From NCBI GenBank assembly GCA_020638795.1, contig JACKHW010000005.1, forward strand, positions 218,023 to 282,022: a stretch of 64,000 nucleotides of DNA. Reading direction: 5' to 3'. The DNA is from Planctomycetota bacterium. GTDB lineage: Bacteria; Planctomycetota; UBA1135; GCA-002748355. Under the pieces are notes generated by a model, which did not search any database, was not told where the DNA came from, and was given only the letters and a program-made list of their open reading frames with translations. This document shows, piece after piece, positions 1-64,000 of this stretch. The position numbers were made by a program, and so were the translations under genes. How positions within the stretch are numbered: position 1 is the stretch's first letter; the number at the start of each line of letters is the position of its first letter.

Positions 1-144
1 GTGGCCGCCGGAGGCTGGCGTCCACCCAAGCCCTCTCTGGACACGTCGCCCGGGGACGAGCAGCAACGACAGCCCCGAGGCAGCAGCGACACCGACGCAG
101 CAGCGACAGCACCGAAGCACGTCGGACAGCAAGGCGAGGGATCG

Positions 145-2043
145 CTACGGGAACACGAAGCGAACCGCGTCGGACGCTTCGGGGACGAATGGCGGCCCTT
201 TGGGGTCGTAGATGTAGCACGCGCAGAAGGCGGGTAGCCCCGTCAGACCCGAGTTCTTGGGGATCGGAAGGCGGATTGCTTGGAGACCTTCGGGAGGCAC
301 GACGCCGACGAAGCCCGGGGCGCCATCGACGATGGCGAACAGTGCATCGGCGCGTAGGGGAATCAACGTTGGGCCGACGGGGATGCCAGGAGTCTTGCCG
401 AGGGACAGCCCGAGAGCGATCACTTTGCCCGTCCAGCGATTCGTCGACTCGAAGAAGTGCAGCGCACCACCGCCCGGAGTCGCTGCATCGAGACGTTCGA
501 CGCCGACGCGCAACGGCCACGCCAAAGGGCTCGCCACGCTGTTAGCTGCACCCGGTGTGCCGTAGTCCTTGCTTCCGTACGTTCGCGTCGCCGTCTCGAA
601 GTTGTTCGAGGCGGCACCGATTTCAACGTCCACGCGTTCGGCCGCCTTGCCTAGCCCTCCGGCGAATCCCGAACCGTACGACACACGCTCGAGCGACTTC
701 GAGCCATGCGCGACTTCGATGTTGTCTGCGTCGTCGTGCAGGATGACTGCCCGCGCGGGCCATGAATGCGCGAACGGCAGACCACCGTTTCGCGATGCGT
801 CCCCGTGCTGTGCGAGCAGCAGCGAACGGCGAGGCAGAAGGCGATAGGGCGCGGCGACTTCGAACGAGCCGTTGTTCGCACGCACGACGAGTCCACGCAG
901 ATTGATCGGCGAACCCGATCGATTGAAGACCTCGATGTACTCGCCCCAGAAGAACGATGGTTCGCGCTGGAACTCGCTGATGACGAGGTCGCCTGGCGTC
1001 GGCGTGTTGCCAGCGAACTCATCGGTGTAGAGCTCGACCGATGCACCCGTCTCGGACGAGATCGTGTACCGCCAACCGTCCGTCGCGAGCAGCATCGTGC
1101 CACCACTCGTGAAGCCGGGTTCGCCCGCTCCGGGAGTCGTGCTGATCACGAGACGGTTCTTCGTCGTCGTGCTCATGCGATCGAGCGTCGCGCGGTGAGG
1201 CACGTTGTGCGTGTTCTTGTGCGAACACGAAATCACACACACTTCGGGATCGATCGTGTCGAGCAGATTCTGGTTGGAGCCGTCGTCCCAGCCGTGGTGG
1301 TTCGCGAGATAGACGTCGACGTCACCGCACACTCGACTGACCGGCGTCTCCATGTCGTAGCGACTGCCGCCACCCGTCAGGTCACCGCCGAGCCAACACG
1401 AGAAGTCGCCATAGTCGACGCGCACGACGATCGAGGCGGAGTTCTCGTAGTTGGACGTGCTGTCGATCGCGTGGCGTGTCGACGAGCCGAGGACGTTGCC
1501 GTCGTACGCGAGCACGGTTGCCTTGGCGCCGCCACCGAGGTCGAAGACTTGTCCAAGCGAAACGGTCTTGCGCTTGGAGCCAGCTGCATTCACGTACGTC
1601 GTATAGGACCCGGCAAAACCGCTCGTGTTGCGCGTACCGCGATCCCACACCTCGTCGAACGGCAAGGCGTTCATCACTTCGTCGATGCCGCCGATGTGAT
1701 CACCGTGATAGTGCGACGCGACGACGTAGCGGATGCGCGATACGCCCAACTTCTTCATCGCAGGGACCATCGCTTGGGTGCCCATGCCGTTCGGGCCACC
1801 ATCGAAGACCATGCACGTCCCCGTGGGTCCGACGATCACGATGCCATCGCCCCACTGGACGTTGACGAAGGCGATGCGCAAACCGTTCGGACTACCGACA
1901 GGGCGAACCTGCGATTGCGCGAGCGTCGACAACGCCATCGCAGCAAGACAAGCGGACGCGAACGCTGAGCGCAGCAGCGCGAAAGAGACGAAGGAAGGAG
2001 GCCGCCACGACGGGCGGCGCATCGATCGTGGTTCCGATTCCAT
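145..2043 (-). CDS. Secreted MBL-fold hydrolase (ComEC/Rec2-type metallo-beta-lactamase domain) fused to a lamin-tail (LTD) domain
   Basis: 632-aa ORF with ATG at 2043. Signal peptide ends ...ALSTLA|QSQ. MBL metal motif is ASHYHGDHIGG. LTD-like segment is GDLVISEFQREPSFFWGEYIEVFNRSGSPINLRGL. The last ~110 aa weakly resemble the module shared by other secreted proteins here. Confidence 0.75.
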   Translation of the reverse strand: MESEPRSMRRPSWRPPSFVSFALLRSAFASACLAAMALSTLAQSQVRPVGSPNGLRIAFVNVQWGDGIVIVGPTGTCMVFDGGPNGMGTQAMVPAMKKLGVSRIRYVVASHYHGDHIGGIDEVMNALPFDEVWDRGTRNTSGFAGSYTTYVNAAGSKRKTVSLGQVFDLGGGAKATVLAYDGNVLGSSTRHAIDSTSNYENSASIVVRVDYGDFSCWLGGDLTGGGSRYDMETPVSRVCGDVDVYLANHHGWDDGSNQNLLDTIDPEVCVISCSHKNTHNVPHRATLDRMSTTTKNRLVISTTPGAGEPGFTSGGTMLLATDGWRYTISSETGASVELYTDEFAGNTPTPGDLVISEFQREPSFFWGEYIEVFNRSGSPINLRGLVVRANNGSFEVAAPYRLLPRRSLLLAQHGDASRNGGLPFAHSWPARAVILHDDADNIEVAHGSKSLERVSYGSGFAGGLGKAAERVDVEIGAASNNFETATRTYGSKDYGTPGAANSVASPLAWPLRVGVERLDAATPGGGALHFFESTNRWTGKVIALGLSLGKTPGIPVGPTLIPLRADALFAIVDGAPGFVGVVPPEGLQAIRLPIPKNSGLTGLPAFCACYIYDPKGPPFVPEASDAVRFVFP

Positions 2044-2333
2044 GCGAGTTTCGGGGGGGTCGCGGTTCGAGGAGGACCGCTCGAAGGACGGGAGAGTCGC
2101 GCACTACGCAGAAAGGTCACACACTGGTCGGAGGACGACCGACAGTTCTGGATCTTCTCCCTCGCGGTCTCACGGCACACGAACCGAAAGCGCCGCTGAC
2201 ATGGCGCCGATCGGCGCAAGTCACCACAGACGCCATGCCGCGGACGATTCTCGATTTTCGGCGCAGGTTCGGCTTCGAGAGCCTCCTTCCGGGGCACCAG
2301 GACCGCGCTCTCGATGCCACCGCGTCGAGGTCT

Positions 2334-3542
2334 TTACGTACCGATCTCACCAGCCGGAATGCGCCGAAGCGTGTCGTCGTAGCGCAAGTACTTCGATCCG
2401 CGACGCAGCCACGCTTCTTCGCCCTCTTGGAGAGCATCGTGCAGAGCCCGATCACCCACTCGACCCTCGAGATAGTCGAGCAAGCGCGGGTCGGCGGCGA
2501 GCAACTCGATCGCGGGGCGATCGCTGCGGAACTCGTACTTCTCCGTACGCCAACGGAACTCCGGTGCAAGGTCCTTGATCCACCGCAGCAGCTTCAGCAT
2601 GTGGCGCAGCGAGGGATAACGCGATGGATCGGACGCGTCCGTCAAGTGGATCTGCCAGCCATGGCAGAGTTCGTTGCCGAACTTGTGGAACGTCGGTACG
2701 AAGCGCAATGGCCGCAGTACCGCACCGACTTCGCACGGCGGCTCCTCGCGCATGAGCGGCGCGAGCCACGACGCGCCGAAGATCTCGAACGGACGCGTGG
2801 TGCCGCGGCCTTCACTGAGGTTGGTGCCCTCGAGCAGACAACCACCGGCGTAGACGCGCGCTGTGTTCGCGGTCGGCATGTTGGGCGATGGCGACACCGG
2901 GTCGTGCCACTCGAACGGATCGCGGCACGGCAGCACGTGCATCGTGACATCGGCACCGGTCACCTCCTGATAGAACGACGCGAGTTCCGCCGTCGTCAGC
3001 CCATGACGATGCGGCAGACCCGGCCGCCCGACGAACGACTCGTGTTCTGCGGCAAGCGCGATCCCCTCGACGTAGCGACCGCAAGGGTTCGGTCGATCGA
3101 GGATCCACACGTCGAGCTTCGAACCGTCTGACGCGACACGATCGAAGACGTAGCTCAGCGTCGTCGCGAACGTGTAGTACCGCGCACCGACGTCCTGCAG
3201 ATCGACGACGAGCGCATCGAGATCCGCGAGGTGCGCCGACGAGACCGTCAGGCTGTCTTCCGTGTCGCCGTAGAGCGAGACGACTTCGGCCTCGATCCCG
3301 AGGTCGCGATAGACCCGCGCATCCTGCGGAAGTTGATCCTGCAGTTCGGCGAACAGCCCGTGCTCGGGCGCGAACACGCGCTGCAGGTTGCCGCGCTTCG
3401 ACAGCGCATCCCAGAGGTAGCAGCCACGCGTGGTCGACCAGCTCGTCATGTTGGCGAGGAGCCCGAGCCGCCCTTCGTGGAGGACGGCATCGTTGCGCGC
3501 GAGGAAGTCGTCGATCGGATCGTGCGTGTGCGTGTCGGGCAT
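2334..3542 (-). CDS. DUF1343 family protein (NamZ-like exo-beta-N-acetylmuramidase family)
   Basis: 402-aa ORF with ATG at 3542. Motifs LLANMTSW, FAPEHG and DLQDVGARYYTF are characteristic of DUF1343. Confidence 0.8.
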   Translation of the reverse strand: MPDTHTHDPIDDFLARNDAVLHEGRLGLLANMTSWSTTRGCYLWDALSKRGNLQRVFAPEHGLFAELQDQLPQDARVYRDLGIEAEVVSLYGDTEDSLTVSSAHLADLDALVVDLQDVGARYYTFATTLSYVFDRVASDGSKLDVWILDRPNPCGRYVEGIALAAEHESFVGRPGLPHRHGLTTAELASFYQEVTGADVTMHVLPCRDPFEWHDPVSPSPNMPTANTARVYAGGCLLEGTNLSEGRGTTRPFEIFGASWLAPLMREEPPCEVGAVLRPLRFVPTFHKFGNELCHGWQIHLTDASDPSRYPSLRHMLKLLRWIKDLAPEFRWRTEKYEFRSDRPAIELLAADPRLLDYLEGRVGDRALHDALQEGEEAWLRRGSKYLRYDDTLRRIPAGEIGT

Positions 3543-3554
3543 GTCCGCAGGAAC

Positions 3555-3961
3555 CTATCCGCAGCACCGCGAAAGCGAAATGCCCACGGCGGTCAGGCAC
3601 TCACGCGTTCGAAGAAACTCGTCACGCGAGCACGCGTCGGCTCCGAGCGCGAGCGCTTCGAGCACGTCGAGGGCCGTGATGATCTTGCGGCTCGCGAGCA
3701 GCCGGACCTTCGATCGCAGAACATGATGCTCGCGGGCCGCATGCACGCGCGGCAATGAGTGCGCGAGCGGCATCCCTACCGAGTCGCTGTCTTCGAGCGG
3801 TGCCGCGCCGGTTCCGTCTTCTTCACCATCGACCGTGATGAAGTCGGGGACGATGCCGGTGTCCTGCATCGCGCTGCAAGTGCTTCGAACTCACGCATCG
3901 AGCCGACACAGAGCAGGCAGCCCACGATCAGGATGAAGAAGGCAGGCTTGACGAAGCGCAT
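3555..3961 (-). pseudogene. Remnant of an FMN-binding glutamate-synthase-family (YerD-like) gene
   Basis: Frame A (3961 down to ~3899) encodes only a TM-like N-terminus, MRFVKPAFFILIVGCLLCVGS. Frame B (3869..3555) encodes a 104-aa internal piece, PDFITVDGEEDGTGAAPLE...GMPL...RKIITALDVLEALALGADAC. That piece matches the GltS FMN-domain core (xDxItIDGxxGGTGAxP ... GKIxTxxDxxxAlALGAD), which sits around residue 330 of ~500-aa relatives. The frames differ and about 300 codons are missing. Confidence 0.5.
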
Positions 3962-4098
3962 CGTTCCGTTCCTCGGGTTGCAGCTTGCAAACGGACGACT
4001 GCGAACAACGCGAACTCCCCGCTGCTTTTGTCTGTGCGATTCACAGTGCGGTCAGCGCTGAGGTCTCCGTCCGAGAAATCAATCAAGGAGAGACCGAG

Positions 4099-5199
4099 AT
4101 GAACACCTTCCGAAAGACACTTCCACTGATCGTCGCGATGACCGCCACTGGCTTCTTGCACGCGCAAGACGGAACGGAGAACGTACAGATCGAGAGCTAC
4201 GGTGTGAGCTGCGGTGCGCAGCTGACTGGCTCGATCGCAACGAGGCGGCTCGCGATCACGGTGACGGATGCACTGCCGTGCCAACCGGTCGCGATCGTGC
4301 TCGGTTCGCATGCGCAGAGCTTGGCGCTGCCGGGATCGCCGTGCCGTCTGCTCACGAATGCGCAGCTTTCGGTGCCGTTGCTCGCGAACTCGCGCGGTGC
4401 GGCATCGCTCGAGATTCCGCTGCCCGGAGCGTTCTCGAGCCTCTTCGCCCAGGCAATCGCGCATGACGCGGGCAAGCAGCGCTTCGTCGGTTCGCAAGGC
4501 TTGGCCGTGCACGATGCCACAAAGGACGAGCGCGTGATCGCGGTCGTGCGGGCGGGCGGTTCGTACATCCGCTTCGTCGAATCCGAACCCGGCGAGCTCC
4601 TCATCGTCGCGCTCGATGGCACGAAGGCGCATCGCGATGCATTCGCGCGCTACGAAAGCGGCGCGATCACGGCCGCCGAACTCTATACGTCACTCTCCGG
4701 ATTGACCGCGCCGAGCGCGCTTCGAGCGCTCTCCGTGAAGGTCGCGAATGCGCGCAAGTCGGAGACCATCGAAACGCCTCTGCAGGGTTCGATTCTGGCA
4801 CCGTTCGTCGGAGTGCTGCCCGGTGCAGTTCCGGGGCCTCGCGGGCAGAGTGGCAACGCCGGTCCCGCGGCATGCAACAGCGCCTCGTGGTTCACCGGCA
4901 TGTATTGCAATCACCCCGGGGACTTCGAGTACTGCTGGACCAACTTGACGGGCAATCCGTGGGTCCAGAAGTACTGCCACGCGATGTATGGACGCGTCGC
5001 CTCGGTGAGCGGCAACTTCGGGTTTGCCTACAGGCGCTGGAACGGCAGCAGTTGGTACATCGTTTGGTCGACCAACGTGACGACCTGCCAGACCTTCTAC
5101 TGCAACGCGAGCTACTCGTCGCCCCGGCACTGGCGCCGGATGGACGTCGCAGGCGGCGACGGCGATCTCAAGCACTTCCGCGTCGCCGGCTACAACTGA
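4099..5199 (+). CDS. Secreted hypothetical protein with the two-Cys shared module at the N-terminus and a Cys/Trp/Tyr-rich C-terminal domain
   Basis: ATG at 4099 is preceded by AAGGAG (4085-4090). Signal peptide is MNTFRKTLPLIVAMTATGFLHA|QDG. The track ORF starts upstream at 3985, but that extension lacks a signal peptide. Confidence 0.7.
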   Translation: MNTFRKTLPLIVAMTATGFLHAQDGTENVQIESYGVSCGAQLTGSIATRRLAITVTDALPCQPVAIVLGSHAQSLALPGSPCRLLTNAQLSVPLLANSRGAASLEIPLPGAFSSLFAQAIAHDAGKQRFVGSQGLAVHDATKDERVIAVVRAGGSYIRFVESEPGELLIVALDGTKAHRDAFARYESGAITAAELYTSLSGLTAPSALRALSVKVANARKSETIETPLQGSILAPFVGVLPGAVPGPRGQSGNAGPAACNSASWFTGMYCNHPGDFEYCWTNLTGNPWVQKYCHAMYGRVASVSGNFGFAYRRWNGSSWYIVWSTNVTTCQTFYCNASYSSPRHWRRMDVAGGDGDLKHFRVAGYN

Positions 5200-5376
5200 T
5201 CGACCACATGCTCCGGCTCGTCGCTCAGCGCATCTCGAGCGCGAACACCAGCGAGAGCTGGGCGAGACTTGCCGATGCACGCTCCTGGGTATCGGATGAC
5301 GAGGGAAAGCGCATTCTCCACTCAATCGTCGAACGCGTCGCGCAAAGAGTAATCGTCGATTGGTGAGGCACAGTAC

Positions 5377-5673
5377 TCACCTTCTTGCGCTGCGGGCTCT
5401 TGCGACCTGTCGCTTCCGCCCAGCAGCCAAAAAGGCGGCTCCGATGGCGATCGACGCGAGGTAGGGCGCGGCACTCAACCAGGTCAAATGGTCGGGACCT
5501 CCTCGGAAGTCGATCAGATCATAGAAGTGCAAACTCGAGATCCCCAAGAACCCGCAGATCATGAGGACGATCGCGGAAACGCGCAGCCACTCCACCCTCT
5601 TCCTGGTCACGAGAAGCGACACGGCGAAGAGGCCGTCCGCGATCATGAACAGCTCGAACCAGGTAATGATCAC
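5377..5673 (-). CDS. Small integral membrane protein (about 3 TM helices)
   Basis: GTG at 5673 overlaps the TGA stop of the upstream GT2 gene (GTGA, 5670-5673). The product, VIITWFELFMIADGLFAVSLLV...SAIVLMICGFLGISSL...YLASIAIGAAFLAAG, is hydrophobic. The remainder of the 312-aa track ORF is Arg-rich shadow sequence. Confidence 0.5.
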   Translation of the reverse strand: MIITWFELFMIADGLFAVSLLVTRKRVEWLRVSAIVLMICGFLGISSLHFYDLIDFRGGPDHLTWLSAAPYLASIAIGAAFLAAGRKRQVARARSARR

Positions 5674-6584
5674 GCGTTCGACCGTCCTCGCCCGACCACC
5701 TGCCCCGCCGCCTTCTTGAGCTCCCCCGCGAGCGCCGGCGCCATGCGCAGGAAGCGCTTGCGCAGCCGCGCGCGTACGCGTCGCTTGTCGCGTGCACTCA
5801 GGTCCTGCGCGGCGAGCACACGGCGCATTTCGCGCCACAGGCCCCACATCGGCATCACGACGCGTTTGCCATGCTTGGGGTCGAACCACGTCGCGAGGCG
5901 TTGGGGCGTCGCGGCTTCGATCATCGACGTGCCGGGGTGCAACCTGCGGACGAAGAGCGGCTCGTCGATCTCGCGGAACGTGCCGGCGAACGCGAGTTCG
6001 AATAGCAATGTCTGGTCGGATGCGACGTGGGTCGCGATCTTCGGTGTCTTGGCGAGCGCGGACGAGCGGAAGACGCCGAAGATCGACATCCAGACGTCGT
6101 CGTTCTGGTCGGCGAAGTCGAGCAGGTGCAGGGCGCGTGCCGCGGGGTCGGCGTCGAGCAGATCGAGCGTGCCGCCCGAGTCGCGCAGGAGCTGATCGTC
6201 TTCGTCGATATAGCGCGTCTTGGGGAACGCGACGACGCACGACGGATCGCGTTCGAGCGCTTCGACGCAGCGGCGGAAGAAGCCGGGCGCACACAGGTCG
6301 TCGTGAGCCGCCCACTTGAAGTACTTCCCACGTGCGTGCTCGAAGACGAGGTTGTAGTTGCCAGCGCCACCGACGTTGACCTCGTTGCGCGCGATCGACA
6401 CGCGAGCGTCGTTCGCGGCGATGCGTTCACAAATAGCGACCGTGTCGTCGGTCGATGCGTTGTCGCGGATGACGACTTCGAAGTCGGCGAAGTCCTGCGC
6501 GAGGATCGAGCTCAACGCTTCTTCGATCCAGCGCGCACCGTTGCGCACCGGCATGCCGATACTGAGGACCGGGTCTCGCCCCAT
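5670..6584 (-). CDS. Family 2 glycosyltransferase
   Basis: 304 aa. N-terminal GT-A motifs are LSIGMPVRNGARWIEEALSSILAQDFADFEVVIRDNASTDDT and a DxD-like AAHDD. Confidence 0.85.
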   Translation of the reverse strand: MGRDPVLSIGMPVRNGARWIEEALSSILAQDFADFEVVIRDNASTDDTVAICERIAANDARVSIARNEVNVGGAGNYNLVFEHARGKYFKWAAHDDLCAPGFFRRCVEALERDPSCVVAFPKTRYIDEDDQLLRDSGGTLDLLDADPAARALHLLDFADQNDDVWMSIFGVFRSSALAKTPKIATHVASDQTLLFELAFAGTFREIDEPLFVRRLHPGTSMIEAATPQRLATWFDPKHGKRVVMPMWGLWREMRRVLAAQDLSARDKRRVRARLRKRFLRMAPALAGELKKAAGQVVGRGRSNA

Positions 6585-6603
6585 ACGGAGAAGACTACCG
6601 GCG

Positions 6604-9600
6604 CTACCGCACCTTGCCCCCGCGCTTCTCCAAAAGCGGCGTGAAGTAGCGGTAGTAGACCTCGAGGCTCAGCACGCACATCGCGGTCGTGTAGCTGCGA
6701 TCCTTGCGCGTGTCCTTCGCGTAGCGCGCGTAGGCCCCGACCGGCGCGAAACTCCCGTCCGAGCTCTGGCCGCGTGGCAGCTCGACGCGCAGCTTCTCGT
6801 TCCAGAGCCGCCATGCGTCGCCGCCGCGGAAGAAGCACGCGAGCGTGCCGTAGTACCAGAAGTACGGGTTCCCGGCCCCCCGCTGCACGAAGTCGTCGTC
6901 GCTTGCCCGCGCGTACTTCTCGATGCGGCGATCGGTCGTGAAGCGCAGCCCCGTCTCGATGCGCGGATCTTCCGGATCCTGGCCGAGCAACAAGAGGCAG
7001 AACACCGATGCAGGAGTCGACGCTGGCAGCGTGCGCCACGTCATCTGCAAACGCTGCGGTTCCTTCGTGTAGAGGAAGTAGCCGTAGCGATCATCGAACA
7101 TTTCGAGCAAGAAGCCCTTCGCCATCGCGAGCGCTCGCTCCGGGACGTCGAGCCCCGAACGACGCGCCGACTCGAGGGCCATGATCTGCCAACTCGAAAC
7201 CGAGGCACGGCTGTACGGATCCTCGGGCTTCAGCGTCGGACTGTAGTAGCCCCAACCACCGCGACTGTGCCGCGGTCCGCCGTCTCTCTGCTGCTCGAGG
7301 ATCCAGTCAACCGCGTGGCTCAGTGGCTTCTGCAGCCATGGCAGCTTGGTCAGCGCGTAGCACTCGGCAAGCGCGTACGTCGTGATGCCGTGGCTGTAGG
7401 ACGACGAACGCCCGAAGTGCCCCGTGTCCTCGTCCTGACTCGCGAGCAGAAAGCGGATCGCGCGCGCGACGTTGGTCGCGTACTGCCCCTTGCCGACCGG
7501 ATCGCCGTCCTGCCCGGGCGCGGGGATCGTCGGTGGCAGGTTGCCCGCACCGAGGAAGGCGAGCAGACAGAGCGCCGACTTGCCGACGCGCACTTCGCCG
7601 TACTTCTCGTCGTAGTCGTCCTCTTCGCCCCAACCACCATCGTCTCGTTGGATCTTGGCGAGGTAGCGAAGGCCCTTCTGCACCGCGAGTTCGGTCTCCT
7701 CGGTGCCGCCGAAGCGCGCGAGCGCCTCGACCTTCTTCTTGCCGAAGCGGTTCGCATAGAGCGAGACCTCGGCGGGCTTCTTCTCCGTGACCGGTACGAC
7801 TCGTACGCGTCGCTGTGCACGATCGACCTGCGTCGACGGTGGAAGCACGCTGCCGGCATCGAGTCCGTCACGCCGGCGTTCGTCGCCGAGCATCGCGACC
7901 GGGCTCGAGGGCAAGGTCTCGACCTTTTGGATGCGTGGCAGAGCAACGCGTTCGACGCTGACCGACGGCGGCCCCTCGGTCGCACGCCGAATCGGGACAG
8001 CGCGGGACGCGATAGGCGCGTTCACGGCAACCGCTGTCGCCGGCACCGAGACGCGGCGTGACGACATCGGCCTGGCGCGTGCGACGCGTTCGGATCTTCC
8101 TCCGACGCGGACGACGCGTGGCTTGGCGAGATCGAACTCGGGCGGTGCGACGCTCGCGCCTTCGACGAAACTCGGAGCAGGTTGCGCGTCGAGCGCTCGC
8201 TGCGGCTGCGCCACGGCGGCGCGTGCTTCGTCGGCCTTCGTCACGAGTTCGCGTGCGGTCACGCGCGACTCGTCGAGTGCGGTCCCGGGCTTCGGTGCAT
8301 CGGCGATCGCGCCCGTGTCCACTGGCGTGTCGACCGCGATTGCGGGCGCGAGGCCGGGTCGCGGCCCGTTGGCGACGAGCGGCCGGCCGTCGCGCGTCCG
8401 TGCTGGCGGTGCACGGCGCGTGCGTGGCTTGGCGAAATCGGTGGACGGCGGCGCAATCTCCGCAGCGATGTCGTCGACCGGGCGTTCCGCTTCGGCCTTG
8501 TTCGCTGCTGCCGTCACGACCTCGGACGACGCGCGTTGGATCGTTGCGGCCTTGGCGGTCAGCGCTTCGCCCGTTTCGTCCGACTTCGCCCTACCCTTCG
8601 CGCTCGCGACACGATTCGCATCGGGCGTGTCCCGCAACTGCGGCTCGCGTGCCGACAGCTCGCGCTGCGTGACGGCGGGAGCGACACGTGCCATCCGTTC
8701 TGGTCCGGGGCGCTTCGAGGTCACACCGGACAAGACCGCATCGGGTGCGGGCAGATTCGCTTGTTGCTCGAGGTCGCGCGCCTTGCTGTCCGCGACACGT
8801 TCGGCATCGGGAACCGTCTCGAGCCGCGCGGTGCTCGTCGAAGCTGCCGCCGGTCGTGCCATCGCGGGATCCGCGTTCATGCCGAGCTTCGCTTCGACGG
8901 CCTCGAAGGCGGAGTCGGTTTCGACGGTCGGAATCGCGATCGCTACGGGCTCCTGCGCGCGCACGTCCCGGCTCGCTGCCGGCACACTGCGAGCAGCGGT
9001 CTCGCCCGACTTCGGCGTCGCGTCCGCAAGAGTCGACGCGGACGGGATCGCGACTTCGATCACCGCTCGTTCGGCAGCGCGCTGAGGGTCGGCGGCCTCG
9101 GTCTTCGCTTGTTCTGCAGTCGTCGCGATCGCGTCCGGAGCCACCGTCGTGTCCTGCCCGGACTTGGGCGCGAACTTCGGCAACTCCTCGGTCACGGCAC
9201 GCGCCTCGGTCGTCGGCGCATCGAGCTTCGCGACTTCGGTCGTGAGTTCGCGCGAACGGTCCGCCAAGAACTCCGCACGTTCCTGTCCGTCGCGCGCCGC
9301 GGTCGCCACCGATGTCTGCGGGACTACCGGCGCGAGGTCTCGTTCGAAACCTTCGAACTCGCGTCGCTGCCCGAGATCCGACTCCGCCCGCGCAGGCGCT
9401 TCGTCGGGTGCGCGCTCGCCCGTGAGTTCTGCCGAACTCATGAGGCGTACTTCGACGCGATCCCCGACTTCAGGCACCGGTGGCAAGAACGTGCGCACGA
9501 TCTCGACGCGCATCAACCACAGGAGCAGGAGCAAGTGGATCAGGAGCGATGCGAGCAAGCACTGCGTGATGACGTCGAGCGCTGTCCACCGTCCACCGAG

Positions 9601-10677
9601 CCAGAACATCACGAACAGCAAGAACGCCATCGCCGCGACGATCGCGAGCACCCACTCGAGGTTGCGCTGCCCGAGCCACCAGGGACGAACCAGTCGCGAA
9701 TCGGCGCGGTACTGAATGCCCGACGATTCGTCGACGAGGAAGAGTCCTCTTCCATCGTCCGCACTCCGGGGACCACGCAAGCGACCCAAATCCGCGAAAC
9801 CCGGCACGGGCAGCGGCGCGACAAAGCCCTGGACCCCCGACTCGCTCGGGTGCAACCACGTGTGGAAGAGTCGACGCCGTCCGCTCTCGAAGCGTCGCAC
9901 GAAGTAGAGCACCTCGCCCCGCGCGTCGAAGCTGCAATCGCGATCGAAGAACGTCGGATACGGACCGTCGTCGCCGATGTCGTCGAAGACCTCGTGCACC
10001 TCGACATCACGAGACGCTAGCGATCCGAGATACAGCACACCGTGCGCTCCGCGCGCGATCTCCGGATCGCGGCGCGAGAACGCGATCTGTACACCATCCG
10101 GATGCGGCGCCGGATCGGTCTCGTCGAGCGGCGTGTTGATTCCCGCGGGCAATGGCCGGACGTCGTCGAAGCCGCGACCGTTCCATCGCGCGGACCACAG
10201 GTCGAAGCCGCCGGCTCCACCAGGACGGTCGGACGCGAAGTACAGACGACCGTCGATCCCGAACGCCGGCGCGAGGTCGTGCGAAGGACCGTCGATCGAC
10301 GCGATCATCTCCGGCTCGAGCCTTGGCCGCTCGGGATCGAAGATGACGAGTTCGGTCTCGGCGCCAATCGGCGTGCCGCACTTGCGGGCGTACAAGATGC
10401 GCCCGTCGGGCAACGCACACGTGCGCCCGCGAATGTCACCTGTCAATTCGGTGGCCGGCATCGGCGTATCGAAGACGAGCATCGACGCGTCGCGCAGCGT
10501 CGTCGCATTGCGTGGGGACACGCCACTCGAGTACCAGATCGGTCGCCCCGAACGCAGCATGACGAGCCCGAGCAGCGCGACGAAGAAGACTAGGAGCGCA
10601 GCGAGCGCGAAGATGCGGCGCTTCTTGCTCCTGGGCGGTCTCTTGCCCTTGGTCTCGTTCGCGTTCTTCTTGGCCAT
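6604..10677 (-). CDS. Giant envelope protein: N-terminal TM, PD40/TolB-like beta-propeller, two TM helices, long Ala/Pro/Arg-rich linker and a C-terminal prenyltransferase/squalene-oxidase-repeat (alpha/alpha toroid) domain
   Basis: 1357 aa. TM1 is IFALAALLVFFVALLGLVML. PD40-type repeats include DGRLYFASDRPGGAGGFDLWSARW. TM2/3 are WVLAIVAAMAFLLFVMFWLG and CLLASLLIHLLLLLWLM. The low-complexity linker spans about residues 400-890. C-terminal repeats are LRYLAKIQRDDGGWG and EQQRDGG...GGWGYY. Confidence 0.85.
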   Translation of the reverse strand: MAKKNANETKGKRPPRSKKRRIFALAALLVFFVALLGLVMLRSGRPIWYSSGVSPRNATTLRDASMLVFDTPMPATELTGDIRGRTCALPDGRILYARKCGTPIGAETELVIFDPERPRLEPEMIASIDGPSHDLAPAFGIDGRLYFASDRPGGAGGFDLWSARWNGRGFDDVRPLPAGINTPLDETDPAPHPDGVQIAFSRRDPEIARGAHGVLYLGSLASRDVEVHEVFDDIGDDGPYPTFFDRDCSFDARGEVLYFVRRFESGRRRLFHTWLHPSESGVQGFVAPLPVPGFADLGRLRGPRSADDGRGLFLVDESSGIQYRADSRLVRPWWLGQRNLEWVLAIVAAMAFLLFVMFWLGGRWTALDVITQCLLASLLIHLLLLLWLMRVEIVRTFLPPVPEVGDRVEVRLMSSAELTGERAPDEAPARAESDLGQRREFEGFERDLAPVVPQTSVATAARDGQERAEFLADRSRELTTEVAKLDAPTTEARAVTEELPKFAPKSGQDTTVAPDAIATTAEQAKTEAADPQRAAERAVIEVAIPSASTLADATPKSGETAARSVPAASRDVRAQEPVAIAIPTVETDSAFEAVEAKLGMNADPAMARPAAASTSTARLETVPDAERVADSKARDLEQQANLPAPDAVLSGVTSKRPGPERMARVAPAVTQRELSAREPQLRDTPDANRVASAKGRAKSDETGEALTAKAATIQRASSEVVTAAANKAEAERPVDDIAAEIAPPSTDFAKPRTRRAPPARTRDGRPLVANGPRPGLAPAIAVDTPVDTGAIADAPKPGTALDESRVTARELVTKADEARAAVAQPQRALDAQPAPSFVEGASVAPPEFDLAKPRVVRVGGRSERVARARPMSSRRVSVPATAVAVNAPIASRAVPIRRATEGPPSVSVERVALPRIQKVETLPSSPVAMLGDERRRDGLDAGSVLPPSTQVDRAQRRVRVVPVTEKKPAEVSLYANRFGKKKVEALARFGGTEETELAVQKGLRYLAKIQRDDGGWGEEDDYDEKYGEVRVGKSALCLLAFLGAGNLPPTIPAPGQDGDPVGKGQYATNVARAIRFLLASQDEDTGHFGRSSSYSHGITTYALAECYALTKLPWLQKPLSHAVDWILEQQRDGGPRHSRGGWGYYSPTLKPEDPYSRASVSSWQIMALESARRSGLDVPERALAMAKGFLLEMFDDRYGYFLYTKEPQRLQMTWRTLPASTPASVFCLLLLGQDPEDPRIETGLRFTTDRRIEKYARASDDDFVQRGAGNPYFWYYGTLACFFRGGDAWRLWNEKLRVELPRGQSSDGSFAPVGAYARYAKDTRKDRSYTTAMCVLSLEVYYRYFTPLLEKRGGKVR

Positions 10678-10704
10678 CGTGGACTCCCCCGAACCCCTCG
10701 TTCG

Positions 10705-11121
10705 TCAGCGTCCGTTCGCTCGTGGTGTCGCGCCGATCGCGATCTGACGTAACGGTGCGGCACGACACGCGTCGAGCACGCGCGCGACGACGCCGAACTG
10801 CGTGTTGGTATCGCCGCGGATCAACACTTCTTGTCCCTCGTTGCGCTTGGCCGCACTGCGCAGCATTTGCTCGAGGACCGGCATGCGGATCTCCTTGCCG
10901 TCGACGGTCAGCGCGCCGTTCTCGAGCACGTTGATGATGATCGGGCGTGCGTCCTTCTTGGTCGTGCCGGTCGTCGCGTCGGGCAGACGGAGATCCATCT
11001 CGACCTCTTCCTTGCGGAACGTCGTCGCGACGAGGAAGAAGATGAGCAACAAGAAGACGATGTCGATCAGCGGCGTGAGGTTGGGTGTCGCGTCGACTTC
11101 TTCACCCAGATCAAGCCGCAT
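10705..11121 (-). CDS. exbD: ExbD/TolR family biopolymer transport protein
   Basis: 138 aa with a single TM and the family motif NLTPLIDIVFLLLIFFLV. It overlaps the upstream exbB-like gene by 11 nt. Confidence 0.9.
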   Translation of the reverse strand: MRLDLGEEVDATPNLTPLIDIVFLLLIFFLVATTFRKEEVEMDLRLPDATTGTTKKDARPIIINVLENGALTVDGKEIRMPVLEQMLRSAAKRNEGQEVLIRGDTNTQFGVVARVLDACRAAPLRQIAIGATPRANGR

Positions 11122-11785
11122 CGCGAATCTCCGGCTTGCCCGCGAGACGCTCGACCCACGGTGCGAGCCGCTCGTCGCACGCGAGCATCAGGCGACGCGA
11201 CTTGCCCGAGAAGTGCGCTGCGATGAGCATCGTCGGGATCGCGACGCAGAGCCCCGCGATCGTCGTGACGAGAGCGACTTCGATCCCGGACGCCAACATC
11301 TCCGGCTCCCCCATCTTCGTCTTGACGACGCGATGGAACGCTTCCTGGATCCCGAGCACCGTGCCGAGCAGACCGAGCAGGGGCGCGACGCCCGCGATGA
11401 GGTGGAGCGTGCGGTTGTTGCCGCGGAGCTTCTCGAGTTCCTTGTGCGCTTGGTCCTCCATCGCGACCTCGACCGCGCGCACCGGATGACCCTGGCGACG
11501 CATACCTGCGAGAAGGATGCGGGAGGCGGGCGCGTTCATCTCTTCGAGGATCGTCTTGGCGCCTTCGTGGTCGCCGGCACCGAGCTTCGCTTCGGCCTCT
11601 TCGAGACGTGCCGGAATCACGCGCGAGCGCGTCAGTGTGCGCAAGCGTTCGAGCGTGAACGCGACCGCGACGAGCGAACAGAGCGCGATCGGGATCATGA
11701 CCGGCCCGCCAGAACTCAGGAAGTCCCAGACGGTCTGCACCGTGGTCTCGGTCTGCAACCGTGCGATCGAAAGAAGCGACGTCAT
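11111..11785 (-). CDS. exbB: MotA/TolQ/ExbB proton-channel protein
   Basis: 224 aa with three TM segments and a conserved C-terminal region, LGLLGTVLGIQEAF...GIEVALVTTIAGLCVAIP. Confidence 0.9.
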   Translation of the reverse strand: MTSLLSIARLQTETTVQTVWDFLSSGGPVMIPIALCSLVAVAFTLERLRTLTRSRVIPARLEEAEAKLGAGDHEGAKTILEEMNAPASRILLAGMRRQGHPVRAVEVAMEDQAHKELEKLRGNNRTLHLIAGVAPLLGLLGTVLGIQEAFHRVVKTKMGEPEMLASGIEVALVTTIAGLCVAIPTMLIAAHFSGKSRRLMLACDERLAPWVERLAGKPEIRDAA

Positions 11786-11837
11786 CTTTGGTATCCGGTG
11801 CCTTGGTTCTTCGTGTCGATTGCGCGCGGAGCGACGA

Positions 11838-14800
11838 TCATCCGCTCAGCTTCTCGAGCAGGTTGCGCGCGGCTTTCGCGGAGTCGGACTTGGCGAAACG
11901 CTCGACGAGTTCGTTCAAGAGCTTCCTGGCCTTCTCCTTCTGGTCCTGCGCGAGGTAGCCCTCGGCAGAAGCGAGCAAGCCCTTCTGTACCCACTCGGGT
12001 TGACCGTAGAGGATCGAGAGCTTGAGCCAGGCGTCGATCGCGCCGTCGAGATCGCCCGCGTCGCGGCGCGCTTCGCCGATGCGATACTGCGCTTCGGCTC
12101 CGAGGGGGCCGTCGGAGAGTTTCGTCGCGGCTTCGAACGAGGCCACCGCGGCGTCCCAGTCCTTGCGAAGCGCACGCGCGCGACCGAGCCACAGCGCCGC
12201 CCGCGCACGATCACCTGCGGGCGCATCCTTGCTGCCGAGGATCCACTCCTCGAGGGAGCGAATCGCGGCGGCAGCGCGCCCGTCTTCGAGATCGACGTGT
12301 CCGAGGTGAAGCTTCGCCATTGGCGCGCGCGCGCCGGCGGCGTTGCGCTCGAGCAACTTGACGAACGCGTCGCGCGCCCGATTGCGATCGTCGCGCCGAT
12401 ACGCGCACTCACCCGCGAAGAAGAGCGCTTCGTCATAGAGCGACTGCGCCTCGTCTGGCCCGAGCGCGAGGATGCGTTCGAAGAGCCCGGCGGCACCTTC
12501 GAGATCACCGCGTTCGAAACGCGAGAACCCGAGGCGGTACAGCGCTTGTGCTCGATAGCGTCCTTCGGTGGCCTGGAGGAGTTCGGCCGCGCGTGCGTCG
12601 GCCTGCTTCTGCTCTGCGTCACTCAGCGCCGCTGCGGCGTTCTTCGGGCCGCCAGTGGCTCCGTTGGCTCCGTTCCCCGCCGCGTCGCCGTCGAGTTTCG
12701 CGAGTTCGGCAACACCGAGGTGGAGCTTGGCCTCACCGACGAGTTCGACGTCCTTGCTGCTCTCAGCGACCTGCGCGAACGCGGCGAGGGCGCCCTTCTC
12801 GTCGTTCTGCTTGCGGCGTGCCCATGCGAGTTCGTACCAGAGTCGGTCGGGGCGCTCGAGGCCTTGGACCGCTTTACCGTCCTTCGCGAGATCTTCGAGG
12901 GTCGCGAGTGCCTCCGCATTGCGATCGCGGCGAGCGAGGGCGACGCCGAGCGCGTAACGCATCTCGGCCGCGCGTGGATGCTTCGGGAAGCGATTCAGGA
13001 ACGTGCGCGCCGCGATCTCGGCCTTGTCGAACTGCTTTGCGCGATGGTGCAACGACGACACGAGTTCGAGCATCGAGGGCGCACCATCGCCGATCTGCGG
13101 ATGTGCGATGGCAGCATCGACGTAGCGTGCGCAGTCCTCGTCGTTGCCGAGTTCGAACGCGCACCACGCGAGCCCTTGCAACGCTTTGGCACCGACTTCG
13201 GACTTCTCGCCTGCGATCGCCTGGTACGCTTTCGCCGCGCCTTCGAAGTCACCGCGACGGAACGAAAGCTCGCCCATCTGCAGGCGGTCGGCTTCTTGCT
13301 GACCAGTGTCCTTTTCGGCGGCAGCCGCGCGCGCGACGCGTGCGGTCGCGGCCTCGAGCTGTTCTCTTCCGGCGAGCACCTGCGCGGCGACGCGCTCGGT
13401 GCGCGCGAGGTAGGTGCCGCTCGGGTGCCTGGCGAGGTAGCGATCGGCGGCCATCAGCGCGCGGTCCCCGTCGCCTGCACGGAAGCTCGCGAGTGCGGCG
13501 AGGGAGAGCGCTTCTTCGGCGAACGGACTCTCGTCGCCCGCGACGGCCTCGAAACGCTTGGCTGCCTCGGCGACGTTGCCCGCGAGGTACGCGCACCACG
13601 CGTGCTTGAACGCGGCGCGCTTCGCGAGTTCGTGTCCACCGGGGATCTTCGCGTAGTCGGCCTCGGCCTCGACGTACTTCTTCATCGCAAAGAGCCCTTC
13701 CGCCCGCGCGAAGCGAGCCTGCACCGCGAGGCGATGCTCGGGCAACGTATCGACGACGCGCCCTGCCATGCGGACCGACGCCGCGTGCTCGCCAAGCTCG
13801 TGCAACGCGACCGATGCGCCGTACAGCGCATCACCCGCGAGCGCATCGTCCTTGGATCCGAGCGCGGCATTGGCGGCGACGCCGTAGGCATCCGCCGCCT
13901 CGCGCCATTCGCTCAGCTCACTCGTCGCTTCACCGAGATCGAACGCGATGCGCGCCTTCGTCTGGATGTCGAGGTCGCCTTGCAAGGCTTTGCGGAACGA
14001 AACGCGTGCGTCCTTCGCTTTGCCGGCATCGAGCTGCGCGAGACCCAGGATCTCGAGGCCGCGAAGCCGCGACGCCCCGTCGAGGTCCTCACGCGCGAGC
14101 AATCGGTCGAGCGTCGTGATCGCGGGAGCCGTCTTGCCGAGCTGCCAGTAGATCGCTCCCTGTTCGAGCGCGGCGCCGATCGCGAGCGGGGATTCGGGGT
14201 GCTTCTCGGTGACAATGCCGAACGCGGCGGCTGCATTTTCGAGATCGTCGAGGCGGAGCTTGGACCACGCGAGACCACTGCGAGCCTCGGCGACGTGCGG
14301 GCCACCGGCCTGGATCGCGGCCTCGTAGTCGTCGATCGCGCGCTGCCACGCGCCGGCGCGGAAGGCCGACTCTCCCGCCAAGAACTGGCACTCCGCGCAC
14401 GCTTCGTGCCCCTGGAAGCGGCGCGCGGCCTCTTCGAAGCACGACGCTGCGCCCGCAGGATCGTCGAGCGAGGTCAGCACGAACCCGGCTTGATAGAGGG
14501 CGGGCATCCCGAACGTGCCTGCGGGGTCCTTCTCGGCCTTTGCCGCTTCGAGGAAGATCGCGACGGCTTGCTTCGGCTTACCGGCGTCGCGCAGGCATTC
14601 GCCGAGCGCGTATTGACCGGCGAGTCGGAGGTAATGGCCCGCCTCGACTTCGTCGACGAGCGCCTGGAGCTGTTGCGCGGCCTCGGAGAACTTCTTCTGC
14701 TGCTGCCGCAGCTTGCCGACGCGGTAGCGGCATTCGGGCCGGAACCGCAACCCCGGAGTCTCGAGCGCTGCGAGATACGCGTCGATCGCGCGATCGACGT

Positions 14801-15050
14801 TGCCGAGTTTTTCCTCGCAGCCCCCGAGCCGATAGCGCGCCTCGGGCGCGAGCGGGTGTCGAGGAGCGTCACGAAGGAAGAGTCCGAACTGCCTCGCCGC
14901 GTCGTCCCAGAGTTCTCGCTGCAGGAGGCCGATGGCCACGTCGAAGCGCTCGCGCGCCTTGTCCTGCGACCGGAGCGACGGTTGCAACGCGAAGAACGGC
15001 AGTGAGATAGCGGCGACGACGGTCCACGTCGCCGAAACGGGAGACTGCAT
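11838..15050 (-). CDS. Large secreted/periplasmic tetratricopeptide (TPR) repeat protein
   Basis: ATG at 15050 is preceded by GGAGGAAAGGA on the minus strand. The N-terminus MQSPVSATWTVVAAISLPFFAL looks like a signal peptide. Dozens of TPR-like A/L/Y/G repeats run along the length. The track start at 15230 is a TTG with no RBS. Confidence 0.85.
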   Translation of the reverse strand: MQSPVSATWTVVAAISLPFFALQPSLRSQDKARERFDVAIGLLQRELWDDAARQFGLFLRDAPRHPLAPEARYRLGGCEEKLGNVDRAIDAYLAALETPGLRFRPECRYRVGKLRQQQKKFSEAAQQLQALVDEVEAGHYLRLAGQYALGECLRDAGKPKQAVAIFLEAAKAEKDPAGTFGMPALYQAGFVLTSLDDPAGAASCFEEAARRFQGHEACAECQFLAGESAFRAGAWQRAIDDYEAAIQAGGPHVAEARSGLAWSKLRLDDLENAAAAFGIVTEKHPESPLAIGAALEQGAIYWQLGKTAPAITTLDRLLAREDLDGASRLRGLEILGLAQLDAGKAKDARVSFRKALQGDLDIQTKARIAFDLGEATSELSEWREAADAYGVAANAALGSKDDALAGDALYGASVALHELGEHAASVRMAGRVVDTLPEHRLAVQARFARAEGLFAMKKYVEAEADYAKIPGGHELAKRAAFKHAWCAYLAGNVAEAAKRFEAVAGDESPFAEEALSLAALASFRAGDGDRALMAADRYLARHPSGTYLARTERVAAQVLAGREQLEAATARVARAAAAEKDTGQQEADRLQMGELSFRRGDFEGAAKAYQAIAGEKSEVGAKALQGLAWCAFELGNDEDCARYVDAAIAHPQIGDGAPSMLELVSSLHHRAKQFDKAEIAARTFLNRFPKHPRAAEMRYALGVALARRDRNAEALATLEDLAKDGKAVQGLERPDRLWYELAWARRKQNDEKGALAAFAQVAESSKDVELVGEAKLHLGVAELAKLDGDAAGNGANGATGGPKNAAAALSDAEQKQADARAAELLQATEGRYRAQALYRLGFSRFERGDLEGAAGLFERILALGPDEAQSLYDEALFFAGECAYRRDDRNRARDAFVKLLERNAAGARAPMAKLHLGHVDLEDGRAAAAIRSLEEWILGSKDAPAGDRARAALWLGRARALRKDWDAAVASFEAATKLSDGPLGAEAQYRIGEARRDAGDLDGAIDAWLKLSILYGQPEWVQKGLLASAEGYLAQDQKEKARKLLNELVERFAKSDSAKAARNLLEKLSG

Positions 15051-15313
15051 TCCTTTCCTCCGATCAGGCCGAGCAGTGGGCGCTCGGTATTTCCGCCTTG
15101 CCGGGCAGAGGCAGCCGACTGTGGCTGGAGCCTTTCGCGAGTATTGTACGAAACGAACCGGGCCCGAGTTCGATCCAGATCCGAACTCCCGTGACGTCCG
15201 CGCCGCCGAAGTTCCGGCGTGCGCGTGCAATCCCGGAAGATTCCGATCTCATCGCGAATTGCCCATGCCGGCGCTTGCTCTCGGCCCCGATCGGCAATGG
15301 ACTGGTGTCCGAT

Positions 15314-16870
15314 ATGTTGCGTACGCTTTCCCGGATCACGGTCGCTGCCTCCGTCCTCGCTGCTTGTGCCTGGGCGTCGTGGACTCTGACGTCGATGACA
15401 CTCGGGCGCGCGGCGCCCCGAACGCCCGCACCGGCGGGAAACTCCGCCGGCGCTGCGGGAACGCTGTCCAAAGTGGTCCCGGTGCCGCAGGACGTCGCCC
15501 AGGACGAGGGCTCGCAGCAAGATCGTTTGCGGAGCACGCACAAGCCCGCTGCGGTCGACAGTATTCGCATCACGCCGGTCGTCCGTGCCGTGCAGAAGGC
15601 GGCGCCTTCGGTCCTCAACATCCAGGTCGGCGACATCGTGCGCACGACACAGGGGCCCGCGTTCCGGAAGCTCGGAGAAGGCTCGGGCGTGATCGTGAGC
15701 GAAGAGGGTCTCGTCCTCACCAATTGGCACGTCGTGCGGTTCAAGGAGCAACTCGGCAACGCGTTCGAATGTCGCGTCAAGCTGCGGGACGATCAGCAGT
15801 TTCCGGCGCGCGTGATCAACACGTCCCGCGAGAACGACCTCGCCTTGCTGCTCATTTCGCCCGAGGACGGCGTCTCGCATCGCTTCCCGCCGATCGAAAT
15901 GGGCGACTCGGACTCGCTGATGATCGGCGAGACCGTGATCGCGATCGGGAATCCGCGCGGGCAGGTCAACACCGTGACGACCGGCGTGCTGTCAGCCGTC
16001 GGAAGGTCGCTATCGGTACAACCGCGCGGCGAACGACGTCCGATCCAGTTCGACATGCTCCTGCAGCACGATGCGGCGATCAACCCGGGCAACTCCGGCG
16101 GTGGACTCGTCGACTTGACCGGCAAGCTCATCGGCATCAACACTCTGATGCAGGCCGAGTCGCAGAACATCAACTTCGCGATCCCGGTCAATCACGTCCG
16201 CACGATCTTCGAGCAGAACCTGCTCAACGTGTCCCGGCTCGCGATCTGGTTCGGCATCGAAACCGCGGCGCGAGACGGGCGCTTCGCGATCACGCGCGTC
16301 ATGCCGTCGAGCCCCGCGGCTCGCGCTGGCCTTCAGGTCGGGGACGCGATCGACCAAGTCGGAGAGCGAAAGACGGTCGACGACAAGTCGTTCGCGACTG
16401 CGCTCATCACCTATCGGGTCGGACAGCGCGTGCCGTTCTTGGTCGAGCGAGCTGGCGCCCAGGATTGGAAGTACGTCGACGCGTGGAGCCGGAGCGCGGG
16501 CACGATCCTCGACGTCGCTGGGTGCGTCGTCGAGACGGTCGACAAGGTCCGTGAGCGCAACGTGTATCGCAACGTTCTGTCGGATCTGATCGAGATCTAT
16601 CGATTCGGCGGCGGCAACTTCGACGTGCTACGCGTGACCGAACTCGAAGAGGACGGTCCCGCTGCCAAGTTCGGTCTTCGCGAAGGCGACTACATCGTCG
16701 GCTACATCGTCGAGTCGGACGACTACGAGACATGGTTGCCGCTGACCGGGGACATCGCACAACTCGCGTCGCTTCTCCAAGCTACGGGTGACGGTCGTTC
16801 GCCCCGCCTGTCGGTTTGGCGCCAGAAGGACGGGCTGCTCTCGGGCCGGATGATCGTGCGGAAGCGCTGA
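15314..16870 (+). CDS. HtrA/DegP-family trypsin-like serine protease with two PDZ-like domains
   Basis: ATG at 15314 gives a membrane-anchor/signal N-terminus, MLRTLSRITVAASVLAACAWASW. Triad motifs are LTNWHVV (His), NDLALLLI (Asp) and INPGNSGGGL (Ser). PDZ segment is VMPSSPAARAGLQVGDAI. Confidence 0.85.
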   Translation: MLRTLSRITVAASVLAACAWASWTLTSMTLGRAAPRTPAPAGNSAGAAGTLSKVVPVPQDVAQDEGSQQDRLRSTHKPAAVDSIRITPVVRAVQKAAPSVLNIQVGDIVRTTQGPAFRKLGEGSGVIVSEEGLVLTNWHVVRFKEQLGNAFECRVKLRDDQQFPARVINTSRENDLALLLISPEDGVSHRFPPIEMGDSDSLMIGETVIAIGNPRGQVNTVTTGVLSAVGRSLSVQPRGERRPIQFDMLLQHDAAINPGNSGGGLVDLTGKLIGINTLMQAESQNINFAIPVNHVRTIFEQNLLNVSRLAIWFGIETAARDGRFAITRVMPSSPAARAGLQVGDAIDQVGERKTVDDKSFATALITYRVGQRVPFLVERAGAQDWKYVDAWSRSAGTILDVAGCVVETVDKVRERNVYRNVLSDLIEIYRFGGGNFDVLRVTELEEDGPAAKFGLREGDYIVGYIVESDDYETWLPLTGDIAQLASLLQATGDGRSPRLSVWRQKDGLLSGRMIVRKR

Positions 16871-18683
16871 TCGCGGGCTGCAACCACGACAAGCGTGCGC
16901 AGAGCGCGAACGCCGTCGCGGGATCCCAACTCGTCAAGCCACTCTCGAACGCCTCACTCTCGAACGCGCGCACGAGTCGGCGCGAAACGGCGCCGGACCA
17001 GCGCTTCGCGAAGCGCTTGAGTGCAGGGACCTGCGCGAACCCCTCGACGCACCACGCCTCGAAGCATGCGTCGTCGCCGGCGCCGCGCGCTTCGCGACCC
17101 ACGCCGTCCTTGGTCGACACGATGGGGAGGAAGAGCGTCGGCGCGGGGCCGAGCGTGTTCCATGGCAGCGTTCGCAACGATTCGACCAATCGATGCAGCT
17201 GCCTTCGTGCTCGCTCACTGCCGCTGCGCGCCGCGAGTCGCAACGTCGGCAACAACATCCCGGCGACGAACCACAGTTCGACGCGACGCGTGGTCTGTCC
17301 GACGCGGTTGTCCGGCCAATCGGGCCAGCCCGCATCGACGCATCCGTCATCGATCCACGTCAGGATCCGTTCGCGCGCGGCAAGGCTCTGCCCACGAGCG
17401 AGGACAATCGTGGCCACCGTGCAATTGCGGAGTGGCCACACGAGTTCGCGGAGCGCACGCCGTCGATCGTCGCGCACGAGTTCTCGTTCGAGCGTATCGA
17501 GTACGGCAATCGTCGCATCGAGTTCGAGACGACGCGACGTGCAGAGACTCGTGAGCAATGCCCCCTCGAGAAACACGTGCCCGAAGTCGATCTCGCCGAA
17601 CCCGTGTCGCGTTCCGTGCTTGACCGGAAGTCGCACGGCGCCGCGCGCGAGATTTCGTTCGATCGTGTGGTGCAACGTTTCGAGTGCGAGGGACAAGGCT
17701 TCGCGACAAGTATCTGCGTCTCCTTGCGTCGTCGTTTGCAGACGACTCGCGCGGAGCAGCCAAGCAAGACACGAGTCGAACTCGCCGTGCGTGAAGTAGC
17801 GGACCGCACCGTCTTCCGTGCGCACGATCCGCCGCACGTCGTCACCGCGCGACAGCGTGTCTCGCGGACGGTCGCGCGCGACGCGCTCGCACAACTTCAC
17901 GAAGGAAGGAGCGAGTTCCGGGTCGCGCTCGAGCCGAACGCGTGCAGGCTCCAGGGAGAGATCGAGCAACGCAGCCGAGGGTTGCGCCGCGAGCGTCGGA
18001 TCGACACGACACGGTCCGGCACCGATCACCAAGAAGAGCCCATCTCCCGGGCGCAACCGCTCACTCGGGACTCGGATGCGCACCCGCGTGCGAGGCGGCT
18101 CGCCGCCAATCGAGATCGACGCTCCGCGCAACTCGATTCCGTGCCAGTCACGCATTTCGGTCATGAACGAGAACTCGAGCGACGTCTCCGTTTGGAATCC
18201 GGACCGCGTCTCGATGTGCATCCGGAGCTCGATGGCCCCATCAGGCCACTCGAACCACTCCACCGAAGCCCGGGCTCCCGGGACGAACGACTCCTGCACG
18301 AAGCGCGGAATCACGTCGCCGTCCGCGTGCGCCGCCGCCTGAGCGCCATCGAATGCGAGTCTGCTACGCACTTCACGCGATTGAACGCTCGCCAACGGCC
18401 TCAGTCGGCACGCACCGACGACGGAGGCTTCGGCGCGGAGCTCGGCGATCACCGGAGTCATCGGAATGACTTCGCCTCGGCCGACGACGACTCCGCCCTT
18501 CGTCAACACCACTGGACCGTATCCGAACGCGGCGGGGACCGCGGTTCTGAGCTTCCCGGACTCGAGCACGACGACCGTACCGGCAGCGTCCTCGCTCGCG
18601 GCCATCCGAGGGGAACTACGACCGGTCGCGATCGCGAACACGAAGACGACCACATGAGGGAGCATGCACGACATGTCACTCAT
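16782..18683 (-). CDS. Hypothetical protein with a hydrophobic N-terminus
   Basis: 633-aa ORF with three in-frame ATGs at 18683, 18674 and 18665. I recognised no family motif. High third-position GC supports this strand. Its 3' end overlaps the convergent protease gene by 89 nt. Confidence 0.55.
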   Translation of the reverse strand: MSDMSCMLPHVVVFVFAIATGRSSPRMAASEDAAGTVVVLESGKLRTAVPAAFGYGPVVLTKGGVVVGRGEVIPMTPVIAELRAEASVVGACRLRPLASVQSREVRSRLAFDGAQAAAHADGDVIPRFVQESFVPGARASVEWFEWPDGAIELRMHIETRSGFQTETSLEFSFMTEMRDWHGIELRGASISIGGEPPRTRVRIRVPSERLRPGDGLFLVIGAGPCRVDPTLAAQPSAALLDLSLEPARVRLERDPELAPSFVKLCERVARDRPRDTLSRGDDVRRIVRTEDGAVRYFTHGEFDSCLAWLLRASRLQTTTQGDADTCREALSLALETLHHTIERNLARGAVRLPVKHGTRHGFGEIDFGHVFLEGALLTSLCTSRRLELDATIAVLDTLERELVRDDRRRALRELVWPLRNCTVATIVLARGQSLAARERILTWIDDGCVDAGWPDWPDNRVGQTTRRVELWFVAGMLLPTLRLAARSGSERARRQLHRLVESLRTLPWNTLGPAPTLFLPIVSTKDGVGREARGAGDDACFEAWCVEGFAQVPALKRFAKRWSGAVSRRLVRAFESEAFESGLTSWDPATAFALCARLSWLQPAISASARSSGPRAARPSGAKPTGGANDRHP

Positions 18684-18808
18684 TCATGTCCCGACGTCAG
18701 CGGAGGTTTCGCGGCAATGCCGATAAACTGCGCACGATGGACTCTGGAACGCGTCGACGGCTCGGCGTCGACGTCTCCGGGGCCGCTCATGGAGACAGGG
18801 AGAAGAAG

Positions 18809-19372
18809 ATGGATTCGATTCGCGTTTTGATTCCTCTTGCCGAAGGGTTCGAAGAAATCGAGGTCGTGACCGTTGCCGACATCTTGATCCGTGCCGGTGC
18901 CGAAGTGACGCTCGCGGCTCTGACCGATTCCATGGATGTTCGTGGGAGCCGCGGGATTCACGTCGTCGCTGCCACGACGCTCACGGGCACCGAAGATGCC
19001 GAACTCCTCTACTTGCCTGGCGGTGCCGAAGGCGCGCGCCGCCTCGGCGAGGATTCACGAGTGCTCGAGCTGGTTCGGCGCTTCGAATCGAGCGACCGTT
19101 GGATCGCCGCGATCTGTGCGGCGCCGACGGTGCTCGTGCGCGCCGGCGTCTGTGCGGAACGCCGGATGACGTCGCACCCGACGGTCGCGGACGAGGTGCG
19201 TGGACATGCGGCCGAGTATCTCGAGGACGGTGTCGTCTTCGACGGCAAGCTCGTCACCGGTAGGGGTCCTGGCGTCGCCCTCGACTTCGCACTCGATCTC
19301 GTCGGGCTGCTCTTCGGTGCCGAGCATGCGGCAGAAGTGCGCGGCCCGCTGATGTGCGAAGTCGTGCACTGA
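18809..19372 (+). CDS. DJ-1/PfpI (YajL/ThiJ-like) family protein
   Basis: ATG at 18809 follows GGAGACAGGGAGAAG. The N-terminus is VLIPLAEGFEEIEVVTVADIL, and the nucleophile elbow AAICAAP carries the conserved Cys. Confidence 0.85.
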   Translation: MDSIRVLIPLAEGFEEIEVVTVADILIRAGAEVTLAALTDSMDVRGSRGIHVVAATTLTGTEDAELLYLPGGAEGARRLGEDSRVLELVRRFESSDRWIAAICAAPTVLVRAGVCAERRMTSHPTVADEVRGHAAEYLEDGVVFDGKLVTGRGPGVALDFALDLVGLLFGAEHAAEVRGPLMCEVVH

Positions 19373-19545
19373 GACGAGGGTTGCGGCGCCGCGCGAGGCG
19401 CCGGCGCACACGCCTTCTTCACGGCTTTGCCCAGCATTTCTTCATGATTCGAGGCATGATGAGCCAGCTCTCCGGGCTCTCGACACGCGGATTGTGCGCG
19501 AACGGGAGCCCTCCCTGCCTGAACGCTCTGAAGCCCTGAATCATC

Positions 19546-20688
19546 ATGCGAACGACTCTTCAATCGCTCCTCGCCGTCACTGCGCTGACCGGTCTCGCCA
19601 ACGCGCAGTTCAGCCTCAGCGAAATCCTGATCAACCCCCCCGGCAACGACGACGGCTACGAGGCCATCGAGATCCGCGGCGCCGCGAACGCGGCCCTGAC
19701 GGGGTACTACATCCTCGCGATCGAAGGCGACGGCACGAATGCCGGCACCGTCGACACCGTCATCAACCTCGGCGCCTACAGCACGGGATCCAACGGCCTG
19801 TTGCTCATGCGCGACAGCTCGACGATCGTGCTCAAGCCGGCTCCCGCGGCGGCGACGACAGTCGCGGTCGACGCGGCTGCTTTCACGCCCGACATCGAGA
19901 ACGGCACGATCACGATCGTCCTCGGCTTCGGAACGGCTCCGACCGTGTCGGTCGACCTCGACGCCAACAATGACGGCGTGCTCGACAACGGCATTCCCGG
20001 TTTCACGACGGTGGACGCCGTCGCGTGGACCGACGGCGGTGCGAGCGACTTCATGTATGCCGGCGCTCTCGGCGGCTTCGATCAGCCGAACACGCATACG
20101 TTCACGCCCGACGCGGCCTATCGCATCTATGACGAGAACGGCAAGCCATGGTGCTGGACGTTCGCGGACGTCCTCACGTCGGCGACCGCGCCGGATGGAC
20201 CGTTCACGTTCGACTTCGTCGGCTTCGATTTCTCCGGCGGCCTCGCCGAGAGCTTCGGCCCGCAGCAGCTCGACCTCGGCAATATCAACGGCCGTCTTCA
20301 GTTCTGCACCGACTACTACGGCATCAGCACGGCCAACGGCGGCACCCAGACGATGCTTCTCGACGCTGGCTCGATCAACGCGAGCGGCTTCGCCCTGGTC
20401 GTCGGTAGCCTCTCGGGCACGAAGCCCGGCATCGCGCTCGGCTCCCTGACGATCCCCGTCAACTTCGACCCGTACACGTCGCTTCTCCTCAACGCGCCGA
20501 ACACGCTCGTCAACCCGTCGGTCGGCCTGCTCGACGCACAGGGCCGCATGACGTCGAAGTTCGCGCTTCCCCCCGCGTCCCCCGCCACGATCGGCATGAC
20601 GTTCAACCACGCAGCCGTGATCCTCGACAAGACGTTCTCGACCTTCAAAGCGGTCACGAACCCGACGACGCTCTTCATCCAAGCCTGA
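19546..20688 (+). CDS. Secreted lamin-tail-domain (LTD) protein
   Basis: Signal peptide is MRTTLQSLLAVTALTGLANA|QFS. LTD motif is LSEILINPPGNDDGYEAIEIRGAANAALTGYYILAIEGDG. The C-terminal ~120 aa weakly resemble the shared module. Confidence 0.7.
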   Translation: MRTTLQSLLAVTALTGLANAQFSLSEILINPPGNDDGYEAIEIRGAANAALTGYYILAIEGDGTNAGTVDTVINLGAYSTGSNGLLLMRDSSTIVLKPAPAAATTVAVDAAAFTPDIENGTITIVLGFGTAPTVSVDLDANNDGVLDNGIPGFTTVDAVAWTDGGASDFMYAGALGGFDQPNTHTFTPDAAYRIYDENGKPWCWTFADVLTSATAPDGPFTFDFVGFDFSGGLAESFGPQQLDLGNINGRLQFCTDYYGISTANGGTQTMLLDAGSINASGFALVVGSLSGTKPGIALGSLTIPVNFDPYTSLLLNAPNTLVNPSVGLLDAQGRMTSKFALPPASPATIGMTFNHAAVILDKTFSTFKAVTNPTTLFIQA

Positions 20689-20874
20689 CCCGCCCCGCGC
20701 GAAACGCGCGCGCGAAAACGTGCCGGGGTCAAAACCCCGTACTTCTGACGTCGTGGATCGCGCGCTCGGTTCCGGGGTGTCGTGGCGCTGAGGCTTGGTA
20801 CGGGTGGCTTGCCCCCTTGCGTTCTCGGGGACTTGTCGCCACTGTCTCGCTGCGCGCTTGGGAGCGAGGCGAGG

Positions 20875-22338
20875 ATGCAGCACAACATCACGGCTGACCA
20901 GCTCAGGTCTCCGCATGCGATTCGTTGCGAAGCGGGATCGTTCGAACCGGCTCGCCACTACTATCCGCGCACGCTCAATGCGCAGCTGCACGCTCTCGTG
21001 GGCTTCTTCCTGCGACTGTCGATCCCGCGCGTCGTCAGCCGCTACTGCCACCTCAACCCGCGGGTCGACCCTGCGCGCCTCACCGAGCTTCTGACGTCAG
21101 GCGCGAAGCATCTGCGTTGGGCAGGAGCGGACCTCTTCCACGTCACGACCGTGGACGGCGATCGCCGCATGATCGTCATCGAGACCAACTCGTGCCCGTC
21201 GGGCAACAAATCGATGCCGCTCGTGCACGACGACCAAGAACAGGGCGGCTACCGCACCCTGATCGAAGGTGCGTTCGTCCCCGCCATGCACCGCCGCGGC
21301 CTCCCGCGCGGCGATCTCGCGGTCCTCTACGACAAGAACCACATGGAGTGCTCCGGCTACGCGGCGACTCTCGCCGACGTGACCGGAGAACCGGTATGGC
21401 TCGTGCCGTTCGCGGAAGACCACACCGACGCACCGGCTCGATTCACGGACGGCCTGCTCGAAGTCCGAGACGAATACGGGAACTGGACTCCGATTCGGGC
21501 CGCCCTCCGCTACGTCACGCAAAAGCCTTGGAATCGAATCCCGATCCAGACCAAGACGCTGATCTTCAATCCGGTCATCGCGTGTCTCGCCGGCGGCCGC
21601 AACAAGCTCGTGGCCTCGAAGGCCTATGACTTCTTCAACACGTCGCTCGAGGAGAGCGGACTCGAGATTCGGACACCCGAGACGATTCGCGATGCGATGA
21701 AAGAAGAGGTGCCATTCTGGGTCCAGCGTTTCGGCGGCCACGCAGTCGTGAAGGTCCCCTACTCCAACGCGGGCCAAGGCGTCTTCACGATCACCAATCG
21801 TGACGAGCTCGAAGCGTTCATGGAGACCGAGCTTCCGTACGAGAAGTACGTCGTCCAGAGCCTCATCGGCAACCGACGTTGGAGCTCGCAAGGTCGCCGC
21901 GGACGGCTCTACCAGGTCGGCACGATGCCGAACAAAGCGGGCGACATCTTCGTCGCCGACGTCCGCATGATGATCGCTTCGACCGAACGCGGCTTTCGCC
22001 CGGTCGCGATCTACGGACGGCGTGCTCGCGTTCCATTGTCCGACACCCTCGACACCGGGAGTTCTTGGGACGTCCTCGGAACCAACCTCTCGACGAAGCT
22101 CGGGGATGGCGCGTGGGACAGCGATGACGCACGCTTGATGCTGATGGATCGAAAGGACTTCAACCAACTCGGCATCGGCATCGACGAACTCATCGACGGC
22201 TACATCCAAACGGTACTGTCGACGATCGCGATCGACCAACTGGCCGATCAACTACTGACGCAGAAGGGCAGATTGCGTCGGAAACTCTTCCGGTCGCTCG
22301 ACGACGATCCCGCACTGCTCGACGAAATCCTCGGTTGA
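20875..22338 (+). CDS. ATP-grasp-like amidoligase (family unassigned, motif order appears permuted)
   Basis: ATG at 20875. ATP-grasp-like blocks are FNPVIACLAGGRNKLVASKAY, HAVVKVPYSNAGQGVF, YVVQSLIG and ADVRMMIAS...AIYGRRA. An ExN-type block, MIVIETNSCPSG, lies near the N-terminus rather than the C-terminus. Confidence 0.6.
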   Translation: MQHNITADQLRSPHAIRCEAGSFEPARHYYPRTLNAQLHALVGFFLRLSIPRVVSRYCHLNPRVDPARLTELLTSGAKHLRWAGADLFHVTTVDGDRRMIVIETNSCPSGNKSMPLVHDDQEQGGYRTLIEGAFVPAMHRRGLPRGDLAVLYDKNHMECSGYAATLADVTGEPVWLVPFAEDHTDAPARFTDGLLEVRDEYGNWTPIRAALRYVTQKPWNRIPIQTKTLIFNPVIACLAGGRNKLVASKAYDFFNTSLEESGLEIRTPETIRDAMKEEVPFWVQRFGGHAVVKVPYSNAGQGVFTITNRDELEAFMETELPYEKYVVQSLIGNRRWSSQGRRGRLYQVGTMPNKAGDIFVADVRMMIASTERGFRPVAIYGRRARVPLSDTLDTGSSWDVLGTNLSTKLGDGAWDSDDARLMLMDRKDFNQLGIGIDELIDGYIQTVLSTIAIDQLADQLLTQKGRLRRKLFRSLDDDPALLDEILG

Positions 22339-22341
22339 TCC

Positions 22342-23379
22342 ATGAACGCGTTCTCGACTTCCACGATTCCGACCATCGACAACCTCGACATCTCGAGCCT
22401 CGAGCGCGGTAGCGTCCATCGATTTTGGGTGACCTTGGGCGAGAACGGTCTCGGTCGCCCCATCGTCGTGCCGGTACTCGTCGCGCACGGTCGCCGCGAA
22501 GGCCCTGTGGTCGGTGTGACCGCAGCACTCCACGGAAACGAACTCAACGGCATCCCGACGATCCATCGTCTCTTCCAAACGCTCGACCCCGATGAGATCA
22601 AAGGGTCGGTCGTCGGCGTCCCGGTTGTCAACTCGCCCGGCTATCTACTCAATCAACGCGAGTTCAATGACGACTCCGACCTCAACCGTCGCTTCCCAGG
22701 GCGTGCAGGTGGCAATACGGGCCAGGTCTATGCCCATCGCTTCTTGCACAGGATCGCAACCCGATTCGAGTACTTGATCGACCTGCACACGGCGAGCTTC
22801 GGTCGTGTCAACAGCCTCTACGTGCGCGCCGATATGACCAACAAAGTCACGGCCACGATGGCGCGGCTCGTCAACCCACACATCATCGTGCACAACAAAG
22901 GCGGCGATGGAACCCTGCGAAGCGCAGCCGAAGATCACGGCATCCACGCGATCACGATCGAGATCGGCGACCCGCAGCTCTTCCAGCAAAGCCTGATTCG
23001 GTCCTCGAGGAAGGGCATCCTCGCCGTCCTCGACCACCTCGACGTGTTCGACGACGAAGTCGAGCACACGTTCGAACCCGCCATCGAGTGCGTCAGCTCC
23101 TTTTGGATCTACGCTGACCATGGCGGCATCCTCACCGTGCAACCCCCACTCGGAAAGCGCATCGAACGCGGTTCGCAGATCGCGACGCTCACGAATTTGT
23201 TCGGTGATGTCATCTGCTCCTATACCGCGCCGGAAGATGGCGTCGTGATCGGGAAGAGCACCAACCCCGTCGCGCAGACAGGTGCTCGGATCCTGCACTT
23301 GGGTCGCATCGGACAGATCGACGGTACATCGCGCCGCGAAGAAGCCGACCGTGAAGAGGCCAACAAACAAGAGAGCTGA
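22342..23379 (+). CDS. Succinylglutamate desuccinylase/aspartoacylase (AstE/AspA, M14-like) family zinc hydrolase
   Basis: 345 aa. Zinc-ligand motifs are AALHGNELNG and LIDLHTAS. It starts 3 nt after the upstream stop. Confidence 0.85.
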   Translation: MNAFSTSTIPTIDNLDISSLERGSVHRFWVTLGENGLGRPIVVPVLVAHGRREGPVVGVTAALHGNELNGIPTIHRLFQTLDPDEIKGSVVGVPVVNSPGYLLNQREFNDDSDLNRRFPGRAGGNTGQVYAHRFLHRIATRFEYLIDLHTASFGRVNSLYVRADMTNKVTATMARLVNPHIIVHNKGGDGTLRSAAEDHGIHAITIEIGDPQLFQQSLIRSSRKGILAVLDHLDVFDDEVEHTFEPAIECVSSFWIYADHGGILTVQPPLGKRIERGSQIATLTNLFGDVICSYTAPEDGVVIGKSTNPVAQTGARILHLGRIGQIDGTSRREEADREEANKQES

Positions 23380-23391
23380 CGAACGAACCCG

Positions 23392-24045
23392 ATGACGTGC
23401 GGCGACGGACGGCAAATCGAAGGCATACTCCCGCCGTCCTGTGCGGTGTTCATGGCGCCCTTGGCCGTACCGGGGAGCCGCGCGGCCGCCCGTACCGCGG
23501 GACGGACCTTGGCAGCGAACGCACTTGACGAGCTCGGGCACGACGAACCCGGCATCGAGATCCCAACCGGTGAACGCGGAGCTCCGGTCTGGCCCGCCGG
23601 GTTCACGGGTTCCATCTCGCATACGAAGAAGCGCGTCATCGTCGCGATCGGTCGCCTGACCGACCATGCGTCCATCGGCATTGACATCGAAGAGCAGAGT
23701 CGAAACGTCTCGATGAAGATCCTGCCACGCATCGCCACGCCGCGAGAACGCGCCTGGATCGAGCATGGCATCGACGACGCACTCCGGGCTCCGCGCGAGC
23801 GTCTACTCGCCGTGTTCTCGTCGAAGGAAGCCATCTTCAAAGCGCTATGGCCGCTCTGGCGTCGAGAACTCGGATTTCACGATGCGATACTCGTTCGCAC
23901 CGCGGATGGATTCGAAGCCAGCCTGAATCCAGGAATCGCACGATCAATGACGCCGGTGATCCCACGGTTGGAGATCCAGGTCACCCATGCGGATGGCGCG
24001 ATCGTTTCCGCCATCCACGTGCCGCGCGTGGATCAAATCCCGTAG
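23392..24045 (+). CDS. 4'-phosphopantetheinyl transferase (EntD/Sfp type)
   Basis: 217 aa. Motifs are PVWPAGFTGSISHT, IGIDIEE and FSSKEAIFKALW. It starts 12 nt after the upstream stop. Confidence 0.8.
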   Translation: MTCGDGRQIEGILPPSCAVFMAPLAVPGSRAAARTAGRTLAANALDELGHDEPGIEIPTGERGAPVWPAGFTGSISHTKKRVIVAIGRLTDHASIGIDIEEQSRNVSMKILPRIATPRERAWIEHGIDDALRAPRERLLAVFSSKEAIFKALWPLWRRELGFHDAILVRTADGFEASLNPGIARSMTPVIPRLEIQVTHADGAIVSAIHVPRVDQIP

Positions 24046-25088
24046 GCCGTCGGGCAAGCGCTGACCGAGGGCCCGGTACCGCTCGTCGACGTCGGCGTCG
24101 TGCCGTAGATTCGCTTGACGGTCACGGCCTGCGTCGAAGCCTGCTGCGGCGCGGAGACGAGCTGTCCGTTGGAGAAGACGAGCGGCTTTGTCGCGGACGT
24201 CACGTCGAGCGAGAGCACCTGCGTGTAGAGCACGACCTGCGTATAGCTCGAGTTCCACGGAGCCTGGATGCCGATCGTCGTCGGAAGGAAGCCATTCGCA
24301 TCGGTAGCTCCGAGCCCCACGAGCAGGATCGGATTGACGTGCAAGACGCCGCATGCGTTCGGAAGTTGGATGTTGGGATCGCTCGCACCAACGAGCAAGA
24401 CGATCGGCGCCGCCGACGGTCCGTTCGTCACTTTCACACCGAGTTCGATATTGGTCGCATCAGCGCGGAATGCCGTATCACTCCGCATGGCTCCGTTCTT
24501 CGTTGCACAACCACCTCCGAGATCGGAAGGGTAGTCTCCGTACGTATGCGCGATGTTGGTGCTCTGCCAATCTTGCGGCATCGCATTGAGGGCGTTGTTG
24601 CTGTTGATGACGTCCCAGACGATCGCATCCGTCCGGTTGTAGATGAACGGCGAATCCAACTTGACCTGGAAGTCGAACTCTTGCGGAGTCTTGCTCGAGG
24701 CGGTGGTCCAATCCGGGAGACTGACCGCCTTCTTCGTGAACACCGTGCGTGGCGTGTCCTTGTAGTTGGACGCCCACGTGTTGGACACAGTCGCGAAATC
24801 GCTGTGTGCCATGACGATCTCTAGAGTCACCGTCTTGTTCGCAGAACCGGTGCCGAGGCCATCGCGTCGCCACGCGAGGTAGCGAATCGCCGGCAGCGGC
24901 AAGCCAACGAGACTGTTGTCGACCTGCTGCACGCGCGTGTCCGCGCTGTAGTTGCCGAGCATGATGTTCGACGAGCTGTTGCCCTCGAAGAACTCGATCC
25001 CACGCGGGCTGGCGAACTCGAGCGTCTGCGAACAGACTCCGGACGAAACGACGACGAGTGACGAAAGAGCGAGAAGAGCAATACGCAC
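24033..25088 (-). CDS. Secreted protein, full-length member of the local paralogue family (two-Cys module near the C-terminus)
   Basis: Signal peptide is MRIALLALSSLVVVSSGVCS|QTL. The N-terminal domain shares a conserved block with the other full-length paralogues (...VQQVDNS...IRYLAWR...TLEIVMAHS...). The module runs GGGCAT...NACGVLHVNP... Confidence 0.7.
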   Translation of the reverse strand: MRIALLALSSLVVVSSGVCSQTLEFASPRGIEFFEGNSSSNIMLGNYSADTRVQQVDNSLVGLPLPAIRYLAWRRDGLGTGSANKTVTLEIVMAHSDFATVSNTWASNYKDTPRTVFTKKAVSLPDWTTASSKTPQEFDFQVKLDSPFIYNRTDAIVWDVINSNNALNAMPQDWQSTNIAHTYGDYPSDLGGGCATKNGAMRSDTAFRADATNIELGVKVTNGPSAAPIVLLVGASDPNIQLPNACGVLHVNPILLVGLGATDANGFLPTTIGIQAPWNSSYTQVVLYTQVLSLDVTSATKPLVFSNGQLVSAPQQASTQAVTVKRIYGTTPTSTSGTGPSVSACPTAYGI

Positions 25089-25141
25089 GGCTGCGGACTC
25101 CGAGGGATCAAGAAGATGAAGGCAGGGTGAGCATACATCCT

Positions 25142-25948
25142 TCAGGTCGCGAACTGGATCAACCGCAGTACTTCGTAGATCGCGTCCGTCTCGAAACCGA
25201 CGACCTTTGGCGACACGAGGTGCGCACCGGGATAGAACGACTTGCGGTACGCGCTGCGGTGGTCCTTGTATTCGAGAGCCACTTCGAAGAGTCGCGGAAC
25301 CTCGAGCCGATAGCGCGTCGTTTCGATGCGACGTAGCGCTTCGCGCACACCCGAGTCGAGACGCGCGCGGGCTTCGTCGGGATGCAGGCTGCGCGTCGAC
25401 GCGCCGTACCCTTCGATCACGGGAACAGTGACGATCGCATCGTCATATCCCGAGACTTCAGCACACAACTCGGCATCCCCGGATACCAACACGACGGGCA
25501 CCGATATCGACGCCGCCGCCCACGCGTTGAGACGATATTCAGAAACCGGTTCGCCATTGACGACCACCTTTTGGAGCGTCGAGGACGACCATGTGTGCGC
25601 GAGCGGATTGCCGCACCCCCCGGCGCGTGCGTGATAACCCACGAAGCACGCGGCTCCGAAGGCCCGATCGAGCCCTTCGACCATTCCCATCGGGTCACCG
25701 CTCCACCCACGAATCAATCGTGTCGGGCGCGGCAGCAGCGTCGCATCGATGTTCCGTCCGCTGCCATGGGCATCTCGGACCAGCACATCCTCGACCCGCG
25801 CGTCGCTCCAGAGCGCCGCGCATACCGCACCGACGTGGTCGCTCATCCGTTCGGCAAACGGCAGGTAATCGCGATGCGTCTTGTCGGCCTCGGCCCAGTC
25901 GGTGATGCCACATATTCCCTCGATATCCGCGCTGACGAAGACCTTCAT
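25142..25948 (-). CDS. M55 family D-aminopeptidase (DppA-like)
   Basis: The internal ATG at 25948 gives MKVFVSADIEGICGITDW, the canonical M55 N-terminus. The 18 upstream codons of the track ORF are not family-like. Confidence 0.85.
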   Translation of the reverse strand: MKVFVSADIEGICGITDWAEADKTHRDYLPFAERMSDHVGAVCAALWSDARVEDVLVRDAHGSGRNIDATLLPRPTRLIRGWSGDPMGMVEGLDRAFGAACFVGYHARAGGCGNPLAHTWSSSTLQKVVVNGEPVSEYRLNAWAAASISVPVVLVSGDAELCAEVSGYDDAIVTVPVIEGYGASTRSLHPDEARARLDSGVREALRRIETTRYRLEVPRLFEVALEYKDHRSAYRKSFYPGAHLVSPKVVGFETDAIYEVLRLIQFAT

Positions 25949-26045
25949 GGCGCCATCATAGGTGGCGTCGGCGGAAGTCTCGCAACCTGCTCCCTTCCGC
26001 ACGTGTCACTCCTCGCCCCTGTCCGATTCTTTGGTATCCCATACT

Positions 26046-27569
26046 GTGAAACACACTGCTTCTCTCACAGCGGCATCCGCATTGCTGCTCACCTTGCCCG
26101 CAACCGCACAACTCAATCCCCCGAACCCGACACCCGCGGTATCGCCGCGCGCCAACTGGGTGCGGTTGACCAACATCCCCGGCGAGCCCACGCAGCGCCG
26201 TGACAACCCCGGTGCAGCGAGCCAAGACAAGCTCTACGTCTTCGGCGGTCGCGACGGGAACGCCAACAGCAACACGCTCAACGCGCTCTACGAGTTCGAC
26301 GGCAAGACTTGGGTGATCAAGACTTCCGAAGGTGCAACGGGTTCGCCCCCGACCCGCGGTGGCGCATGCATCTGTTGGGATTTCTCGCGCAACAAGCTCG
26401 TCGTCTTCGGCGGCGACACCGGCGGCACCACGCCGACGTTGCTCGGCGACACCTGGGAATGGGATCCGACGACCAACGCGTGGACACAGATCACCGGTGC
26501 GGGACCTGCCGCACGCCGCTGGGCTGCGATGGCGTACGACCCGTTGCGTCGTGGCATCGTCCTGTTCGGTGGCGAAACCGTCCTCAACGGCGCGCCGGTC
26601 AACGACACGTGGTTCTATTCGAACGGTGTTTGGGCTCTGCAGTCGACGGCGACGTCGCCGCCTGCACGCCGACAACATAGCATGATGACCCGGCAGAGCT
26701 ACCGCGACGTACTCCTCGTCGCGGGCCAGGATTCGACCGCGACGCCGCAAGTGCGCTTCCTCGACGTCTGGCGTTGGAGCGGTGTGTCGTGGACCCAGAT
26801 CAACACCAACGGCACGCACCCGCACGGCACGACGGCCAACCAAGCGGTCTATGACGAAGCGCGTCAGCGCGTCGTCATGCAAGGCGGCCAGGGGATCTCC
26901 GTTCCGAACAGCGCAGGCGGAGGCCAGTACGGCGACCTCTACGGTGGTTCGCCATCGACGTGGTGCAGCGAGTTCGACAGCTTGACCAACAAGTGGATCC
27001 TCTACGGGCAATCCGGTTTCAATACCGCCGACCCGGCAATCGGTCGCGTCAGCCGTTACTTCGGAGGCTACGTCGCGTCGCTCGAAAAGGTCTACAAGGT
27101 CAGCGGGCAAGACCCGTCCGGCCTTGCGGGCTACCGCTTCACGGCCGAGTATCAGGCCACGCCGATCGCGTCGACCACAACTCTGGGTTCGGGCTGCCAG
27201 AGCATCTCGCTCGATGCCACGTCCCCCGAAGATCGCCCGTGGCTCGGCCGCACACTGACGACGACCGCAACCGGCCTCAAGACCGGCTCGATCTCGCTCG
27301 GCCTGCTCGGCTTCCAGTCGTACAACATTCCGCTCAGCTCGATCTTCAGCTTCGGCGGCACGGGCTGCACGCTCTACAGCGGCTTCGACCTCCTCGTCGT
27401 GTTGCCTAACGTCCAAGGAAAGGCGACGTTCGCTCTGCCACTCCCGGCAGACTCGCAACTCGCTGGCGCGAACTTCTACGAACAAGTGCTCGAGTTCACG
27501 CTCTCCGGCTCGTCGTTCACGGGCGCAGCCTCGTCGAACGCGCTGACGCTGAACGCCGGCGCTCTCTGA
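26046..27569 (+). CDS. Secreted Kelch-repeat beta-propeller protein with C-terminal two-Cys module
   Basis: There are several Kelch-like blades (FGGRDGNANSNTLNALYEFDGKTW, FGGDTGG...GDTWEWDPTTNAW, FGGETVLNG...NDTWFY). Signal peptide is ...ASALLLTLPATA|QLN. The start is uncertain: GTG at 26046, or TTG at 26031. Confidence 0.8.
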   Translation: MKHTASLTAASALLLTLPATAQLNPPNPTPAVSPRANWVRLTNIPGEPTQRRDNPGAASQDKLYVFGGRDGNANSNTLNALYEFDGKTWVIKTSEGATGSPPTRGGACICWDFSRNKLVVFGGDTGGTTPTLLGDTWEWDPTTNAWTQITGAGPAARRWAAMAYDPLRRGIVLFGGETVLNGAPVNDTWFYSNGVWALQSTATSPPARRQHSMMTRQSYRDVLLVAGQDSTATPQVRFLDVWRWSGVSWTQINTNGTHPHGTTANQAVYDEARQRVVMQGGQGISVPNSAGGGQYGDLYGGSPSTWCSEFDSLTNKWILYGQSGFNTADPAIGRVSRYFGGYVASLEKVYKVSGQDPSGLAGYRFTAEYQATPIASTTTLGSGCQSISLDATSPEDRPWLGRTLTTTATGLKTGSISLGLLGFQSYNIPLSSIFSFGGTGCTLYSGFDLLVVLPNVQGKATFALPLPADSQLAGANFYEQVLEFTLSGSSFTGAASSNALTLNAGAL

Positions 27570-27645
27570 TCGGGTCTTCTCGGGCGCGACGTCGAACCGA
27601 CCTCGACGCACGCGCTTGCCCCGGCTACCGTCGGGAGCAGCGCGC

Positions 27646-27732
27646 GCGAGAGTGGCGGAATCGGCAGACGCGGCGGACTTAAAATCCGCTCCCGCTATCG
27701 GGGTCCGGGTTCGAGTCCCGGCTCTCGCACCA
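27646..27732 (+). tRNA. tRNA-Leu (anticodon UAA)
   Basis: Acceptor stem is GCGAGAG/CTCTCGC. Anticodon arm is GCGGA-cuUAAaa-TCCGC. There is a long variable arm (CCCGctatCGGG) and a T-arm CCGGGttcgagtCCCGG. Discriminator A and an encoded CCA end at 27732. Confidence 0.9.
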
Positions 27733-27772
27733 GTCGCGCGACACGTGCAGGCGGTTTGGGTACTCTGGAGAG

Positions 27773-28780
27773 ATGCAACTCTCACTCTCTCCATATTCTC
27801 TCTGCGCTTTCGCACTGGGTTCCCTCGTCGTTCTCGCAGCCGATGTCGGTGCGCAGCAGTCGATCCCCACTGGCTTCCTGACGGACGCCGGAGCCTCGTA
27901 CACCAACTACCCGTTCGGTCTCGCGAACTCGCGGGTGCAGTATCTCTACGACGCGTCGTTGATCGTTCCGCCTGCGCTACCGATCAATCAACTCGAAGTC
28001 CGCGCACACCCGAGCCTCACAGCGACGGCACACACAGCGACGTTCGAGATTCGTATCTCGACTTCGCAGTCCGCTTGGGACTCGGCATCGACGACGTTCG
28101 CAACCAATAGCGGGAACGACGAAGTCGTCACGTTCACGCCGAAGAGCGTCAACCTTCCCGGTTATGCATCCTCGACGACGCCCAACTGGCCGACCGTGTT
28201 CAAGCTCGACAAGCCATTCGTCTACATCAAGGCGAAGGGGAATCTCTTGATCGACTACCTGAAGTCGAATGGGCAATCGACCACGTATCCGTCGAACGTG
28301 GTCTGGAACAAGACAGTTGCATCCAACACGATCGGCACGCCGTGCAAGACGGCCAACCAGTCGTTCACCGGCGGCGCTGCGATTTCGACGACGTCGACCC
28401 TCATGTTCTCGCTGACGGGAGGTCCGGCGAACGGAGCCGCTGCGCAGATCCTCTCGTTCCAGAAGCTCCCGCAGTCGGTCCCTCTGCCCAATGGCGGCTG
28501 CCCGCTGCACGTCGTCCCGTTCCTCGTCTTCGGCGTGGCAACCAGTGCGACGGGGACAGCGAGCGTGACGTATCCAACCCCGGTCGGCACGCGCAGCCTG
28601 ACGGGTCCGGTCGTCTTCAGCCAGTGGGTCGGCCTCGGCGCAACTTGGGACTCGAGCCCCGCGATCGAAGTGACGATCGGCGGCTACTTGCCCTGCTGCC
28701 GTATCTACAACACGTCGAGTGCGACCGCGACGACCGGCAGCGTGCAGATCGGTGCAGGCATCGTGCACAAGGTTCTTTGA
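27773..28780 (+). CDS. Secreted protein, full-length member of the local paralogue family
   Basis: ATG follows GGAGAG. Signal peptide is ...LVVLAADVGA|QQS. By eye roughly 40% identical to the 60274..61272 product (GFLxxxGSxxTxYPxG...RxQYLYDxS...TTFAxNxGxxEVVxFT...). Confidence 0.75.
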   Translation: MQLSLSPYSLCAFALGSLVVLAADVGAQQSIPTGFLTDAGASYTNYPFGLANSRVQYLYDASLIVPPALPINQLEVRAHPSLTATAHTATFEIRISTSQSAWDSASTTFATNSGNDEVVTFTPKSVNLPGYASSTTPNWPTVFKLDKPFVYIKAKGNLLIDYLKSNGQSTTYPSNVVWNKTVASNTIGTPCKTANQSFTGGAAISTTSTLMFSLTGGPANGAAAQILSFQKLPQSVPLPNGGCPLHVVPFLVFGVATSATGTASVTYPTPVGTRSLTGPVVFSQWVGLGATWDSSPAIEVTIGGYLPCCRIYNTSSATATTGSVQIGAGIVHKVL

Positions 28781-28784
28781 GCTG

Positions 28785-29915
28785 TCAGGGCAGGTCGCGC
28801 TTCCCGCCGAGCCATCCGAGACGGCGGAACCAAAGAAGCATCAAGAGCGCGATGATGCCGAGCACGACGAGAAAGCCGACGTAGGCATACGGCGTCTCGA
28901 GTTCGGGCATGTTGCCGGGCAGCTTCGTGTCGAAGTTCATTCCGTACAGCCCGGTCAGGAACATCATCGGAATAAAGATCGTCGAGATGACGGTCAGGAC
29001 GCGCATCGTCTCGTTCATCCCGTGACTCAGCGTCGAGAGGTAGAGGTCGAGTAGCGACGCGACGATTTCTCGGTAGCCCTCGATCATGTCGAGCACTTGG
29101 ACGACGTGGTCGTGGACGTCGCGCAGGTAGACCTTCGTCATCTCTTCGAAGCTGCCGTCATCACTGCGGATCAGGCTCTGCACCATCTCGCGCATCGGCC
29201 AGCACGAACGCCGCAACTGCGTGAGTTCGCGCTTCATCCTGAGGATCTCGACGACCTGGCTCTGATGCACGCGCTCGAGGACTTGCTCTTCGAGTTCTTC
29301 CAGTGCTTCGCCGTATGTTTCGAGCACGGGGAAATACGCATCGACACACGCGTCGAGCAACGCATAGACGAGATAATCGGGGCCATAGCGTCGAATCCGT
29401 CCACGTCCCGTTCGAATCCGGGCGCGCACGGGCTCGAACACATCGCCGACGCGCTCCTGGAACGTGATCACCGATTGGCCACCGAGCCAGATGCCGAGCT
29501 GTTCGGTCTCGATCCCTTCCGAGTCCGGACGGAGCATGCGGCAGACGAGGAAGCGACCTTCGTCGTACTCGTCGGTCTTGGCGCGCTGGCCCGTGTGCAC
29601 GATGTCCTCGAGCACGAGCGGGTGGATCCCCGCTCGCGACGCGAGCTCTTCGAGCAGCCGGGTGTTGGCGAGGCCCGACGCATCGATCCACACGACTCCC
29701 CCACCATCGTTCAGCGGCAACTCGTCAACGGAATGAGACTCGTCTTGGTGCTCGACGAAGGCATGGGCGTCGTAGCGAACCCATCGCAGCGCCGTCGGCT
29801 CCGCGGACTCGTCCACGACGACGGTCCCGGGCATGCTGCCCGGCGCCGGACGACGTCCGCGCCCGAAGAGTCGCGCGAGCGAAGTCTGCCGCAGCCTGCG
29901 CGCGCTGAACGCCAT
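28785..29915 (-). CDS. corA: CorA family magnesium/cobalt transporter
   Basis: C-terminal TM pair carries the YGMNF signature (LTGLYGMNFDTKLPG). I chose the start at ATG 29915, just downstream of the fbp stop at 29923. The track start at 30047 would overlap fbp. Confidence 0.9.
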   Translation of the reverse strand: MAFSARRLRQTSLARLFGRGRRPAPGSMPGTVVVDESAEPTALRWVRYDAHAFVEHQDESHSVDELPLNDGGGVVWIDASGLANTRLLEELASRAGIHPLVLEDIVHTGQRAKTDEYDEGRFLVCRMLRPDSEGIETEQLGIWLGGQSVITFQERVGDVFEPVRARIRTGRGRIRRYGPDYLVYALLDACVDAYFPVLETYGEALEELEEQVLERVHQSQVVEILRMKRELTQLRRSCWPMREMVQSLIRSDDGSFEEMTKVYLRDVHDHVVQVLDMIEGYREIVASLLDLYLSTLSHGMNETMRVLTVISTIFIPMMFLTGLYGMNFDTKLPGNMPELETPYAYVGFLVVLGIIALLMLLWFRRLGWLGGKRDLP

Positions 29916-29922
29916 CGACGCG

Positions 29923-30918
29923 TCAGCGCAGCGACTCGACGGCGTACTCGACGTCGGCACGCGACCCGACGAAGAGCGGGCAGCGTTCATGGAGTTCCTT
30001 GGGATCCAACTCGAGCGAGCGGACAAGTCCATCGCTTGCCGCACCACCGGCGCGCTCCGCGATCTTCGCGAGCGGGGCCGCCTCGTAGAGGTAGCGCAGC
30101 TTTCCTCGCGGTCGGTCCGTCAGGCCCGGGTAGAGGAAGATTCCACCCTGCAAGAGCGTGCGATGGAAGTCGGCAACGAGCGCACCTGTGTAGCGCGCAG
30201 CTCGCTTGCCGACCGGCGCGCGCCCTTGACGGAACGACGCGACGAGTTCCTTGGTCTTGTCGTCCCACTTCGACTCGTTGGATTCGTTGACGCTGTACGA
30301 GCCACCACCCTCGGGCATGCGAATGTCGGAATGCGTGAGGAAGAACTCGCCGATCGACCGGTCGAGCGTGAATCCGTTCACCGGACCGTCTTCTCCTGCG
30401 GTGTAGACGAAGACCGTCGCGGGGCCGTAGAGGATGTAGCCGGCGGCAACTTGCGCATCGCCGCGCTTGAGGAAGTCACGCTCGTGCACCGGTACATCGA
30501 TGCTCTCGCGCTGATGCACCGAGAAGATCGAACCGAGCGATCCGTTGATGTCGATGTTGCCGGACCCATCGAGGGGATCGAACAAGACCATGTATTTCCC
30601 ACTCTGCGATTCCTCATCGTCGAATGCGTGGATCTTCGCGCGCTCCTCGGATGCGACCGCACAGACGGAACCGAGCGACTCGAACACGCGAACGAACGTG
30701 TGATCAGCCAGCTCATCGAGCTTCTGCACGCGCTCGCCCTGCACGTTGACGATGCCGGTCTCGCCATGCTCTCCGAGGAAGCCCGCATTGAGCAGGCGCT
30801 GCGCGACCATACGCCCCGCGAGACTGAGGCGTGCGAGGATGCGCGATAGTTCACCGGTGGCTCCCGGATGGAGACGCTCGGTCGTTCGAATGTGCTCGAT
30901 GAGTGTGGGGCGTGTCAT
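29923..30918 (-). CDS. fbp: Class 1 fructose-1,6-bisphosphatase
   Basis: 331 aa. Typical FBPase I blocks are FDPLDGSGNIDINGSLGSIF, YGPATVFVYT and GKLRYLYEAAPLAKIAERAGG. Confidence 0.92.
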   Translation of the reverse strand: MTRPTLIEHIRTTERLHPGATGELSRILARLSLAGRMVAQRLLNAGFLGEHGETGIVNVQGERVQKLDELADHTFVRVFESLGSVCAVASEERAKIHAFDDEESQSGKYMVLFDPLDGSGNIDINGSLGSIFSVHQRESIDVPVHERDFLKRGDAQVAAGYILYGPATVFVYTAGEDGPVNGFTLDRSIGEFFLTHSDIRMPEGGGSYSVNESNESKWDDKTKELVASFRQGRAPVGKRAARYTGALVADFHRTLLQGGIFLYPGLTDRPRGKLRYLYEAAPLAKIAERAGGAASDGLVRSLELDPKELHERCPLFVGSRADVEYAVESLR

Positions 30919-30929
30919 TGCGGTGCGGA

Positions 30930-32585
30930 TCAGTGGCCTTCGGAGAACCAGTCTTCCTGCTTGCCGATCTGCTTGGGACGCGCGTCATCGTTCGCGACCT
31001 CGTAGCCGATCGTGAACGCGAGTCGCGCGATCCGCTCGATCTTGTCGTACTCGAGCTTCTCGGGCGTGTCGCTCGGCATGTGGTAGTCCGCGTGCTCGTC
31101 GTCGCAGAAGAACACGACCGGAATACCCTCCTTGGCGAAGTTCCAGTGATCGCTGCGCTGATAGAACTTGTCGCCGTTCGTCATTTTCAGATCGAACGAC
31201 GCGCCGAGCTCTGCCGCACGACGCGCGAGCGTCGAGTAGTCCTTGTTGCGGAACGTCGGCGTGAGTGCGACCGAATCGGACGGCACCTTGTCCGTGCTCC
31301 TGCCGAGCATGTCCATGTTGATGTCGGCGACGATCTTGTCGATCGGCCACGTCGGATGACTCGCGAAGTGCTCCGAGCCCCACAGGCCGAGCTCTTCTCC
31401 CGACACCGCGAGGAACATGATGCTGCGGCGCGGGCGCGCGTCGCCCTCGAGTTTGGAGAACGCCTCGGCGATCTCGAGCACGGTGGACGAACCACTTGCA
31501 TTGTCATCGGCGCCGTTGAACACACCACCGTTGGCCGTCAGGCCGAGGTGGTCCATGTGGCACGAGAAGACGACCAGCTCGTTCTTGAGCTTCGGATCGC
31601 GGCCTTCGAGGACGGCGACGATGTTCTTCGCGTCGAGGTCCTCGGAATAAGGCTTGGCTTTGATACGGACTTGGGCCTTGGACTTCTTGCCGACGAGCTG
31701 CTCGTCACTCCAATCCGACAAACCGTCGATTCCGAGCACTTTGAGAAGCGCTGCCGCATCCTTGCCATCGACGGCGACCGTCGGGACTTTCGGAACCTGA
31801 TCGCCGAACATCGGGCGTCCCCGTCCGCGCGCGATCTGCGGCTTGCCGGGATACGACGTCGACATGTTGGCTGCCGACAGGAAGCTCACACTGAGTTCCT
31901 TCGAAACGAGAATGCAGCCACGGGCGCCTCCGGCGTCCGCGTTCTTCGCGATCGCGCGGACCTCGGCCATCAAGCGGAAGCCCTCACCGAACGCCGCCAT
32001 CGTGCTGCGCGGTTCGCGATCGGACTCGGGCATGACACAAACCGCGATCGCGCCTTGGAGAGCCATCTCGCGCGGATTCGTCGATCCACACCAGACGAGA
32101 CGCCCCTGGACCTTGACCTCCTGCTTCTTGCGCGTGTTGACGAACCAAGCGCCATACTCGCAGATGCGCTTGCCCGCGGCGTCGAAGATGCCCGTCTGCT
32201 CCGGCACGAGTCCGGTCGCGCGAACCTCGTAGGTCTGCTCGTACCCGCGCTTCCCACCCACGGTATCACCCCATGGTTCGAGCCCGAGGGACTCGAAGTG
32301 CTTCCGGAAGTACTCGGCGGCCTTCAGCTGTCCGGCCGTGCCGGTCAGTCGCCCTTCGTACTCGTCGGACGCCAGCGTCATCGCGTGAGTCTTCAAGTCG
32401 GCTGCCGTGATCGTCGCGCGAGCCGTCGGCATCGGCCCGATGCTGGCCAAGGTGGGCTTCGAGCCATCGGGCTTCGGCGGAGCCTCGACTTGGCCTTGCG
32501 CGACAGAAGGCACGACCACCATGGTCGCGAGTACGATCCGTGCGATTCCCCGTGGGAACGTCGAAAACAGGCTTGGCGCGTTCAT
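30930..32585 (-). CDS. Secreted M28 family aminopeptidase with PA domain
   Basis: ATG at 32585 gives signal peptide ...IVLATMVVVPSVA|QGQ. M28 metal-site blocks are SCHMDHLG, GADDNASGSS, SGEELGLWGS and SDHWNF. Confidence 0.85.
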   Translation of the reverse strand: MNAPSLFSTFPRGIARIVLATMVVVPSVAQGQVEAPPKPDGSKPTLASIGPMPTARATITAADLKTHAMTLASDEYEGRLTGTAGQLKAAEYFRKHFESLGLEPWGDTVGGKRGYEQTYEVRATGLVPEQTGIFDAAGKRICEYGAWFVNTRKKQEVKVQGRLVWCGSTNPREMALQGAIAVCVMPESDREPRSTMAAFGEGFRLMAEVRAIAKNADAGGARGCILVSKELSVSFLSAANMSTSYPGKPQIARGRGRPMFGDQVPKVPTVAVDGKDAAALLKVLGIDGLSDWSDEQLVGKKSKAQVRIKAKPYSEDLDAKNIVAVLEGRDPKLKNELVVFSCHMDHLGLTANGGVFNGADDNASGSSTVLEIAEAFSKLEGDARPRRSIMFLAVSGEELGLWGSEHFASHPTWPIDKIVADINMDMLGRSTDKVPSDSVALTPTFRNKDYSTLARRAAELGASFDLKMTNGDKFYQRSDHWNFAKEGIPVVFFCDDEHADYHMPSDTPEKLEYDKIERIARLAFTIGYEVANDDARPKQIGKQEDWFSEGH

Positions 32586-32794
32586 GAATTTGGCTCCGCT
32601 GGGCATCCTTGCGAGCTGGGCATCCTTACACTTTGGCATGCGTGCCCTCTGGCATGCGTGCGATCGGCAGAGGAGGCGCACCTACGATACGCCCCACCCG
32701 ACCGAACGCCATCGAGCAGCCCCGGAGAAACCGAGGTCGTGCTCCGACGGACACCCGACGCACGATGCCACCGCGGGCTCCGCGCCCGCCGCAG

Positions 32795-34138
32795 TCAGTT
32801 GTCGAGGATCGCCGTGCCCAGCTCGGAGGTGGCGATGCCGAGGGCGTTGGCGGACGCGTCGAGAACCGCGACCTGCTCGTACCACTGCGTTCCTAGAAGT
32901 GAAGTCGAGTTGGGGACCGGGAACGTACGCGTCGCGACACCACCCGTGGCCACGAGGCCGAACGTCGTCAGCGGCAGAGTGTAGAGCGTGCAGCCGCTGG
33001 CACCCGCGTTCGTGAGGTCGATCGACACGCTCTGTGCACCGATGATCGAAACGCAGACACTTGGCACGCCCGTGACTTCGATCGTGAAGTTCTCGCCGAG
33101 TTGCGGCACGTTTCCGCTCAGGTGCACATCACCCGCGGACGACTTACACGACGTACCCGAGATGTCGAACGCGCCGTGTCGCAGCATGAAGCTGTCGAGC
33201 TGGTAGCCGAATTTCGATCCCGTCTGGATGTTGCGGAAGATGAAGCGAAGCCCGGTGTTCGCCTGGGTCACCTTGAACGACACGTTGGGCGAGAGCTGCC
33301 ACGTGCCGGTCTTCTGCTCGGCGGTCGTCCACGTGCGCGTGACGAATCCCGCTGCATTGATGTTGTGCAGGAGGTCGAGATTCCAGAGACCCGTCGCGGG
33401 CACGAAGATGCGATAGTTGAACGTGTACACGCCGGGTTGCAGGATCAGATCGTGCTTTGGGTCCGTCGCGGACCAACCGTAGAAGCTCTTGTGTTCCATC
33501 CAATTGACGCCAGCGGGCTCGGCGACTTCACCGAAGGCCGACGTCGCCTCCGCGACATGGTTCTTGAACCACGTCGCGTTCCCGAGCCAAGCACCGCTCC
33601 ATGGCGCATAGTCGTAATCGAGACTCTGGTACTCGACTGCCTTTTCGGGCAACTGACCGACCTTGAACCAATCGAAGTAGTAGTTCTGCTTCGTGATCGT
33701 CGTGTCGAGGTTGAAGAGACGGAAGAGCACGGGCGCGTTGTCACTCAGCACCGTGAACGTGACCGTCTGACCATAGATCCAGCGGTCCGTGGCCTGGGAG
33801 TGCGTGATGGTCTCGGCGGTCTTGCGCACACCGCCGGAGAACACTTCCAAGCTGATCGGCGCGACGCCGACGTTGTCGGTGAACTTCATGAAGCGTACCG
33901 TCGCGACGTAGTGACCCTTCTTGAGCGCGTTGAGCGTGCGCGTGTAGGTGAACGTCGCGGTCGAGTCGAGGCGGTCGACCTTGCCGCCCTTGGATCCAGC
34001 GAGGGTGAAATCGTCGGTCCAACCGGCGACCGGCGAGTGCGGCCAGTTGGTCATCGATTCTTCGAAGGCGACTTGTGCTGCCGCAGAACCGGCGAGGAGG
34101 GCGAGAACAGGGATTTGTAGGAGGAGAGTCGGTTTCAT
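32795..34138 (-). CDS. Secreted protein with two CBM/jelly-roll-like domains plus the C-terminal two-Cys module
   Basis: ATG at 34138. Signal peptide is MKPTLLLQIPVLALLAGSAAA|QVA. Two internally similar beta-rich domains end in YYFDWFKV and YQLDSFML. The module runs GTSCKS...GASGCTLYTLP...FPVPNSTSLLGTQWYEQV. Confidence 0.7.
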   Translation of the reverse strand: MKPTLLLQIPVLALLAGSAAAQVAFEESMTNWPHSPVAGWTDDFTLAGSKGGKVDRLDSTATFTYTRTLNALKKGHYVATVRFMKFTDNVGVAPISLEVFSGGVRKTAETITHSQATDRWIYGQTVTFTVLSDNAPVLFRLFNLDTTITKQNYYFDWFKVGQLPEKAVEYQSLDYDYAPWSGAWLGNATWFKNHVAEATSAFGEVAEPAGVNWMEHKSFYGWSATDPKHDLILQPGVYTFNYRIFVPATGLWNLDLLHNINAAGFVTRTWTTAEQKTGTWQLSPNVSFKVTQANTGLRFIFRNIQTGSKFGYQLDSFMLRHGAFDISGTSCKSSAGDVHLSGNVPQLGENFTIEVTGVPSVCVSIIGAQSVSIDLTNAGASGCTLYTLPLTTFGLVATGGVATRTFPVPNSTSLLGTQWYEQVAVLDASANALGIATSELGTAILDN

Positions 34139-34212
34139 GGTGCGCTCATTGGAACGCATCCTCCCCCCCTTTTTCGAGGCCCACACCGCGCGCAAGCGGA
34201 AAAAAGGTGCGC

Positions 34213-37200
34213 TCAGGCCTCCGCGGTCGCTTCGACGTTCTCGTCCTGAGTCCGCTTCTTCGCACCCTTGCTGCGGGCTGCGGGCTTGCGGACTGGAACC
34301 TCGGCGTCGACGGTGCGGATCCGCGCGACGTGCGCTTCGGACGCGGCGCCCTCGTCGAGCACATCGTCCACGGCGCCGCTCTCGACGTCCTCGAGACTCA
34401 CACTCATGCGGCTCGAGATGCCCTTGCGGGGCATCGTGACGCCGTAGAGCACGCGGCAGTCGGCCATCGTGCGCTTGTGGTGAGTCACCACGAGGAACTG
34501 CGTCTCCTTCGTGAAATCGTGCAACACACGCAAGAAGCGCTCGACGTTGGCCTCGTCGAGTGCGGCGTCGACTTCGTCGAGAATGCAGAACGGCGACGGG
34601 CGGATCTGGAAGACCGCGAAGAGGATCGCGAGCGCGGTCATCGAACGCTCACCACCGGACAGCAGCCTTATCGAACGCAGCTCCTTGCCCGGCGGCCTCG
34701 CGAAGATCTCGATGCCAGCGTCTAGCGGATCGTCGGTCTCGACGAGTTCGATGTCTGCCTTTCCGCCCTGGAACAACTTGCGGAAGATCTCTTGGAAGTT
34801 CTTGCGCGCGAGATGGAACGTCTCTTCGAAGAGCTTGCGCGACTCGAGATTGATCTGGTGGATCGCGTCGATCAGTTCGCGCTTCGCCTTCTCGAGGTCG
34901 ACGCAATCGCGCTCGAGCTGATCGAACTGTCTCTCGGCCTCCGCGAGTTCGCGCTCGGCATCGAGGTTGATGGCCCCCATGCGCTGCATGCGCACGCGAA
35001 GCACTCCGGCCTCCTTTCGTGCTTCGTCACGATCGAAATCGTCCTGCTCCCAGAGCCGTTCGAGTTCGAGTTCGGGCAGCCAGTAGTCGGGTGGAAGCGT
35101 CGGTCCCTGGAGCGACGAGTTGACGACGCGCTCGAAAACCGGCCCACTCGGAGGCAACTCGGGTCCGGCGACTTCGCGTTCGGACCAGATGCCGCGACCT
35201 TCGACTTCGCCGCGGAGGCGCGCGAGTTCGATCCCGCAGTCCTCGTAGACCTCGCTGTCGAGTCGCTCGAGGCGCATCGATGTTTCTTGGTTGCGCAAGT
35301 AGACCGTCGATCGTGCTTCGCGTGCGGATTCGTACTCGGACTCGATTTCTTGCACGGAACGCCGACCTTCGTCGCGCGCGGCTTCGAGTTCTCGCAGGTT
35401 CTCGGAAGCTTGTTGCACGATGTCCTCGACCGCCTGCGCACGACAACCGAAGTCGACGACTTCGATGCGCAACTGCTCGATGCGACTGACGGTCTCATCG
35501 TGCTCGCGGGTCGAACTCACGCTGCGTCGTTCGAGTTCGCGGCGGCGTTTCTCGAGGTCTTCGATTGCCGCACCGAGTAGCGCACGCTGCTGATCGCGGC
35601 CGCGCATCTCCGCATCGAGACCGGCCTTGCGCGTCTGCGCTTCGGCGAGGCGATCCTGTGTTTCGTGCACGTCACGATCGAGACCCGTCAGCGCGGTGCG
35701 TGCTTCGCGTTGCAGGGCGAGCGTCTCCCTCTCACGCCGATCGAGGAGCACGAGATTCATGATCGGATGCATCCGCGCGCCAAGCGACGTGATGCTCTGG
35801 CCCTCGAGGCGCACGAGCTCTTTGCGACGCAGCTCGAGTTCTTCGATCGTCTCGCGCTCGCGTGCCTGGCGCGTCTGTTGCGCATGCGTGGCGGCCGTGA
35901 GGTTCTTGTCGAGGCTCTCCACCATCGCCTCCAGACGCCGGCGCCCCGCGCCGTGCTGCTCGAGCACATGGTCGAGACTCGACTCCTCGTGACGTGTCGC
36001 CTCGAGTTCGCGATCGACGATCTCGAGACGGCCACTCAAGTGTTCGAGCTGGCTCCGACGCTGCAAGGGGCTCGCTGCCACCTCGGCACAGCCAGCCTGG
36101 ATCCACGCGCCATCGACGGTTTCGCCGCGCAAAGTCACGCAACGCTCGCCGGCAGCGTATGCAGCATCGAGATCCGGAACGAGCAGGACACCCGCCAGCG
36201 CATCGGCGAGCAGCGCTTTCGCGGGCTCTTTGAAGCGACAGTAGTCCGCGATCGGCACGCCCTCGCGGGGCAAGGCGTCCGGCAACGGCTTGGCATCCGC
36301 CGCGTGCTCACCACGTTCGTCCTGCGTTGCGCCATCTGCGCGATTCGTGGACGATCGTGGACCGAAGCGACTGGCGTCGACGAGTGCGAGCCTTGCACCC
36401 TTGTTGGCTTCGAGCTGCGCGAGCGCTGCGTCGACACGAGCGCGATCCTCGACGACGAGCGCTTGCACTCGTGGGCCGAGAACGGCCTCGAGCGCAGGAC
36501 CGAGTTCGATCGGGAAATCGATGCACAGCGCGACGCGCGCGAGGATGCCGTTTTGCTTGCCGTCGTCGTCGCCGAGCAGCGACTTCGCAGCTTCGTCGAT
36601 CCCCGTGTAAGAGGCTTCGAGGTCCTTGAGGAGTTCGATGCGCGACACGAGCGAGGATCGCTCGCGAGCATGCGCGTGACTCCGCTGCACGACCGCGTCC
36701 TTGTCGGCAGCATGCGCGCGGATCTCGTCGATCTTGCGTTCGAGTTCGGCCCGCGCACGATCGTGCCGCTCGGTCAAGTCATCACATTCGCGTGCGCCCG
36801 CGATCGCTTCGAGGCGAACCGTCGCGAGCCGCTGCTCGAGCGTGTCCACCTGCTCGCGGAGCGCTTCCTGCCGGACGCGGATCGCACCGCCTTCGATCTC
36901 TTCCTGTCGCACGATGTTGCGAGCCCGCGTCTTGTCGTGCATCAACTCGAGCATCCGCTGGCTCAGCCGCTCGTCGACCCGCTGCTGTTCACGGAAGCGA
37001 TCTCGCGCCGTCTTGGCTGCCTCGGTCCGACTCGGGACGTCGTCGATCGCGGCCTCGAGCCGAGCGCGCAACTCGTTCTCGCCCGCTTGCAGGTCTTCGA
37101 GCTCGAGGCGCCGCGCATCGAGCAACGCGAGCGTTTCTTCGCTGGTGATCGCGTCCCGGGCCTGGAGATCGCGGAGCTCGAGGAGACGCTTTTCCGACGC

Positions 37201-38124
37201 TTCGAGCGCCTCACGGCGACTGCGCTCTTCGGCTCGGAGACTCGCGACGAGATCGCGAAGCTCCGAATGACGCGACGACAACGCGCGAGCGTCTTCTTCG
37301 ACCTCGGCCAGTTCGCGGCGCGCTTCGACCCGACCCGTCTCTGCGGCTCGGATGCGGGCTTCGAGACTCTCGAGTTCGATGTCGACCGAGTCGAGTTTCG
37401 CGCGAAGCTCGATCGAGTCGAGAACGGCAACGGAGACTCGGAGCGCGACGAGCCGCTCGTTGGCCTCGCGCCAGGACCGAGCCTTGGTCGCCTGGATCTT
37501 GAGAGAGCGTACGCGACTCGCCTTCTCCTGCCGGAGATCCTGAACGCGGCCGAGATTGAGTTCGACGCGATCGAGCTTGCGCAGCGCCTCTTTGCGCCGG
37601 ACCTTGTATCGACTGATGCCAGCGGCCTCGTCGAAGATGCTGCGACGCTCGTCCGGGTTGGCCGAGAGGACCGCGTCGATGCGGCCCTGCTCCATGACCG
37701 AATAGCCGCCCACACCCAGACCGGTGTCGAGCAGCGCTTCCTTGACGTCCTTCAACCGGACGACGCGTCCATCGAGGAGATACTCGCTCTCGCCACTTCG
37801 ATAGAGCCGTCGAGCGATCGACATCTCGATGGGTTCGGGAGTCGCGGTCGCGACGTCGACGGTCTCGCGCTCGAGAACGAGCGTGACCTGCGCACATCCC
37901 ATGGCCGGCCGACCTTCGGCGCCGTGGAACACGACGTCGAGCATCTCCTTGCCGCGTTGACTCGAAGGTCGCTGGTCCCCCAGCACCCACTTCATCGCGT
38001 CGACGACGTTCGACTTGCCGCAGCCGTTCGGCCCGATGATCCCGGTCAGACCATCTCCGAAATCGAAGCCGGTCTTGTCCGCGAACGACTTGAACCCCTG
38101 CAGGGTCAGGCTCTTGAGCTTCAT
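34213..38124 (-). CDS. smc: Chromosome segregation protein SMC
   Basis: 1303 aa. The N-terminal Walker A is GPNGCGKSNVVDA. Long coiled coils flank a hinge. The C-terminal signature/Walker B is LSGGERSMTALAILFAVF...FCILDEVDAALD. Confidence 0.95.
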   Translation of the reverse strand: MKLKSLTLQGFKSFADKTGFDFGDGLTGIIGPNGCGKSNVVDAMKWVLGDQRPSSQRGKEMLDVVFHGAEGRPAMGCAQVTLVLERETVDVATATPEPIEMSIARRLYRSGESEYLLDGRVVRLKDVKEALLDTGLGVGGYSVMEQGRIDAVLSANPDERRSIFDEAAGISRYKVRRKEALRKLDRVELNLGRVQDLRQEKASRVRSLKIQATKARSWREANERLVALRVSVAVLDSIELRAKLDSVDIELESLEARIRAAETGRVEARRELAEVEEDARALSSRHSELRDLVASLRAEERSRREALEASEKRLLELRDLQARDAITSEETLALLDARRLELEDLQAGENELRARLEAAIDDVPSRTEAAKTARDRFREQQRVDERLSQRMLELMHDKTRARNIVRQEEIEGGAIRVRQEALREQVDTLEQRLATVRLEAIAGARECDDLTERHDRARAELERKIDEIRAHAADKDAVVQRSHAHARERSSLVSRIELLKDLEASYTGIDEAAKSLLGDDDGKQNGILARVALCIDFPIELGPALEAVLGPRVQALVVEDRARVDAALAQLEANKGARLALVDASRFGPRSSTNRADGATQDERGEHAADAKPLPDALPREGVPIADYCRFKEPAKALLADALAGVLLVPDLDAAYAAGERCVTLRGETVDGAWIQAGCAEVAASPLQRRSQLEHLSGRLEIVDRELEATRHEESSLDHVLEQHGAGRRRLEAMVESLDKNLTAATHAQQTRQARERETIEELELRRKELVRLEGQSITSLGARMHPIMNLVLLDRRERETLALQREARTALTGLDRDVHETQDRLAEAQTRKAGLDAEMRGRDQQRALLGAAIEDLEKRRRELERRSVSSTREHDETVSRIEQLRIEVVDFGCRAQAVEDIVQQASENLRELEAARDEGRRSVQEIESEYESAREARSTVYLRNQETSMRLERLDSEVYEDCGIELARLRGEVEGRGIWSEREVAGPELPPSGPVFERVVNSSLQGPTLPPDYWLPELELERLWEQDDFDRDEARKEAGVLRVRMQRMGAINLDAERELAEAERQFDQLERDCVDLEKAKRELIDAIHQINLESRKLFEETFHLARKNFQEIFRKLFQGGKADIELVETDDPLDAGIEIFARPPGKELRSIRLLSGGERSMTALAILFAVFQIRPSPFCILDEVDAALDEANVERFLRVLHDFTKETQFLVVTHHKRTMADCRVLYGVTMPRKGISSRMSVSLEDVESGAVDDVLDEGAASEAHVARIRTVDAEVPVRKPAARSKGAKKRTQDENVEATAEA

Positions 38125-38202
38125 CTCCCCGCTCCTGTTCGAGCAGGCAGATTCATGGCGCCCCGGTTGCCCTTCGAATCACTCATCTCCCCTCCCACGA
38201 CA

Positions 38203-38688
38203 TCACGAAGATTGCGCCTCCTCGGCCTCCCCGCCCTTCTTCTCGATCAAGGGCCGCAGTTCCTCGAGGAACTGCGACGCGTCCTTGAACTCGCGATAGA
38301 CGGAGGCGAACCGTACGTAGGCAACTTGGTCGAGATTGCGCAGTTCGAGCATCACGAGGTTGCCGATCATCGACGTCGGCACCTCGTTGTCGAACGCTTC
38401 CGAGCATTGACGCTCGACGCGATCGACGATCGTCTCGATCTGCTCCTTGCTGACCGGACGCTTCTCGCAGGCCTTGAACAGACCGTTGCGAATCTTGTCG
38501 CGATCGAAGGGCAGACGCATCCCGTCCTTCTTCACGACCCGCATCGGCGTCGACTCGACGCGCTCGTAGGTCGTGAAGCGCCGGCTGCACCCGAGACACT
38601 GCCGCCGCCGACGGATCGACAATCCGTCGGACGATGAACGCGAGTCGATGACCCGGTCGTTGTCCGTCTTGCAATACGGGCAGCGCAT
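38203..38688 (-). CDS. nrdR: Transcriptional repressor NrdR
   Basis: 161 aa. It has the zinc ribbon MRCPYC...CLGC, followed by an ATP-cone. Confidence 0.95.
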
Positions 38689-38932
38689 GTCGCATCGTGC
38701 AGTCGTCGCCGATCGCCGTCTCGAAGGACTCGCGGCCCACAGCAGGCCACCGTGAGAACGGAACCGCCCCCGTCATCACGCGTGGACCTCGAGAATGAAC
38801 CCGAGGATCCCGAGCTTCGATCCCGAACGATCGACGCCCCGAGCTTAGCCCAGGGCGGATATCATGTCGCGAGCGAAACGCCGTAAGTCTCGCTCGGGCG
38901 CGGCCTCGCGCTGCTAGACGGTACGCACCGGA

Positions 38933-40351
38933 TCACTTGCCGAGGCAGAAGCGTGCGAAGATCCTGTCGAGGAGTTCTTCGGGAACCGACGCCGCATCGC
39001 TCGGTGCGAGGGCAGCTACCGCTTCGGCCAGTTCGGCGACGACGACTTCGTCTCCATGCTCGCGGCCGTCGAGTGCACGTCGAAGCGCCTCGATCGCGAC
39101 CTGGACGCGCACCTGCAGGTCATGGGCGCTCACCTTGGCACGCGCTCGAACTGCGAGGCCATCGAGTGCATCGCGGACCTCGCGCAATCCTTCGCCCGTG
39201 ATCGCCGAGCAACTCAGCCAACCGGGTAACACCTGTGGAGCCGCCCCGGCGAGGTCACTCTGCGTCGCGATCCGCAGCACGGGAGCGCCGATCCCGGCGA
39301 GAGGAGCACCCGTGAATTCATCGCCACCGGCACGCGCGGCAACAATCGCGAGCGGCAGCACGTGGACATAGCCATCGGACTGCTCGATCTCGTGGGTCAG
39401 GATCGCGAGTTCGTCGTCACCCGGAGGCAATCCGTCCCCGACGGACGGCTTCGGTCCTTCGCCGTCACGGCCCGGCGCATCGCCGATCCGAACCGACGAG
39501 ACGCGCGCCCAACGAACGTCGCGCGTCGTGCCAGCGAGCGGAGAGACGAGTCCGATCGCGTCGTCGTTGTCCGCACCGACACGCTCGAGCGATGCGACAT
39601 CCGCAGGACCATCGAGACGGCGCAGGGCATTCCAGAGACTCGTCTTTCCGGCGTTCGGTGGCCCGACGAGCACGAATGACGGCAGCGACGAACGCTCCAT
39701 CCGCAGGTCCTCGGCGAGCAGTTGCTCCATGCGATCGACGAGACCCTCGAGGCGAGGAACCCACTGCACCGCGTCGACGGCTCCAGTCTCGCCTTCCTCG
39801 AAATCGAGACCCGACTCGAGCAAGGCGATCAGATCGACGAGCTCTTCGCGCCACGCGCTGCCATAGTTCTCGTCCGTTCCCTGCAACAACCTCGTGGCGC
39901 GCACGAGTTCGGCCTCGTCCTCGGCCTGAATGACGGCGAGCACCGCCTCCGCTTGTCTCAGATCGAGCTTCTCGTGTTCGAATGCACGCCGCGTGAACTC
40001 TCCTGGACCCGCCGGACGCAGACCACGACCGAGCAGCACGTCCTCGAGCAACTCCGCAATCGACGGCGAGATGATCGTGTGGACCTCGACGACGTCCTCG
40101 CCGGTGTAACTACCAGGGGCCGGGAAGAGCAGCAAGCGCGCCGGAAGCACGACACACGACGACCACTTGCCCGGCAGTTCGAGATCGATGTCGAGAACGC
40201 GACGTTCGCGCGGAAGGTCGCCTCGCACGATCGAGGCGACGACCTCGAACGCGCGATTTCCCGAGATCCGGAACGCACCCCGATCCGCAGCTACCGACGG
40301 AGTCGCGAGGGCGAAGATCGTGTCCGTATGCGCCTCGGCACGCACGAGCAC
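38933..40351 (-). CDS. mnmE: tRNA modification GTPase MnmE (TrmE)
   Basis: N-terminus is DTIFALATP...FRISG. G-domain motifs are GPPNAGKTSL and DAPG. The C-terminal signature is FCLGK. I chose the start at GTG 40351 (GGAG lies 7-8 nt upstream), just after the anti-sigma stop at 40365. The longer track ORF would overlap that gene. Confidence 0.88.
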   Translation of the reverse strand: MLVRAEAHTDTIFALATPSVAADRGAFRISGNRAFEVVASIVRGDLPRERRVLDIDLELPGKWSSCVVLPARLLLFPAPGSYTGEDVVEVHTIISPSIAELLEDVLLGRGLRPAGPGEFTRRAFEHEKLDLRQAEAVLAVIQAEDEAELVRATRLLQGTDENYGSAWREELVDLIALLESGLDFEEGETGAVDAVQWVPRLEGLVDRMEQLLAEDLRMERSSLPSFVLVGPPNAGKTSLWNALRRLDGPADVASLERVGADNDDAIGLVSPLAGTTRDVRWARVSSVRIGDAPGRDGEGPKPSVGDGLPPGDDELAILTHEIEQSDGYVHVLPLAIVAARAGGDEFTGAPLAGIGAPVLRIATQSDLAGAAPQVLPGWLSCSAITGEGLREVRDALDGLAVRARAKVSAHDLQVRVQVAIEALRRALDGREHGDEVVVAELAEAVAALAPSDAASVPEELLDRIFARFCLGK

Positions 40352-40364
40352 CGCTCGCTCCTGC

Positions 40365-42926
40365 TCAACGACCGCTGCCGGACGACGCGGCGTCCCAGGC
40401 ATCAGCGCCGGGCAGCACCCCGTCCGCACCGACGACGACCGCACGGCCATCGACTTCGATGCGCAGGCGCCCCGGCGGCAACTCCGAACTGCGCAGGACG
40501 CCTTCGTCCCCGATACGCGCACTCGCCTCGAACCCTTCGAAGGCTCCATCGAGGATCGTCAATCGTGCGAGACGCGAGCCGAAGACAGGTGGTACGTGAG
40601 CAGCGATCGAGCGTGTGGCGGCGAGTCCGACTCGATGTGCCGACTTGGCTTCATCGACCACGTAGCGCCCACCACCGACGAACAGGTCCTGCGTGCCGGA
40701 AACGGCGAGCACCTGCACCGCCGCACCTCGTGGAAGGTCCGACACGAGAATGCGACCGTCCAAATCGGTCCAGCCCGCGAACCAGGCAGCCCCACCTCCG
40801 ACCCGCACGTAGATCCGAGCGGCCTCGACCGGCACGACGAGTTCGGTACCACCGACGACGCGAAGATCGAGTTCGGCGCTCTTACCGCGCTCACCACGAC
40901 TCGACGAGGGGCGCGGCGCATCGCGTCCAAACACCGAAGCGACGAGTCCAGTGTCGACGCGCAGCGCGTGCTGGCTCGAGTCGACCTTGGCAGCACTCGC
41001 GGCCAACGCGTTCCCACCGGCCCAAGCACGCGGCGGGGCCGCGAGCAGCGCAACGGCTCCCTTGCCCGTGGCTCGCGGTTCGCCTTCGTGCGCACTGCGC
41101 GGCGCCCCGGTCCCCTCGTCCTCCCACCAGTGCAGCGTCGTGCCGGTCAGGAGACGTACCTGAACCGTGCTACGTCCGGCAGCCGGCAGATCGATACGCT
41201 CGACGCGCGCGACGAGATCCGCGGCAACTCCCTGCGGACGCTTGAGGATCCAAACGACCCGCGTCGCCGGATTCTGGACCGGGAGTTCGACCGGATCGCC
41301 ATCGCTGACCCGGATCAACAACTGGTTGGATTCGGCGGTCTCGTCGATGCCGTATTCGACGTGCAGCGGCATGCTCACGGATGCGGGCTCGACGACGTAC
41401 GCGGTGGACTCGCCAGCGCTCTCGGGGGGCAAGCGGTCCATCACGAACGCACCGTTCTCGTCGCTGATCGCCTCGACGCCATCGAGCATCCTCGCGGTCC
41501 CGACGAATCCATCGATTCGCAGCGCGCGCACGTGGGCACCGACGAGTGCGGCACCGTCGGCACCGATCAGGCGCCCGCGGCGTTCTCCAACCGAGGCGAG
41601 CCGGACTTCTTCGTAGACCGTCTCCCCGGGCGCCGGGCGATCCCGGAACGAGCGGAAGGGCATCGCCGCGAGATCACCGCGGCCTGACGGCGCCAGCGCC
41701 GAAAGCCACAAGTCGTTCGACGCTGTCTCCGACGACCGGGCGTCGGCCATCGCGATCCGCAACTCGTACGACCCGTCGTCCCCACTCACGGCCGTGACTT
41801 CGCGCTCACCCGAGTGGATCGCGACGCGAGCGCCAGGGACGGCCTCACCGCGAGCACGCACGATGCCGCGCACGACGACGTCGTCGCGACGCGACGCGAG
41901 GTTCTCCGGCCCGCCGCGAACCTCCGGCTCGCTCAGCCGGGCAAACGCCTCGCTGGACGCGAGCGGGTGAATGGCAACGGGACGCAAGGGTTCGAGCATG
42001 GCGAGGCTACCGCTCGCGACCGCGACGTCGACGCCCCCGGTGCGCAAACCCGCGGCGCCTTCGTAGACGCGTACGGTGATGCGGTCGAGGCCCGGCATCG
42101 CGAGACCGATCGATCGCCCTTCGACGCCTTCGACGACCACTTCGTAACGCCCGGGTTGCAGACCGAGAGCGTGACCTCCCGGCAGATCGACGGCGAGTCG
42201 CTCCGCAGTGGTCGCTTCGCTCGACGCGAGAAGTTCGCCGTCTTCGAGCGCGATGTGATCCCGCGAGATGATCGTGAAGCGACCTCGACCCTCGAGGCCG
42301 ATCCGCCACCCGCCCGCTGGTTCGAGCCCCGCGCCGGCAACACCGGCGGGCTCCCCACTCGAGAGCACGATGTGACCGCGATTCAGCTCACCGGAATACG
42401 GCAACGAGACGGCATCGCCCGCATGCAGGCCGCCGGCGTTCGAAGCTTCGACGACGACCCAGCCGCGTGGCGTCACCGGTGCCTCGACTTTCTTGGAGAG
42501 GAAGTACGGCAGCGAGAACGCGACGAGAACGACGGCTGCGGCGAGTGCGACGGCGATGCGGCGTGCCCGGTGGTTCCGGACCGGCGGCGCTTCGCCGAGG
42601 TCCTCGCGAACCTGGTCGAGCACGCGACTCGTGAAGCCACGCCCCCGAACACTGCGCGGCGGCTCGACGACGCTTTCATGCGCGAGCGCGTCCCGAACGC
42701 GATCCATGACCGCGTCGGTGAAGTCCACCGGCGGCTCCATCGGCACGAGCGCTTCGCGAAGGCGCAGCGTCTCGAGTTCGATGCAGGACAGTTCGATGCC
42801 GCAGCGCTTGCACGCCACGACGTGTTCGTCGACCCAGTCGCGCAATCGACCCTCGAGTTCGCGATCGCAGTAGGCGACGAGCAACGAATCGCACTTGCGA
42901 CACTCTCTCGAACGTGCGGGACTCAT
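40365..42926 (-). CDS. Anti-sigma factor (zf-HC2 type) with one TM helix and a large extracytoplasmic region containing carboxypeptidase-regulatory-like domains
   Basis: ATG at 42926 overlaps the sigma gene stop (ATGA). The zinc-finger region is CRKCDSLLVAYCDRELE...HVVACKRCG. The TM helix is IAVALAAAVVLVAFSLPYFL. A CarboxypepD_reg-like segment reads VVVRGIVRARGEAVPGARVAIHSG...DDGSYEL. Confidence 0.8.
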   Translation of the reverse strand: MSPARSRECRKCDSLLVAYCDRELEGRLRDWVDEHVVACKRCGIELSCIELETLRLREALVPMEPPVDFTDAVMDRVRDALAHESVVEPPRSVRGRGFTSRVLDQVREDLGEAPPVRNHRARRIAVALAAAVVLVAFSLPYFLSKKVEAPVTPRGWVVVEASNAGGLHAGDAVSLPYSGELNRGHIVLSSGEPAGVAGAGLEPAGGWRIGLEGRGRFTIISRDHIALEDGELLASSEATTAERLAVDLPGGHALGLQPGRYEVVVEGVEGRSIGLAMPGLDRITVRVYEGAAGLRTGGVDVAVASGSLAMLEPLRPVAIHPLASSEAFARLSEPEVRGGPENLASRRDDVVVRGIVRARGEAVPGARVAIHSGEREVTAVSGDDGSYELRIAMADARSSETASNDLWLSALAPSGRGDLAAMPFRSFRDRPAPGETVYEEVRLASVGERRGRLIGADGAALVGAHVRALRIDGFVGTARMLDGVEAISDENGAFVMDRLPPESAGESTAYVVEPASVSMPLHVEYGIDETAESNQLLIRVSDGDPVELPVQNPATRVVWILKRPQGVAADLVARVERIDLPAAGRSTVQVRLLTGTTLHWWEDEGTGAPRSAHEGEPRATGKGAVALLAAPPRAWAGGNALAASAAKVDSSQHALRVDTGLVASVFGRDAPRPSSSRGERGKSAELDLRVVGGTELVVPVEAARIYVRVGGGAAWFAGWTDLDGRILVSDLPRGAAVQVLAVSGTQDLFVGGGRYVVDEAKSAHRVGLAATRSIAAHVPPVFGSRLARLTILDGAFEGFEASARIGDEGVLRSSELPPGRLRIEVDGRAVVVGADGVLPGADAWDAASSGSGR

Positions 42927-43513
42927 TCTTCCCACCTCTTCCAGAGACGTGCGTGCAGGAGTTCGCGGGCGCGACTGAGGCGCACCTTGAGACTCGAGAG
43001 CGAGACCCCGACCGTGTCCGCGATTTCTTGATTGGTCAGCCCGTGCAGATACTTGAGCACGAGCGGCGTCCGATACTGCTCGCTCAGATCCCCGAGCGCG
43101 CGGTGGACATCCTCGCTATCGAGTCGGTTTTCACCGGCACCGGCGTTCGGGTCGAGGAGGTTGTCGGGTTCGACGGCGAGCAGGTCGCTGTTGACGACCG
43201 TGCGGGCTTGACGCTTACGCAGGATGTCCCTGGCCGCGTTGCTCGCGATGCGGAGGAGCCATGGCGAGACCTTGCGGTCGAGGTCATAGGTCTCGCGCGC
43301 TCGGAAGGCCTTGACGAAGGCGTCCTGACTCGCTTCTTCGGCATCCTCGCGTGAGCGCAGGATCTGGAAGCAGAGACTGAAGACTCCGACCTTGTACCGT
43401 TCGACGAGCCGCTCGAACGCAACGAGATCGCCGTCGCGCACGCGCGTCATCAAATCCTCGTCACTCGCACGTGCGAGGGACCGCGGGGATGTTGGCCGTT
43501 CTTGGTCGGACAT
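42923..43513 (-). CDS. ECF-type RNA polymerase sigma-70 family factor
   Basis: 196 aa. Region 2 reads FERLVERYKVGVFSLCFQILRSREDAEEASQDAFVKAF. Region 4 reads LKYLHGLTNQEIADTVGVSLSSLKVRLSRARELL. Confidence 0.92.
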   Translation of the reverse strand: MSDQERPTSPRSLARASDEDLMTRVRDGDLVAFERLVERYKVGVFSLCFQILRSREDAEEASQDAFVKAFRARETYDLDRKVSPWLLRIASNAARDILRKRQARTVVNSDLLAVEPDNLLDPNAGAGENRLDSEDVHRALGDLSEQYRTPLVLKYLHGLTNQEIADTVGVSLSSLKVRLSRARELLHARLWKRWEE

Positions 43514-43901
43514 GGGCGATCGCGGCGGAAGCTCCCGCCAGGTCGTGACTCCAGCCGCCGCGCGGCCAGTGCCTTGGATTGTGGAAGTAGCGAATCTGTA
43601 TGGTTTCGGTCCGAACCGCGCCGAAACGAGTCAGGTGTCGCGGATCGATACGTCGCCCCGATGCTCGGAAGCCAGGATATCCGCCAAGCTTGTGACGTTT
43701 TCCACGCGCCGGGAACCCGGTGCGGCCGAATCTGGGAAAACGACCCCGACGCGGCCACGATCCTTGGCATTTTTCCCGAATCCTCAAGCGTTTTTCGGAC
43801 GCTGCCGATGCAGGAACCGAACGCGAACTGCCGGCGACATCGCAGGATCCACTGCAAGCTCGCCGCCACCGCCGCCGCTGCTCTGCACTCGGGACTCACG
43901 A

Positions 43902-44483
43902 ATGGCCAAGAACGGAACGCGACAAGCTCTCTTCTTCGACTTGCACGGCATCCTCGTCCGCCCCTGGGCCGATCGTGAGGATTACTGCAACCCGACGTTC
44001 TACGAGGGCGCGCTCGACGCACTGCGCCGCGTCGACCCGTCGAGGATGGACCTCTTCGTCGCCACGAACCAACCTGCCGTCGCCGAGGGCGTGCTGCGCG
44101 AACGCGACTTCAAGCGTTTCCAGGAAGCCGTCTGTCAGCGTTTCGAACTCGAAGGAATCCCGCTCCGCAAGTTTTACGCGTGCCTCTACGACCCCAAGGG
44201 CAAGGGGCGTTGGCGCAAGGAATCGGTCTTCCGCAAACCGAACACGGGCATGTTCCGCATGGCCGAACAGGAGTTCGACCTCAACCTGCGTCGCTGCTGG
44301 CTGATCGGCGACACGACGACGGACATCCTCGCCGGGAGCCGCGCCAATCTCGGCACCATTCTCGTGCGCACCGGCGCCGCGGGTCAGGACGACTCGTTCC
44401 AGATCCGTCCGCACTTCGAGGAAGACGACTTCGAGGCCGCGATCCGCCGCCTCAACTACTACGAACTCTCGCTCACCCGCTGA
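43902..44483 (+). CDS. HAD-IIIA phosphatase, GmhB/histidinol-phosphatase-like
   Basis: ATG at 43902. Family blocks are VATNQPAVAEG, FRKPNTGM and IGDTTTDILAG. Motif I reads FFDLHG rather than the canonical DxDG. Confidence 0.75.
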   Translation: MAKNGTRQALFFDLHGILVRPWADREDYCNPTFYEGALDALRRVDPSRMDLFVATNQPAVAEGVLRERDFKRFQEAVCQRFELEGIPLRKFYACLYDPKGKGRWRKESVFRKPNTGMFRMAEQEFDLNLRRCWLIGDTTTDILAGSRANLGTILVRTGAAGQDDSFQIRPHFEEDDFEAAIRRLNYYELSLTR

Positions 44484-44520
44484 GCCCGACGCGTCGTCGA
44501 ACCGGCGAACGCTTCGCGCG

Positions 44521-45210
44521 TCACCGCGGCTTCGGCGGCTTCGTCCCCAGCGCGAGCAGCGGTGTGCCGGCCGCCCCGGCGGCCAGGCTCGCGAAGTGTG
44601 CCCTGACGTCGATTCCATCCAGCACGCCGACCCAACCGAAGGCCTGCTGCACCGGCCCGATCTGAAGCACGAAGAACGACGCGAAGAAGAGCCAGCACGG
44701 CAACTCGACCATCCGCAAGAAGCGCACGGATGCCCGTCGGAACAGCGCGAGGTACGCACCGAGGAGGGACGCGATCGCACCGGTCGCGCCGACGACCGGA
44801 AGTTGTCCACGTGGGTGGAGCCAGACATGGGTAACCCCGGCGACGAGTGCGCCGGCGATCCACAACATCGACATGCGCACGATCCCGAGGCGCCCTTCGA
44901 CGTTGTCGCCGAACAGCCACACGAAGAGTACGGCGGACGCGAGGTGTAGCGGGCCCGCGACGAGGATCGACGCTCCGAGCATGTGCAGGACCATGTTGAC
45001 GGCCGACGTTGCCGACTCGTGCCACGAACGGGACGATGCGTGGACGAGAGCGTGCCAGCCGTTCGCGACGTCTGCCGGGACGAACGCGAGTTCGGCAGGC
45101 ATGCTCGGAATCGAACGACGCATGACCACGTAGATGCCGACGAGGCCGAACGCGAACAACGGAACCAAGAACGCGAAGCGGTGGTGCGGCGCGGTATCCG
45201 AGAGCGGCAT
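44521..45210 (-). CDS. Rhomboid-family intramembrane protein
   Basis: 229 aa and polytopic. Family blocks are WHESATSAVNMVLHMLG, LFGDNVEGRLG, VVGATGAIASLLGAY and VRAHFASLAAGAAG. Confidence 0.8.
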   Translation of the reverse strand: MPLSDTAPHHRFAFLVPLFAFGLVGIYVVMRRSIPSMPAELAFVPADVANGWHALVHASSRSWHESATSAVNMVLHMLGASILVAGPLHLASAVLFVWLFGDNVEGRLGIVRMSMLWIAGALVAGVTHVWLHPRGQLPVVGATGAIASLLGAYLALFRRASVRFLRMVELPCWLFFASFFVLQIGPVQQAFGWVGVLDGIDVRAHFASLAAGAAGTPLLALGTKPPKPR

Positions 45211-45276
45211 GCCCGCAGACTCTGACGAGCCAGCCGCTTCCCTGCAACGCGCGATGCTTACGACGACCTCACGACG

Positions 45277-46761
45277 TCACTTGACGCCGCACTCAGCGAG
45301 CGAACCCGGTCCGTAGGGCAAGAAGGTCAGTGCCGACGGCGGCACCTGAACCGCGCGATAGACCCAACGAGGGCGCGTGCCTTGCTCGATGTGCAGGTCC
45401 CAAACGACGCGACCGTCGGGGGCGACTTCGAAGACGCGGCCCGTGACGCCCGCGGCAACCAGCCAGTTTCCGTTCGGAAGCCGATCCGCGTCGCCGAGGC
45501 TGTCGTCGTAGAACGAAGGCTGATCGACGAAGCGTCGGAGTTCGCGTACCTCTTGCTTGGCCCTGTCGAAGTCCATGTGGAGGACACTGCTGTACGCCGG
45601 TGACCGAGTATTGCCGTTGTCGAAGAGCAAGATCGAACCGTCCGCCTGGATCTCGGGAGCGTGCGGGTGGCTGAGAAGCATGTCGCCACCGAAGCCGTGC
45701 TTGCCGATGCTCACCGCGATGTTCCCGGATGGATACTCGATCCCGAGCAACGTGTCGAAGTTGCGCACGCAGAGCCAGATCAATCGGCGCGCTTCGTCCC
45801 AGACGATCGAGTTCGCGTGACTCCAGTCCTGCCCGAGGAACGATCGACCGGCCCGCTTCGACTCCGGCACGACGACGACGGCCGGATCGAAGTGATCGAA
45901 AATGTTCCACTTCCAAAGGACCGATCCCGTGACGGAATCGACGACTTCGATGCCATCGCCCTCGTACGAAACCGAGTCGACCGTGCGGAATGTCCACGTC
46001 AACTGCATGCGCGTCGCATCGGGCCCGGGCCCCGCATCGTGATGCACGAGGGTCGAGGGAGCGCTCGACCACAGTTCTTGACCGGACCACGTGTATTCAA
46101 CGGCACGCGAGGTGACCTGGAGGTTCTGGTCGACGGTTCTCTCGATGACGATCGGATTGCCGGCTGGTGACAAACGTGCCAACAACATGTCGGTGATGGC
46201 ATTGCGCTCGAGCCACCAAACCACCTCGCCCGAGCAGTTGACGAGGACGAGGCAAGCAACGCGTCCCTGGCTCGACGGAGTCGTCGGATCGAGCAGATTG
46301 AAGAGCCGATAGCCGCAATACGCGTCGTGCTCGTGACGCTCGAGCTGCAATGCAGGCATCCAGTCGGGAACAGGACGCACGCGGAACCGACGCGTGTCCT
46401 TACCGATCAGCCGCGACGAGGCATCGATGGCACGAACCGTGACGTCGACGTCGGCCTCGTTCGGCACGTCGGCGTCGACCGTCGCGACCCGATCCTGCAG
46501 GGTTACCGGCAGGTCGGTCGTGCCATAGCGAGCATCGACCTCGTAGCGTGTCGCACCGGCGACCGCATGCCAGCGAATGATCGGGCGGCGGGCATTGGCG
46601 ACCCCGAATCGACTCGGACTGTCCACGAAGTCTTCGAGCACGATGATGGCGTCGGGGGACCCGCCACCACCACAACCGGCGTGCGCCAGCAACCAGAGAC
46701 ACGACGTGGTGGCCAGAGCGACCGACCTAAGAACACTGCCATTCGTGCGAAACCGCCACAT
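45277..46761 (-). CDS. Arylsulfotransferase (ASST)-like beta-propeller protein, possibly a lipoprotein
   Basis: 494 aa. The N-terminus ...CLWLLAHAGCGGG is lipobox-like but not canonical. ASST-type blocks are DWSHANSIVWD, VRNFDTLLGIEYPSG and ILLFDNGN. Confidence 0.6.
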   Translation of the reverse strand: MWRFRTNGSVLRSVALATTSCLWLLAHAGCGGGGSPDAIIVLEDFVDSPSRFGVANARRPIIRWHAVAGATRYEVDARYGTTDLPVTLQDRVATVDADVPNEADVDVTVRAIDASSRLIGKDTRRFRVRPVPDWMPALQLERHEHDAYCGYRLFNLLDPTTPSSQGRVACLVLVNCSGEVVWWLERNAITDMLLARLSPAGNPIVIERTVDQNLQVTSRAVEYTWSGQELWSSAPSTLVHHDAGPGPDATRMQLTWTFRTVDSVSYEGDGIEVVDSVTGSVLWKWNIFDHFDPAVVVVPESKRAGRSFLGQDWSHANSIVWDEARRLIWLCVRNFDTLLGIEYPSGNIAVSIGKHGFGGDMLLSHPHAPEIQADGSILLFDNGNTRSPAYSSVLHMDFDRAKQEVRELRRFVDQPSFYDDSLGDADRLPNGNWLVAAGVTGRVFEVAPDGRVVWDLHIEQGTRPRWVYRAVQVPPSALTFLPYGPGSLAECGVK

Positions 46762-46986
46762 TGTTGTTCGCCCTCTCTCGAGGATTCACTGTCTCATGGG
46801 CCGAACTCGGGCAACTCGACCTGCGGCCTACGAACGGGCAACTGCCATGCCGCGCCGATCAGCGCGAGTTCCGCATCAAGATCTCGCGGAAATCCGAACA
46901 AGATCTCAAGCAGCGCGGTGACTTTCTGACGAGATATCGCACCACACTTTCGGAGCCTACCCCGGAATCGAGGCCGAGGCGGGGCG

Positions 46987-48522
46987 TCAGGCTTGCGGCG
47001 CGAAGCCGACCACCTGCGCCGCGTCGGCAGAGTTCGTCATTTCCTGCACTTCGAAGTCGGACCCGTCGAAGCTCATGAGTCGTCCCTCGCCTTCTTCGCG
47101 AGTCTCGACGTGGACTGGGCGGGACCAGAGTTCGAAGAGCGAGCGCATCGTCAGTTTGGCTTGCTCGAACTGCAGATCGACTCCGTTCCAGTCGTGGAAC
47201 AGGTACAGCTCACCGCGATTCCGATAGTTGGCGTCGACGATCGCGATGCGCGGTTGACCGAAGTTGGTCAGGGACCAGAGCAATTGCTGCTTCACCTTCG
47301 TCCAATCGCGATCGAGGATCTCGTACTGTCCGGTGCGTTGGTTGAAACCATAGACGTAGAGGTTCTGCGCCTCGGCAAATTCCTCACAAAGGAAGTTGTC
47401 GATGAACGTCACGTCGTTGTGATCGCGGCGCACCTCGAAGATCTTCTCTCGACCGAGCCCCAGCCCGGCGTCGAAGCTACGACGCTCGTCGATGTCGAGG
47501 TTCTGCCACGCGAGACCGAACTTACCGCGATTCCAGCGATCCTCGATGTCGCGGAAGAGTTCGACGCCGAGCTTGTAAGGATTCACGCGACCAGGCTGTG
47601 TCGCGAGCGTGCCCGAGTGGTGATCGCAGTAAGTGACGATCTCCGAAGGCTCGACGAGGTGCTCGCACATGAGCTTGCTGTGCCAGTACACGGCCCAACC
47701 CTCGTTCATGATCTTCGTCATCATTTGGGGGACGAAGTAGTACGACTCGTCGCGCAACATCGCGATCACGTCCTGCTGCCAACGCTCGAGCGGTGCGAAC
47801 TGTTGGAGGAAGAGCAGGACGTCCCGCGTTGGCTCGGGTGGGAATCGTCGCGCCTGTACGGCCGCTTCTTCGCGCTTCTTTCGCTCCGCCGCGAGGACCT
47901 CGGGCGGATTGATGTAGCGGTCCATGTAATCCTTGGCGCGAATTCGCGGTTCTTCGTACGTCTCCTCCGTCTGTGCTTTCGGTTGAGCACGCCGTTCGAT
48001 GAACGGGCTGTGCGGGTCGATGAGATTGTCGAGCGCGTGCACACGATCGATGAAGTCCTCGACGACTCCGACGCCGTGGCGATCCATGTAGGCACGAATG
48101 CGCGTACCATGGTTCGCCATCACGTCCATCATTTTCCGGTTGGTCTTGCTGAACCAATAGTTGTTCTTGAAGAAGTCACAATGGCCATAGACGTGCGCCA
48201 TCACGAGCTTCTGGTCCGTCGTGCTGTTCGCGCGCATCAAGTACGCGTAGCACGGGTCGTTGTTGATGACGAGCTCGTAGATCTTGGACAACCCGTACGT
48301 GTAGCTCTTGCTGAGCTGCTCGTAGTCCATGCCGAAACGCCAGTGTGGGTAGCGTGTCGGGAAGCCACCGTAAGCGGCGATCATGTTCATCTCGTCGTGA
48401 TCGACCATCTCGAACACGGTTTCGTACGTGTCGAGGCCATACCCCTTGGCGAGCTCTTTGATCTCCGCGTGATAGCGTTGGAGCTCGGGGGGAAGCGACG
48501 TATTGGTGGACGGAAGCATCAT
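46987..48522 (-). CDS. spoVR: SpoVR family protein
   Basis: 511 aa. Conserved SpoVR blocks are [32 protein letters not shown] and [12 protein letters not shown]. Its start overlaps the upstream stop (ATGA). Confidence 0.92.
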
Positions 48523-49622
48523 CGCCCCTTCTGCAAGAACGTCTGGATCGAAGCGAGGATTCCTTCGCGATCGAGAATGTCCGACGTGACGAGTTTCGGT
48601 TCGTCGGGCAACGCGGCGTCGAGGTCTTTCTTGAACTGCCCCGAGCCATACGCGCTCTTGACCTGACCGTAGCTGAACTGATTGCTCGCGGGCAGAATCT
48701 CGTTCGACAGCAACTGCACGCAGTGCTCGGTGTCGCGCGTCGACCAGTTGTCACCGTCGCTGAAGTGGAACGGGTAGATGTTCCACTCCTCGGGCGGATA
48801 GCGATCGCGAATCACGCGCAAGCAGAGTTCGTATGCAGAGCTGATCTTCGTTCCGCCGGATTCACGCAAGTGGAAGAACGTGTGCTGATCGACGACGTGC
48901 GCGACCGCATCGTGAACGATGTACACGACCTCGAGATTGTCGTATTGGCTGCGCAACCACGTATCGAGCCAGAACGCTTCGATGCGCACGATCTCCTTTT
49001 GTTCGCGCCCCATCGAACCGCTGACGTCCATCATGTAGACGATCACGGCATTGGCCTGCGGTTTCGTGATCTCCTTGCGCGACTTGTACCGGCGATCGTT
49101 CTTGATCGGGATGATCGCGGGATTGTCGGGATCGTAGAGACCGGCTGCGATCTGCCGCTTGAGAGCTTCGGTATAGGTACGCTTGAAGTGGCGCAGACTC
49201 TCCGGTCCGACGCGACGGATCCCGCGCCACGAACCACCTTCGGTCTCGAGTTGCTTGCTGCCCTTGGGCTCGATGCGCGGCAAGCCGAGTTCTTCGCCGA
49301 GGATCTGTGCGAGTTCGTCGAGGCCGACTTCGACTTCGATCGAGTGCTTGCCCTCGTCCTCGCCTGCTTGTCCCGGGCCCGGCTGCTGTTCGCCATCCAC
49401 CGCGTCGCCAGGCTCGCCTTCGCCCTGACCGACGCCACCTTTCTCGTTCTTGCCGAACCGGAAGCGTGGCAGGTTGATCTGCGGAATCGGGATCGACACG
49501 TAGCGCCCGCCCTGCTTGCCGATCATCTCACCGGAGCTGACGAACCGCTTGAGATCACGCTTGATTCGACCCCTCACGATCTCGCGGAAGCGCGTGTGGT
49601 CTCTGTCGATCTTGCGAACCAT
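48519..49622 (-). CDS. yeaH: DUF444 (YeaH/YhbH, UPF0229) family protein
   Basis: 367 aa. The N-terminus is [23 protein letters not shown]. The vWA-like block is [13 protein letters not shown]. Confidence 0.9.
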
Positions 49623-49727
49623 GGTCCTATCGCCTGACGTGGATGGAAGAACGCGCCTTCTCGGCTCTTCGGGATTCTCTTTAGGTGAACTTGATGGACT
49701 CTTCCATAGTGACGAGAAAGCGGTCCA

Positions 49728-50372
49728 CTACCGGATTCCTTGGATGGCTTGTTCGCTTTGGAGGAGCGCGTCATCGACGCTGTCCAGATCACGAACGGCC
49801 AAGAGGAGTCGTGGAGACGGCTCCGGCCCCGTCCACAACAAACCCTCGAGCGTTTGCATCTCGGTGACGGTTTCTCGGGTCCTGGGCGTGAGGAGCGGAC
49901 CGAAGATCGGGCCGAGAACGAGTCCGAGCAGACAGCCGAGTCCACTGTGGGTCTCGCCACGGTCGACGACCTTGTCGATGGCGACTCGCGCACTCCCTCG
50001 ACGCAACCGTGCACCTTCGAGTGATAGCTCACGACGGCGAAAGGTCACGAAGAAGAAGCGCTCTTCGACGCGGCAACGCGCCTCGTCCATGTCGATCACG
50101 ACCTGCAGGTTCCGCGGAAGCCAGCGTAGGACGAGCAGCACGATCACGACGCTGAGGATGATGGAGAGGATCATGAGACCGCCGGGCGGGATGTCGGTGG
50201 CCGAGTCGAGCAACCCCACGGTCACGATCCCCGCGATCACGAGGGTGATCGAACGAAGCCAAGCCCGCCACCGACGCTCGAAGACCACGCAGCGCCGAAC
50301 GTCGATGTGCACCCCCACCGCGTCGACTACGCGGCGGAGTGATCGGGGCCAGGGATCGTCGCGCGAAGGCAT
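49728..50372 (-). CDS. Hypothetical membrane protein
   Basis: 214-aa ORF with hydrophobic segments ITLVIAGIVTVGLL, LMILSIILSVVIVLLVL and GCLLGLVLGPIFGPLL. The opposite-strand ORF is Ser/Arg-rich junk. I recognised no family. Confidence 0.5.
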   Translation of the reverse strand: MPSRDDPWPRSLRRVVDAVGVHIDVRRCVVFERRWRAWLRSITLVIAGIVTVGLLDSATDIPPGGLMILSIILSVVIVLLVLRWLPRNLQVVIDMDEARCRVEERFFFVTFRRRELSLEGARLRRGSARVAIDKVVDRGETHSGLGCLLGLVLGPIFGPLLTPRTRETVTEMQTLEGLLWTGPEPSPRLLLAVRDLDSVDDALLQSEQAIQGIR

Positions 50373-50495
50373 GGAGCGTCGACGATAGCAGCGCGCGACG
50401 AGTGCGCGCAGGGGAAGCTGCGGGGTTCTCCCGCGCCGTCCGTGCTATCGTGACGGGCCCATTCGACCGAACCGAACATGCCCGCGTAGGCACAA

Positions 50496-51392
50496 GTGGA
50501 GAACATGCGGAACAGAGCCTCGATCTTCACCCTGATCGCACTCGTCGCCCTGAGCATCATCGGCGCCACGACGCCGGTGAACGCACAGAGCAAAGACGAT
50601 CCAAAAATGCCCGTCGAACGCAAAGTCGTCACCGACGAGGCGGGTTTGCAGCAGTGGGCGCCATTCGAAGGTGCTCCTTGCCCGATGTGTCGAACGAACA
50701 AGGTCATCGACTGCCCAACGTGCAAGGACGCCGAGCACGCCGAGTCGTGCCTCGAATGCGGGACCAAGAAAGAACCCCGCACCAAGAAGGCGCCATGCCG
50801 CTTGTGCGCCGGGGAGGGCAAGCTCCCGGACATGCTGATCGAGGGTCCATGCATCGCCTGCACGGGCGCAGGCGTCTTCCCGTGTGTCGGTTGCGGAGGC
50901 GAGACGAGCTATCCGGTCGAAGGTGGCGGCAAGAAGCGACAGAAATGCGCCGTCTGCCGCGGTGAGGGCAGCATTCGCTGCTCGGTCTGCAAAGGCAAGC
51001 GTCGGTGCGAGCCCATCAGCCCCAAGAAAGGAATCGCGGAGGCGGCCGTGAAAGACCTCGAAGCGGCCGCGAAGACGGTCGAGGGGGTCCTCGTGGAGCT
51101 GCGCGCGTGCGAGTTCGCAGGCATCAAGGAACGTGACGAACTCAAGAAGTATCAGGCCATCCTCAAGGACCTCGCGAAGATCTCGAAGCCGACGAAGGTG
51201 GCCTCGTCGATGGTCAAGGACTTGATCGGACTCGCGAGCCGCATGGACCAGTACACGAACAAGGAACGGCGCAAGTCCGACACCTTCGACATGTTCCGGC
51301 GCTACAACGTCTACTGGCTCGAAGGGCAGGCCGAACTCCTGAAGCTCGCCATCGAACGCGCGAAGCACAACGAGAACGCGGAAAAGAAGTGA
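50496..51392 (+). CDS. Secreted protein with DnaJ-type CxxCxGxG zinc-finger repeats
   Basis: Signal peptide is ...LIALVALSIIGATTPVNA|QSK. Repeats are CRLCAGEG, CIACTGAG, CVGCGGET and CAVCRGEG, plus extra CxxC pairs. The start is GTG 50496 or ATG 50505. Confidence 0.7.
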   Translation: MENMRNRASIFTLIALVALSIIGATTPVNAQSKDDPKMPVERKVVTDEAGLQQWAPFEGAPCPMCRTNKVIDCPTCKDAEHAESCLECGTKKEPRTKKAPCRLCAGEGKLPDMLIEGPCIACTGAGVFPCVGCGGETSYPVEGGGKKRQKCAVCRGEGSIRCSVCKGKRRCEPISPKKGIAEAAVKDLEAAAKTVEGVLVELRACEFAGIKERDELKKYQAILKDLAKISKPTKVASSMVKDLIGLASRMDQYTNKERRKSDTFDMFRRYNVYWLEGQAELLKLAIERAKHNENAEKK

Positions 51393-51447
51393 CGGAAAAG
51401 AAGTGACGGAAAGAAGTGACGGAAAGAAGTGACGGACGAGAAGTGAT
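51380..51447 (+). repeat. Tandem direct repeat, 5 units of 13-14 bp (GGAAA(A)GAAGTGAC x4 plus a degenerate GGACGAGAAGTGAT)
   Basis: Units read directly from the sequence at 51380-51393, 51394-51407, 51408-51420, 51421-51433 and 51434-51447. The repeat spans the stop of the upstream gene and the start of the downstream gene. Confidence 0.95.
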
Positions 51448-54388
51448 TCGACATCCCCTGAAAGGCCGCGGCATCACGACAGTCGCGGCCGTCTTCTTCG
51501 TCGGGGCATCCGCTCCGGTTCTTGCGCAGGATCGCTTCGGCGCCACGATCAACCAGACGCTCGTGCGCGCTCCCTCGCGGATCGATGGATCGCTGACGAA
51601 GACGCGCACGAGCGAAGTCGTCGCTACGGCGCGTCCTGCCATCGTGCGCGTCTACGTCGAGATCACCGAAAAGCGCACCAAGTTCGCGATCGAGCGACCC
51701 AGCTCGGGGGTGATCGTCGATCCTTCGGGGATCGTGCTCACGTTCTGGTCGCTCGTCGCGGAGGGCTACGAAAGCGGCGTTCCGATCAAGGAGCGCGGCG
51801 TCTTCGCGCAGACGAAGGACGGACAGAAGCACGCATTGACCCTGCTCGCGCACGACGAGGCGAGCGACCTCGCGCTCCTCGCCGTGGACGGAGCTACGAC
51901 GGACACGACGTTTCCGTCGCTCGAACTCGCGACGGCGTCCGCCGTGCGACCGGGAGATCGCTGCGTCGTCCTGAGCTACCACGATGGGTCGGAGTTCGCC
52001 GCGTTCGCAGGCGTCCTCTCGCGGCCTCAGGGCAAGACGACGCATCGTGGTCGAAGCATTGGAGCCGACGAGTTCTGGCTCACGGATGCCGCGATCCAGC
52101 TACGTAGTCAGGGCGCGGCCGTACTCGACGGGCTCGGCCGAGTCGTGGGTCTCGCATCGGCCGAGCACGTGCGCCGAGAAGTCCGAGAACCGACGCTCGA
52201 GGACGTCCTCGCTCCGTCGTTCGGAATCGTGCTTCCCGTCGACCCTGTGCGCACCCTGTTTCGCGATGCACTCCGTGCGCGCGCGCCGTCGAACAAGTCG
52301 CTCCTCGCGAATGCTGACGGCAGCGCGAAGGACACGCGTCTGCCGCCCGGTCATCGAACGGTCCTCGAACAGTGCGCGGAGTCGGTCGTCGGTGTGGTCT
52401 CCGGTCGAGAAGCCGACACACCTCTGGACGTACTCGATCCCGGCGCGACCGCACGACGCGACGGCGCAGGCTCGGGAGTCGTGGTCACCACGGGTGGGCT
52501 CGTCCTTACGAACCTCCATTTGCTCGCCGGTCGTACCGCGGCGCGCGTGCTGCTGAGCGACGGCAAGTCGCTTCCGGCCCGCCTCGTGGACAGCAAAGCA
52601 GGGCTCAACATCGCACTGCTCGAGGTCGAACTGCCACCCGGTGCGAAGCTCCGGCCGATCGCGATCGCGTCCGTCGACGAGGCGCTTCCCGGCGAGGTCC
52701 TCATCGCGATCGGTAAGCCCGTCGGGGGCGCCAACCCGACCGCGAGCACCGGCATCCTCTCGGCCATGCGCCGCGGCGGAACCTACCTGCAAGCAGACCC
52801 GAACCTCGGCAACGAGAATGCCGGCGGAGCGCTGGTCGATGGCACCGGTCGACTGCTCGCCATCATCGACGGCGGCGCGATGGACAAGCGCGAGTTGGCG
52901 TTCTTGATGCGGGGGGATCAGGCCAAGGCGCAGTCCAACCTGTCGACCGCAGTCTCGATCGACAACATCAAGAAACGCTTCTCGAAGCTCTCCGACTTGG
53001 CGGTGAAAGGCGCGGATGCGGCACAGCGATCCAAGGCACACACGAGAGTGACACACGTCATCGACAAGACGGCAAAAGGGCTGCTCAACATCTACGTCAG
53101 CGTCACGGAGCGGCCGGCGAACCTCGATGACAACCCGTTCGCGGTCACGGATGCCAAGCCTCAGATACAAAGCCTCGGCTCGGGTGTCGTGATCGATGAC
53201 TCGGGGCTCGCGATCACCAACTGGCACGTCGTCGACGACGCGACGAATGCCGACGGTTCGGCGATCCTCGACCATGTCGTGCATGCACGACTTCGCGACG
53301 GGACCTTGTGCGAAGTCGAAGTGCTGAGCATTTCGCGCGAAGACGACTTGGCATTGCTGCGGTTGACGGTTCCGGAAGGCCAAGCGATCGAAGCCGTCGA
53401 GTTCGGCGATTCGGACACGCTCGCGATCGGCGAGACGGTCGTCGCGATCGGCAATCCCGAGGGCATGGCCAACACCGCGACCTGCGGCGTCGTGAGCTGC
53501 AAGGATCGCGGCATCAACATCAAACACCGATGGGCCAAGTACGAGGGCCTCATCGAGACGGATGCCGCGATCAACGGCGGCAACAGCGGCGGCGCGCTTC
53601 TCGACCTCGATGGCCGATTGGTCGGGATCAACAGCGCAGGCGGAAGCGGACTCGAAGTCACGGGCTTCGCGATTCCGGTCAACCACGTTCGCTCCAAGTT
53701 GCTCAACCTACTCCTGTCGCCGGAGAAGTTGCGCAGCGCGCACACGGGGCTACGCGCCACGGATTCGCTCGATGCGTCCGCTGCAGTCGAAGTGCGCTCG
53801 ATCGACCCCGACACACCTGCTGCTCGCGCAGGCATCCAGGCCGGCGATCGGATCACCGCCATCGATGGTCACCCACTGAGGTGGTCGATCGATTTGACGA
53901 TGCGCATGCTCGAGAAGAAGGGCGGCGAAATCGCACGCCTCGAACTTTGGCGCGGGGAAGAAACGCTCTCGAAAGAAGTCGCGTGCTACGCGGCGGACGT
54001 CTGGGCCTGCCAACGACAGCTCGGCACCTGGCTCGAACGCATCCCGACGTCCGGTCAACTCGATACGGTGCATCGTGCGATCACGGCACTGACGCGGCGC
54101 TATACGAACGACCCGGCTGCAACACCGACCAGCTTGCCCGACTTCGTCGTGCGTGTCGTCGACGCCTTCGGTGAGGATGCCGTTCTGAAGAAGGGCGACC
54201 TCGTCCTCGCCGCGGAGTTCGTCGGCGAACGACGCGAGGGCAAGCTCGATCGCTTCGAATCCGTGCGCGAAATCCAGACCTGTATCGACACGCACAGCAC
54301 CTACGAAGGCACGAAGATGACCTTCTGGATCTACCGTGACGACAAGGTCCACGTGCTGAACGTGCCCGTCAAGCGACTCTTCCTTTGA
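51443..54388 (+). CDS. Secreted protein with three tandem trypsin-fold (HtrA-like) domains and PDZ domains; only the third protease domain keeps the catalytic triad
   Basis: GTG at 51443 gives signal peptide VIRHPLKGRGITTVAAVFFVGASAPVLA|QDR; an in-frame GTG at 51416 is the alternative start. Domain 3 has ITNWHVV, DDLALLRL and INGGNSGGALL. The PDZ segment is VRSIDPDTPAARAGIQAGDRI. Confidence 0.8.
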   Translation: MIRHPLKGRGITTVAAVFFVGASAPVLAQDRFGATINQTLVRAPSRIDGSLTKTRTSEVVATARPAIVRVYVEITEKRTKFAIERPSSGVIVDPSGIVLTFWSLVAEGYESGVPIKERGVFAQTKDGQKHALTLLAHDEASDLALLAVDGATTDTTFPSLELATASAVRPGDRCVVLSYHDGSEFAAFAGVLSRPQGKTTHRGRSIGADEFWLTDAAIQLRSQGAAVLDGLGRVVGLASAEHVRREVREPTLEDVLAPSFGIVLPVDPVRTLFRDALRARAPSNKSLLANADGSAKDTRLPPGHRTVLEQCAESVVGVVSGREADTPLDVLDPGATARRDGAGSGVVVTTGGLVLTNLHLLAGRTAARVLLSDGKSLPARLVDSKAGLNIALLEVELPPGAKLRPIAIASVDEALPGEVLIAIGKPVGGANPTASTGILSAMRRGGTYLQADPNLGNENAGGALVDGTGRLLAIIDGGAMDKRELAFLMRGDQAKAQSNLSTAVSIDNIKKRFSKLSDLAVKGADAAQRSKAHTRVTHVIDKTAKGLLNIYVSVTERPANLDDNPFAVTDAKPQIQSLGSGVVIDDSGLAITNWHVVDDATNADGSAILDHVVHARLRDGTLCEVEVLSISREDDLALLRLTVPEGQAIEAVEFGDSDTLAIGETVVAIGNPEGMANTATCGVVSCKDRGINIKHRWAKYEGLIETDAAINGGNSGGALLDLDGRLVGINSAGGSGLEVTGFAIPVNHVRSKLLNLLLSPEKLRSAHTGLRATDSLDASAAVEVRSIDPDTPAARAGIQAGDRITAIDGHPLRWSIDLTMRMLEKKGGEIARLELWRGEETLSKEVACYAADVWACQRQLGTWLERIPTSGQLDTVHRAITALTRRYTNDPAATPTSLPDFVVRVVDAFGEDAVLKKGDLVLAAEFVGERREGKLDRFESVREIQTCIDTHSTYEGTKMTFWIYRDDKVHVLNVPVKRLFL

Positions 54389-55653
54389 GCGCGCAACCCG
54401 GAGCCTCGGCCGGATTCGTCAGCCATCTCGAGTGTGGCTGGACTGGTGAGCGCCACGACAAGGGCGTCGTTCACGGATTGTCGAATGCCGGCAAACCGCT
54501 CCTCGTACGCTACGACCTCGAAGCACTCGGTCGAGCACTCACGCAAGAGGCACTGCGCTCGAGACCATTCGATGGCCGTGATCGTGGATTCTGGCGCTAC
54601 CGAGAGTTCTTGCCGGTCGAGAACACGCAACACGAACTGCATCTCGGGGAAGTCGTCACACCGCTGATCGACGTCTCGCCACCCGGCGCGCCAGCCGGCA
54701 CCCTGTGGATCAAGGACGAGGGCCGACTCCCCACCGCGTCGTTCAAATCGCGAGGACTCGCACTCGCCGTCGCGATGGCCAAACAACTCGGCGCCCACCA
54801 TCTCGCGATGCCGACCAACGGCAACGCCGGTGCTGCGCTCGCAGCCTATGCGCGTCGAGCCGGGCTCGCCGCAACGGTGCTCTGTCCTGCGGACACGCCC
54901 GAGATCAACGTTCGTGAAATCGCGGCTCTCGGAGCCGACGTCTTTCGCGTCGACGGCCTGATCGACGAGTGCGGTGCGATCGTTCGCCGAGTGTGCGCGG
55001 AACAAAGGTGGTTCGACGTCTCGACGCTCAAGGAGCCCTACCGTATCGAAGGCAAGAAGACGATGGGGCTCGAGTTGTGGGAGCAAACCGGTGGCGCGCT
55101 TCCGGACGTCATCCTCTACCCGACCGGCGGCGGAACGGGCTTGATCGGGATGTGGAAGGCATTCGACGAACTCGAACGTCTCGGCTGGTTGCACGGCAAG
55201 AAGCCCCGCATGGTCGCGGTTCAGGCTTCGGGCTGTGCGCCGATCGTCAACGCGTTCGAAGAAGGCACCCGCTGCGCGACCCGCGTCCAGAACGCAACGA
55301 CCGTTGCCGCCGGGATCCGCGTGCCGGCGGCGATCGGCGACTTCCTCATCCTCGACGCCGTGCGCGAGAGCGGTGGCTTTGCCATCGCGGTCGATGATGA
55401 CCACATTCTGCAGTGCCGTGAACGCATCGCGCTGCAATCGGGAAATCTGCTCTGCCCCGAAGGCGCCGCCACGATCGCGGCCTACGAGGCCGCGCTGCAG
55501 GACGGCAGAATCGACGAACGCGAGGTCTGTGTCGCATTCAACTGCGCCAGCGGCATCAAGTACGAGCTCCCGGCCGTGACTCGCCACCTCGACAAGGAGC
55601 AGTCCTTGGCAAAGGGCCGTCTCGTCGTGGACATCGATCGATCGATTCGGTAG
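54385..55653 (+). CDS. thrC: Threonine synthase-like PLP-dependent enzyme
   Basis: 422 aa. The PLP-lysine block is PTASFKSRGLALAV. Fold-type II blocks are MPTNGNAGAALAAYA and YPTGGGTGLIGMWKAF. The start is uncertain: TTG at 54385 overlaps the upstream TGA. Confidence 0.8.
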   Translation: MSAQPGASAGFVSHLECGWTGERHDKGVVHGLSNAGKPLLVRYDLEALGRALTQEALRSRPFDGRDRGFWRYREFLPVENTQHELHLGEVVTPLIDVSPPGAPAGTLWIKDEGRLPTASFKSRGLALAVAMAKQLGAHHLAMPTNGNAGAALAAYARRAGLAATVLCPADTPEINVREIAALGADVFRVDGLIDECGAIVRRVCAEQRWFDVSTLKEPYRIEGKKTMGLELWEQTGGALPDVILYPTGGGTGLIGMWKAFDELERLGWLHGKKPRMVAVQASGCAPIVNAFEEGTRCATRVQNATTVAAGIRVPAAIGDFLILDAVRESGGFAIAVDDDHILQCRERIALQSGNLLCPEGAATIAAYEAALQDGRIDEREVCVAFNCASGIKYELPAVTRHLDKEQSLAKGRLVVDIDRSIR

Positions 55654-55662
55654 ACCACGAGA

Positions 55663-56130
55663 GTGAAGCAAGGGCCGCTCGATCTGTCACAGCACTTCCT
55701 CGAGGAGGGCGTCGTCGATCTGTCCTCGAGCGAAAAGCAGACGGCGCTCGAAGAACTCTGCGCCATTACGTCGAAACACGCGCACGTGCGGGACCCCAAG
55801 GCGTTTTGCAAGGCGATCTTCGAGCGCGAGAAGCTGGTCTCGACGGGCATCGGTCTCGGCGTCGCCATCCCGCACGTCAAGATCCCGAGCGTGACCGACT
55901 ACGTGATCACGGTCGGCCGGTGCGACGCCGGCATCGACTTCGATGCGATCGACGGCCAACCGGTTCGGCTCGTCTTCATGATCGCGGCGTCGGAGAAGCA
56001 GACCGCGGAGTTCGTTCGCGTGCTCGCATCGATCGTCAAACTCGTCAAGCAAAACGACGTTCGCTCGCGCCTGCTCGAAGCTTCGATGCCCGGTGAATTC
56101 TGTTCGATCCTCCGCGAAGCAAGTCGATGA
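55663..56130 (+). CDS. PTS EIIA type-2 (PtsN/EIIA-Ntr-like) domain protein
   Basis: 155 aa with a GTG start. The phospho-His loop is STGIGLGVAIPHVK. Typical flanks are EELCAITSKH... and RLVFMIAAS. Confidence 0.85.
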   Translation: MKQGPLDLSQHFLEEGVVDLSSSEKQTALEELCAITSKHAHVRDPKAFCKAIFEREKLVSTGIGLGVAIPHVKIPSVTDYVITVGRCDAGIDFDAIDGQPVRLVFMIAASEKQTAEFVRVLASIVKLVKQNDVRSRLLEASMPGEFCSILREASR

Positions 56131-57857
56131 ACGCGAGGACTCTCGTCGATCACATTCGCTCGTCGGCAGCCACGGGAAGGCTCCTGATCCTGTGCGTGAT
56201 CATCGGCGCGATCGCAGGCGTCTTCTGCGTTGCGTTCTCGTGGATGCTCGAGACGGTGCAGTACTACCTCCTCGACGGGTTGGCCCACCACGAGTCCGAG
56301 CACCCGGTGTGGATCTGGCTCCTCGTGCTGCCTGCTTTCGGCGGTCTCGTCAGTGGTGTCCTCACGACGAAATACGCGCCGGAAGCAGCCGGTCCGGGCA
56401 CGGACGCTGCCGTCGACGCCTACCACCATCACGGTGGACGCGTGCGCACGCGCGTGCCGTTCATCAAGATGATCACAGCCGCGGTCACGCTGGGCACCGG
56501 TGGTTCGGCCGGACGCGAGGGCCCGTTGACCCAGATCGGTGGCGGGATCGGATCGTTCGTCGCGACAGGACTGCGACTCTCCAATCAAGAGCGCCGCATC
56601 CTGATGGCTGCAGGGATGGCTGCCGGTGTCGGCGCGATGTTCCACGCGCCGCTCGCCGGAGCGTTGTTCGCGGCGGAGATCCTCTATCGCGAGATGGACC
56701 TGGAGCACGAGGTGATCGTGCCATCGTTCATCGCCTCGATCATCGCGTACAGCATCTACGCGCAGAAGGCGGGTTGGGAGCCGGTCTACGCGGCGCCAAA
56801 CTTCCACTTCCGCAATGCGCTGCAGTTGCTGGCCTACGCGGCGCTCGCGATCGTGCTGGCGGGCAGTGCAACGATCTTCACGCGGCTCTGGCGCATCGTG
56901 CGCGACGCGTTCGTGCGTTTGCCCGTCCCCACGGCACTCAAGCCGGCCATCGGCGGACTGCTCGCCGGGTCGATCGGTGTCTTCGTGCCCGACGCGCTCG
57001 GTACCGGGCATCATCTCCTCGACGGGGCCTTCGCGAGTTCGTTCTCGATCGGCTTCTTGATCCTGCTCGTCACGGCGAAGATGGTCACGACTTCGCTCAC
57101 GATCGGAAGCGGCGCTTCGGGTGGCAAACTCGGCCCCTCGCTAGTACTCGGTGGATCGCTCGGCAGCATCGTCGGTCTCGTGGTGCAAGACCTCTTCCCG
57201 TCACTCGAGATCGACGCCGGCGCGTTCGTCGTCGTCGGCATGGCGGGGTTCTTCGCAGCCGCGGCCAACACTCCCATCTCGACGATCATCATGGTCAGCG
57301 AGTTGACGGGGAACTACCAACTCCTCGTGCCCTCGATGCTCGTCTGCGTGCTCGCGTACTTGTTCGTGTCTCGGCACGGCATCTACGACGCACAGCTGGT
57401 TTCACGACTCGAGGCACCGAGCAAGATGGGCAACATGCTCGGCGCCGTGCTCAAGACGATCGCGATTCGTGACGCGGCGAATCACACGCGTGACTTGATC
57501 GTCGTCCCCGAAGCGATGAGTCTGCGACAGATCATCGACCTCTACACGTCGAGCGATCAGCTCGCGTTTCCGATGGTCGACCCGGACGGCAAGCTCACGG
57601 GCATGATCGAAGGCCGCGACATCCGGCGCGCGATCGCCGAAGAAGGCGTCGCCGACCTCGTGGTCGCACGCGATCTCGCGCGGCCCCACGAAGTCATCGA
57701 CATCGAGTCGACCCTTCTCGACGCGGTCCAACGCATGACGCTGACCGGGCTCGAGGACTTGATCCTCGTCGAAGCCGAGGACCCGACGCGTCCGGTCGGC
57801 GTCCTCGAACACCAAGAGGTTCTCCACGCCTACGACCGCAAGCTGATGGAGAAGTGA
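56127..57857 (+). CDS. ClC family voltage-gated chloride channel/antiporter with C-terminal CBS pair
   Basis: 576 aa. Selectivity-filter blocks are GSAGREGP, GAMFHAPLAG and GSGASGGKLGPSL. CBS-like repeats lie at the C-terminus. Its ATG overlaps the upstream TGA (ATGA). Confidence 0.92.
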   Translation: MNARTLVDHIRSSAATGRLLILCVIIGAIAGVFCVAFSWMLETVQYYLLDGLAHHESEHPVWIWLLVLPAFGGLVSGVLTTKYAPEAAGPGTDAAVDAYHHHGGRVRTRVPFIKMITAAVTLGTGGSAGREGPLTQIGGGIGSFVATGLRLSNQERRILMAAGMAAGVGAMFHAPLAGALFAAEILYREMDLEHEVIVPSFIASIIAYSIYAQKAGWEPVYAAPNFHFRNALQLLAYAALAIVLAGSATIFTRLWRIVRDAFVRLPVPTALKPAIGGLLAGSIGVFVPDALGTGHHLLDGAFASSFSIGFLILLVTAKMVTTSLTIGSGASGGKLGPSLVLGGSLGSIVGLVVQDLFPSLEIDAGAFVVVGMAGFFAAAANTPISTIIMVSELTGNYQLLVPSMLVCVLAYLFVSRHGIYDAQLVSRLEAPSKMGNMLGAVLKTIAIRDAANHTRDLIVVPEAMSLRQIIDLYTSSDQLAFPMVDPDGKLTGMIEGRDIRRAIAEEGVADLVVARDLARPHEVIDIESTLLDAVQRMTLTGLEDLILVEAEDPTRPVGVLEHQEVLHAYDRKLMEK

Positions 57858-57860
57858 GCG

Positions 57861-60191
57861 CTATTTGATGCGGAACTTCGCCGTCAGTCGGCGCTGTTCA
57901 CCGTCGACTTCCCACGACCACGTAGCGCGGATCGTGCCCTTGAGCGGCTTGAGCGGATAGAACGATACGACGCCGGGCGCCGTGGTCTGACGAATCTTGC
58001 CGTTGTCGAGCATGATCAGGCCTTCGATGCGCTCATCGCGATCGGTGACGACGACGCACTTGTAGGACTGCCTGTTCCCCTGCACTCCGATGCCGAAGTG
58101 CATCGTCAGCGGGAAGCCGACTTCCTTGAGATCGCCGTGACCGTTCTTCTCGAGCAACGTCTTGAGCTCGGGCCCGAGGTCTTCGACAGCGACCGTACTC
58201 GGAATCCCGGAGTCCCCTTCCCCTGGATAGCACTTGTACCCCTGCGCGCTCTTCGAACTCGGAGATGCCAAGGCGCTGACGACGTTCATCACGAGGATGT
58301 CGCCTTCGGTATAGAGACCGATCGACTGAATGTAGTTGTTGATGATGGCGTCGCGATAGCCGGGGAGATCGAGCCAGCTCTTGAAGAGCTTCTTCGCGCT
58401 GCCGAGCTTGGCCTTCGTTTCGACGATGGCCATTTCGGCGAACATCGACCCCAAGTGCGTGCCACCGAGCGTCGGCTCCTGGCGATGTTCGAGCGCAGGG
58501 CCGCGTTGGTCCTTGTTGGCCGCGAGGTAGTCGGCGTGTTCCTTGCAACGCTTGGAGAGGTTGGCGCTCCACGTCACCGGCGTCGCATGCTCGGCGTTTC
58601 GGGCCTCGTTGAACGCCTTGAGCCAACGCTCGACCCCTCGACTGATCGCTGCGAGCGGCGGTGTGTCGTTGCGGATCGCTTTCATGACCGGACTCGCGCC
58701 GGTCCAGAAGTCCTCCCATTCCTTGTCGAGCTGTGCGATCGAGACGCTTTCGGTCTCCCCCCACTTCTCGCCGTACGCAACCGGACTGACGGGCTTGTCA
58801 CCGACCTTCATCGTGAGCGCGAGCCTGTCCATCTTGGTGAGAAGGGACGGGTCTCGCCGCATGACGTAGTCCGTGAAGGACCAGGCCTTGATGCGCTCCT
58901 CGTTGGTGAACTTCGCGGCATCGGCAAACGGGATCTGCGCAGCGGGCACGCCGCCCGTGTTGCGCCAAGCGAGTTCGAGATTGAGATCCTTCCAGACATC
59001 GAAGTCCGGAGACTGGTATTCGCGGTCCTCTTCGCTCGCGACCGTGCCCTGCTGCTTCATCAAGTCGACCGCGAAGAGCCGATTGTTGTTGAAGATCATT
59101 CCGACGAACGTGTGGCCGATGCCTTCCCGCAGACCGTCCGTGCGGAATCCCGCGTACATCTGCGCGACGTCACGCACCATCGCGTCGAGCAAGACCTTGC
59201 GACTACCTGTTGCGCCGATCTTGATCATCTTTCCGCTGGGGTCTTGGAGCCCACTCGTCGATGTGTGTTCGAGTTTCCACTCGAGATCACGAACCTGCTT
59301 CGCATTGGCTCTCAGGATCTGCTTGTACGTGTCCTTGGCCACGAAGTACGCGGCCTCCATGTGCCACTGCGAGAGATCGCGCGGAAACGTATCGGCCGGA
59401 AACGCTGCCTGGCATACGCGCAGCGCGCGCTCCGCCCAGACGATCCCCTCTTTGAGCGCCTCCGCCTCCTCCGGGTCCCCGCGCAGGACGAAGTGCTCGG
59501 ACTTGAAGGACACGTAGTCGACCTTCGCCGCATCGAGCAGAGGTTGCTTCGATTCCTCGGGCTGCACCTCGTAATCGATGCGCTCTTGGTCGGTGACCGC
59601 CTGCTCGATCTTCTTGGAGTTGTCGTAGAGCGTTTGCTCGAGATCCGTCCCCGTGACCGTGCCGATCTCGTGGTGATTCAGGGCGTCCTGGGCTTCTTTG
59701 TCGTCCTTGACCCAGCGCAGGACCATCCCGTAGTGGAAGAGCTTCTTGTCGGTGCGCTCGGCTTTCTCCCACTCCTTGGCCACGCGTTTGTGATTGGCGG
59801 CGAGCTTCTTCTTGAGCGCTTCGTAGGCCTTGAAGAGCGCGGACCCGTCGGCACTGGTGCCGGTGTCGGTCCGCGGATAGTCGAAGCCTCCCTTCGGCGC
59901 CCACGTCGTGCCCATTCGCACGTGCCCGAGGCCTTCGTGCGACGACTCGTGGTCGGCATCGTAGAGCTTGATCGCCTGCATCCAGATCAACTTGGCCTGG
60001 CGCGGGAAGCCCTTCTTGAACGCCTTCTCGGCAAAGTCACTCAGCAGGTCCGCCTGCTTCGTCTGGAACTTGGCTTCGTCGTCGTCGGCCTGAGGCGGGA
60101 GCGCATGCAGCCCCCCCACCAGAAGAAAGAGCGAGGCGCAGAGCAGGTGCGACCGGCGTGCGTTCCGGCCGCTTCGTGGAGTGGATACCAT
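57861..60191 (-). CDS. Secreted protein with a CAP/SCP-like domain and large uncharacterised N- and C-terminal regions
   Basis: ATG at 60191 gives a signal-like N-terminus, ...SHLLCASLFLLVGGLHALPP. The CAP-like region is WLKAFNEARNAEHATPVTWSANLSKRCKEHADYLAAN...GYRDAIINNYIQSIG. The product is visibly Lys-rich compared with its neighbours. Confidence 0.65.
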   Translation of the reverse strand: MVSTPRSGRNARRSHLLCASLFLLVGGLHALPPQADDDEAKFQTKQADLLSDFAEKAFKKGFPRQAKLIWMQAIKLYDADHESSHEGLGHVRMGTTWAPKGGFDYPRTDTGTSADGSALFKAYEALKKKLAANHKRVAKEWEKAERTDKKLFHYGMVLRWVKDDKEAQDALNHHEIGTVTGTDLEQTLYDNSKKIEQAVTDQERIDYEVQPEESKQPLLDAAKVDYVSFKSEHFVLRGDPEEAEALKEGIVWAERALRVCQAAFPADTFPRDLSQWHMEAAYFVAKDTYKQILRANAKQVRDLEWKLEHTSTSGLQDPSGKMIKIGATGSRKVLLDAMVRDVAQMYAGFRTDGLREGIGHTFVGMIFNNNRLFAVDLMKQQGTVASEEDREYQSPDFDVWKDLNLELAWRNTGGVPAAQIPFADAAKFTNEERIKAWSFTDYVMRRDPSLLTKMDRLALTMKVGDKPVSPVAYGEKWGETESVSIAQLDKEWEDFWTGASPVMKAIRNDTPPLAAISRGVERWLKAFNEARNAEHATPVTWSANLSKRCKEHADYLAANKDQRGPALEHRQEPTLGGTHLGSMFAEMAIVETKAKLGSAKKLFKSWLDLPGYRDAIINNYIQSIGLYTEGDILVMNVVSALASPSSKSAQGYKCYPGEGDSGIPSTVAVEDLGPELKTLLEKNGHGDLKEVGFPLTMHFGIGVQGNRQSYKCVVVTDRDERIEGLIMLDNGKIRQTTAPGVVSFYPLKPLKGTIRATWSWEVDGEQRRLTAKFRIK

Positions 60192-60273
60192 GCCGCCGAG
60201 CTTAACCCCAGCTGCGAACTCGGACATGCGCCGAGCCTGCGATTTCGTCCGTCCGGGGCGACCCTATGCGACT

Positions 60274-61272
60274 TCACTGAATGCGGTGGACGATCCCCGA
60301 TCCGACCTGCACCGATCCCGTCGGGCTGGTCGTTCCCGTGAGGTCGTAGATCCGACCGTGCGGCAGGTAGCCGCCGAGGACGACTTCGTGCGCCTGCGTC
60401 GAATTCCAGGACGTCGCGGTGATGCCGACCCACTGACCGTAGACGACCGGCCCAGCCGTCGTGCGCGTGCCGAGCGGGATCGGATATGTCATGGACGCGC
60501 TTCCTGATGCATTGGTGACGACACCGAACACCAGCAGCGGATTGATGTAGAGCGGGCAATTCCCGAAGGGCAGCGGGACGGGCGTCGCGAGCTTCTGGAA
60601 ACCGAGCACGTGGGCCGCAACCCCACTGATCGGTCCCCCAGTCAGACTGAACGTCAAGGTCGACGACGCCGATGTCGACGTCCCACCCGACACGGATTGC
60701 GACGCCGTCACGCACGGGGTTCCCACGGCGGTCACGACTGCGGAGCGACTGAACTCCGTGTCCTGCGAAAGGGAGCCACTCACGGCCTGAGTCATCACGT
60801 ACTCGATGAGCAGATTGCCGGACAGGCGCGTGTAGACGAACGCCGTGTCCAGCTTGAAGACGATCGCGAACGGCTGAGGATTCATCGCCGTGAACGCCGG
60901 CGTGTTGATCATCTTCTTCGTGAACGCGACGACCTCGTTGGCACCTCGATTGGACGCGAACGTCGTCGAAGCGTTGAAGATGTCGTAGCGCGAGGACGAG
61001 AGCCGAATCTCGAGTTCGATCCCCGTCTTGGCACCGTAGGTGCCGTTCTCCTGGGCGCGAATCGCGAGTTCTCTGATCGACACGACGGGCTTGGCGAATT
61101 CCGATTCGTCGTAGAGGTATTGGATTCGCATCGGCGACGCGGACCCGAGCGGATAGGCCGTCGAACCGGACCCGGTGATGTTGAGGAAGCCATCGGGCAC
61201 GGTGTCTTGCGCAACGACGACTTGGCCCGCCGAGAGGGCGAACGCGAGAGCGGTGGGAAGGAGAGTTCTCAT
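60274..61272 (-). CDS. Secreted protein, full-length member of the local paralogue family
   Basis: The internal ATG at 61272 gives signal peptide MRTLLPTALAFALSAGQVVVA|QDT. The upstream 376 codons of the 708-aa track ORF are an off-frame read-through across the neighbouring gene. Confidence 0.75.
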   Translation of the reverse strand: MRTLLPTALAFALSAGQVVVAQDTVPDGFLNITGSGSTAYPLGSASPMRIQYLYDESEFAKPVVSIRELAIRAQENGTYGAKTGIELEIRLSSSRYDIFNASTTFASNRGANEVVAFTKKMINTPAFTAMNPQPFAIVFKLDTAFVYTRLSGNLLIEYVMTQAVSGSLSQDTEFSRSAVVTAVGTPCVTASQSVSGGTSTSASSTLTFSLTGGPISGVAAHVLGFQKLATPVPLPFGNCPLYINPLLVFGVVTNASGSASMTYPIPLGTRTTAGPVVYGQWVGITATSWNSTQAHEVVLGGYLPHGRIYDLTGTTSPTGSVQVGSGIVHRIQ

Positions 61273-61367
61273 TCGCGAGATTCTGTGTCCCGCGCACGTC
61301 GCTGCAAGCCCCCGAGAGCATGGGCCGGCCTCGGCCGGCTCGCATCCCTCTCGTCGCACGCCGTGCT

Positions 61368-62414
61368 TCAGGGCTTCAAGAAGTGCGTCACCGTCGAGTT
61401 GACCGTGTAGGGCCCGTACTGCGCGGTCGCACCATCTCGCGTCCAGTTGTACATGTAGTTCACGAGCCCCACGTTGCCGATCATCGACCACGTCGCGTTC
61501 GATGTGCCGAAACCGGATGCCTTGCTCGCGTCCGTGAACATCGCCTGCGCATGAATCGTGTACGTCGAACCCGCCGGAACGGGAACCGGTAGGGACACAC
61601 GACTCGCGGTCGTCGTCACGGGCGCCATGACGAACGTGAAGATCGGATCGACGTCGAGGGTACAACCCGTGAACCCGAGCGGGCCGAGATCGAATGGCAG
61701 ACGGATCGCGCCTGCGAAGAAGGCAGAATCGAAGCCCAAGAGCAGAATCGTCGGCGTCGACGCTTGCAGATTGTTCGCGGTGTACACGAGGCTCGAACTC
61801 GAAGTGTCGTAGCTGCTCGTGAGGCTCGCGGCCCCGCACGACGTGCCGGTCGTCCCATTCAACGGGACCGTACTCGTCTGATAGATGCCATCCATCGTCC
61901 TGGTGCCGAGCGTGCCGAAGCTGGTACTCGTCTGGATATCCCACTGAATGATCAAGTTGGGACCAGAGAAAATGAACGGTCGGTCGCCCGCGAACCACGT
62001 GCTGGATTGATTCGGTCCGACGGTATTGACCGCTGGCAGTGAGATCGTCTTCATCGTGAAGAACGTCGTGGGCGTCGCTCCGAGATTCTGTGCGAACGTC
62101 TGCGACATCGTGAAGCCAGCCGTCGAGCTCGCCATGACGATCTCGAGCTTGTGCTGCAAGGTGACCGCCGTGCGATTCTCCTTGAGTCCGAGGGACGTGA
62201 CGATGCCGGCGCGCAGGTTGGATCCATCGAACCAGCACTGGAAGAGGCAACGCGAACGGCCGAAGAAGATGTTGGCACCGGTCGGCGAATTCCCCACTCC
62301 GGTCAGGACTTTCGGCAACGTGCGAAGGTGCGGCGTCACCTGCGCATGCGCGGGCACGACGGCGAGCAGCGAGAAGCTGAGGACGAGAACGGACGTGCAA
62401 CGCATGGCTGTCAT
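61368..62414 (-). CDS. Secreted protein, divergent full-length member of the local paralogue family
   Basis: ATG at 62414 gives signal peptide MTAMRCTSVLVLSFSLLAVVPAHA|QVT. The module runs GTSCGA...GFTGCTLDVDP...LPVPVPAGSTYTIHAQAM. Confidence 0.7.
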   Translation of the reverse strand: MTAMRCTSVLVLSFSLLAVVPAHAQVTPHLRTLPKVLTGVGNSPTGANIFFGRSRCLFQCWFDGSNLRAGIVTSLGLKENRTAVTLQHKLEIVMASSTAGFTMSQTFAQNLGATPTTFFTMKTISLPAVNTVGPNQSSTWFAGDRPFIFSGPNLIIQWDIQTSTSFGTLGTRTMDGIYQTSTVPLNGTTGTSCGAASLTSSYDTSSSSLVYTANNLQASTPTILLLGFDSAFFAGAIRLPFDLGPLGFTGCTLDVDPIFTFVMAPVTTTASRVSLPVPVPAGSTYTIHAQAMFTDASKASGFGTSNATWSMIGNVGLVNYMYNWTRDGATAQYGPYTVNSTVTHFLKP

Positions 62415-62589
62415 GAAAACCTCGGTTCGAGTTGTTCGGTAGCTCGCGGATCGAAGCGGATGCCTGCTCTGAGTTCGCCTCGGATCCACTCGGGCCGCTT
62501 GCTGCGGATCATACGGAGGATCCGCAGAGCGTGCGGCGCACGGACACCCCATTTCGCCCTTCTCACGCGTTCCAGGACACGGAGCTACG

Positions 62590-64000
62590 ATGCATGGCCA
62601 TCCACGAGAGCAGTCCATGCCGCGATCCGCCCGAACGACCCTCACGATCTTCGCGCTCGTCACCATCGGGGTTTTGAGCTTCTTCGCGCTCCGAGAACCC
62701 GCGGCACTCCGCATCGAGAGCCCGACGGTCACCGAGAAGAGCGAGCGCACCGAGCTGCCGACAGCGAACAGCGATACGGCCCTCGAGAGCGGGTCGGCGG
62801 TGACTCCCGCCGATACCGAGGTCGATGTCCGTGCCGCGGTGCCGAACGACGAGCAGCGCACCGCGATACCGACCGACGCCGAGCTCAGGTCGCGTTATCC
62901 CGGTGCCGCGCAGATTCGGTCCACGACGGTCCTCGTGCACGTCATCGACGAGAAGACCGCTTCCGGCATCAAAAACGCAACGGTGCACCTATTGACCAAT
63001 CTGCAATTTCAGGCCTCGATGTCGAGTCTCGGACGCGCAAACGGCAGCCCGTACCTGATCGAGCTGATCCGAGACCACGGTGGCGCGCGCGTGACCGACG
63101 ACAAGGGGAAGGCCCGGTTCGACGACGTGAGCTTGCCGCTCTTCGTCCTCGCCGAGGGAGAGCACGGGATCGCACTCGTCGGCGAGCGCAAAGCCCCCGA
63201 GCCCGTCGAGCTCGAGCTGACTCTCCGCCCCGCGTGCGCGATCGAAGTGGTGGTCGTCACTCCCGACGGTCGACCGGCACCAGACGTTCCACTCGCCGCG
63301 ACGGTCGACGGAACGGATCGAGAGCGAACGGTCGGCAAGACGGACGAGCGAGGCGTTGCACGGTACGAAGCGTTCGATCACTACCTCGGTCTCCTGGCTC
63401 GCTCGGACACAGGAGAAGACGGATTGCCCATACGGAGCGGCAGCCTCAGTCCCGAGGTTCTGGGTTCCGAGGGGGAGAAACACGCGTTCGTCCTCGAGCC
63501 TGGTCGCGTGACGAAGATCCAGATGACACTCGCCGAATCGGGCTCGATCGATGTCCGCTGCCCTCCCGCAATCGACCCATCCGCGCCGCGTTACGTTCTC
63601 GTTTCGTGCGTGGAGATGCAGAGTGATGCCTACGAACTGGTCTCACCGGACGGGCGTGCGGAGTTCGCTCGCGTCGCACTGAACAAGACCTTCGAGATCA
63701 AGTTCGACAAGACGACTCGAACCGTGGCTGGACCGAAGAAGCCTGGCGAGTGCATCGTCGTCGAATTCCGTGCAGAAGAGGCAACGGGCGCAGCCGTCAT
63801 CACGCTCGTCGATACGACCAACACCGCGGTCGACCCGGAGCCGTTCCGCGTGCACATCGAGGACGACACCGGCACGTTCTCGACTCGTGAGTCAACCGCG
63901 GAAGCGCGCGCACTGCGCTTCGAGGGCTTGCCTCTGGGGCGCAACTATCGCGTCGTCGTTCAGCGATCGCTCACGAAGCTCGAGAGGTCGTTCGCTGGAC
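62590..64000 (+). CDS. Membrane-anchored protein with carboxypeptidase-regulatory-like repeats (partial, runs off the right edge)
   Basis: This ORF is not in the supplied track. I translated it by hand from ATG 62590 (GGAG 5 nt upstream) and found 470 codons with no stop up to position 63999, with strong G/C at third positions. The N-terminal TM is TLTIFALVTIGVLSFFAL. Repeats include VLVHVIDEKTASGIKNATVHLL and IEVVVVTPDGRPAPDVPL...DERGVARYE. Confidence 0.7.
   Translation, partial: MHGHPREQSMPRSARTTLTIFALVTIGVLSFFALREPAALRIESPTVTEKSERTELPTANSDTALESGSAVTPADTEVDVRAAVPNDEQRTAIPTDAELRSRYPGAAQIRSTTVLVHVIDEKTASGIKNATVHLLTNLQFQASMSSLGRANGSPYLIELIRDHGGARVTDDKGKARFDDVSLPLFVLAEGEHGIALVGERKAPEPVELELTLRPACAIEVVVVTPDGRPAPDVPLAATVDGTDRERTVGKTDERGVARYEAFDHYLGLLARSDTGEDGLPIRSGSLSPEVLGSEGEKHAFVLEPGRVTKIQMTLAESGSIDVRCPPAIDPSAPRYVLVSCVEMQSDAYELVSPDGRAEFARVALNKTFEIKFDKTTRTVAGPKKPGECIVVEFRAEEATGAAVITLVDTTNTAVDPEPFRVHIEDDTGTFSTRESTAEARALRFEGLPLGRNYRVVVQRSLTKLERSFAG

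Follow-up and report, generated by a model that had tools for sequence, protein, structure and literature searches.

An uncurated two-cysteine domain family on exported proteins of Planctomycetota

The two-cysteine module carried by seven proteins of the window (here, the whole stretch of 64,000 nucleotides that was analysed) is, with very little doubt, a genuine and uncurated protein domain family. The module is about 120 residues long across the family and is widespread in Planctomycetota, a range sampled via six exact peptide patterns and named nr hits. The architecture of the host proteins tentatively suggests that it could be a position-flexible terminal docking or retention unit.

The original prediction placed this module on seven to nine secreted proteins of the window. 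All nine genes translate as it had quoted them, and a Sec-type signal peptide with A-x-A|Q at its end opens each of the nine proteins. NCBI calls in GCA_020638755.1 agree with two of these gene models (332 and 348 aa), and a protein identical to the 60274..61272 product is called in that assembly; an exact sequence look-up of the cbm-like protein found no record. About 13 proteins of the window have a signal peptide, judged by manual reading of N-termini; seven of them bear the module and two more bear a related tail described below. The window also contains a rhomboid-family gene at 44521..45210.

In the Kelch-propeller protein (gene 26046..27569, Kelch Pfam matches at residues 35-192) the module (residues 380-507) forms the C-terminus at 27183..27566 on the plus strand, and in the cbm-like protein (gene 32795..34138) it forms the C-terminus at 32798..33157 on the minus strand. 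An HMM of 151 relatives from outside the window matches these two modules with E 1.3e-28 and 9.7e-32, respectively. The modules of the 27773..28780 product (28328..28645, plus strand, E 2.2e-18) and of the 60274..61272 product (60412..60726, minus strand, E 8.6e-22) each have about 43 aa of extension behind them, C-terminal in the former. The minus-strand modules of the 24033..25088 product (24168..24521, E 3.8e-16) and of the 61368..62414 product (61497..61850, E 4.5e-20) belong to the same paralog family as the previous pair. The module of the 4099..5199 product lies right behind the signal peptide (4198..4482, plus strand, E 3.8e-13); this protein has a 90% identical ortholog, P0003, in another Planctomycetes MAG. 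Thus the seven window modules score between E 1e-31 and 4e-13 with the outside relatives, and no eighth window member was found with the same HMM.

The seven members are also linked among themselves. An HMM of four modules, run against all 555 stop-to-stop ORFs of the window, recovered the three remaining members, namely the 24033 product (E 1.5e-8), the 61368 product (E 3.5e-6) and the 4099 product (E 1.5e-4), and the best ORF beyond the seven had E 0.31. In BLASTP comparisons between modules, the cbm-like module matches that of the Kelch protein with E 1.9e-9 and those of the 27773 and 60274 products with E 2e-3 and 3e-3. The claim that one and the same module recurs on multiple window proteins is therefore firm for seven members.

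Every motif element of the original prediction falls on a conserved column of the family alignment. The cysteine of G-x-x-C is conserved in 90% of sequences and the glycine of LLxG in 95%; in G-C-x-L the cysteine reaches 99% and the leucine 84%. The G-x-A...P-x-P element has its glycine at 89% and its prolines at 61% and 88%, and the final G...Q element has 82% and 97%. Of 181 distinct modules, 178 keep both cysteines; the 24033 product has its second cysteine one position away from the family column (ACGVLHV). The seven window members have the complete set of features (both Cys, G47, L55-P56, G-C-x-L, G83, P-x-P, G99 and Q105). Gly, Pro, Leu and Cys account for most of the conserved positions, and the alignment has no conserved stretch of 7-10 columns. 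Conserved polar residues (Q, D, A-N, S-N) cluster on the last beta-hairpin, and the family motif D-x-x-A-N is retained in the cbm-like module.

AF2 predicts an all-beta sandwich of ten strands. The model of the Kelch protein module is confident with family sequences added (pLDDT 94.5, pTM 0.87); the model from the seven window sequences alone (pLDDT 61.6) was left out of the fold search. Foldseek found no match in the PDB at E<=1e-3, the best TM-scores (0.44-0.53) being to generic Ig-like sandwiches. Among the weak matches are a porphyran-binding CBM (8wae, E 9e-3) and a C-terminal domain from a GH158 laminarinase; matches to CBMs and E-set accessory domains have TM 0.41-0.48. The top 50 PDB hits contained no T9SS CTD structure.

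The original prediction had itself raised the alternative that the resemblance is purely compositional. There would then be no homologous module, only Ala/Gly/Ser/Thr-rich beta strands. The composition lends itself to this reading, with A+L+G+T+S making up 54% of residues and charged residues being unusually few (the median pI of 5.4 and the net charge gave no clear functional hint). It is incompatible with profile E-values down to 1e-31 in which the Cys, G, P and Q columns are aligned, and with the confident AF2 model obtained after adding family sequences. Since the Cys and P-x-P positions align, the similarity reflects homology and not composition; the profile matches and the Cys alignment refute the compositional explanation, and the probability left to it is close to nil.

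The two proteins that the original prediction listed as weaker look-alikes without the Cys pair need separate treatment. These are the LTD protein (gene 19546..20688, tail at 20281..20685, plus strand) and the MBL-LTD protein (gene 145..2043, tail at 148..537, minus strand). The module HMM matches the LTD tail with E 0.02 over profile positions 23-122 and the MBL tail with E 0.18, so neither is significant alone, and both tails lack the two Cys that belong to the feature set of the module. The two tails have 19 invariant columns in common with the tail of the FG-GAP protein P0163, which is homologous to the LTD tail. A profile of these sister tails aligns with the whole Kelch module (E 0.0037 among the 555 window ORFs) and, in register, with many outside modules (best E 4e-7 among 151). 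hhalign gave only 38% probability over 41 columns in the comparison with the LTD tail and P 0.009 over 37 columns for the MBL tail. From these sequence comparisons, the tails probably constitute a Cys-less sister family distantly related to the module. The predicted count of seven to nine thus holds at seven, and nine is plausible.

The module could not be assigned to a named domain in the original prediction, and our searches agree. With the window proteins as queries Pfam-A gave no match at E<=1, and with the family consensus and six outside modules it gave none at E<=10; NCBIfam and PDB sequence profiles have no match to the module either. No profile in Pfam-A, NCBIfam or the PDB sequences therefore assigns it to a well-characterised domain, the outcome that would have spoken against a new family. 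DUF6087 was considered as the identity of the module. It matched five relatives but neither the module consensus nor isolated modules, which places it outside the module, in the passenger region; it was also ruled out as the N-terminal domain that four window paralogs have in common. A literature search on a Planctomycetota C-terminal sorting domain, on Kelch with a signal peptide and on T9SS in Planctomycetes found nothing relevant.

An exhaustive search yielded 4,569 cluster representatives (50% identity) at E<=1e-3, 144 of them at E<=1e-10. The family size is taken from this search instead of the word-indexed homolog searches, which gave 1, 14 and 1 hits. A search with the family consensus as query, sampled by six exact peptide patterns, located 32 loci in species-representative genomes; these are mostly labelled Planctomycetota, plus Engelhardtia mirabilis Pla133, and some titles read Brocadiaceae, Anaerolineaceae or plain 'bacterium'. 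All named nr hits are hypothetical proteins of 'Planctomycetes bacterium'. The named hosts are hence Planctomycetota MAGs and the cultured Engelhardtia mirabilis. Genomes contain many paralogs, and tandem gene duplications are frequent.

Family-wide, the passengers comprise Kelch and other propellers, beta-lactamase, M36 peptidase, cytochrome c7/c3, CHRD, PKD, CARDB and LamG; neither glycoside hydrolases nor other catalytic domains of CAZymes are among the 25 most frequent passenger families. The original prediction called the passengers unrelated and very diverse, which stands for the family and has to be reduced for the window. Four products (27773, 60274, 24033 and 61368) are paralogous over their full length, with E 1e-95 to 2e-8 (48% full-length identity and E 9e-95 for 27773 versus 60274), and have in common an N-terminal domain of about 160 aa that lacks annotation. 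Since four of the seven members are paralogs of this kind, the window holds four distinct contexts of the module, represented by Kelch, the jelly roll of the cbm-like protein, the four-paralog family and the 4099 type. Between the two closest paralogs, the module is better conserved (63% identity) than the passenger (40%).

The module is almost always terminal and present once per protein. It ends no more than 8 residues from the C-terminus in 132 of 151 hits (87%), and the extreme C-terminus lies 8-9 residues past the conserved S-N. The C-terminal sequence S-N-G-G-x-A-x-I-G-x-[RK] is a predicted beta strand, and no hydrophobic helix is predicted at this end. About 9% of hits have an extension of 30-65 aa behind the module. 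Modules at the mature N-terminus occur in the 4099 product, in P0003, P0017, P0024, P0068 and P0115, and in two tandem Engelhardtia genes with the layout SP-module-LTD-LTD, that is, in at least 5 of 151 representatives plus the 4099 product and the Engelhardtia genes. All of them start directly past A-x-A|Q. Three complete proteins (P0044, P0047, P0088) consist of a signal peptide and the module alone. The original prediction saw in the N-terminal placement of the 4099 product an argument against a purely C-terminal tag, and the recurrence of this placement in other proteins bears that argument out.

We suggest, as a tentative reading of this architecture, that after Sec export of the host proteins the two cysteines, Cys9 and Cys66 of the AF2 model, would form a stabilising disulfide, predicted because both are near-invariant in exported proteins. 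The module might then work as a non-catalytic, position-flexible docking or retention unit, tying unrelated exported passengers (propellers, jelly rolls, LTD proteins, peptidases, c-type cytochromes) to one common partner that would be located either in the envelope or at the surface of the cell. The conserved polar residues of the last beta-hairpin are the candidate contact site; alternatively, they could be buried and form no binding site. The favoured functional analogy is surface anchoring of the type of SLH, LysM and CWB2, modules that are likewise non-catalytic, found at either end of diverse exported partners and highly paralogous within a genome. The analogy does not extend to fold or sequence, which are unrelated: SLH, LysM and CWB2 bind peptidoglycan or secondary cell-wall polymers and are usually repeated two or three times, whereas the present module is almost always single.

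Docking or retention has to be weighed against three other functions. A substrate-targeting CBM or adhesin domain would take the passengers to a polymer or surface outside the producer cell, not to its own envelope. The predicted beta-sandwich and the terminal position recall CBMs, for example 8WAE, and Ig-like (E-set) accessory domains of secreted enzymes, the weak Foldseek matches point the same way, and the occupation of either protein end, the polar Q/D/N/S-N cluster on the last hairpin and the co-occurrence of jelly-roll and propeller binding domains with the module would all suit it. The fold matches are non-specific, however (TM <=0.53, none at E<=1e-3), and no Pfam CBM matches the window proteins, the consensus or six outside modules. 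The passengers are mostly non-CAZyme, and cytochrome c7 and beta-lactamase-family passengers would be odd partners of a CBM, so we regard this function as doubtful. An inert Ig-like stabiliser or spacer, which would have no common partner and would have multiplied within one lineage through duplication and domain shuffling, would account for a predicted sandwich whose best PDB neighbours are generic Ig-like ones, for the frequent tandem gene duplications and for Gly, Pro, Leu and Cys as the most conserved positions. It is hard to reconcile with the 97% conserved glutamine and the D/A-N/S-N polar motif kept across 4,569 clusters, with a module better conserved than its passenger in the closest paralog pair and with the stand-alone signal peptide and module proteins; spacers are also usually internal and repeated, whereas this module is terminal and almost always single. 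A spacer is accordingly quite improbable.

The remaining alternative is that the module, as a folded C-terminal domain, signals secretion or sorting in the manner of the T9SS CTD: a putative outer-membrane translocon or sortase would recognise it, bring the passenger through the outer membrane or onto it, and perhaps cleave the module off. The C-terminal bias would fit such a signal equally well. Like the T9SS type A CTD (Por_Secre_tail, TIGR04183 / PF18962), the module is a small beta-sandwich at the extreme C-terminus of Sec-exported proteins, with many unrelated passengers, multiple copies per genome and a restricted lineage; the fixed distance of S-N from the C-terminus, the scarcity of charged residues and the presence of the module on about half of the window's signal-peptide proteins agree with this. 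Yet T9SS, with its PorK/L/M/N, Sov and PorU/V machinery and a CTD cleaved by PorU, is a system of Bacteroidota/FCB, and the named hosts of the module are Planctomycetota. Searches with the window proteins, the consensus and 43 members gave no match to TIGR04183 / PF18962, with thresholds of E<=1 in NCBIfam and E<=10 in Pfam. The module, unlike the T9SS CTD, has a conserved Cys pair, and where that CTD is always the last domain, the module can be followed by an extension, stand at the mature N-terminus or stand alone. Module genes are dispersed among housekeeping genes, and inspection of their neighbourhoods found no recurrent partner or conserved machinery gene. A secretion signal of this kind is therefore unlikely, and we rank it below docking or retention. 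A broader proposal, in which the module and its Cys-less sister tail would be the recognition domain of a Planctomycetota-specific sorting or surface-attachment pathway, the Saltatorellus clade included, that handles a large share of the exported proteome, would parallel the T9SS CTD-PorU/PorV pair by independent evolution; we consider it rather improbable.

Other terminal elements resemble the module in part. PPC (PF04151), a C-terminal beta-sandwich of about 70-100 aa, occurs on secreted proteins and is not needed for catalysis. It is tied mainly to secreted peptidases and removed on maturation, whereas the module has a far broader range of passengers; the PPC profile of Pfam-A does not match the module. 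PEP-CTERM/exosortase, LPXTG/sortase and GlyGly-CTERM/rhombosortase signals are similarly lineage-specific and common to many exported proteins, and the window's rhomboid-family gene is a point of contact with the last of them. They consist of a motif, a transmembrane helix and a basic tail, in contrast to a folded 120-aa domain that ends in a beta strand with no hydrophobic helix, and NCBIfam has no matches of this type for the module.

A curated model of the module would annotate thousands of Planctomycetota proteins, the named ones of which are now all just 'hypothetical protein'. It would also delimit one class of exported proteins in a lineage that is poorly understood and whose envelope biology is unusual. 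In this lineage, shape change and apparent fusion have been reported for Engelhardtia and Saltatorellus (bioRxiv 10.1101/817700). Engelhardtia mirabilis is cultured, which makes the docking or sorting reading testable. If the module is merely a stabilising Ig-like domain, its value would be limited to annotation. If it is a docking or sorting handle, it would give a clue to protein display on the surface of these bacteria and could be used as a surface-display tag.

The two-cysteine module is a real and correctly delimited domain of seven exported proteins encoded in the window. In BLASTP comparisons, the module of the CBM-like protein (32795..34138) matched that of the Kelch protein (26046..27569) with E 1.9e-9 and those of the 27773..28780 and 60274..61272 products with E ~2-3e-3. 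When the 555 stop-to-stop ORFs in the window were searched with an HMM of these four modules, the 24033..25088, 61368..62414 and 4099..5199 products were recovered with E 1.5e-8, 3.5e-6 and 1.5e-4, respectively; the best ORF after these seven reached only 0.31. With an HMM derived from 151 outside relatives, the seven modules scored between 1e-31 and 4e-13, and no eighth member was found in the window. Each motif element of the original prediction falls on a conserved column of the family. These E-values and aligned columns identify the similarity as homology rather than shared composition. The Cys pair is kept in 178 of the 181 non-redundant modules spanning both columns; the exceptions are one partial domain, the 24033 product and its near-identical outside relative P0010, the latter two having the second Cys off by one residue.

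The module had originally not been matched to any named domain, and none was found here. Pfam-A (2025 copy) contains nothing for the module region of the window proteins at E<=1, or for the family consensus and six outside modules at E<=10; NCBIfam release 20 has no match for the window proteins or 43 module-family members. Profile searches of PDB sequences returned only noise, and literature searches found no description of the module. It is a new, uncurated domain family, like known terminal beta-sandwich accessory modules in kind. AlphaFold gave a pLDDT of 61.6 with the seven window sequences alone, and a pLDDT of 94.5 and pTM of 0.87 with a 43-sequence alignment. The predicted structure is an all-beta domain of ten strands with a long hairpin at the end. 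The module is poor in charged residues, and a conserved polar set (Q / D / A-N / S-N) is located on this last hairpin.

Among 1.84 billion cluster representatives searched exhaustively with HMMER, 4,569 matched at E<=1e-3, and 144 of these reached E<=1e-10. Scanning one genome per species with the family consensus confirmed 32 module loci, mostly titled 'Planctomycetota bacterium', the others Brocadiaceae, Anaerolineaceae, 'uncultured bacterium' or 'bacterium'. A further host is the cultured Engelhardtia mirabilis Pla133, which belongs to the Saltatorellus clade (bioRxiv 10.1101/817700). Close homologs are all labeled as 'Planctomycetes bacterium' MAG proteins, and the 60274 product was also found by exact sequence look-up in assembly GCA_020638755.1 (contig JACKHY010000045). 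Module genes often occur in runs of two or three; no constant neighbor was seen at the inspected loci, which are surrounded by housekeeping genes.

The window itself is an ordinary chromosomal stretch (G+C 62-68%) with housekeeping genes for NamZ, ExbB/ExbD, SMC, NrdR, MnmE, FBPase, CorA, an ECF sigma factor and SpoVR/DUF444. The SpoVR-like and DUF444 genes, a pair that usually accompanies the kinase gene in the PrkA operon, are adjacent (46987-49622, reverse strand) in this Planctomycetota genome. Due to the high G+C, many long spurious ORFs lie antisense to real genes (e.g. 8182-10020, 11517-15005 and 35665-38637, forward strand); one more, 40813-41160 (forward), matched the module at the chance level (E 0.04). 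The nine originally named genes translate as quoted, and all their products start with a hydrophobic signal peptide ending in A-x-A|Q. By manual reading of N-termini, seven of the ~13 signal-peptide proteins of the window bear the module and two more bear the Cys-less tail described below. Essentially all signal peptides of the window end in A-x-A followed by Gln (145-2043, 4099, 19546, 24033-25088, 26046, 27773, 30930-32681, 32795-34138, 50496, 51416, 60274-61272 and 61368-62414), hence the predicted mature N-terminus is Gln, which could cyclize to pyroglutamate. The 298-aa signal-peptide protein at 50496-51392 (forward) contains roughly eight CxxC / CxxCxGxG motifs, similar to zinc fingers of the DnaJ type, and then a helical Lys/Glu-rich tail; it has no Pfam match. 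A rhomboid-family protease is encoded at 44521-45210 (reverse); its connection to the module proteins is unlikely, since no GlyGly-CTERM-type substrate signal was seen on them.

Of the best ~150 relatives, 132 have the module no more than 8 residues from the C-terminus; the protein ends 8-9 residues past the conserved S-N, with R or K as the last residue in 44%. In ~9% of relatives the module is followed by an extension of 30-65 aa. This layout is shared by four window proteins, whose conserved ~40-aa extension, containing R-I-Y...G-x-x-Q-x-G-x-G-I-V (28646-28777, forward; 60277-60411, 24036-24167 and 61371-61496, reverse), also occurs in outside relatives P0013 and P0048. The N-terminal module noted in the 4099 product recurs elsewhere: in its ortholog P0003 and in P0017, P0024, P0068 and P0115 it likewise starts directly after the cleavage site of the signal peptide and is followed by hundreds of residues. 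Two tandem Engelhardtia paralogs (NZ_CP036287.1 780286-786564, ORFs 998-2656 and 2899-4452) consist of a signal peptide, the module and two lamin-tail-like (LTD) repeats, whereas in the LTD proteins of the window the order is reversed, with the probably related tail C-terminal. P0044, P0047 and P0088 are complete proteins of signal peptide and module only. Thus, the module is terminal but not confined to the C-terminus.

The passengers had been described as diverse and unrelated, which is true of the family but not of the window, where the 27773, 60274, 24033 and 61368 products, four of the seven, are full-length paralogs with a common unannotated N-terminal domain of ~160 aa (approximately 27848-28327, forward; 60727-61212, 24522-25028 and 61851-62342, reverse). 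This domain was also found in 21 of 151 outside relatives, always upstream of the module and in up to three copies (P0052), and has no Pfam match in the tested proteins. Kelch propellers are carried by 24 of the 101 relatives that are 240 aa or longer; other passengers include Rax2/DUF5122 propellers, DUF6087, DUF4082, WD40, beta-lactamase-family, cytochrome c7/c3, CARDB, M36 peptidase, CHRD, FG-GAP, PKD, BNR and LamG domains. Among paralogs the module is at least as conserved as the passenger; in the closest pair, identity is 63% for the module and 40% for the passenger.

The weaker look-alikes ending the LTD (20281-20685, forward) and MBL-LTD (148-537, reverse) proteins are ~130 aa long. Against the module profile they score only E 0.02 (LTD, profile positions 23-122) and 0.18 (MBL), and single-sequence hhalign comparisons are not significant. 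They form a family of their own: the FG-GAP protein P0163 carries a clear homolog of the LTD tail, and the three-way alignment has 19 invariant columns. The tail profile matches the Kelch module from end to end (E 0.0037 among window ORFs) and many of the 151 outside modules in register (best E 4e-7); when the two profiles were compared with hhalign, 41 columns aligned with a probability of 38% and P 3e-4. On this alignment evidence, the tails are probably, but not provably, a Cys-less sister family distantly related to the module.

The module is thus a folded, Sec-exported, terminal beta-sandwich with a near-invariant Cys pair, borne by many unrelated passengers and highly paralogous. We tentatively suggest that after export the two cysteines would form a disulfide, and that the module may dock or retain its passengers through one partner shared by all of them, in the envelope or at the surface. 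A substrate-binding module of the classical CBM type is a weaker candidate, given that cytochromes, and not CAZymes, are found as passengers; no glycoside hydrolase is among the 25 most frequent passenger families of the 101 relatives. A secretion signal similar to the T9SS CTD seems rather doubtful: the module occurs at either end of proteins and as stand-alone proteins, matches no T9SS profile and is accompanied by no machinery gene at the inspected loci. An inert stabilizer is improbable. No single argument for docking or retention over the CBM and secretion readings is decisive.

Two more new families are apparently represented by the sister tail and by the N-terminal domain of the four paralogs, and all three come from an under-studied phylum. 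The function of the two-cysteine module is testable in a cultured organism.

Follow-up and report, generated by a model that had tools for sequence, protein, structure and literature searches.

A conserved gene module of Planctomycetota encodes a putative proton-driven force transducer with an alpha-helical toroid head

Four adjacent genes of a Planctomycetota bacterium (GCA_020638795.1), coding for a large TPR protein, an ExbB/TolQ-family subunit, an ExbD/TolR-family subunit and a giant protein, likely encode an envelope-spanning force-transduction machine that is driven by the proton motive force and contains a non-canonical transducer. The DNA analysed, referred to as the window, comprised 64,000 nt of contig JACKHW010000005.1 (positions 218,023-282,022, forward strand). 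The four genes are a conserved unit with a strictly kept gene set. The module parallels the vWA-headed transducers described recently, but its components do not make it a member of the Tol-Pal or TonB systems; a transducer with an alpha-helical ring as its head instead of a TonB/TolA domain is undescribed.

All genes of the locus lie on the minus strand. The first gene of the conserved module encodes the TPR protein (1070 aa, 11838..15050) and is separated by a 52-nt gap from the gene of the ExbB/TolQ-family proton-channel subunit (224 aa, 11111..11785), which overlaps by 11 nt with that of the ExbD/TolR-family subunit (138 aa, 10705..11121). After a gap of 27 nt the gene of the giant putative force transducer follows (1357 aa, 6604..10677), with TM1, a PD40 propeller, TM2, TM3 carrying an SxxxH motif, a linker and a toroid in this order. 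A GT2 glycosyltransferase gene (304 aa, 5670..6584) is located 19 nt further downstream, and it shares a 4-nt GTGA overlap with an ORF for a hydrophobic protein of 98 aa (5377..5673). The six ORFs and five junction lengths listed in the sequence-only reading of this DNA matched the recomputed coordinates exactly. Five of the six genes are present with identical starts in the NCBI annotation of the MAG (MCB9881558-560, -562 and -563). The giant protein has an NCBI entry as well, under the name PD40 domain-containing protein. Co-transcription of the locus is assumed solely because of the gene spacing.

The search for homologues of the giant protein yielded 111 clusters; the named ones are almost all from Planctomycetota MAGs, and every one is uncharacterised. 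The order TPR-ExbB-ExbD-giant was present in 48 of 48 related loci having enough upstream sequence. The three upstream genes directly preceded the giant gene in all seven annotated metagenome loci, down to identities of 28-36%, and the same order was found in 41/41 loci from species-representative genomes in which the upstream DNA was long enough. Contig ends interrupt another seven loci, which stand outside the count of 48; none of them contradicts this order. The clustering is far beyond chance, given that no informative related locus departs from the order, and an ExbB gene always adjoins the gene of a giant-family member. Synteny of the giant protein with exbB-exbD and a TPR gene, as supposed from the sequence, was thus without exception in the neighbourhood survey. 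The supposed six-gene operon, in contrast, had to be reduced as a unit to four genes, since only the nearest relatives share the GT2 gene and the 98-aa ORF has no homologue; both are probably co-transcribed, lineage-limited passengers. The genes flanking the module varied from locus to locus, and the neighbourhoods of the annotated loci were housekeeping-like across the phylum.

CpoB/YbgF-like TPR units extend along the entire length of the TPR protein, which matched Pfam TPR_16 (1e-39) and also YfiO. The NCBIfam model TIGR02795 (ybgF-like) scored 209 bits versus a cut-off of 90, in 6 separate stretches, while the CpoB model PRK10803 reached 46 bits versus a cut-off of 383. The protein is about four times as long as CpoB (1070 vs about 260 aa). 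Its orthologues comprise 1010-1070 aa, are encoded ahead of ExbB at every informative locus and have a signal-like N-terminal sequence without a lipobox. This signal-peptide-like N-terminus, present in 7/7 orthologues examined, predicts a periplasmic or secreted protein.

The ExbB protein matched Pfam MotA_ExbB (PF01618, 1e-29, 103 bits), and its best NCBIfam matches were TolQ (TIGR02796) with 65 bits and ExbB with 51 bits, both under the equivalog cut-offs (221 bits for TolQ). The ExbD protein matched PF02472 (5e-29, 101 bits) and scored 64 bits with TolR (TIGR02801; cut-off 127) and 50 bits with ExbD, again under both cut-offs. It retains the transmembrane Asp (Asp20 within LTPLIDIVF). Judged by these features, ExbB and ExbD are members of the 5:2 motor family, with the Asp of ExbD as the proton-binding residue. 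The domain calls and the invariant synteny agree with an energised envelope system of the ExbB/ExbD type, as had been proposed.

In the giant protein, a Lys/Arg-rich cytoplasmic N-terminus precedes TM1 (residues 18-43, 10549..10626 (-)), which was recognised as an AlphaFold helix of the same extent and as a hydrophobic segment at residues 22-40. The PD40 beta-propeller (residues 48-330, 9688..10536 (-)) was detected by Pfam (PD40, 4e-9) and in the AlphaFold model, where its approximately 24 strands fit six blades (pLDDT of the N-terminal model, 86.9). Its best PDB matches were structures of TolB (1c5k, E 3e-9, and also 4pwz and 2ivz), so that the PD40 assignment of the sequence-only reading survived both profile and structure searches. 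TM2 (residues 334-361, 9595..9678 (-)) is connected to TM3 (residues 365-389, 9511..9585 (-)) by a short cytoplasmic loop bearing the conserved Arg363-Trp364. The N-terminal model consists of TM1, the propeller and a TM2-TM3 hairpin. The linker of about 560 residues (7756..9438 (-)) is rich in Ala, Arg, Pro, Val and Glu (109, 58, 55, 50 and 47, respectively, of the 550 residues from 401 to 950); it is poorly conserved, and both its sequence and its length differ among homologues. According to the predicted topology, the propeller, the linker and the toroid are all periplasmic. Some members of the family carry an extra CarboxypepD_reg domain. The giant protein had been regarded as a fusion of a TolB-like and a TolA/TonB-like element. 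Both elements are indeed present, but the PD40 part is N-terminal and the protein is no simple read-through of tolA and tolB.

TM3 contains the signature Ser-x3-His-x6-Leu (Ser377, His381 and Leu388) of the SHLS type known from TonB and TolA, and it is oriented in-to-out like the helix of these proteins. Whereas TonB and TolA are single-pass proteins, the giant protein has three TM helices, the last of which bears the motif and pairs with TM2. The SHLS motif has been defined as Ser-3X-His-6X-Leu-3X-Ser and was seen by cryo-EM to contact TM1 of ExbB/TolQ (PMC12905483). The final Ser is not retained in the giant protein, which has Glu392 instead. The His was present in 110 of 111 homologues, Ser at position -4 in 95/103 and Cys at position -8 (Cys373) in 97/103; residue +7 was F or L. 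A candidate motor-box strand (residues 406-413, DRVEVRLM, 9439..9462 (-)) was recognised in the alignment columns and in raw segments from 23 homologues, with a conserved [F/I/V]-x-V-x-[L/V/I] pattern at residues 408-412, i.e. 27-31 residues past His381 (V410 in 50/66 and L412 in 41/66), a distance that corresponds to the motor box of TonB. In E. coli TonB, the strand ISVTMV lies 25-30 residues past His20. No such strand was modelled in the giant protein, because the N-terminal AlphaFold model stops at residue 410 and is of low confidence there. The motor box, a beta-strand in the disordered stretch past the TM helix, is a concept taken from PMC12204202. The finding of the TM3 signature together with a motor-box-like strand strengthens the idea of an energised envelope system.

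The C-terminal domain (residues ~975-1345, 6643..7755 (-)) was modelled by AlphaFold as an (alpha/alpha)6 toroid with a pLDDT of 92.3 and a pTM of 0.92. It accounts for the Pfam matches of the giant protein to SQHop_cyclase_C (4e-12) and Prenyltrans, and bears QW-like Q-x-x-D-G-[GS]-W motifs. No PF06519, PF03544, PF13103 or vWA match was obtained with the giant protein, and profile and structure searches agreed with the earlier view that the domain is a toroid rather than a TolA or TonB C-terminal domain. Foldseek retrieved single-domain class II terpene cyclases, GH76 proteins and AprG with TM-scores of 0.55-0.68 at 11-16% identity. The best matches were class II terpene cyclases and squalene-hopene cyclase-like proteins (MstE 6sbe and Archangium SHC-like 8paj), which have the (alpha/alpha)6 fold and QW-like motifs in common with the toroid and are the source of its Pfam match. 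Unlike these enzymes, the toroid is predicted to be periplasmic, forms the tip of a TonB-like tether and is always encoded beside a proton motor. Its scores with TIGR01507 and TIGR01787 were 36-40 bits versus cut-offs of 431 and 323, and neither DxDD nor DDxxD nor any conserved Asp was detected in 62 aligned toroid domains. Because a conserved Asp and the DxDD motif are lacking, the toroid is probably a binding head and not a cyclase.

Distant toroid proteins (about 33% identity) occur in Verrucomicrobiota, Planctomycetaceae and Sumerlaeia and have an N-terminal TM with [S/A]xxxH followed by a Pro/Gly-rich linker. These shorter TM(SxxxH)-linker-toroid proteins adjoin ExbB-ExbD-ExbD-TPR, ExbB-ExbD or ExbD genes; verrucomicrobial loci contain two tolR-like genes, as opposed to one in the Planctomycetota locus. 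For some toroid proteins (L086, L087 and the triple-toroid loci L053, L073 and L088), ExbD was the sole motor gene in the neighbourhood or none was visible. Where they stand beside motor genes, the distant proteins provide independent support for the reading of the giant protein as a motor-coupled transducer. In current annotations, proteins of the TM(SxxxH)-linker-toroid type go by the names "terpene cyclase/mutase", "prenyltransferase/squalene oxidase repeat" or "PD40 domain".

The sequence-only reading knew of no characterised system of this composition; a published analogue exists. Periplasmic force transducers with a vWA head that are driven by such motors were reported for PVC bacteria, Bacteroidetes and Proteobacteria (Williams-Jones et al. 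2025, Mol Biol Evol, PMC12204202); in PVC bacteria they lie downstream of TPR-tolQ-tolR-tolR, and no mutants were reported. Because of this publication the design principle is no longer unprecedented. Like the giant protein, the vWA transducers have an SHLS-type His in the TM helix, a predicted motor-box strand, a disordered or proline-rich spacer and a globular C-terminal head unrelated to TonB or TolA, and in PVC bacteria their genes follow those of TPR and TolQ/TolR-like proteins. The head, however, is a von Willebrand A domain instead of an (alpha/alpha)6 toroid, the spacer comprises about 100 instead of about 560 residues, and a heterologous pair of ExbD/TolR genes takes the place of the single one in the Planctomycetota module. 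The Planctomycetota subfamily has in addition an N-terminal TM, a TolB-like propeller and a second TM. Nowhere does the text of PMC12204202 contain the words toroid, prenyl, cyclase or PD40.

Several other explanations were considered. The module could be a true and merely rearranged Tol-Pal system, in which TolQ and TolR, together with an enlarged CpoB and a protein uniting TolB with TolA, mobilise a Pal-like lipoprotein at division sites. It shares with Tol-Pal the MotA/ExbB- and ExbD-family motor pair, the SHLS-type helix, a periplasm-spanning spacer, the propeller with TolB as top structural match and a TPR protein with YbgF/CpoB-type repeats; furthermore, TolQ and TolR were preferred over ExbB and ExbD as NCBIfam matches of the motor, and TIGR02795 exceeded its cut-off. 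The TolQ and TolR scores were nevertheless far under the equivalog cut-offs, the TPR protein has four times the length of CpoB, and Pal, the TolA C-terminal domain and the TolB N-terminal domain are all missing. The absence of a Pal/OmpA gene from the window, already mentioned in the sequence-only reading, was upheld for the approximately 46 ORFs scanned, and no OmpA-family gene was found in the seven annotated related loci. TolB is a soluble protein with an N-terminal alpha/beta domain, whereas in the giant protein the propeller precedes the transducer in one polypeptide and is tethered to the membrane between TM1 and TM2, and an all-helical toroid cannot bind TolB by strand augmentation. Membership in Tol-Pal, even in rearranged form, was therefore dropped as a description and is considered quite improbable. 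An energiser of TonB-like import, opening a TonB-dependent receptor or a planctomycete-specific pore for the uptake of macromolecules, is unlikely. Such a function would fit the ExbB/ExbD pair with its transmembrane Asp, the Ser-x3-His-x6-Leu helix, the strand about 27 residues past the His and the long Pro/Ala-rich spacer, which correspond to the TonB design, and TonB-type systems are widespread in diderm bacteria (PMC12204202). The giant protein, however, possesses no TonB_C domain, and its all-helical head is unable to undergo the beta-strand pairing with a TonB box. Neither TonB_C nor TolA nor TonB-dependent receptor domains were detected in the approximately 46 ORFs scanned across the 64-kb window, and no receptor or Plug domain was encoded in the window or by the neighbours of the related loci. 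The three-TM transducer has an extra propeller compared with TonB, and the constant partners, i.e. the TPR protein and the TolB-like propeller, are accessories of the Tol type and not of the Ton type.

That the module is the motor core of an apparatus for surface motility or secretion, in the manner of Myxococcus Agl-Glt or of a T9SS-associated PorE-like complex, was likewise judged to be rather improbable. Agl-Glt unites TolQR-like motors with large TPR proteins. The PD40 region matched PorE and the CHU_0125 OmpA-like family of NCBIfam weakly (E about 1e-9), and TPR, a PD40 propeller and, in some members, CarboxypepD_reg are shared with PorE and with the CHU_0125-type lipoproteins ("CpoB-TolB-Pal fusions"). 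PorE has been discussed as a Tol-Pal-like tether, and a role in gliding was speculated for the vWA transducers by the same authors (PMC12204202). The scores of 34-37 bits are nevertheless far under the cut-offs of 600-620, and these proteins are outer-membrane lipoproteins with a peptidoglycan-binding OmpA_C end and no motor coupling, whereas the giant protein is anchored in the inner membrane and has an SHLS helix and a toroid end. Moreover, none of the annotated loci has Glt, Gld, Por or secretin genes beside the module, and the genes on either side change from one locus to the next. That the giant protein is simply a membrane-anchored periplasmic enzyme, i.e. a terpene cyclase, prenyltransferase or glycoside hydrolase whose proximity to exbBD is meaningless, is suggested by the Pfam matches, by the class II terpene cyclases and GH76 mannanases that Foldseek retrieved and by the annotation of relatives as "terpene cyclase/mutase family protein". 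This is highly improbable in view of the missing catalytic motifs, the low identities and TM-scores, the invariant synteny with ExbB/ExbD and the SxxxH helix, which is kept even in distant toroid proteins. Anti-phage defence by a Zorya-like system on a MotA/MotB-type motor is effectively refuted. The ExbB protein matched ZorA2 weakly (E 2e-6, 25 bits), which is attributable to the common MotA/ExbB/TolQ domain; ZorB, ZorC, ZorD or ZorE were not detected, and the other five proteins gave no PADLOC match. As Zorya consists of ZorA and ZorB with ZorC/D or ZorE, this one match did not suffice for membership, and the module resides in varied housekeeping-like neighbourhoods throughout the phylum and not in defence islands.

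For the preferred reading of a motor-driven transducer the following mechanism is proposed. TM3 would dock on the rim of the ExbB pentamer via Ser377 and His381 in the fashion of TonB and TolA, and ExbD would grip the strand past TM3, so that proton flow may pull on the Ala/Pro-rich linker. The toroid could serve as the distal head and bind a partner at the cell wall or the outer membrane. Since the domain is all-helical and non-catalytic, it would most likely recognise a glycan or lipid and not a TonB box. Interaction platforms may be provided by the TolB-like propeller close to the membrane and by the CpoB-like TPR protein, which is secreted. In Planctomycetota the module most likely serves a Tol-like maintenance or tethering of the envelope, which is the weakest step of the proposal; Tol-Pal was described as "largely reduced" in Planctomycetes (PMC8871954). 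We tentatively suggest, as one joint and rather doubtful proposition, that the TM(SxxxH)-linker-toroid proteins are an unrecognised, PVC-wide class of transducers and that the Planctomycetota version is a functional replacement of Tol-Pal. If this is true, the class couples proton motors of the ExbB/ExbD type to glycan or lipid of the wall or outer membrane via a non-catalytic toroid, and the propeller-fused version, always accompanied by a CpoB-like TPR protein of 1000 aa, substitutes for the largely lacking Tol-Pal system.

The two downstream genes differed in their distribution. No homologue of the 98-aa ORF was present in the closest relative L089 or across 88 loci, and no Pfam or NCBIfam family matched it. 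The ORF forms a cluster of one member and was called by NCBI as H6832_11065; its GC3 of 0.79 in frame is coding-like, and it is probably a non-conserved orphan that is expressed with the operon. The GT2 protein matched Glycos_transf_2 (PF00535, 1e-27). Downstream of the giant gene it was absent in every other locus searched except that of L089, which has a copy with 81% identity in the same position, and the gene is a lineage-specific passenger outside the conserved module. A second contig holds a member of the same GT2 cluster at >90% identity.

All six consecutive minus-strand ORFs proposed by the sequence-only reading were present where it had placed them. They encode a TPR protein (11838-15050, 1070 aa), ExbB (11111-11785, 224 aa), ExbD (10705-11121, 138 aa), a giant protein (6604-10677, 1357 aa), a GT2 glycosyltransferase (5670-6584, 304 aa) and a small protein (5377-5673, 98 aa). 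The locus comes from a Planctomycetota MAG (NCBI accessions MCB9881558-563, on a contig of 542,568 bp), and the G+C content of the window was 62-69%. The NCBI pipeline called the same starts for five of the six genes, and the giant protein is likewise an NCBI entry. The junctions also agreed: 52 nt separate the TPR gene from exbB, exbB and exbD overlap by 11 nt, 27 nt and 19 nt lie before and after the giant gene, and GT2 and the small ORF overlap in GTGA. Every domain assignment was borne out by Pfam and NCBIfam; the 98-aa ORF had no family match in either, and its GC3 of 0.79 was coding-like. Judged from the spacing alone, co-transcription of the six genes is plausible. A scan detected no sigma-70-like promoter and 10 terminator-like sites versus 7.6 expected from shuffled controls, none of them in the junctions, but such a scan is uninformative for a Planctomycete.

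The layout of the giant protein was derived from hydropathy and from modelling residues 1-410 with AlphaFold (pLDDT 86.9). A Lys/Arg-rich N-terminus, placed in the cytoplasm, precedes TM1 (residues 18-43), which is followed by a beta-propeller of about 24 strands (residues 48-330) and by TM2 (residues 334-361). A short loop with a conserved Arg363-Trp364 leads into TM3 (residues 365-389, window 9511-9585, minus strand). Beyond TM3 lie a linker of low conservation, composed chiefly of Ala, Arg, Pro, Val and Glu (residues 414-974, approximately), and a toroid domain modelled by AlphaFold at about residues 975-1345. By the positive-inside rule the propeller and everything after TM3 are predicted to be periplasmic. 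The proposed PD40 propeller was recovered by Pfam and NCBIfam, and TolB structures were the top PDB matches of the N-terminal model (1c5k, E = 3e-9; 4pwz; 2ivz), with S9-peptidase propellers behind them. TM-scores against TolB were low because the query holds helices and lacks the TolB N-domain. A PDB sequence search found no match to the giant protein with E below 0.047.

TM3 reads C373-LLA-S377-LLI-H381-LLLLLW-L388. The His was present in 110 of 111 homologues and the Ser at -4 in 95 of 103, while position +7 from the His was Phe or Leu. A near-invariant Cys was found at -8 (97 of 103 homologues); we know of no counterpart in TonB or TolA either of this Cys or of the Arg-Trp in the TM2-TM3 loop. 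In cryo-EM structures of TonB-ExbBD and TolAQR, TM1 of ExbB/TolQ is contacted by the SHLS motif, Ser-3X-His-6X-Leu-3X-Ser (PMC12905483). By residue pattern, TM3 holds the first three-quarters of this motif, the final Ser being replaced by Glu392 in the giant protein. TM3 also runs in the same direction as the TonB helix, from cytoplasm to periplasm. A conserved alternating pattern, [F/I/V]-x-V-x-[L/V/I], follows 27-31 residues past the TM3 His and reads V-E-V-R-L at residues 408-412 of the giant protein. In E. coli TonB, I-S-V-T-M-V is found 25-30 residues after His20. The pattern at 408-412 is a candidate for the "motor box" strand, which has been reported for all TonBs and 93% of TolAs (PMC12204202). 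The transmembrane Asp was kept in ExbD, and ExbB orthologues had a conserved Ser in TM1.

The giant protein had 111 homologue clusters of 1000-1800 aa, the named ones almost all from Planctomycetota MAGs and all annotated as "hypothetical" or "PD40 domain-containing". Nearly all combined PD40 and SQHop_cyclase-like domains. At the seven loci with precomputed gene calls (identity 56% to about 28%) the order was always TPR (1011-1060 aa), MotA_ExbB, ExbD, giant protein, and the genes flanking this module varied between loci. All seven TPR orthologues examined had a signal-peptide-like N-terminus and no lipobox. One genome per GTDB species was then scanned with the toroid alignment, a query that biases the survey towards toroid-bearing members, and at least 572 loci were found. 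The best 80 of these were annotated by phmmer with the proteins of the window as queries. Within the best 80, the PD40/TM N-terminal region and the toroid were combined in 48 genes at 47 loci. ExbD, ExbB and a TPR gene of about 1000 aa lay directly upstream, in that order, of all 41 genes with enough upstream DNA; the remaining seven were cut by contig ends and showed the module as far as the contig reached. No locus among the best 80 contradicted the order. CP070718.1, JAUILN010000001.1 and JADJEK010000001.1 are among the genomes with the module. The synteny of the giant protein with exbB-exbD and a TPR gene therefore held in both samples.

Downstream of the giant gene the picture was different. 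The GT2 gene was found only in L089, the closest relative among the loci compared (81% identity), and a member of its >90%-identity cluster lies on a second contig. The 98-aa ORF had no homologue in L089, in the other loci compared or in its own 90% cluster. GT2 was ruled out as a system component, being conserved only in near relatives. Of the six-gene unit originally proposed, the four genes from TPR to the giant protein were thus upheld, while GT2 and the 98-aa ORF were not. Since the upstream order is invariant and the two downstream genes are confined to near relatives or lack homologues, the conserved functional unit is, by gene order, these four genes, and GT2 and the 98-aa ORF are best described as lineage-specific passengers.

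The toroid scan also gave shorter proteins, whose toroids showed only about 33% identity; nearly all of these proteins had an N-terminal TM with [S/A]xxxH, a Pro/Gly-rich stretch and the toroid. In Verrucomicrobiota the order was ExbB-ExbD-ExbD-TPR (about 1000 aa)-toroid protein (about 530 aa), without a propeller (Verrucomicrobiae MAG locus L063, 4883-11086; also L058, L059 and L082), and a Sumerlaeia MAG had TPR-ExbB-ExbD-toroid. In Planctomycetaceae the gene after ExbD codes for a toroid protein containing a two-TM hairpin, and the "G-x-R-W" loop of this hairpin is similar to the TM2-TM3 loop of the giant protein. One example is the cultured Planctomicrobium sp. SH664 (NZ_CP195792.1; L086, 8379-11116), where the 757-aa toroid protein encoded directly after ExbD has both a two-TM hairpin and the motif F-S-x-x-V-H, and no ExbB adjoins; genetic work could start from this strain. 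Three tandem TM(SxxxH)-linker-toroid paralogues of about 750-1000 aa each were found at L053 (2145-9341), L073 (2380-9598) and L088 (8954-16033), with no ExbB or ExbD within the flanks examined. The Verrucomicrobial toroid proteins form hundreds of clusters, whose annotations are hypothetical, "terpene cyclase/mutase family" or "prenyltransferase/squalene oxidase repeat-containing"; in some of the metagenome proteins (P0143, P0154, P0162) the toroid is fused to the TPR protein, and JGI names these fusions "TolA-binding protein". Motor, large TPR protein, SxxxH helix and toroid head thus recur across distant lineages in varied orders and fusions, and this recurrence is our strongest argument that the four parts act together.

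The C-terminal domain had been read as a prenyltransferase-like toroid, and residues 975-1345 (approximately) did model as an (alpha/alpha)6 toroid with high confidence (pLDDT 92.3, pTM 0.92). The nearest solved structures were single-domain class II terpene cyclases, GH76 mannanases and AprG, at 11-16% identity and TM-scores of 0.55-0.68; on the models, the match is to the fold and not to a specific enzyme. A class II terpene cyclase was ruled out because the toroid lacks DxDD. An alignment of 62 toroid domains contained neither DxDD nor DDxxD, and none of its Asp positions was conserved; the residues that were conserved comprise three Glu, two His, several Gln and many Trp and Tyr. Because these motifs and a conserved Asp are missing, we conclude that the toroid is probably a non-catalytic binding module. 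The results also suggest a wrong label for hundreds of Planctomycetota and Verrucomicrobiota proteins now annotated as "terpene cyclase-like".

The interpretation of the locus as a rearranged Tol-Pal/TonB-type system was right in essentials, but the module should not be classed as a rearranged Tol-Pal. Pal, the TolA C-domain and the TolB N-domain are absent from the module, its ExbB and ExbD scored below the Tol-Pal equivalog cut-offs, and the TonB_C domain of the TonB system is lacking. No OmpA, TonB_C, TolA or receptor domain was detected in about 46 ORFs scanned over the 64-kb window, in agreement with the earlier remark that no Pal/OmpA-like gene is present. A simple tolA-tolB read-through fusion was ruled out, as the propeller precedes the TolA-like part in the chain and has TM helices of its own on both sides. 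Zorya-type defence was ruled out by a PADLOC scan, which gave only a weak match from the shared ExbB domain. A possible connection with the mucin utilization locus of Akkermansia was dropped, since the literature consulted gave no evidence of ExbBD or toroid proteins there. The closest likeness was to the vWA-class transducers described in 2025, which combine an SHLS helix and a motor box with a disordered linker and a vWA head (PMC12204202). The toroid family follows the same logic, but its head differs, its linker is about five times longer, and the Planctomycetota members add a propeller. Toroid, prenyl, cyclase and PD40 are nowhere mentioned in that paper. No published description of a family combining a toroid with ExbD/TolQ was found in a search that most subscription-journal papers lay outside, so that absence is not proof. 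Taken by its sequence features, the module is probably a non-canonical motor-coupled periplasmic force transducer, a variant of this recently recognised kind. The catalogue of transducer heads would gain a third, all-helical type beside the TonB/TolA type and vWA.

Tol-Pal and TonB are the two textbook routes by which inner-membrane energy reaches the outer envelope in diderm bacteria. The envelope of Planctomycetota is unusual, with a large, convoluted periplasm, and to our knowledge most lineages of the phylum lack FtsZ-based division. Domain identities, topology, TM3 motif and synteny were obtained from sequence and models; the steps of the mechanism we infer. ExbB and ExbD would form a 5:2 proton motor, on the rim of which TM3 would dock via Ser377 and His381, and ExbD would engage the strand after TM3. 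The force from proton flow would then be passed along the long linker to the toroid head, which may hold a ligand in the wall or outer membrane, and the membrane-proximal propeller and the secreted TPR protein could serve as interaction platforms. As an inference only, we favour Tol-like envelope maintenance as the role, because the accessory parts are of Tol type (TolB-like, CpoB-like), no receptor accompanies the module, and a published survey reported Tol-Pal of Planctomycetes as "largely reduced" (PMC8871954). The module is a concrete, testable candidate for energising planctomycete outer-envelope processes. His381 and Ser377 of TM3 and Asp20 of ExbD are clear targets for point mutations, and the toroid, as a soluble domain, could be expressed for ligand screening.

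Several further observations were made around these loci. L057, from Planctomycetota MAG Bpl_8, carries two complete modules in tandem (about 1664-11050 and 9415-19313), which suggests that the machine was duplicated and possibly specialised. At the distant loci L005 (2214-5453) and L008 (2243-5349) the TPR gene has immediately upstream of it a BlaI/BlaR1-like pair (Penicillinase_R and a Peptidase_M56 protein of about 900 aa), which the window lacks. In the window an HtrA-like trypsin/PDZ protease gene (15098-16870, plus strand) is divergent from the TPR gene. L089 keeps this neighbour together with a DJ-1/PfpI gene and a gene of about 635 aa, and more distant loci do not. A 993-aa protein (51407-54388, plus strand) has three Trypsin_2 stretches followed by PDZ, an unusually long HtrA-type architecture. 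A 104-aa ORF (3555-3869, minus strand) aligned with just positions 229-319 of the Glu_synthase profile, which has 369 positions, and is probably either what remains of a gene or a product of mis-assembly. SpoVR-like and DUF444 genes adjoin at 46987-49727 (minus strand), a pair usually found with a PrkA-type kinase in other bacteria; the 238-aa ORF upstream of it (49728-50444) had no Pfam match. At 40368-43630 (minus strand), the gene for an ECF sigma factor (42923-43630) comes first, and after it a long ORF that carries both a zf-HC2 anti-sigma motif and a CarboxypepD_reg domain.

Follow-up and report, generated by a model that had tools for sequence, protein, structure and literature searches.

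A toroid-headed membrane protein of a Planctomycetota bacterium appears to represent a new form of TonB/TolA force carrier

In cryo-EM structures the SHLS motif of inner-membrane anchor helices is the site at which transducers bind their motor (PMC12204202), and the D-box, a short stretch that follows the anchor in TonB, has been defined elsewhere (PMC10907165). SHLS transducers headed by a vWA domain have been described from PVC bacteria, the same phyla as the toroid-headed protein reported here, and from others; in PVC bacteria their genes lie downstream of a TPR-tolQ-tolR set (PMC12204202, 2025). The main text of that study makes no mention of a toroid or of PD40. A precedent for the fusion of Tol-Pal parts exists in PorE of Bacteroidetes, a CpoB-TolB-CarboxypepD_reg-Pal fusion lipoprotein. 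Here we analyzed a 64,000-nucleotide stretch of Planctomycetota DNA (the window), in which one gene encodes a membrane protein that looks like a new form of such force carriers. All coordinates are positions in the window, and all features lie on its minus strand.

The open reading frame at 6604..10677 is real and encodes 1357 aa, arranged as TM1, a PD40 propeller, TM2-TM3, a modular linker and an (alpha/alpha)6 toroid; its GC3 is high, as is that of its neighbours. More than 100 full-length homologs, drawn from independent samples, repeat this architecture; all sequences used come from metagenome assemblies or raw metagenome contigs. We found no description of the protein in the literature, and its family carries the database names "PD40 domain-containing" or "terpene cyclase/mutase"; the label 'terpene cyclase/mutase family protein' is probably misleading for a toroid-headed protein.

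The gene is the last of a module in the order TPR, MotA/ExbB, ExbD, 1357-aa gene, with a gap of 52 nt, an 11-nt overlap and a gap of 27 nt. The TPR protein (11838..15050; about 1070 aa) matches Pfam TPR families and has six CpoB/YbgF-like stretches, scoring 208 bits against the TIGR02795 tol_pal_ybgF cut-off of 90.1; its translation likely begins with the Met at 15050, after which comes a stretch resembling a signal peptide, and the mechanical ORF extends to 15230. The MotA/ExbB/TolQ-like motor subunit (11111..11785; 224 aa; Pfam MotA_ExbB, 1.1e-29) shares 34% identity with E. coli TolQ across 98 aa, and the ExbD/TolR-like motor subunit (10705..11121; 138 aa; Pfam ExbD, 4.9e-29) has an Asp in its TM segment (PLIDIVF). 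Their best NCBIfam matches are TolQ (7.7e-18) and TolR (1.7e-17), with scores far under the curated cut-offs and with ExbB/ExbD matches that are weaker by only a few orders of magnitude. The four-gene order was found in five of five homolog contigs, including one with a toroid-less variant, and all components were colinear in about 45 of 80 species-representative loci, most of the others being interrupted by contig ends. There was no Pal-like gene in the module, and no TonB-dependent receptor gene adjoined it in the window or in the five homolog contigs. LPS genes (Kdo kinase, LptF/G, heptosyltransferase) surround one homolog locus, and in a few loci (L029, L038, L041) the gene is split by frameshifts. 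Distant homologs have CarboxypepD_reg domains in place of the toroid and keep the rest, and some PVC proteins are short, with a single S/A-x3-H TM helix joined by a linker to the same kind of toroid; one of these is encoded 3 kb downstream of an ExbB and two ExbD genes.

A reading of the window made from sequence only had placed the propeller and the toroid on the same, periplasmic side of the membrane with a TM hairpin between them, and three kinds of evidence agree with it. Kyte-Doolittle hydropathy gave exactly three peaks of TM strength, starting at residues 22, 343 and 373; the AF2 model has helices at 18-43, 334-360 and 365-388 and a beta-propeller at 48-330; and the TM2-TM3 loop is short and K/R-dense (mean of 3.2 K/R per ~12 aa in 105 homologs), as is the N-terminus, where residues 1-22 contain 10 K/R. 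From hydropathy, AF2 helices and K/R placement, and by the positive-inside rule and homology, the predicted topology is thus N-in, propeller out, TM2-TM3 loop in, and linker and toroid out. TM1 (residues 18-43; 10549..10626; hydropathy, AF2) would be an N-in signal-anchor behind a K/R-rich cytoplasmic N-terminus, and TM2 (residues 334-360; 9598..9678; hydropathy, AF2, homologs) would lead from the periplasm back to the cytoplasm, where the next segment is a short loop rich in K/R and bearing a conserved R-W. Between them lies the periplasmic propeller of about 24 strands (residues 48-330; 9688..10536). The earlier PD40 call was borne out by the Pfam profile (E=3.9e-9; 36.7 bits, cut-off 20.9), and the model (pLDDT 82.8) identifies the propeller more specifically as TolB-like, its five best Foldseek PDB matches all being TolB (E=4e-9 to 1.4e-7). 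Furthermore, the propeller partially matches the NCBIfam models of the PorE/CHU_0125 propellers.

TM3 (residues 365-391; 9505..9585) is a TonB/TolA-type anchor with the pattern C373-x3-S377-x3-H381-x6-L388, in which S377/H381/L388 are in register with S16/H20/L27 of E. coli TonB and S18/H22/L29 of TolA, the SHLS motif. Of 111 homologs, 110 have the His and the one without it is a fragment, so that every homolog covering TM3 carries it; the Ser is conserved in 92% and the Cys in 94%, and an F/L at +7 from the His also matches E. coli TonB and TolA. Counting against the anchor reading, the fourth SHLS position is Glu and not Ser. Downstream of TM3 lies a D-box-like beta-strand, G405-D-R-V408-E-V410-R-L412-M-S (9436..9465), whose hydrophobic positions fall at H+27/+29/+31, compared to H+25/+27/+29 for TonB I45/V47/M49. 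Three alternating hydrophobic residues arise easily by chance in one sequence, and what counts is their conservation across the family: positions 408, 410 and 412 are hydrophobic in 79%, 95% and 96% of 110 homologs.

The periplasmic linker (residues 396-972; 7762..9492) comprises six degenerate ~100-aa modules. Its low-complexity composition (Ala 19-21%, Arg 10-11%, Pro 10%, Glu 8-9%) is as described from the sequence, but its length is about 575 aa and not the 490 aa proposed. The recurring short motif noticed there was located in three copies, IAPPSTDFAKPRTRRAPPARTR (residues 741-762; 8392..8457), VAPPEFDLAKPRVVRVGGRSER (843-864; 8086..8151) and VLPPSTQVDRAQRRVRVVPVTE (944-965; 7783..7848), beginning at residues 741, 843 and 944 and thus spaced by 102 and 101 aa; the last copy is the best conserved of these among orthologues and is disordered in the AF2 prediction. 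Three further module anchors, degenerate and chosen by eye, are LAPVVPQTSVATAAR (448-462; 9292..9336), AIPSASTLADATPKS (543-557; 9007..9051) and LPAPDAVLSGVTSKR (642-656; 8710..8754). Unbiased autocorrelation of the linker peaked at offsets of 102 (z=11.7) and 203 (z=6.0), showing that the repeat exceeds chance; a cruder ungapped-HSP test, which gave 52 where shuffles reached a maximum of 48.7+-5.5, was not significant alone. The motif sites align between orthologues despite a linker identity of 22-39%, in agreement with the earlier reading. The periodicity is, however, that of a ~100-aa module present six times rather than of a short Pro-X repeat.

At the C-terminus is a single (alpha/alpha)6 toroid with Q-x-x-DG-x-W-type hairpin repeats (residues 973-1350; 6628..7761), for which AF2 gave 12 main helices (pLDDT 84.8, pTM 0.86). 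The sequence-only reading had assigned it ~460 aa, which is too long: conservation of the toroid begins near residue 973, which leaves it ~385 aa. Its assignment to the family with QxxDGGWG-type repeats held for the SQHop_cyclase_C profile (E=4.2e-12; 46.2 bits, cut-off 26.1) but not for Prenyltrans, which stayed under its cut-off (21 bits, 26.5). Identity among orthologues is 64-83% in the toroid versus 22-39% in the linker, and 27 aromatic columns are conserved at >=85%.

These similarities raise the alternative, which we regard as unlikely, that the toroid is a tethered enzyme, such as a six-hairpin glycan hydrolase/lyase or a class II terpene cyclase-like protein, acting on peptidoglycan, outer-membrane glycans or hopanoid-type lipids while the motor positions or gates it and exerts no pull. 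In its favour, the best Foldseek match is a GH76 alpha-1,6-mannanase (E=1.4e-7), followed by MstE, a type II terpene cyclase, and squalene-hopene cyclases; Pfam and NCBIfam cyclase models match in part, some homologs match the pectate-lyase toroid PF09492, and four acidic residues, E996, E1105, D1153 and E1339, are invariant across 88 homologs and could be catalytic. However, with TM-scores of 0.47-0.54 on the query, an rmsd above 5 A and 11-17% identity, the structural matches indicate the generic fold only, and the sequence similarity to squalene-hopene cyclase is confined to the repeat hairpins. The 88 homologs share neither a conserved pair of adjacent Asp nor an Asp/Cys/His zinc site, and DxDD is not conserved either, occurring in only 15 of them in scattered columns. 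Furthermore, cyclases need two barrels where this protein has one, and the CarboxypepD_reg domains that replace the toroid in the same module of distant homologs are non-enzymatic. The lack of catalytic motifs fits the earlier suggestion that the toroid binds a ligand rather than acts as a catalyst, although this is still a matter of inference; the toroid is likely a binding head.

We consider it likely that the 1357-aa protein works as a periplasmic force transducer of the TonB/TolA class and forms, with the genes upstream, a four-gene Tol-like envelope module. The earlier proposal of a TonB/TolA-like spacer with a distal toroid is supported by the conserved motor/TPR operon, the register of the S-x3-H-x6-L anchor, the D-box-like strand and the simple layout of the short PVC proteins. 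The flavour is that of Tol: TolQ and TolR are the best NCBIfam matches, the CpoB/YbgF cut-off is passed and TolB heads the structural matches. The data show the domain anatomy, the motifs, the folds and the conservation of the operon; for the complex, the transmission of force and the envelope role we infer that the TolQ-like and TolR-like proteins would form a proton-driven inner-membrane motor, with TM3 docking outside the TolQ-like ring through the C373/S377/H381/L388 face of its helix and the V408-E-V410-R-L412 strand captured by the TolR-like periplasmic domains, as the TonB D-box is by ExbD. The spacer of ~575 residues would transmit motor movement across the periplasm through its six degenerate modules, and at its end the presumably non-enzymatic toroid would grip a partner in the outer membrane or cell wall or close to them, a glycan, lipid or protein being candidates. 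Some points speak against this view: TonB_C and TolA domain III are absent, so that coupling to the target could not occur by the known beta-strand augmentation, the TolQ and TolR scores are low, and a Pal-like gene is missing from the module. Within the same polypeptide, TM1 and TM2 would flank the TolB-like propeller and keep it at the inner membrane, with the CpoB-like TPR protein as a periplasmic partner; against the model again, the neighbouring TM2 and the tethered propeller might hinder docking of TM3 on the motor. The likely role would be envelope maintenance or tethering, and the protein may substitute for the Tol-Pal system, which has not been found so far in Planctomycetes.

That the protein is instead a TonB-type energiser of nutrient uptake, its toroid engaging outer-membrane transporters or surface glycan-capture proteins and its propeller binding substrate, seems to us quite improbable. 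The anchor, the D-box-like strand and ExbB/ExbD neighbours are common to Ton and Tol, and the small gap between ExbB/ExbD and TolQ/TolR scores would suit this view. However, the protein is without TonB_C, the gene surroundings examined hold no adjoining receptor gene, the conserved CpoB-like and TolB-like partners are hallmarks of Tol and not of Ton, and one homolog locus sits amid LPS genes. That the domains were joined by chance, or are an artefact of assembly or gene calling, and that the protein has no tie to the motor genes, as the metagenomic origin and the frameshift-split copies might suggest, has a negligible probability and is effectively refuted by the recurrence of the architecture across independent samples, the constant gene order across dozens of species-level genomes and purifying selection on TM3, D-box-like and toroid residues.

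Compared with known systems, the protein shares with E. coli-type TolA the same-register Ser-x3-His-x6-Leu anchor, a D-box-like strand, a long periplasm-spanning part akin to domain II and a gene position directly after tolQ/tolR-like genes, and CpoB-like and TolB-like components occur in the same system, as in Tol-Pal. It differs from TolA in that the last of its three TM helices serves as the anchor, six ~100-aa Pro/Ala/Arg/Glu modules take the place of the single long helix in the spacer, its head is a ~385-aa toroid instead of the small domain III, and it has a fused, membrane-tethered TolB-like propeller; unlike Tol-Pal, its module has no Pal gene. With TonB it has in common the SHLS-type anchor, the D-box position, a Pro-containing spacer and, as the operon suggests, dependence on the ExbB/ExbD family, whereas TonB_C, short Pro-Glu/Pro-Lys repeats and nearby receptor genes are missing. 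The vWA-headed transducers differ by their head, by the absence of a TM1-propeller-TM2 unit and by a pair of tolR-like genes where there is one here, although locus L059 has two. The propeller resembles TolB most closely in structure and PorE in its partial PorE/CHU_0125 matches, and distant homologs add CarboxypepD_reg as PorE does, but the protein is without the TolB N-terminal domain and an OmpA/Pal domain, and two TM helices fix its propeller to the inner membrane. Finally, the toroid shares the helical-hairpin alpha/alpha fold, the Q-x-x-DG-x-W-type turns and a passed SQHop_cyclase_C cut-off with squalene-hopene cyclases and prenyltransferase beta-subunits, and differs from them as a single barrel that lacks DxDD and the zinc site and is 11-17% identical to solved structures.

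The 1357-aa ORF that the sequence-only reading had placed at 6604-10677 (-) is a real gene, with a high third-position GC like that of its neighbours, and the interpretation offered for it was supported and extended by our analysis. Its proposed PD40 propeller and cyclase-type repeats were borne out by Pfam profiles, as PD40 (E=3.9e-9) and SQHop_cyclase_C (E=4.2e-12) both passed their cut-offs and Prenyltrans fell below its own (21 against 26.5 bits). NCBIfam gave only partial matches, to cyclase models and to PorE/CHU_0125 propellers, and a sequence search of the N-terminal domain against the PDB gave no match. An AF2 model of residues 1-420 (pLDDT 82.8, pTM 0.75) contained a helix (18-43), a beta-propeller (48-330) and a helical hairpin (334-360 and 365-388), and its top five structural matches in the PDB were all TolB (E 4e-9 to 1.4e-7). 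By Kyte-Doolittle-type hydropathy the protein has three segments of membrane strength and no more, beginning at residues 22, 343 and 373. Ten Lys/Arg residues are found among residues 1-22 and the short TM2-TM3 loop is K/R-dense across 105 homologs. Together with the AF2 helices and the direction of the homologous TonB/TolA anchor, which we take to run from inside to outside, these charges provide four lines of argument that agree in predicting that propeller, linker and toroid are all periplasmic, so that both globular domains would lie on the same side of the membrane with a TM hairpin between them, as had been proposed.

The third membrane helix, TM3, carries the kind of anchor seen in TonB/TolA-class force transducers. 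Both TonB and TolA bind their motors in cryo-EM structures by the SHLS motif, Ser-x3-His-x6-Leu-x3-Ser (PMC12204202). In the E. coli genome this motif corresponds to S16/H20/L27/S31 of TonB and S18/H22/L29/S33 of TolA, and its counterpart in the window protein is S377/H381/L388/E392. Since S377, H381 and L388 match the TonB and TolA positions, three of the four positions are in register, and the fourth is Glu. Within the C-x3-S-x3-H stretch of TM3, the His was present in 110 of 111 homologs (the exception being a fragment), the Ser in 92% and the Cys in 94%, and homologs have Phe or Leu at His+7. The nearly invariant Cys, C373 (window 9559-9561), precedes the His by eight residues and shares a helix face with S377 and H381, and the cytoplasmic TM2-TM3 loop contains a conserved Arg-Trp (R363-W364 region, window 9580-9588); neither feature belongs to the classical SHLS description. 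Further along the chain, the stretch G-x-x-V408-E-V410-R-L412 sits 27 to 31 residues past the His of TM3. Positions 408, 410 and 412 were hydrophobic in 79%, 95% and 96% of 110 homologs, respectively, with polar positions in between. The TonB D-box (QPISVTMVTPAD, residues 43-54) alternates in this manner too, at H+25/+27/+29. It is bound as an added strand by two dimerized ExbD periplasmic domains, and the TolA sequence is similar (PMC10907165); in E. coli TolA, IDAVMV begins at residue 50. The window protein has a D-box-type strand at the pattern level only, at a distance from the His that matches TonB, and the match gains its weight from its conservation across the family.

We then analyzed the genes surrounding the anchor-bearing protein. 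Four genes follow each other closely on one strand, and that for the 1357-aa protein comes last, after genes for a TPR protein of ~1070 aa, a MotA/ExbB/TolQ-family protein and an ExbD/TolR-family protein with a transmembrane Asp. All five homolog contigs examined showed this gene order, including one that is without the toroid. ExbB/TolQ- and ExbD/TolR-type motor genes accompany the transducer gene directly upstream in the window, in 5/5 contigs and in ~45 genomes. For the two motor proteins NCBIfam ranked TolQ and TolR first, at 65 and 64 bits, respectively, where the cut-offs are 221 and 127. The TPR protein is of the CpoB/YbgF type, with a TIGR02795 score of 208 bits (cut-off 90.1) and six matching stretches, and is far larger than CpoB. 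Its mechanical ORF begins at a TTG at 15230; a Met at 15050 stands before a signal-peptide-like segment that has no lipobox Cys, and this Met is probably the true start, in which case the protein would be soluble and periplasmic. No OmpA-family gene that could represent pal was present among the module neighbours in the window or the five homolog contigs. A family-2 glycosyltransferase gene lies 19 nt downstream of the module (5670-6584, -) and probably stands outside the system, as it was not conserved in any homolog contig. Membership of an anti-phage system of the Zorya/MotAB type was rejected, as the ExbB-like protein gave a weak generic match to ZorA (2e-6) and the other three proteins gave none.

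Other genes of the window include two HtrA/DegP-type serine proteases with PDZ domains (15098-16870 and 51416-54388, both +), one of which adjoins the TPR gene divergently; the second encodes 990 aa with three Trypsin_2 stretches. A NamZ-type exo-beta-N-acetylmuramidase of peptidoglycan recycling (2334-3542, -) is encoded 3 kb downstream of the module. A SpoVR/DUF444 gene pair (46987-49622, -), SMC (34213-38124, -) and MnmE (38933-40549, -) point to an ordinary chromosomal context, and there was no sign in the window of a mobile element around the module, with a GC content of 60-69% throughout. At one homolog locus, L003, the module sits among LPS genes (1-4246 and 13954-14973) encoding Kdo kinase, LptF, LptG and a GT9 heptosyltransferase, surroundings that fit an envelope role.

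The linker and the toroid that had been described for the second half of the protein were both present, at lengths other than the ~490 and ~460 aa first assigned to them: the conserved start of the toroid at about residue 973 gives a linker of ~575 aa and a toroid of ~385 aa. The linker (Pro 10%, Ala ~20%) thereby supplies the long periplasm-spanning central region of the TonB/TolA class. Among homologs its length ranged from 238 to 861 aa (median 462), and the toroid was steady at ~370 aa. The three copies of the short motif noticed previously were located at residues 741, 843 and 944. The repetition itself was confirmed, with a module of ~100 aa as its unit rather than the short repeat alone: windowed autocorrelation of the linker, used in place of an ungapped self-HSP test that was not significant, showed peaks at offsets 102 (z=11.7) and 203 (z=6.0). 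The linker held no DNA-level tandem repeats of relevance. In 93 homolog linkers, strong window pairs numbered 147 at offsets 90-104 (~31 in shuffles) and 79 at offsets 190-204 (~24 in shuffles), and in two homologs the motif occurred four times over at spacings of 90-99 residues. An HMM built on the three copies found nothing apart from those copies, and a hand-seeded motif HMM reached only 7 proteins (16 matches against 0-1 in shuffles). Thus, the exact motif is clade-specific, and the ~100-aa period is family-wide. Six module anchors, that is, sites holding the motif or a degenerate form, were placed by eye at 448, 543, 642, 741, 843 and 944 (spacings 95, 99, 99, 102 and 101), each with a conserved Arg ~20 residues upstream; because they were chosen by eye, those at 448, 543 and 642 are weaker evidence. 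The anchor sites aligned in the four closest orthologues, so that the repeat sites are retained despite an identity of 22-39% in the linker, compared to 64-83% in the toroid. A test of linker lengths for module-sized steps gave a borderline Rayleigh R of 0.258 (null 95%, 0.257), and stepwise lengths are not claimed. The last module, with the motif copy before the toroid, was disordered in the AF2 model. The linker is more than low-complexity sequence, and its modules are old and diverged.

The AF2 model of residues 930-1357 (pLDDT 84.8, pTM 0.86) formed a single barrel with 12 main helices from ~974 to 1345. Foldseek comparison to the PDB gave generic toroid matches only, among them a GH76 mannanase, the type II cyclase MstE and squalene-hopene cyclases, with TM-scores on the query of 0.47-0.54, an rmsd >5 A and identities of 11-17%; the sole sequence similarity to the PDB was to repeat hairpins of squalene-hopene cyclase. 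As in cyclase and prenyltransferase repeats, Q-x-x-DG-x-W-type turns come after the outer helices. Among 88 homologs, 87 toroid columns were >=85% identical and 27 were >=85% aromatic. At N1046 (window 7540-7542) the window protein has an Asn ('GAGN') where 93% of the 88 homologs have His ('GAGH'). The simplest reading is that the toroid would serve as a binding head. Alternatively, it may have a glycosidase-like activity using two of the four isolated acidic residues that are invariant in the 88 homologs (E996, E1105, D1153 and E1339); these homologs showed no conserved adjacent Asp pair of the kind that acts as the catalytic acid pair of GH76/six-hairpin enzymes. A protein prenyltransferase beta subunit was rejected on the sub-threshold Prenyltrans score (21 < 26.5 bits) and the lack of a conserved Asp/Cys/His zinc triad across the 88 homologs, in which no Cys column exceeded 73%. 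A class II terpene cyclase (SHC/OSC) was likewise rejected, as DxDD occurred in 15 of the 88 homologs in scattered columns and the toroid is a single 12-helix barrel, not the two-barrel architecture. The search for catalytic Asp-rich motifs that the sequence-only reading had proposed thus found none conserved, and by any tested defining feature the window protein is no terpene cyclase or prenyltransferase.

A full-length search recovered 111 homologs, nearly all full-length, which where named were annotated as 'PD40 domain-containing protein' or 'hypothetical'. A toroid-only search gave mostly fragments, named 'terpene cyclase/mutase family protein' or 'prenyltransferase/squalene oxidase repeat-containing protein'; database names such as the former are probably wrong for these genes. 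Scanning species-representative genomes with the toroid alignment as query, we found the toroid in at least 573 species-level genomes. The best 80 of these were Planctomycetota, including Phycisphaerales, and a few Verrucomicrobiota and Kiritimatiellia, all metagenome-assembled. At these 80 loci, the N-terminal region, TM3 motif, ExbD, ExbB and TPR were colinear in 42, and 3 more were complete but frameshifted, so that ~45 carry the whole module; 8 were consistent but cut by contig ends, and 13 were short toroid proteins of another layout. The N-terminal region alone matched 60 clusters at E<=1e-30 among 1.84 billion representatives.

Two sets of homologs differed from the window protein in their architecture. 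Short proteins in Verrucomicrobiota and other Planctomycetota (loci L057, L059, L060, L081 and L084; toroid ORFs at ~7300-9100 or 3239-5014 in locus coordinates) measure 500-590 aa and join the same toroid, through a linker, to a single N-terminal TM helix that bears S/A-x3-H; at L059 an ExbB and two ExbD genes lie 3 kb upstream. Their layout is simply that of TonB, with a toroid as the head. Distant homologs retain everything from TM1 through the propeller and TM2-TM3 to the linker, again inside the four-gene module, and in these CarboxypepD_reg domains replace or succeed the toroid. Together, the two sets argue that the head is exchangeable on a constant motor-coupling chassis. The toroid-less variants (proteins P0105-P0111; locus L007, 8001-11228) end in CarboxypepD_reg and a conserved C-terminal region ('HHLGNDRF...INSQFQ...DDFEF'), and their TPR-ExbB-ExbD module is found beside a BlaR/M56-type regulator pair. 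One homolog of 1799 aa, P0066, has the whole unit twice over, propeller region and toroid alike, and in several proteins (P0156/P0162/P0214/P0226) a PDZ domain is joined to the same toroid.

From these features we infer the motor coupling of the window protein, the ligand of its toroid and its cellular role. The planctomycetal periplasm is unusual and enlarged, and Planctomycetes, to our knowledge, divide without FtsZ. It is possible, if somewhat unlikely, that the module is the Tol-Pal counterpart missing from Planctomycetota, in which a TolB-like propeller and a TolA-like transducer would be fused in one inner-membrane protein, Pal would be dispensed with, the toroid would grip a glycan or lipid of the cell wall or outer membrane directly, and the spacer would gain or lose ~100-residue modules to match the unusually wide and variable periplasm of these bacteria. 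As a widespread TolQ/TolR-motor module whose transducer has a TolB-like propeller built in and a head of a new kind, it is a concrete, testable candidate for how Planctomycetes keep their outer membrane attached and energised. Moreover, spacers of 238 to 861 residues offer a natural series for studying force transfer across periplasms of differing width.

Compared to known systems, the window protein lacks the C-terminal TonB_C/TolA domain III, by which TonB and TolA bind their targets through strand addition (no Pfam or NCBIfam match), and ends instead in an (alpha/alpha)6 toroid. Without this domain it is not a strict member of the TonB or TolA family. In Tol-Pal, TolB is a soluble protein with an N-terminal domain and a six-bladed propeller, whereas here the TolB-like propeller is fused between TM1 and TM2 and the TolB N-terminal domain is absent. 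Fusion of Tol-Pal parts is known from PorE, and for Planctomycetes no pal, no tol-pal locus and only a possible tolB have been reported in a recent survey (PMC12204202 and its supplement). Proteins with the SHLS motif and a vWA head have been described in PVC bacteria (PMC12204202, 2025); the window protein, in contrast, has no vWA match, and neither a toroid nor PD40 appears in the main text of that paper. We found no description in the literature of TonB-like transducers headed by a toroid or prenyltransferase repeats. The head range of SHLS-anchored transducers is thus widened from TonB_C, TolA domain III and vWA to the toroid or CarboxypepD_reg, and the window protein is best filed as a variant of the TonB/TolA force-transducer class, in a Tol-like four-gene module typical of Planctomycetota.
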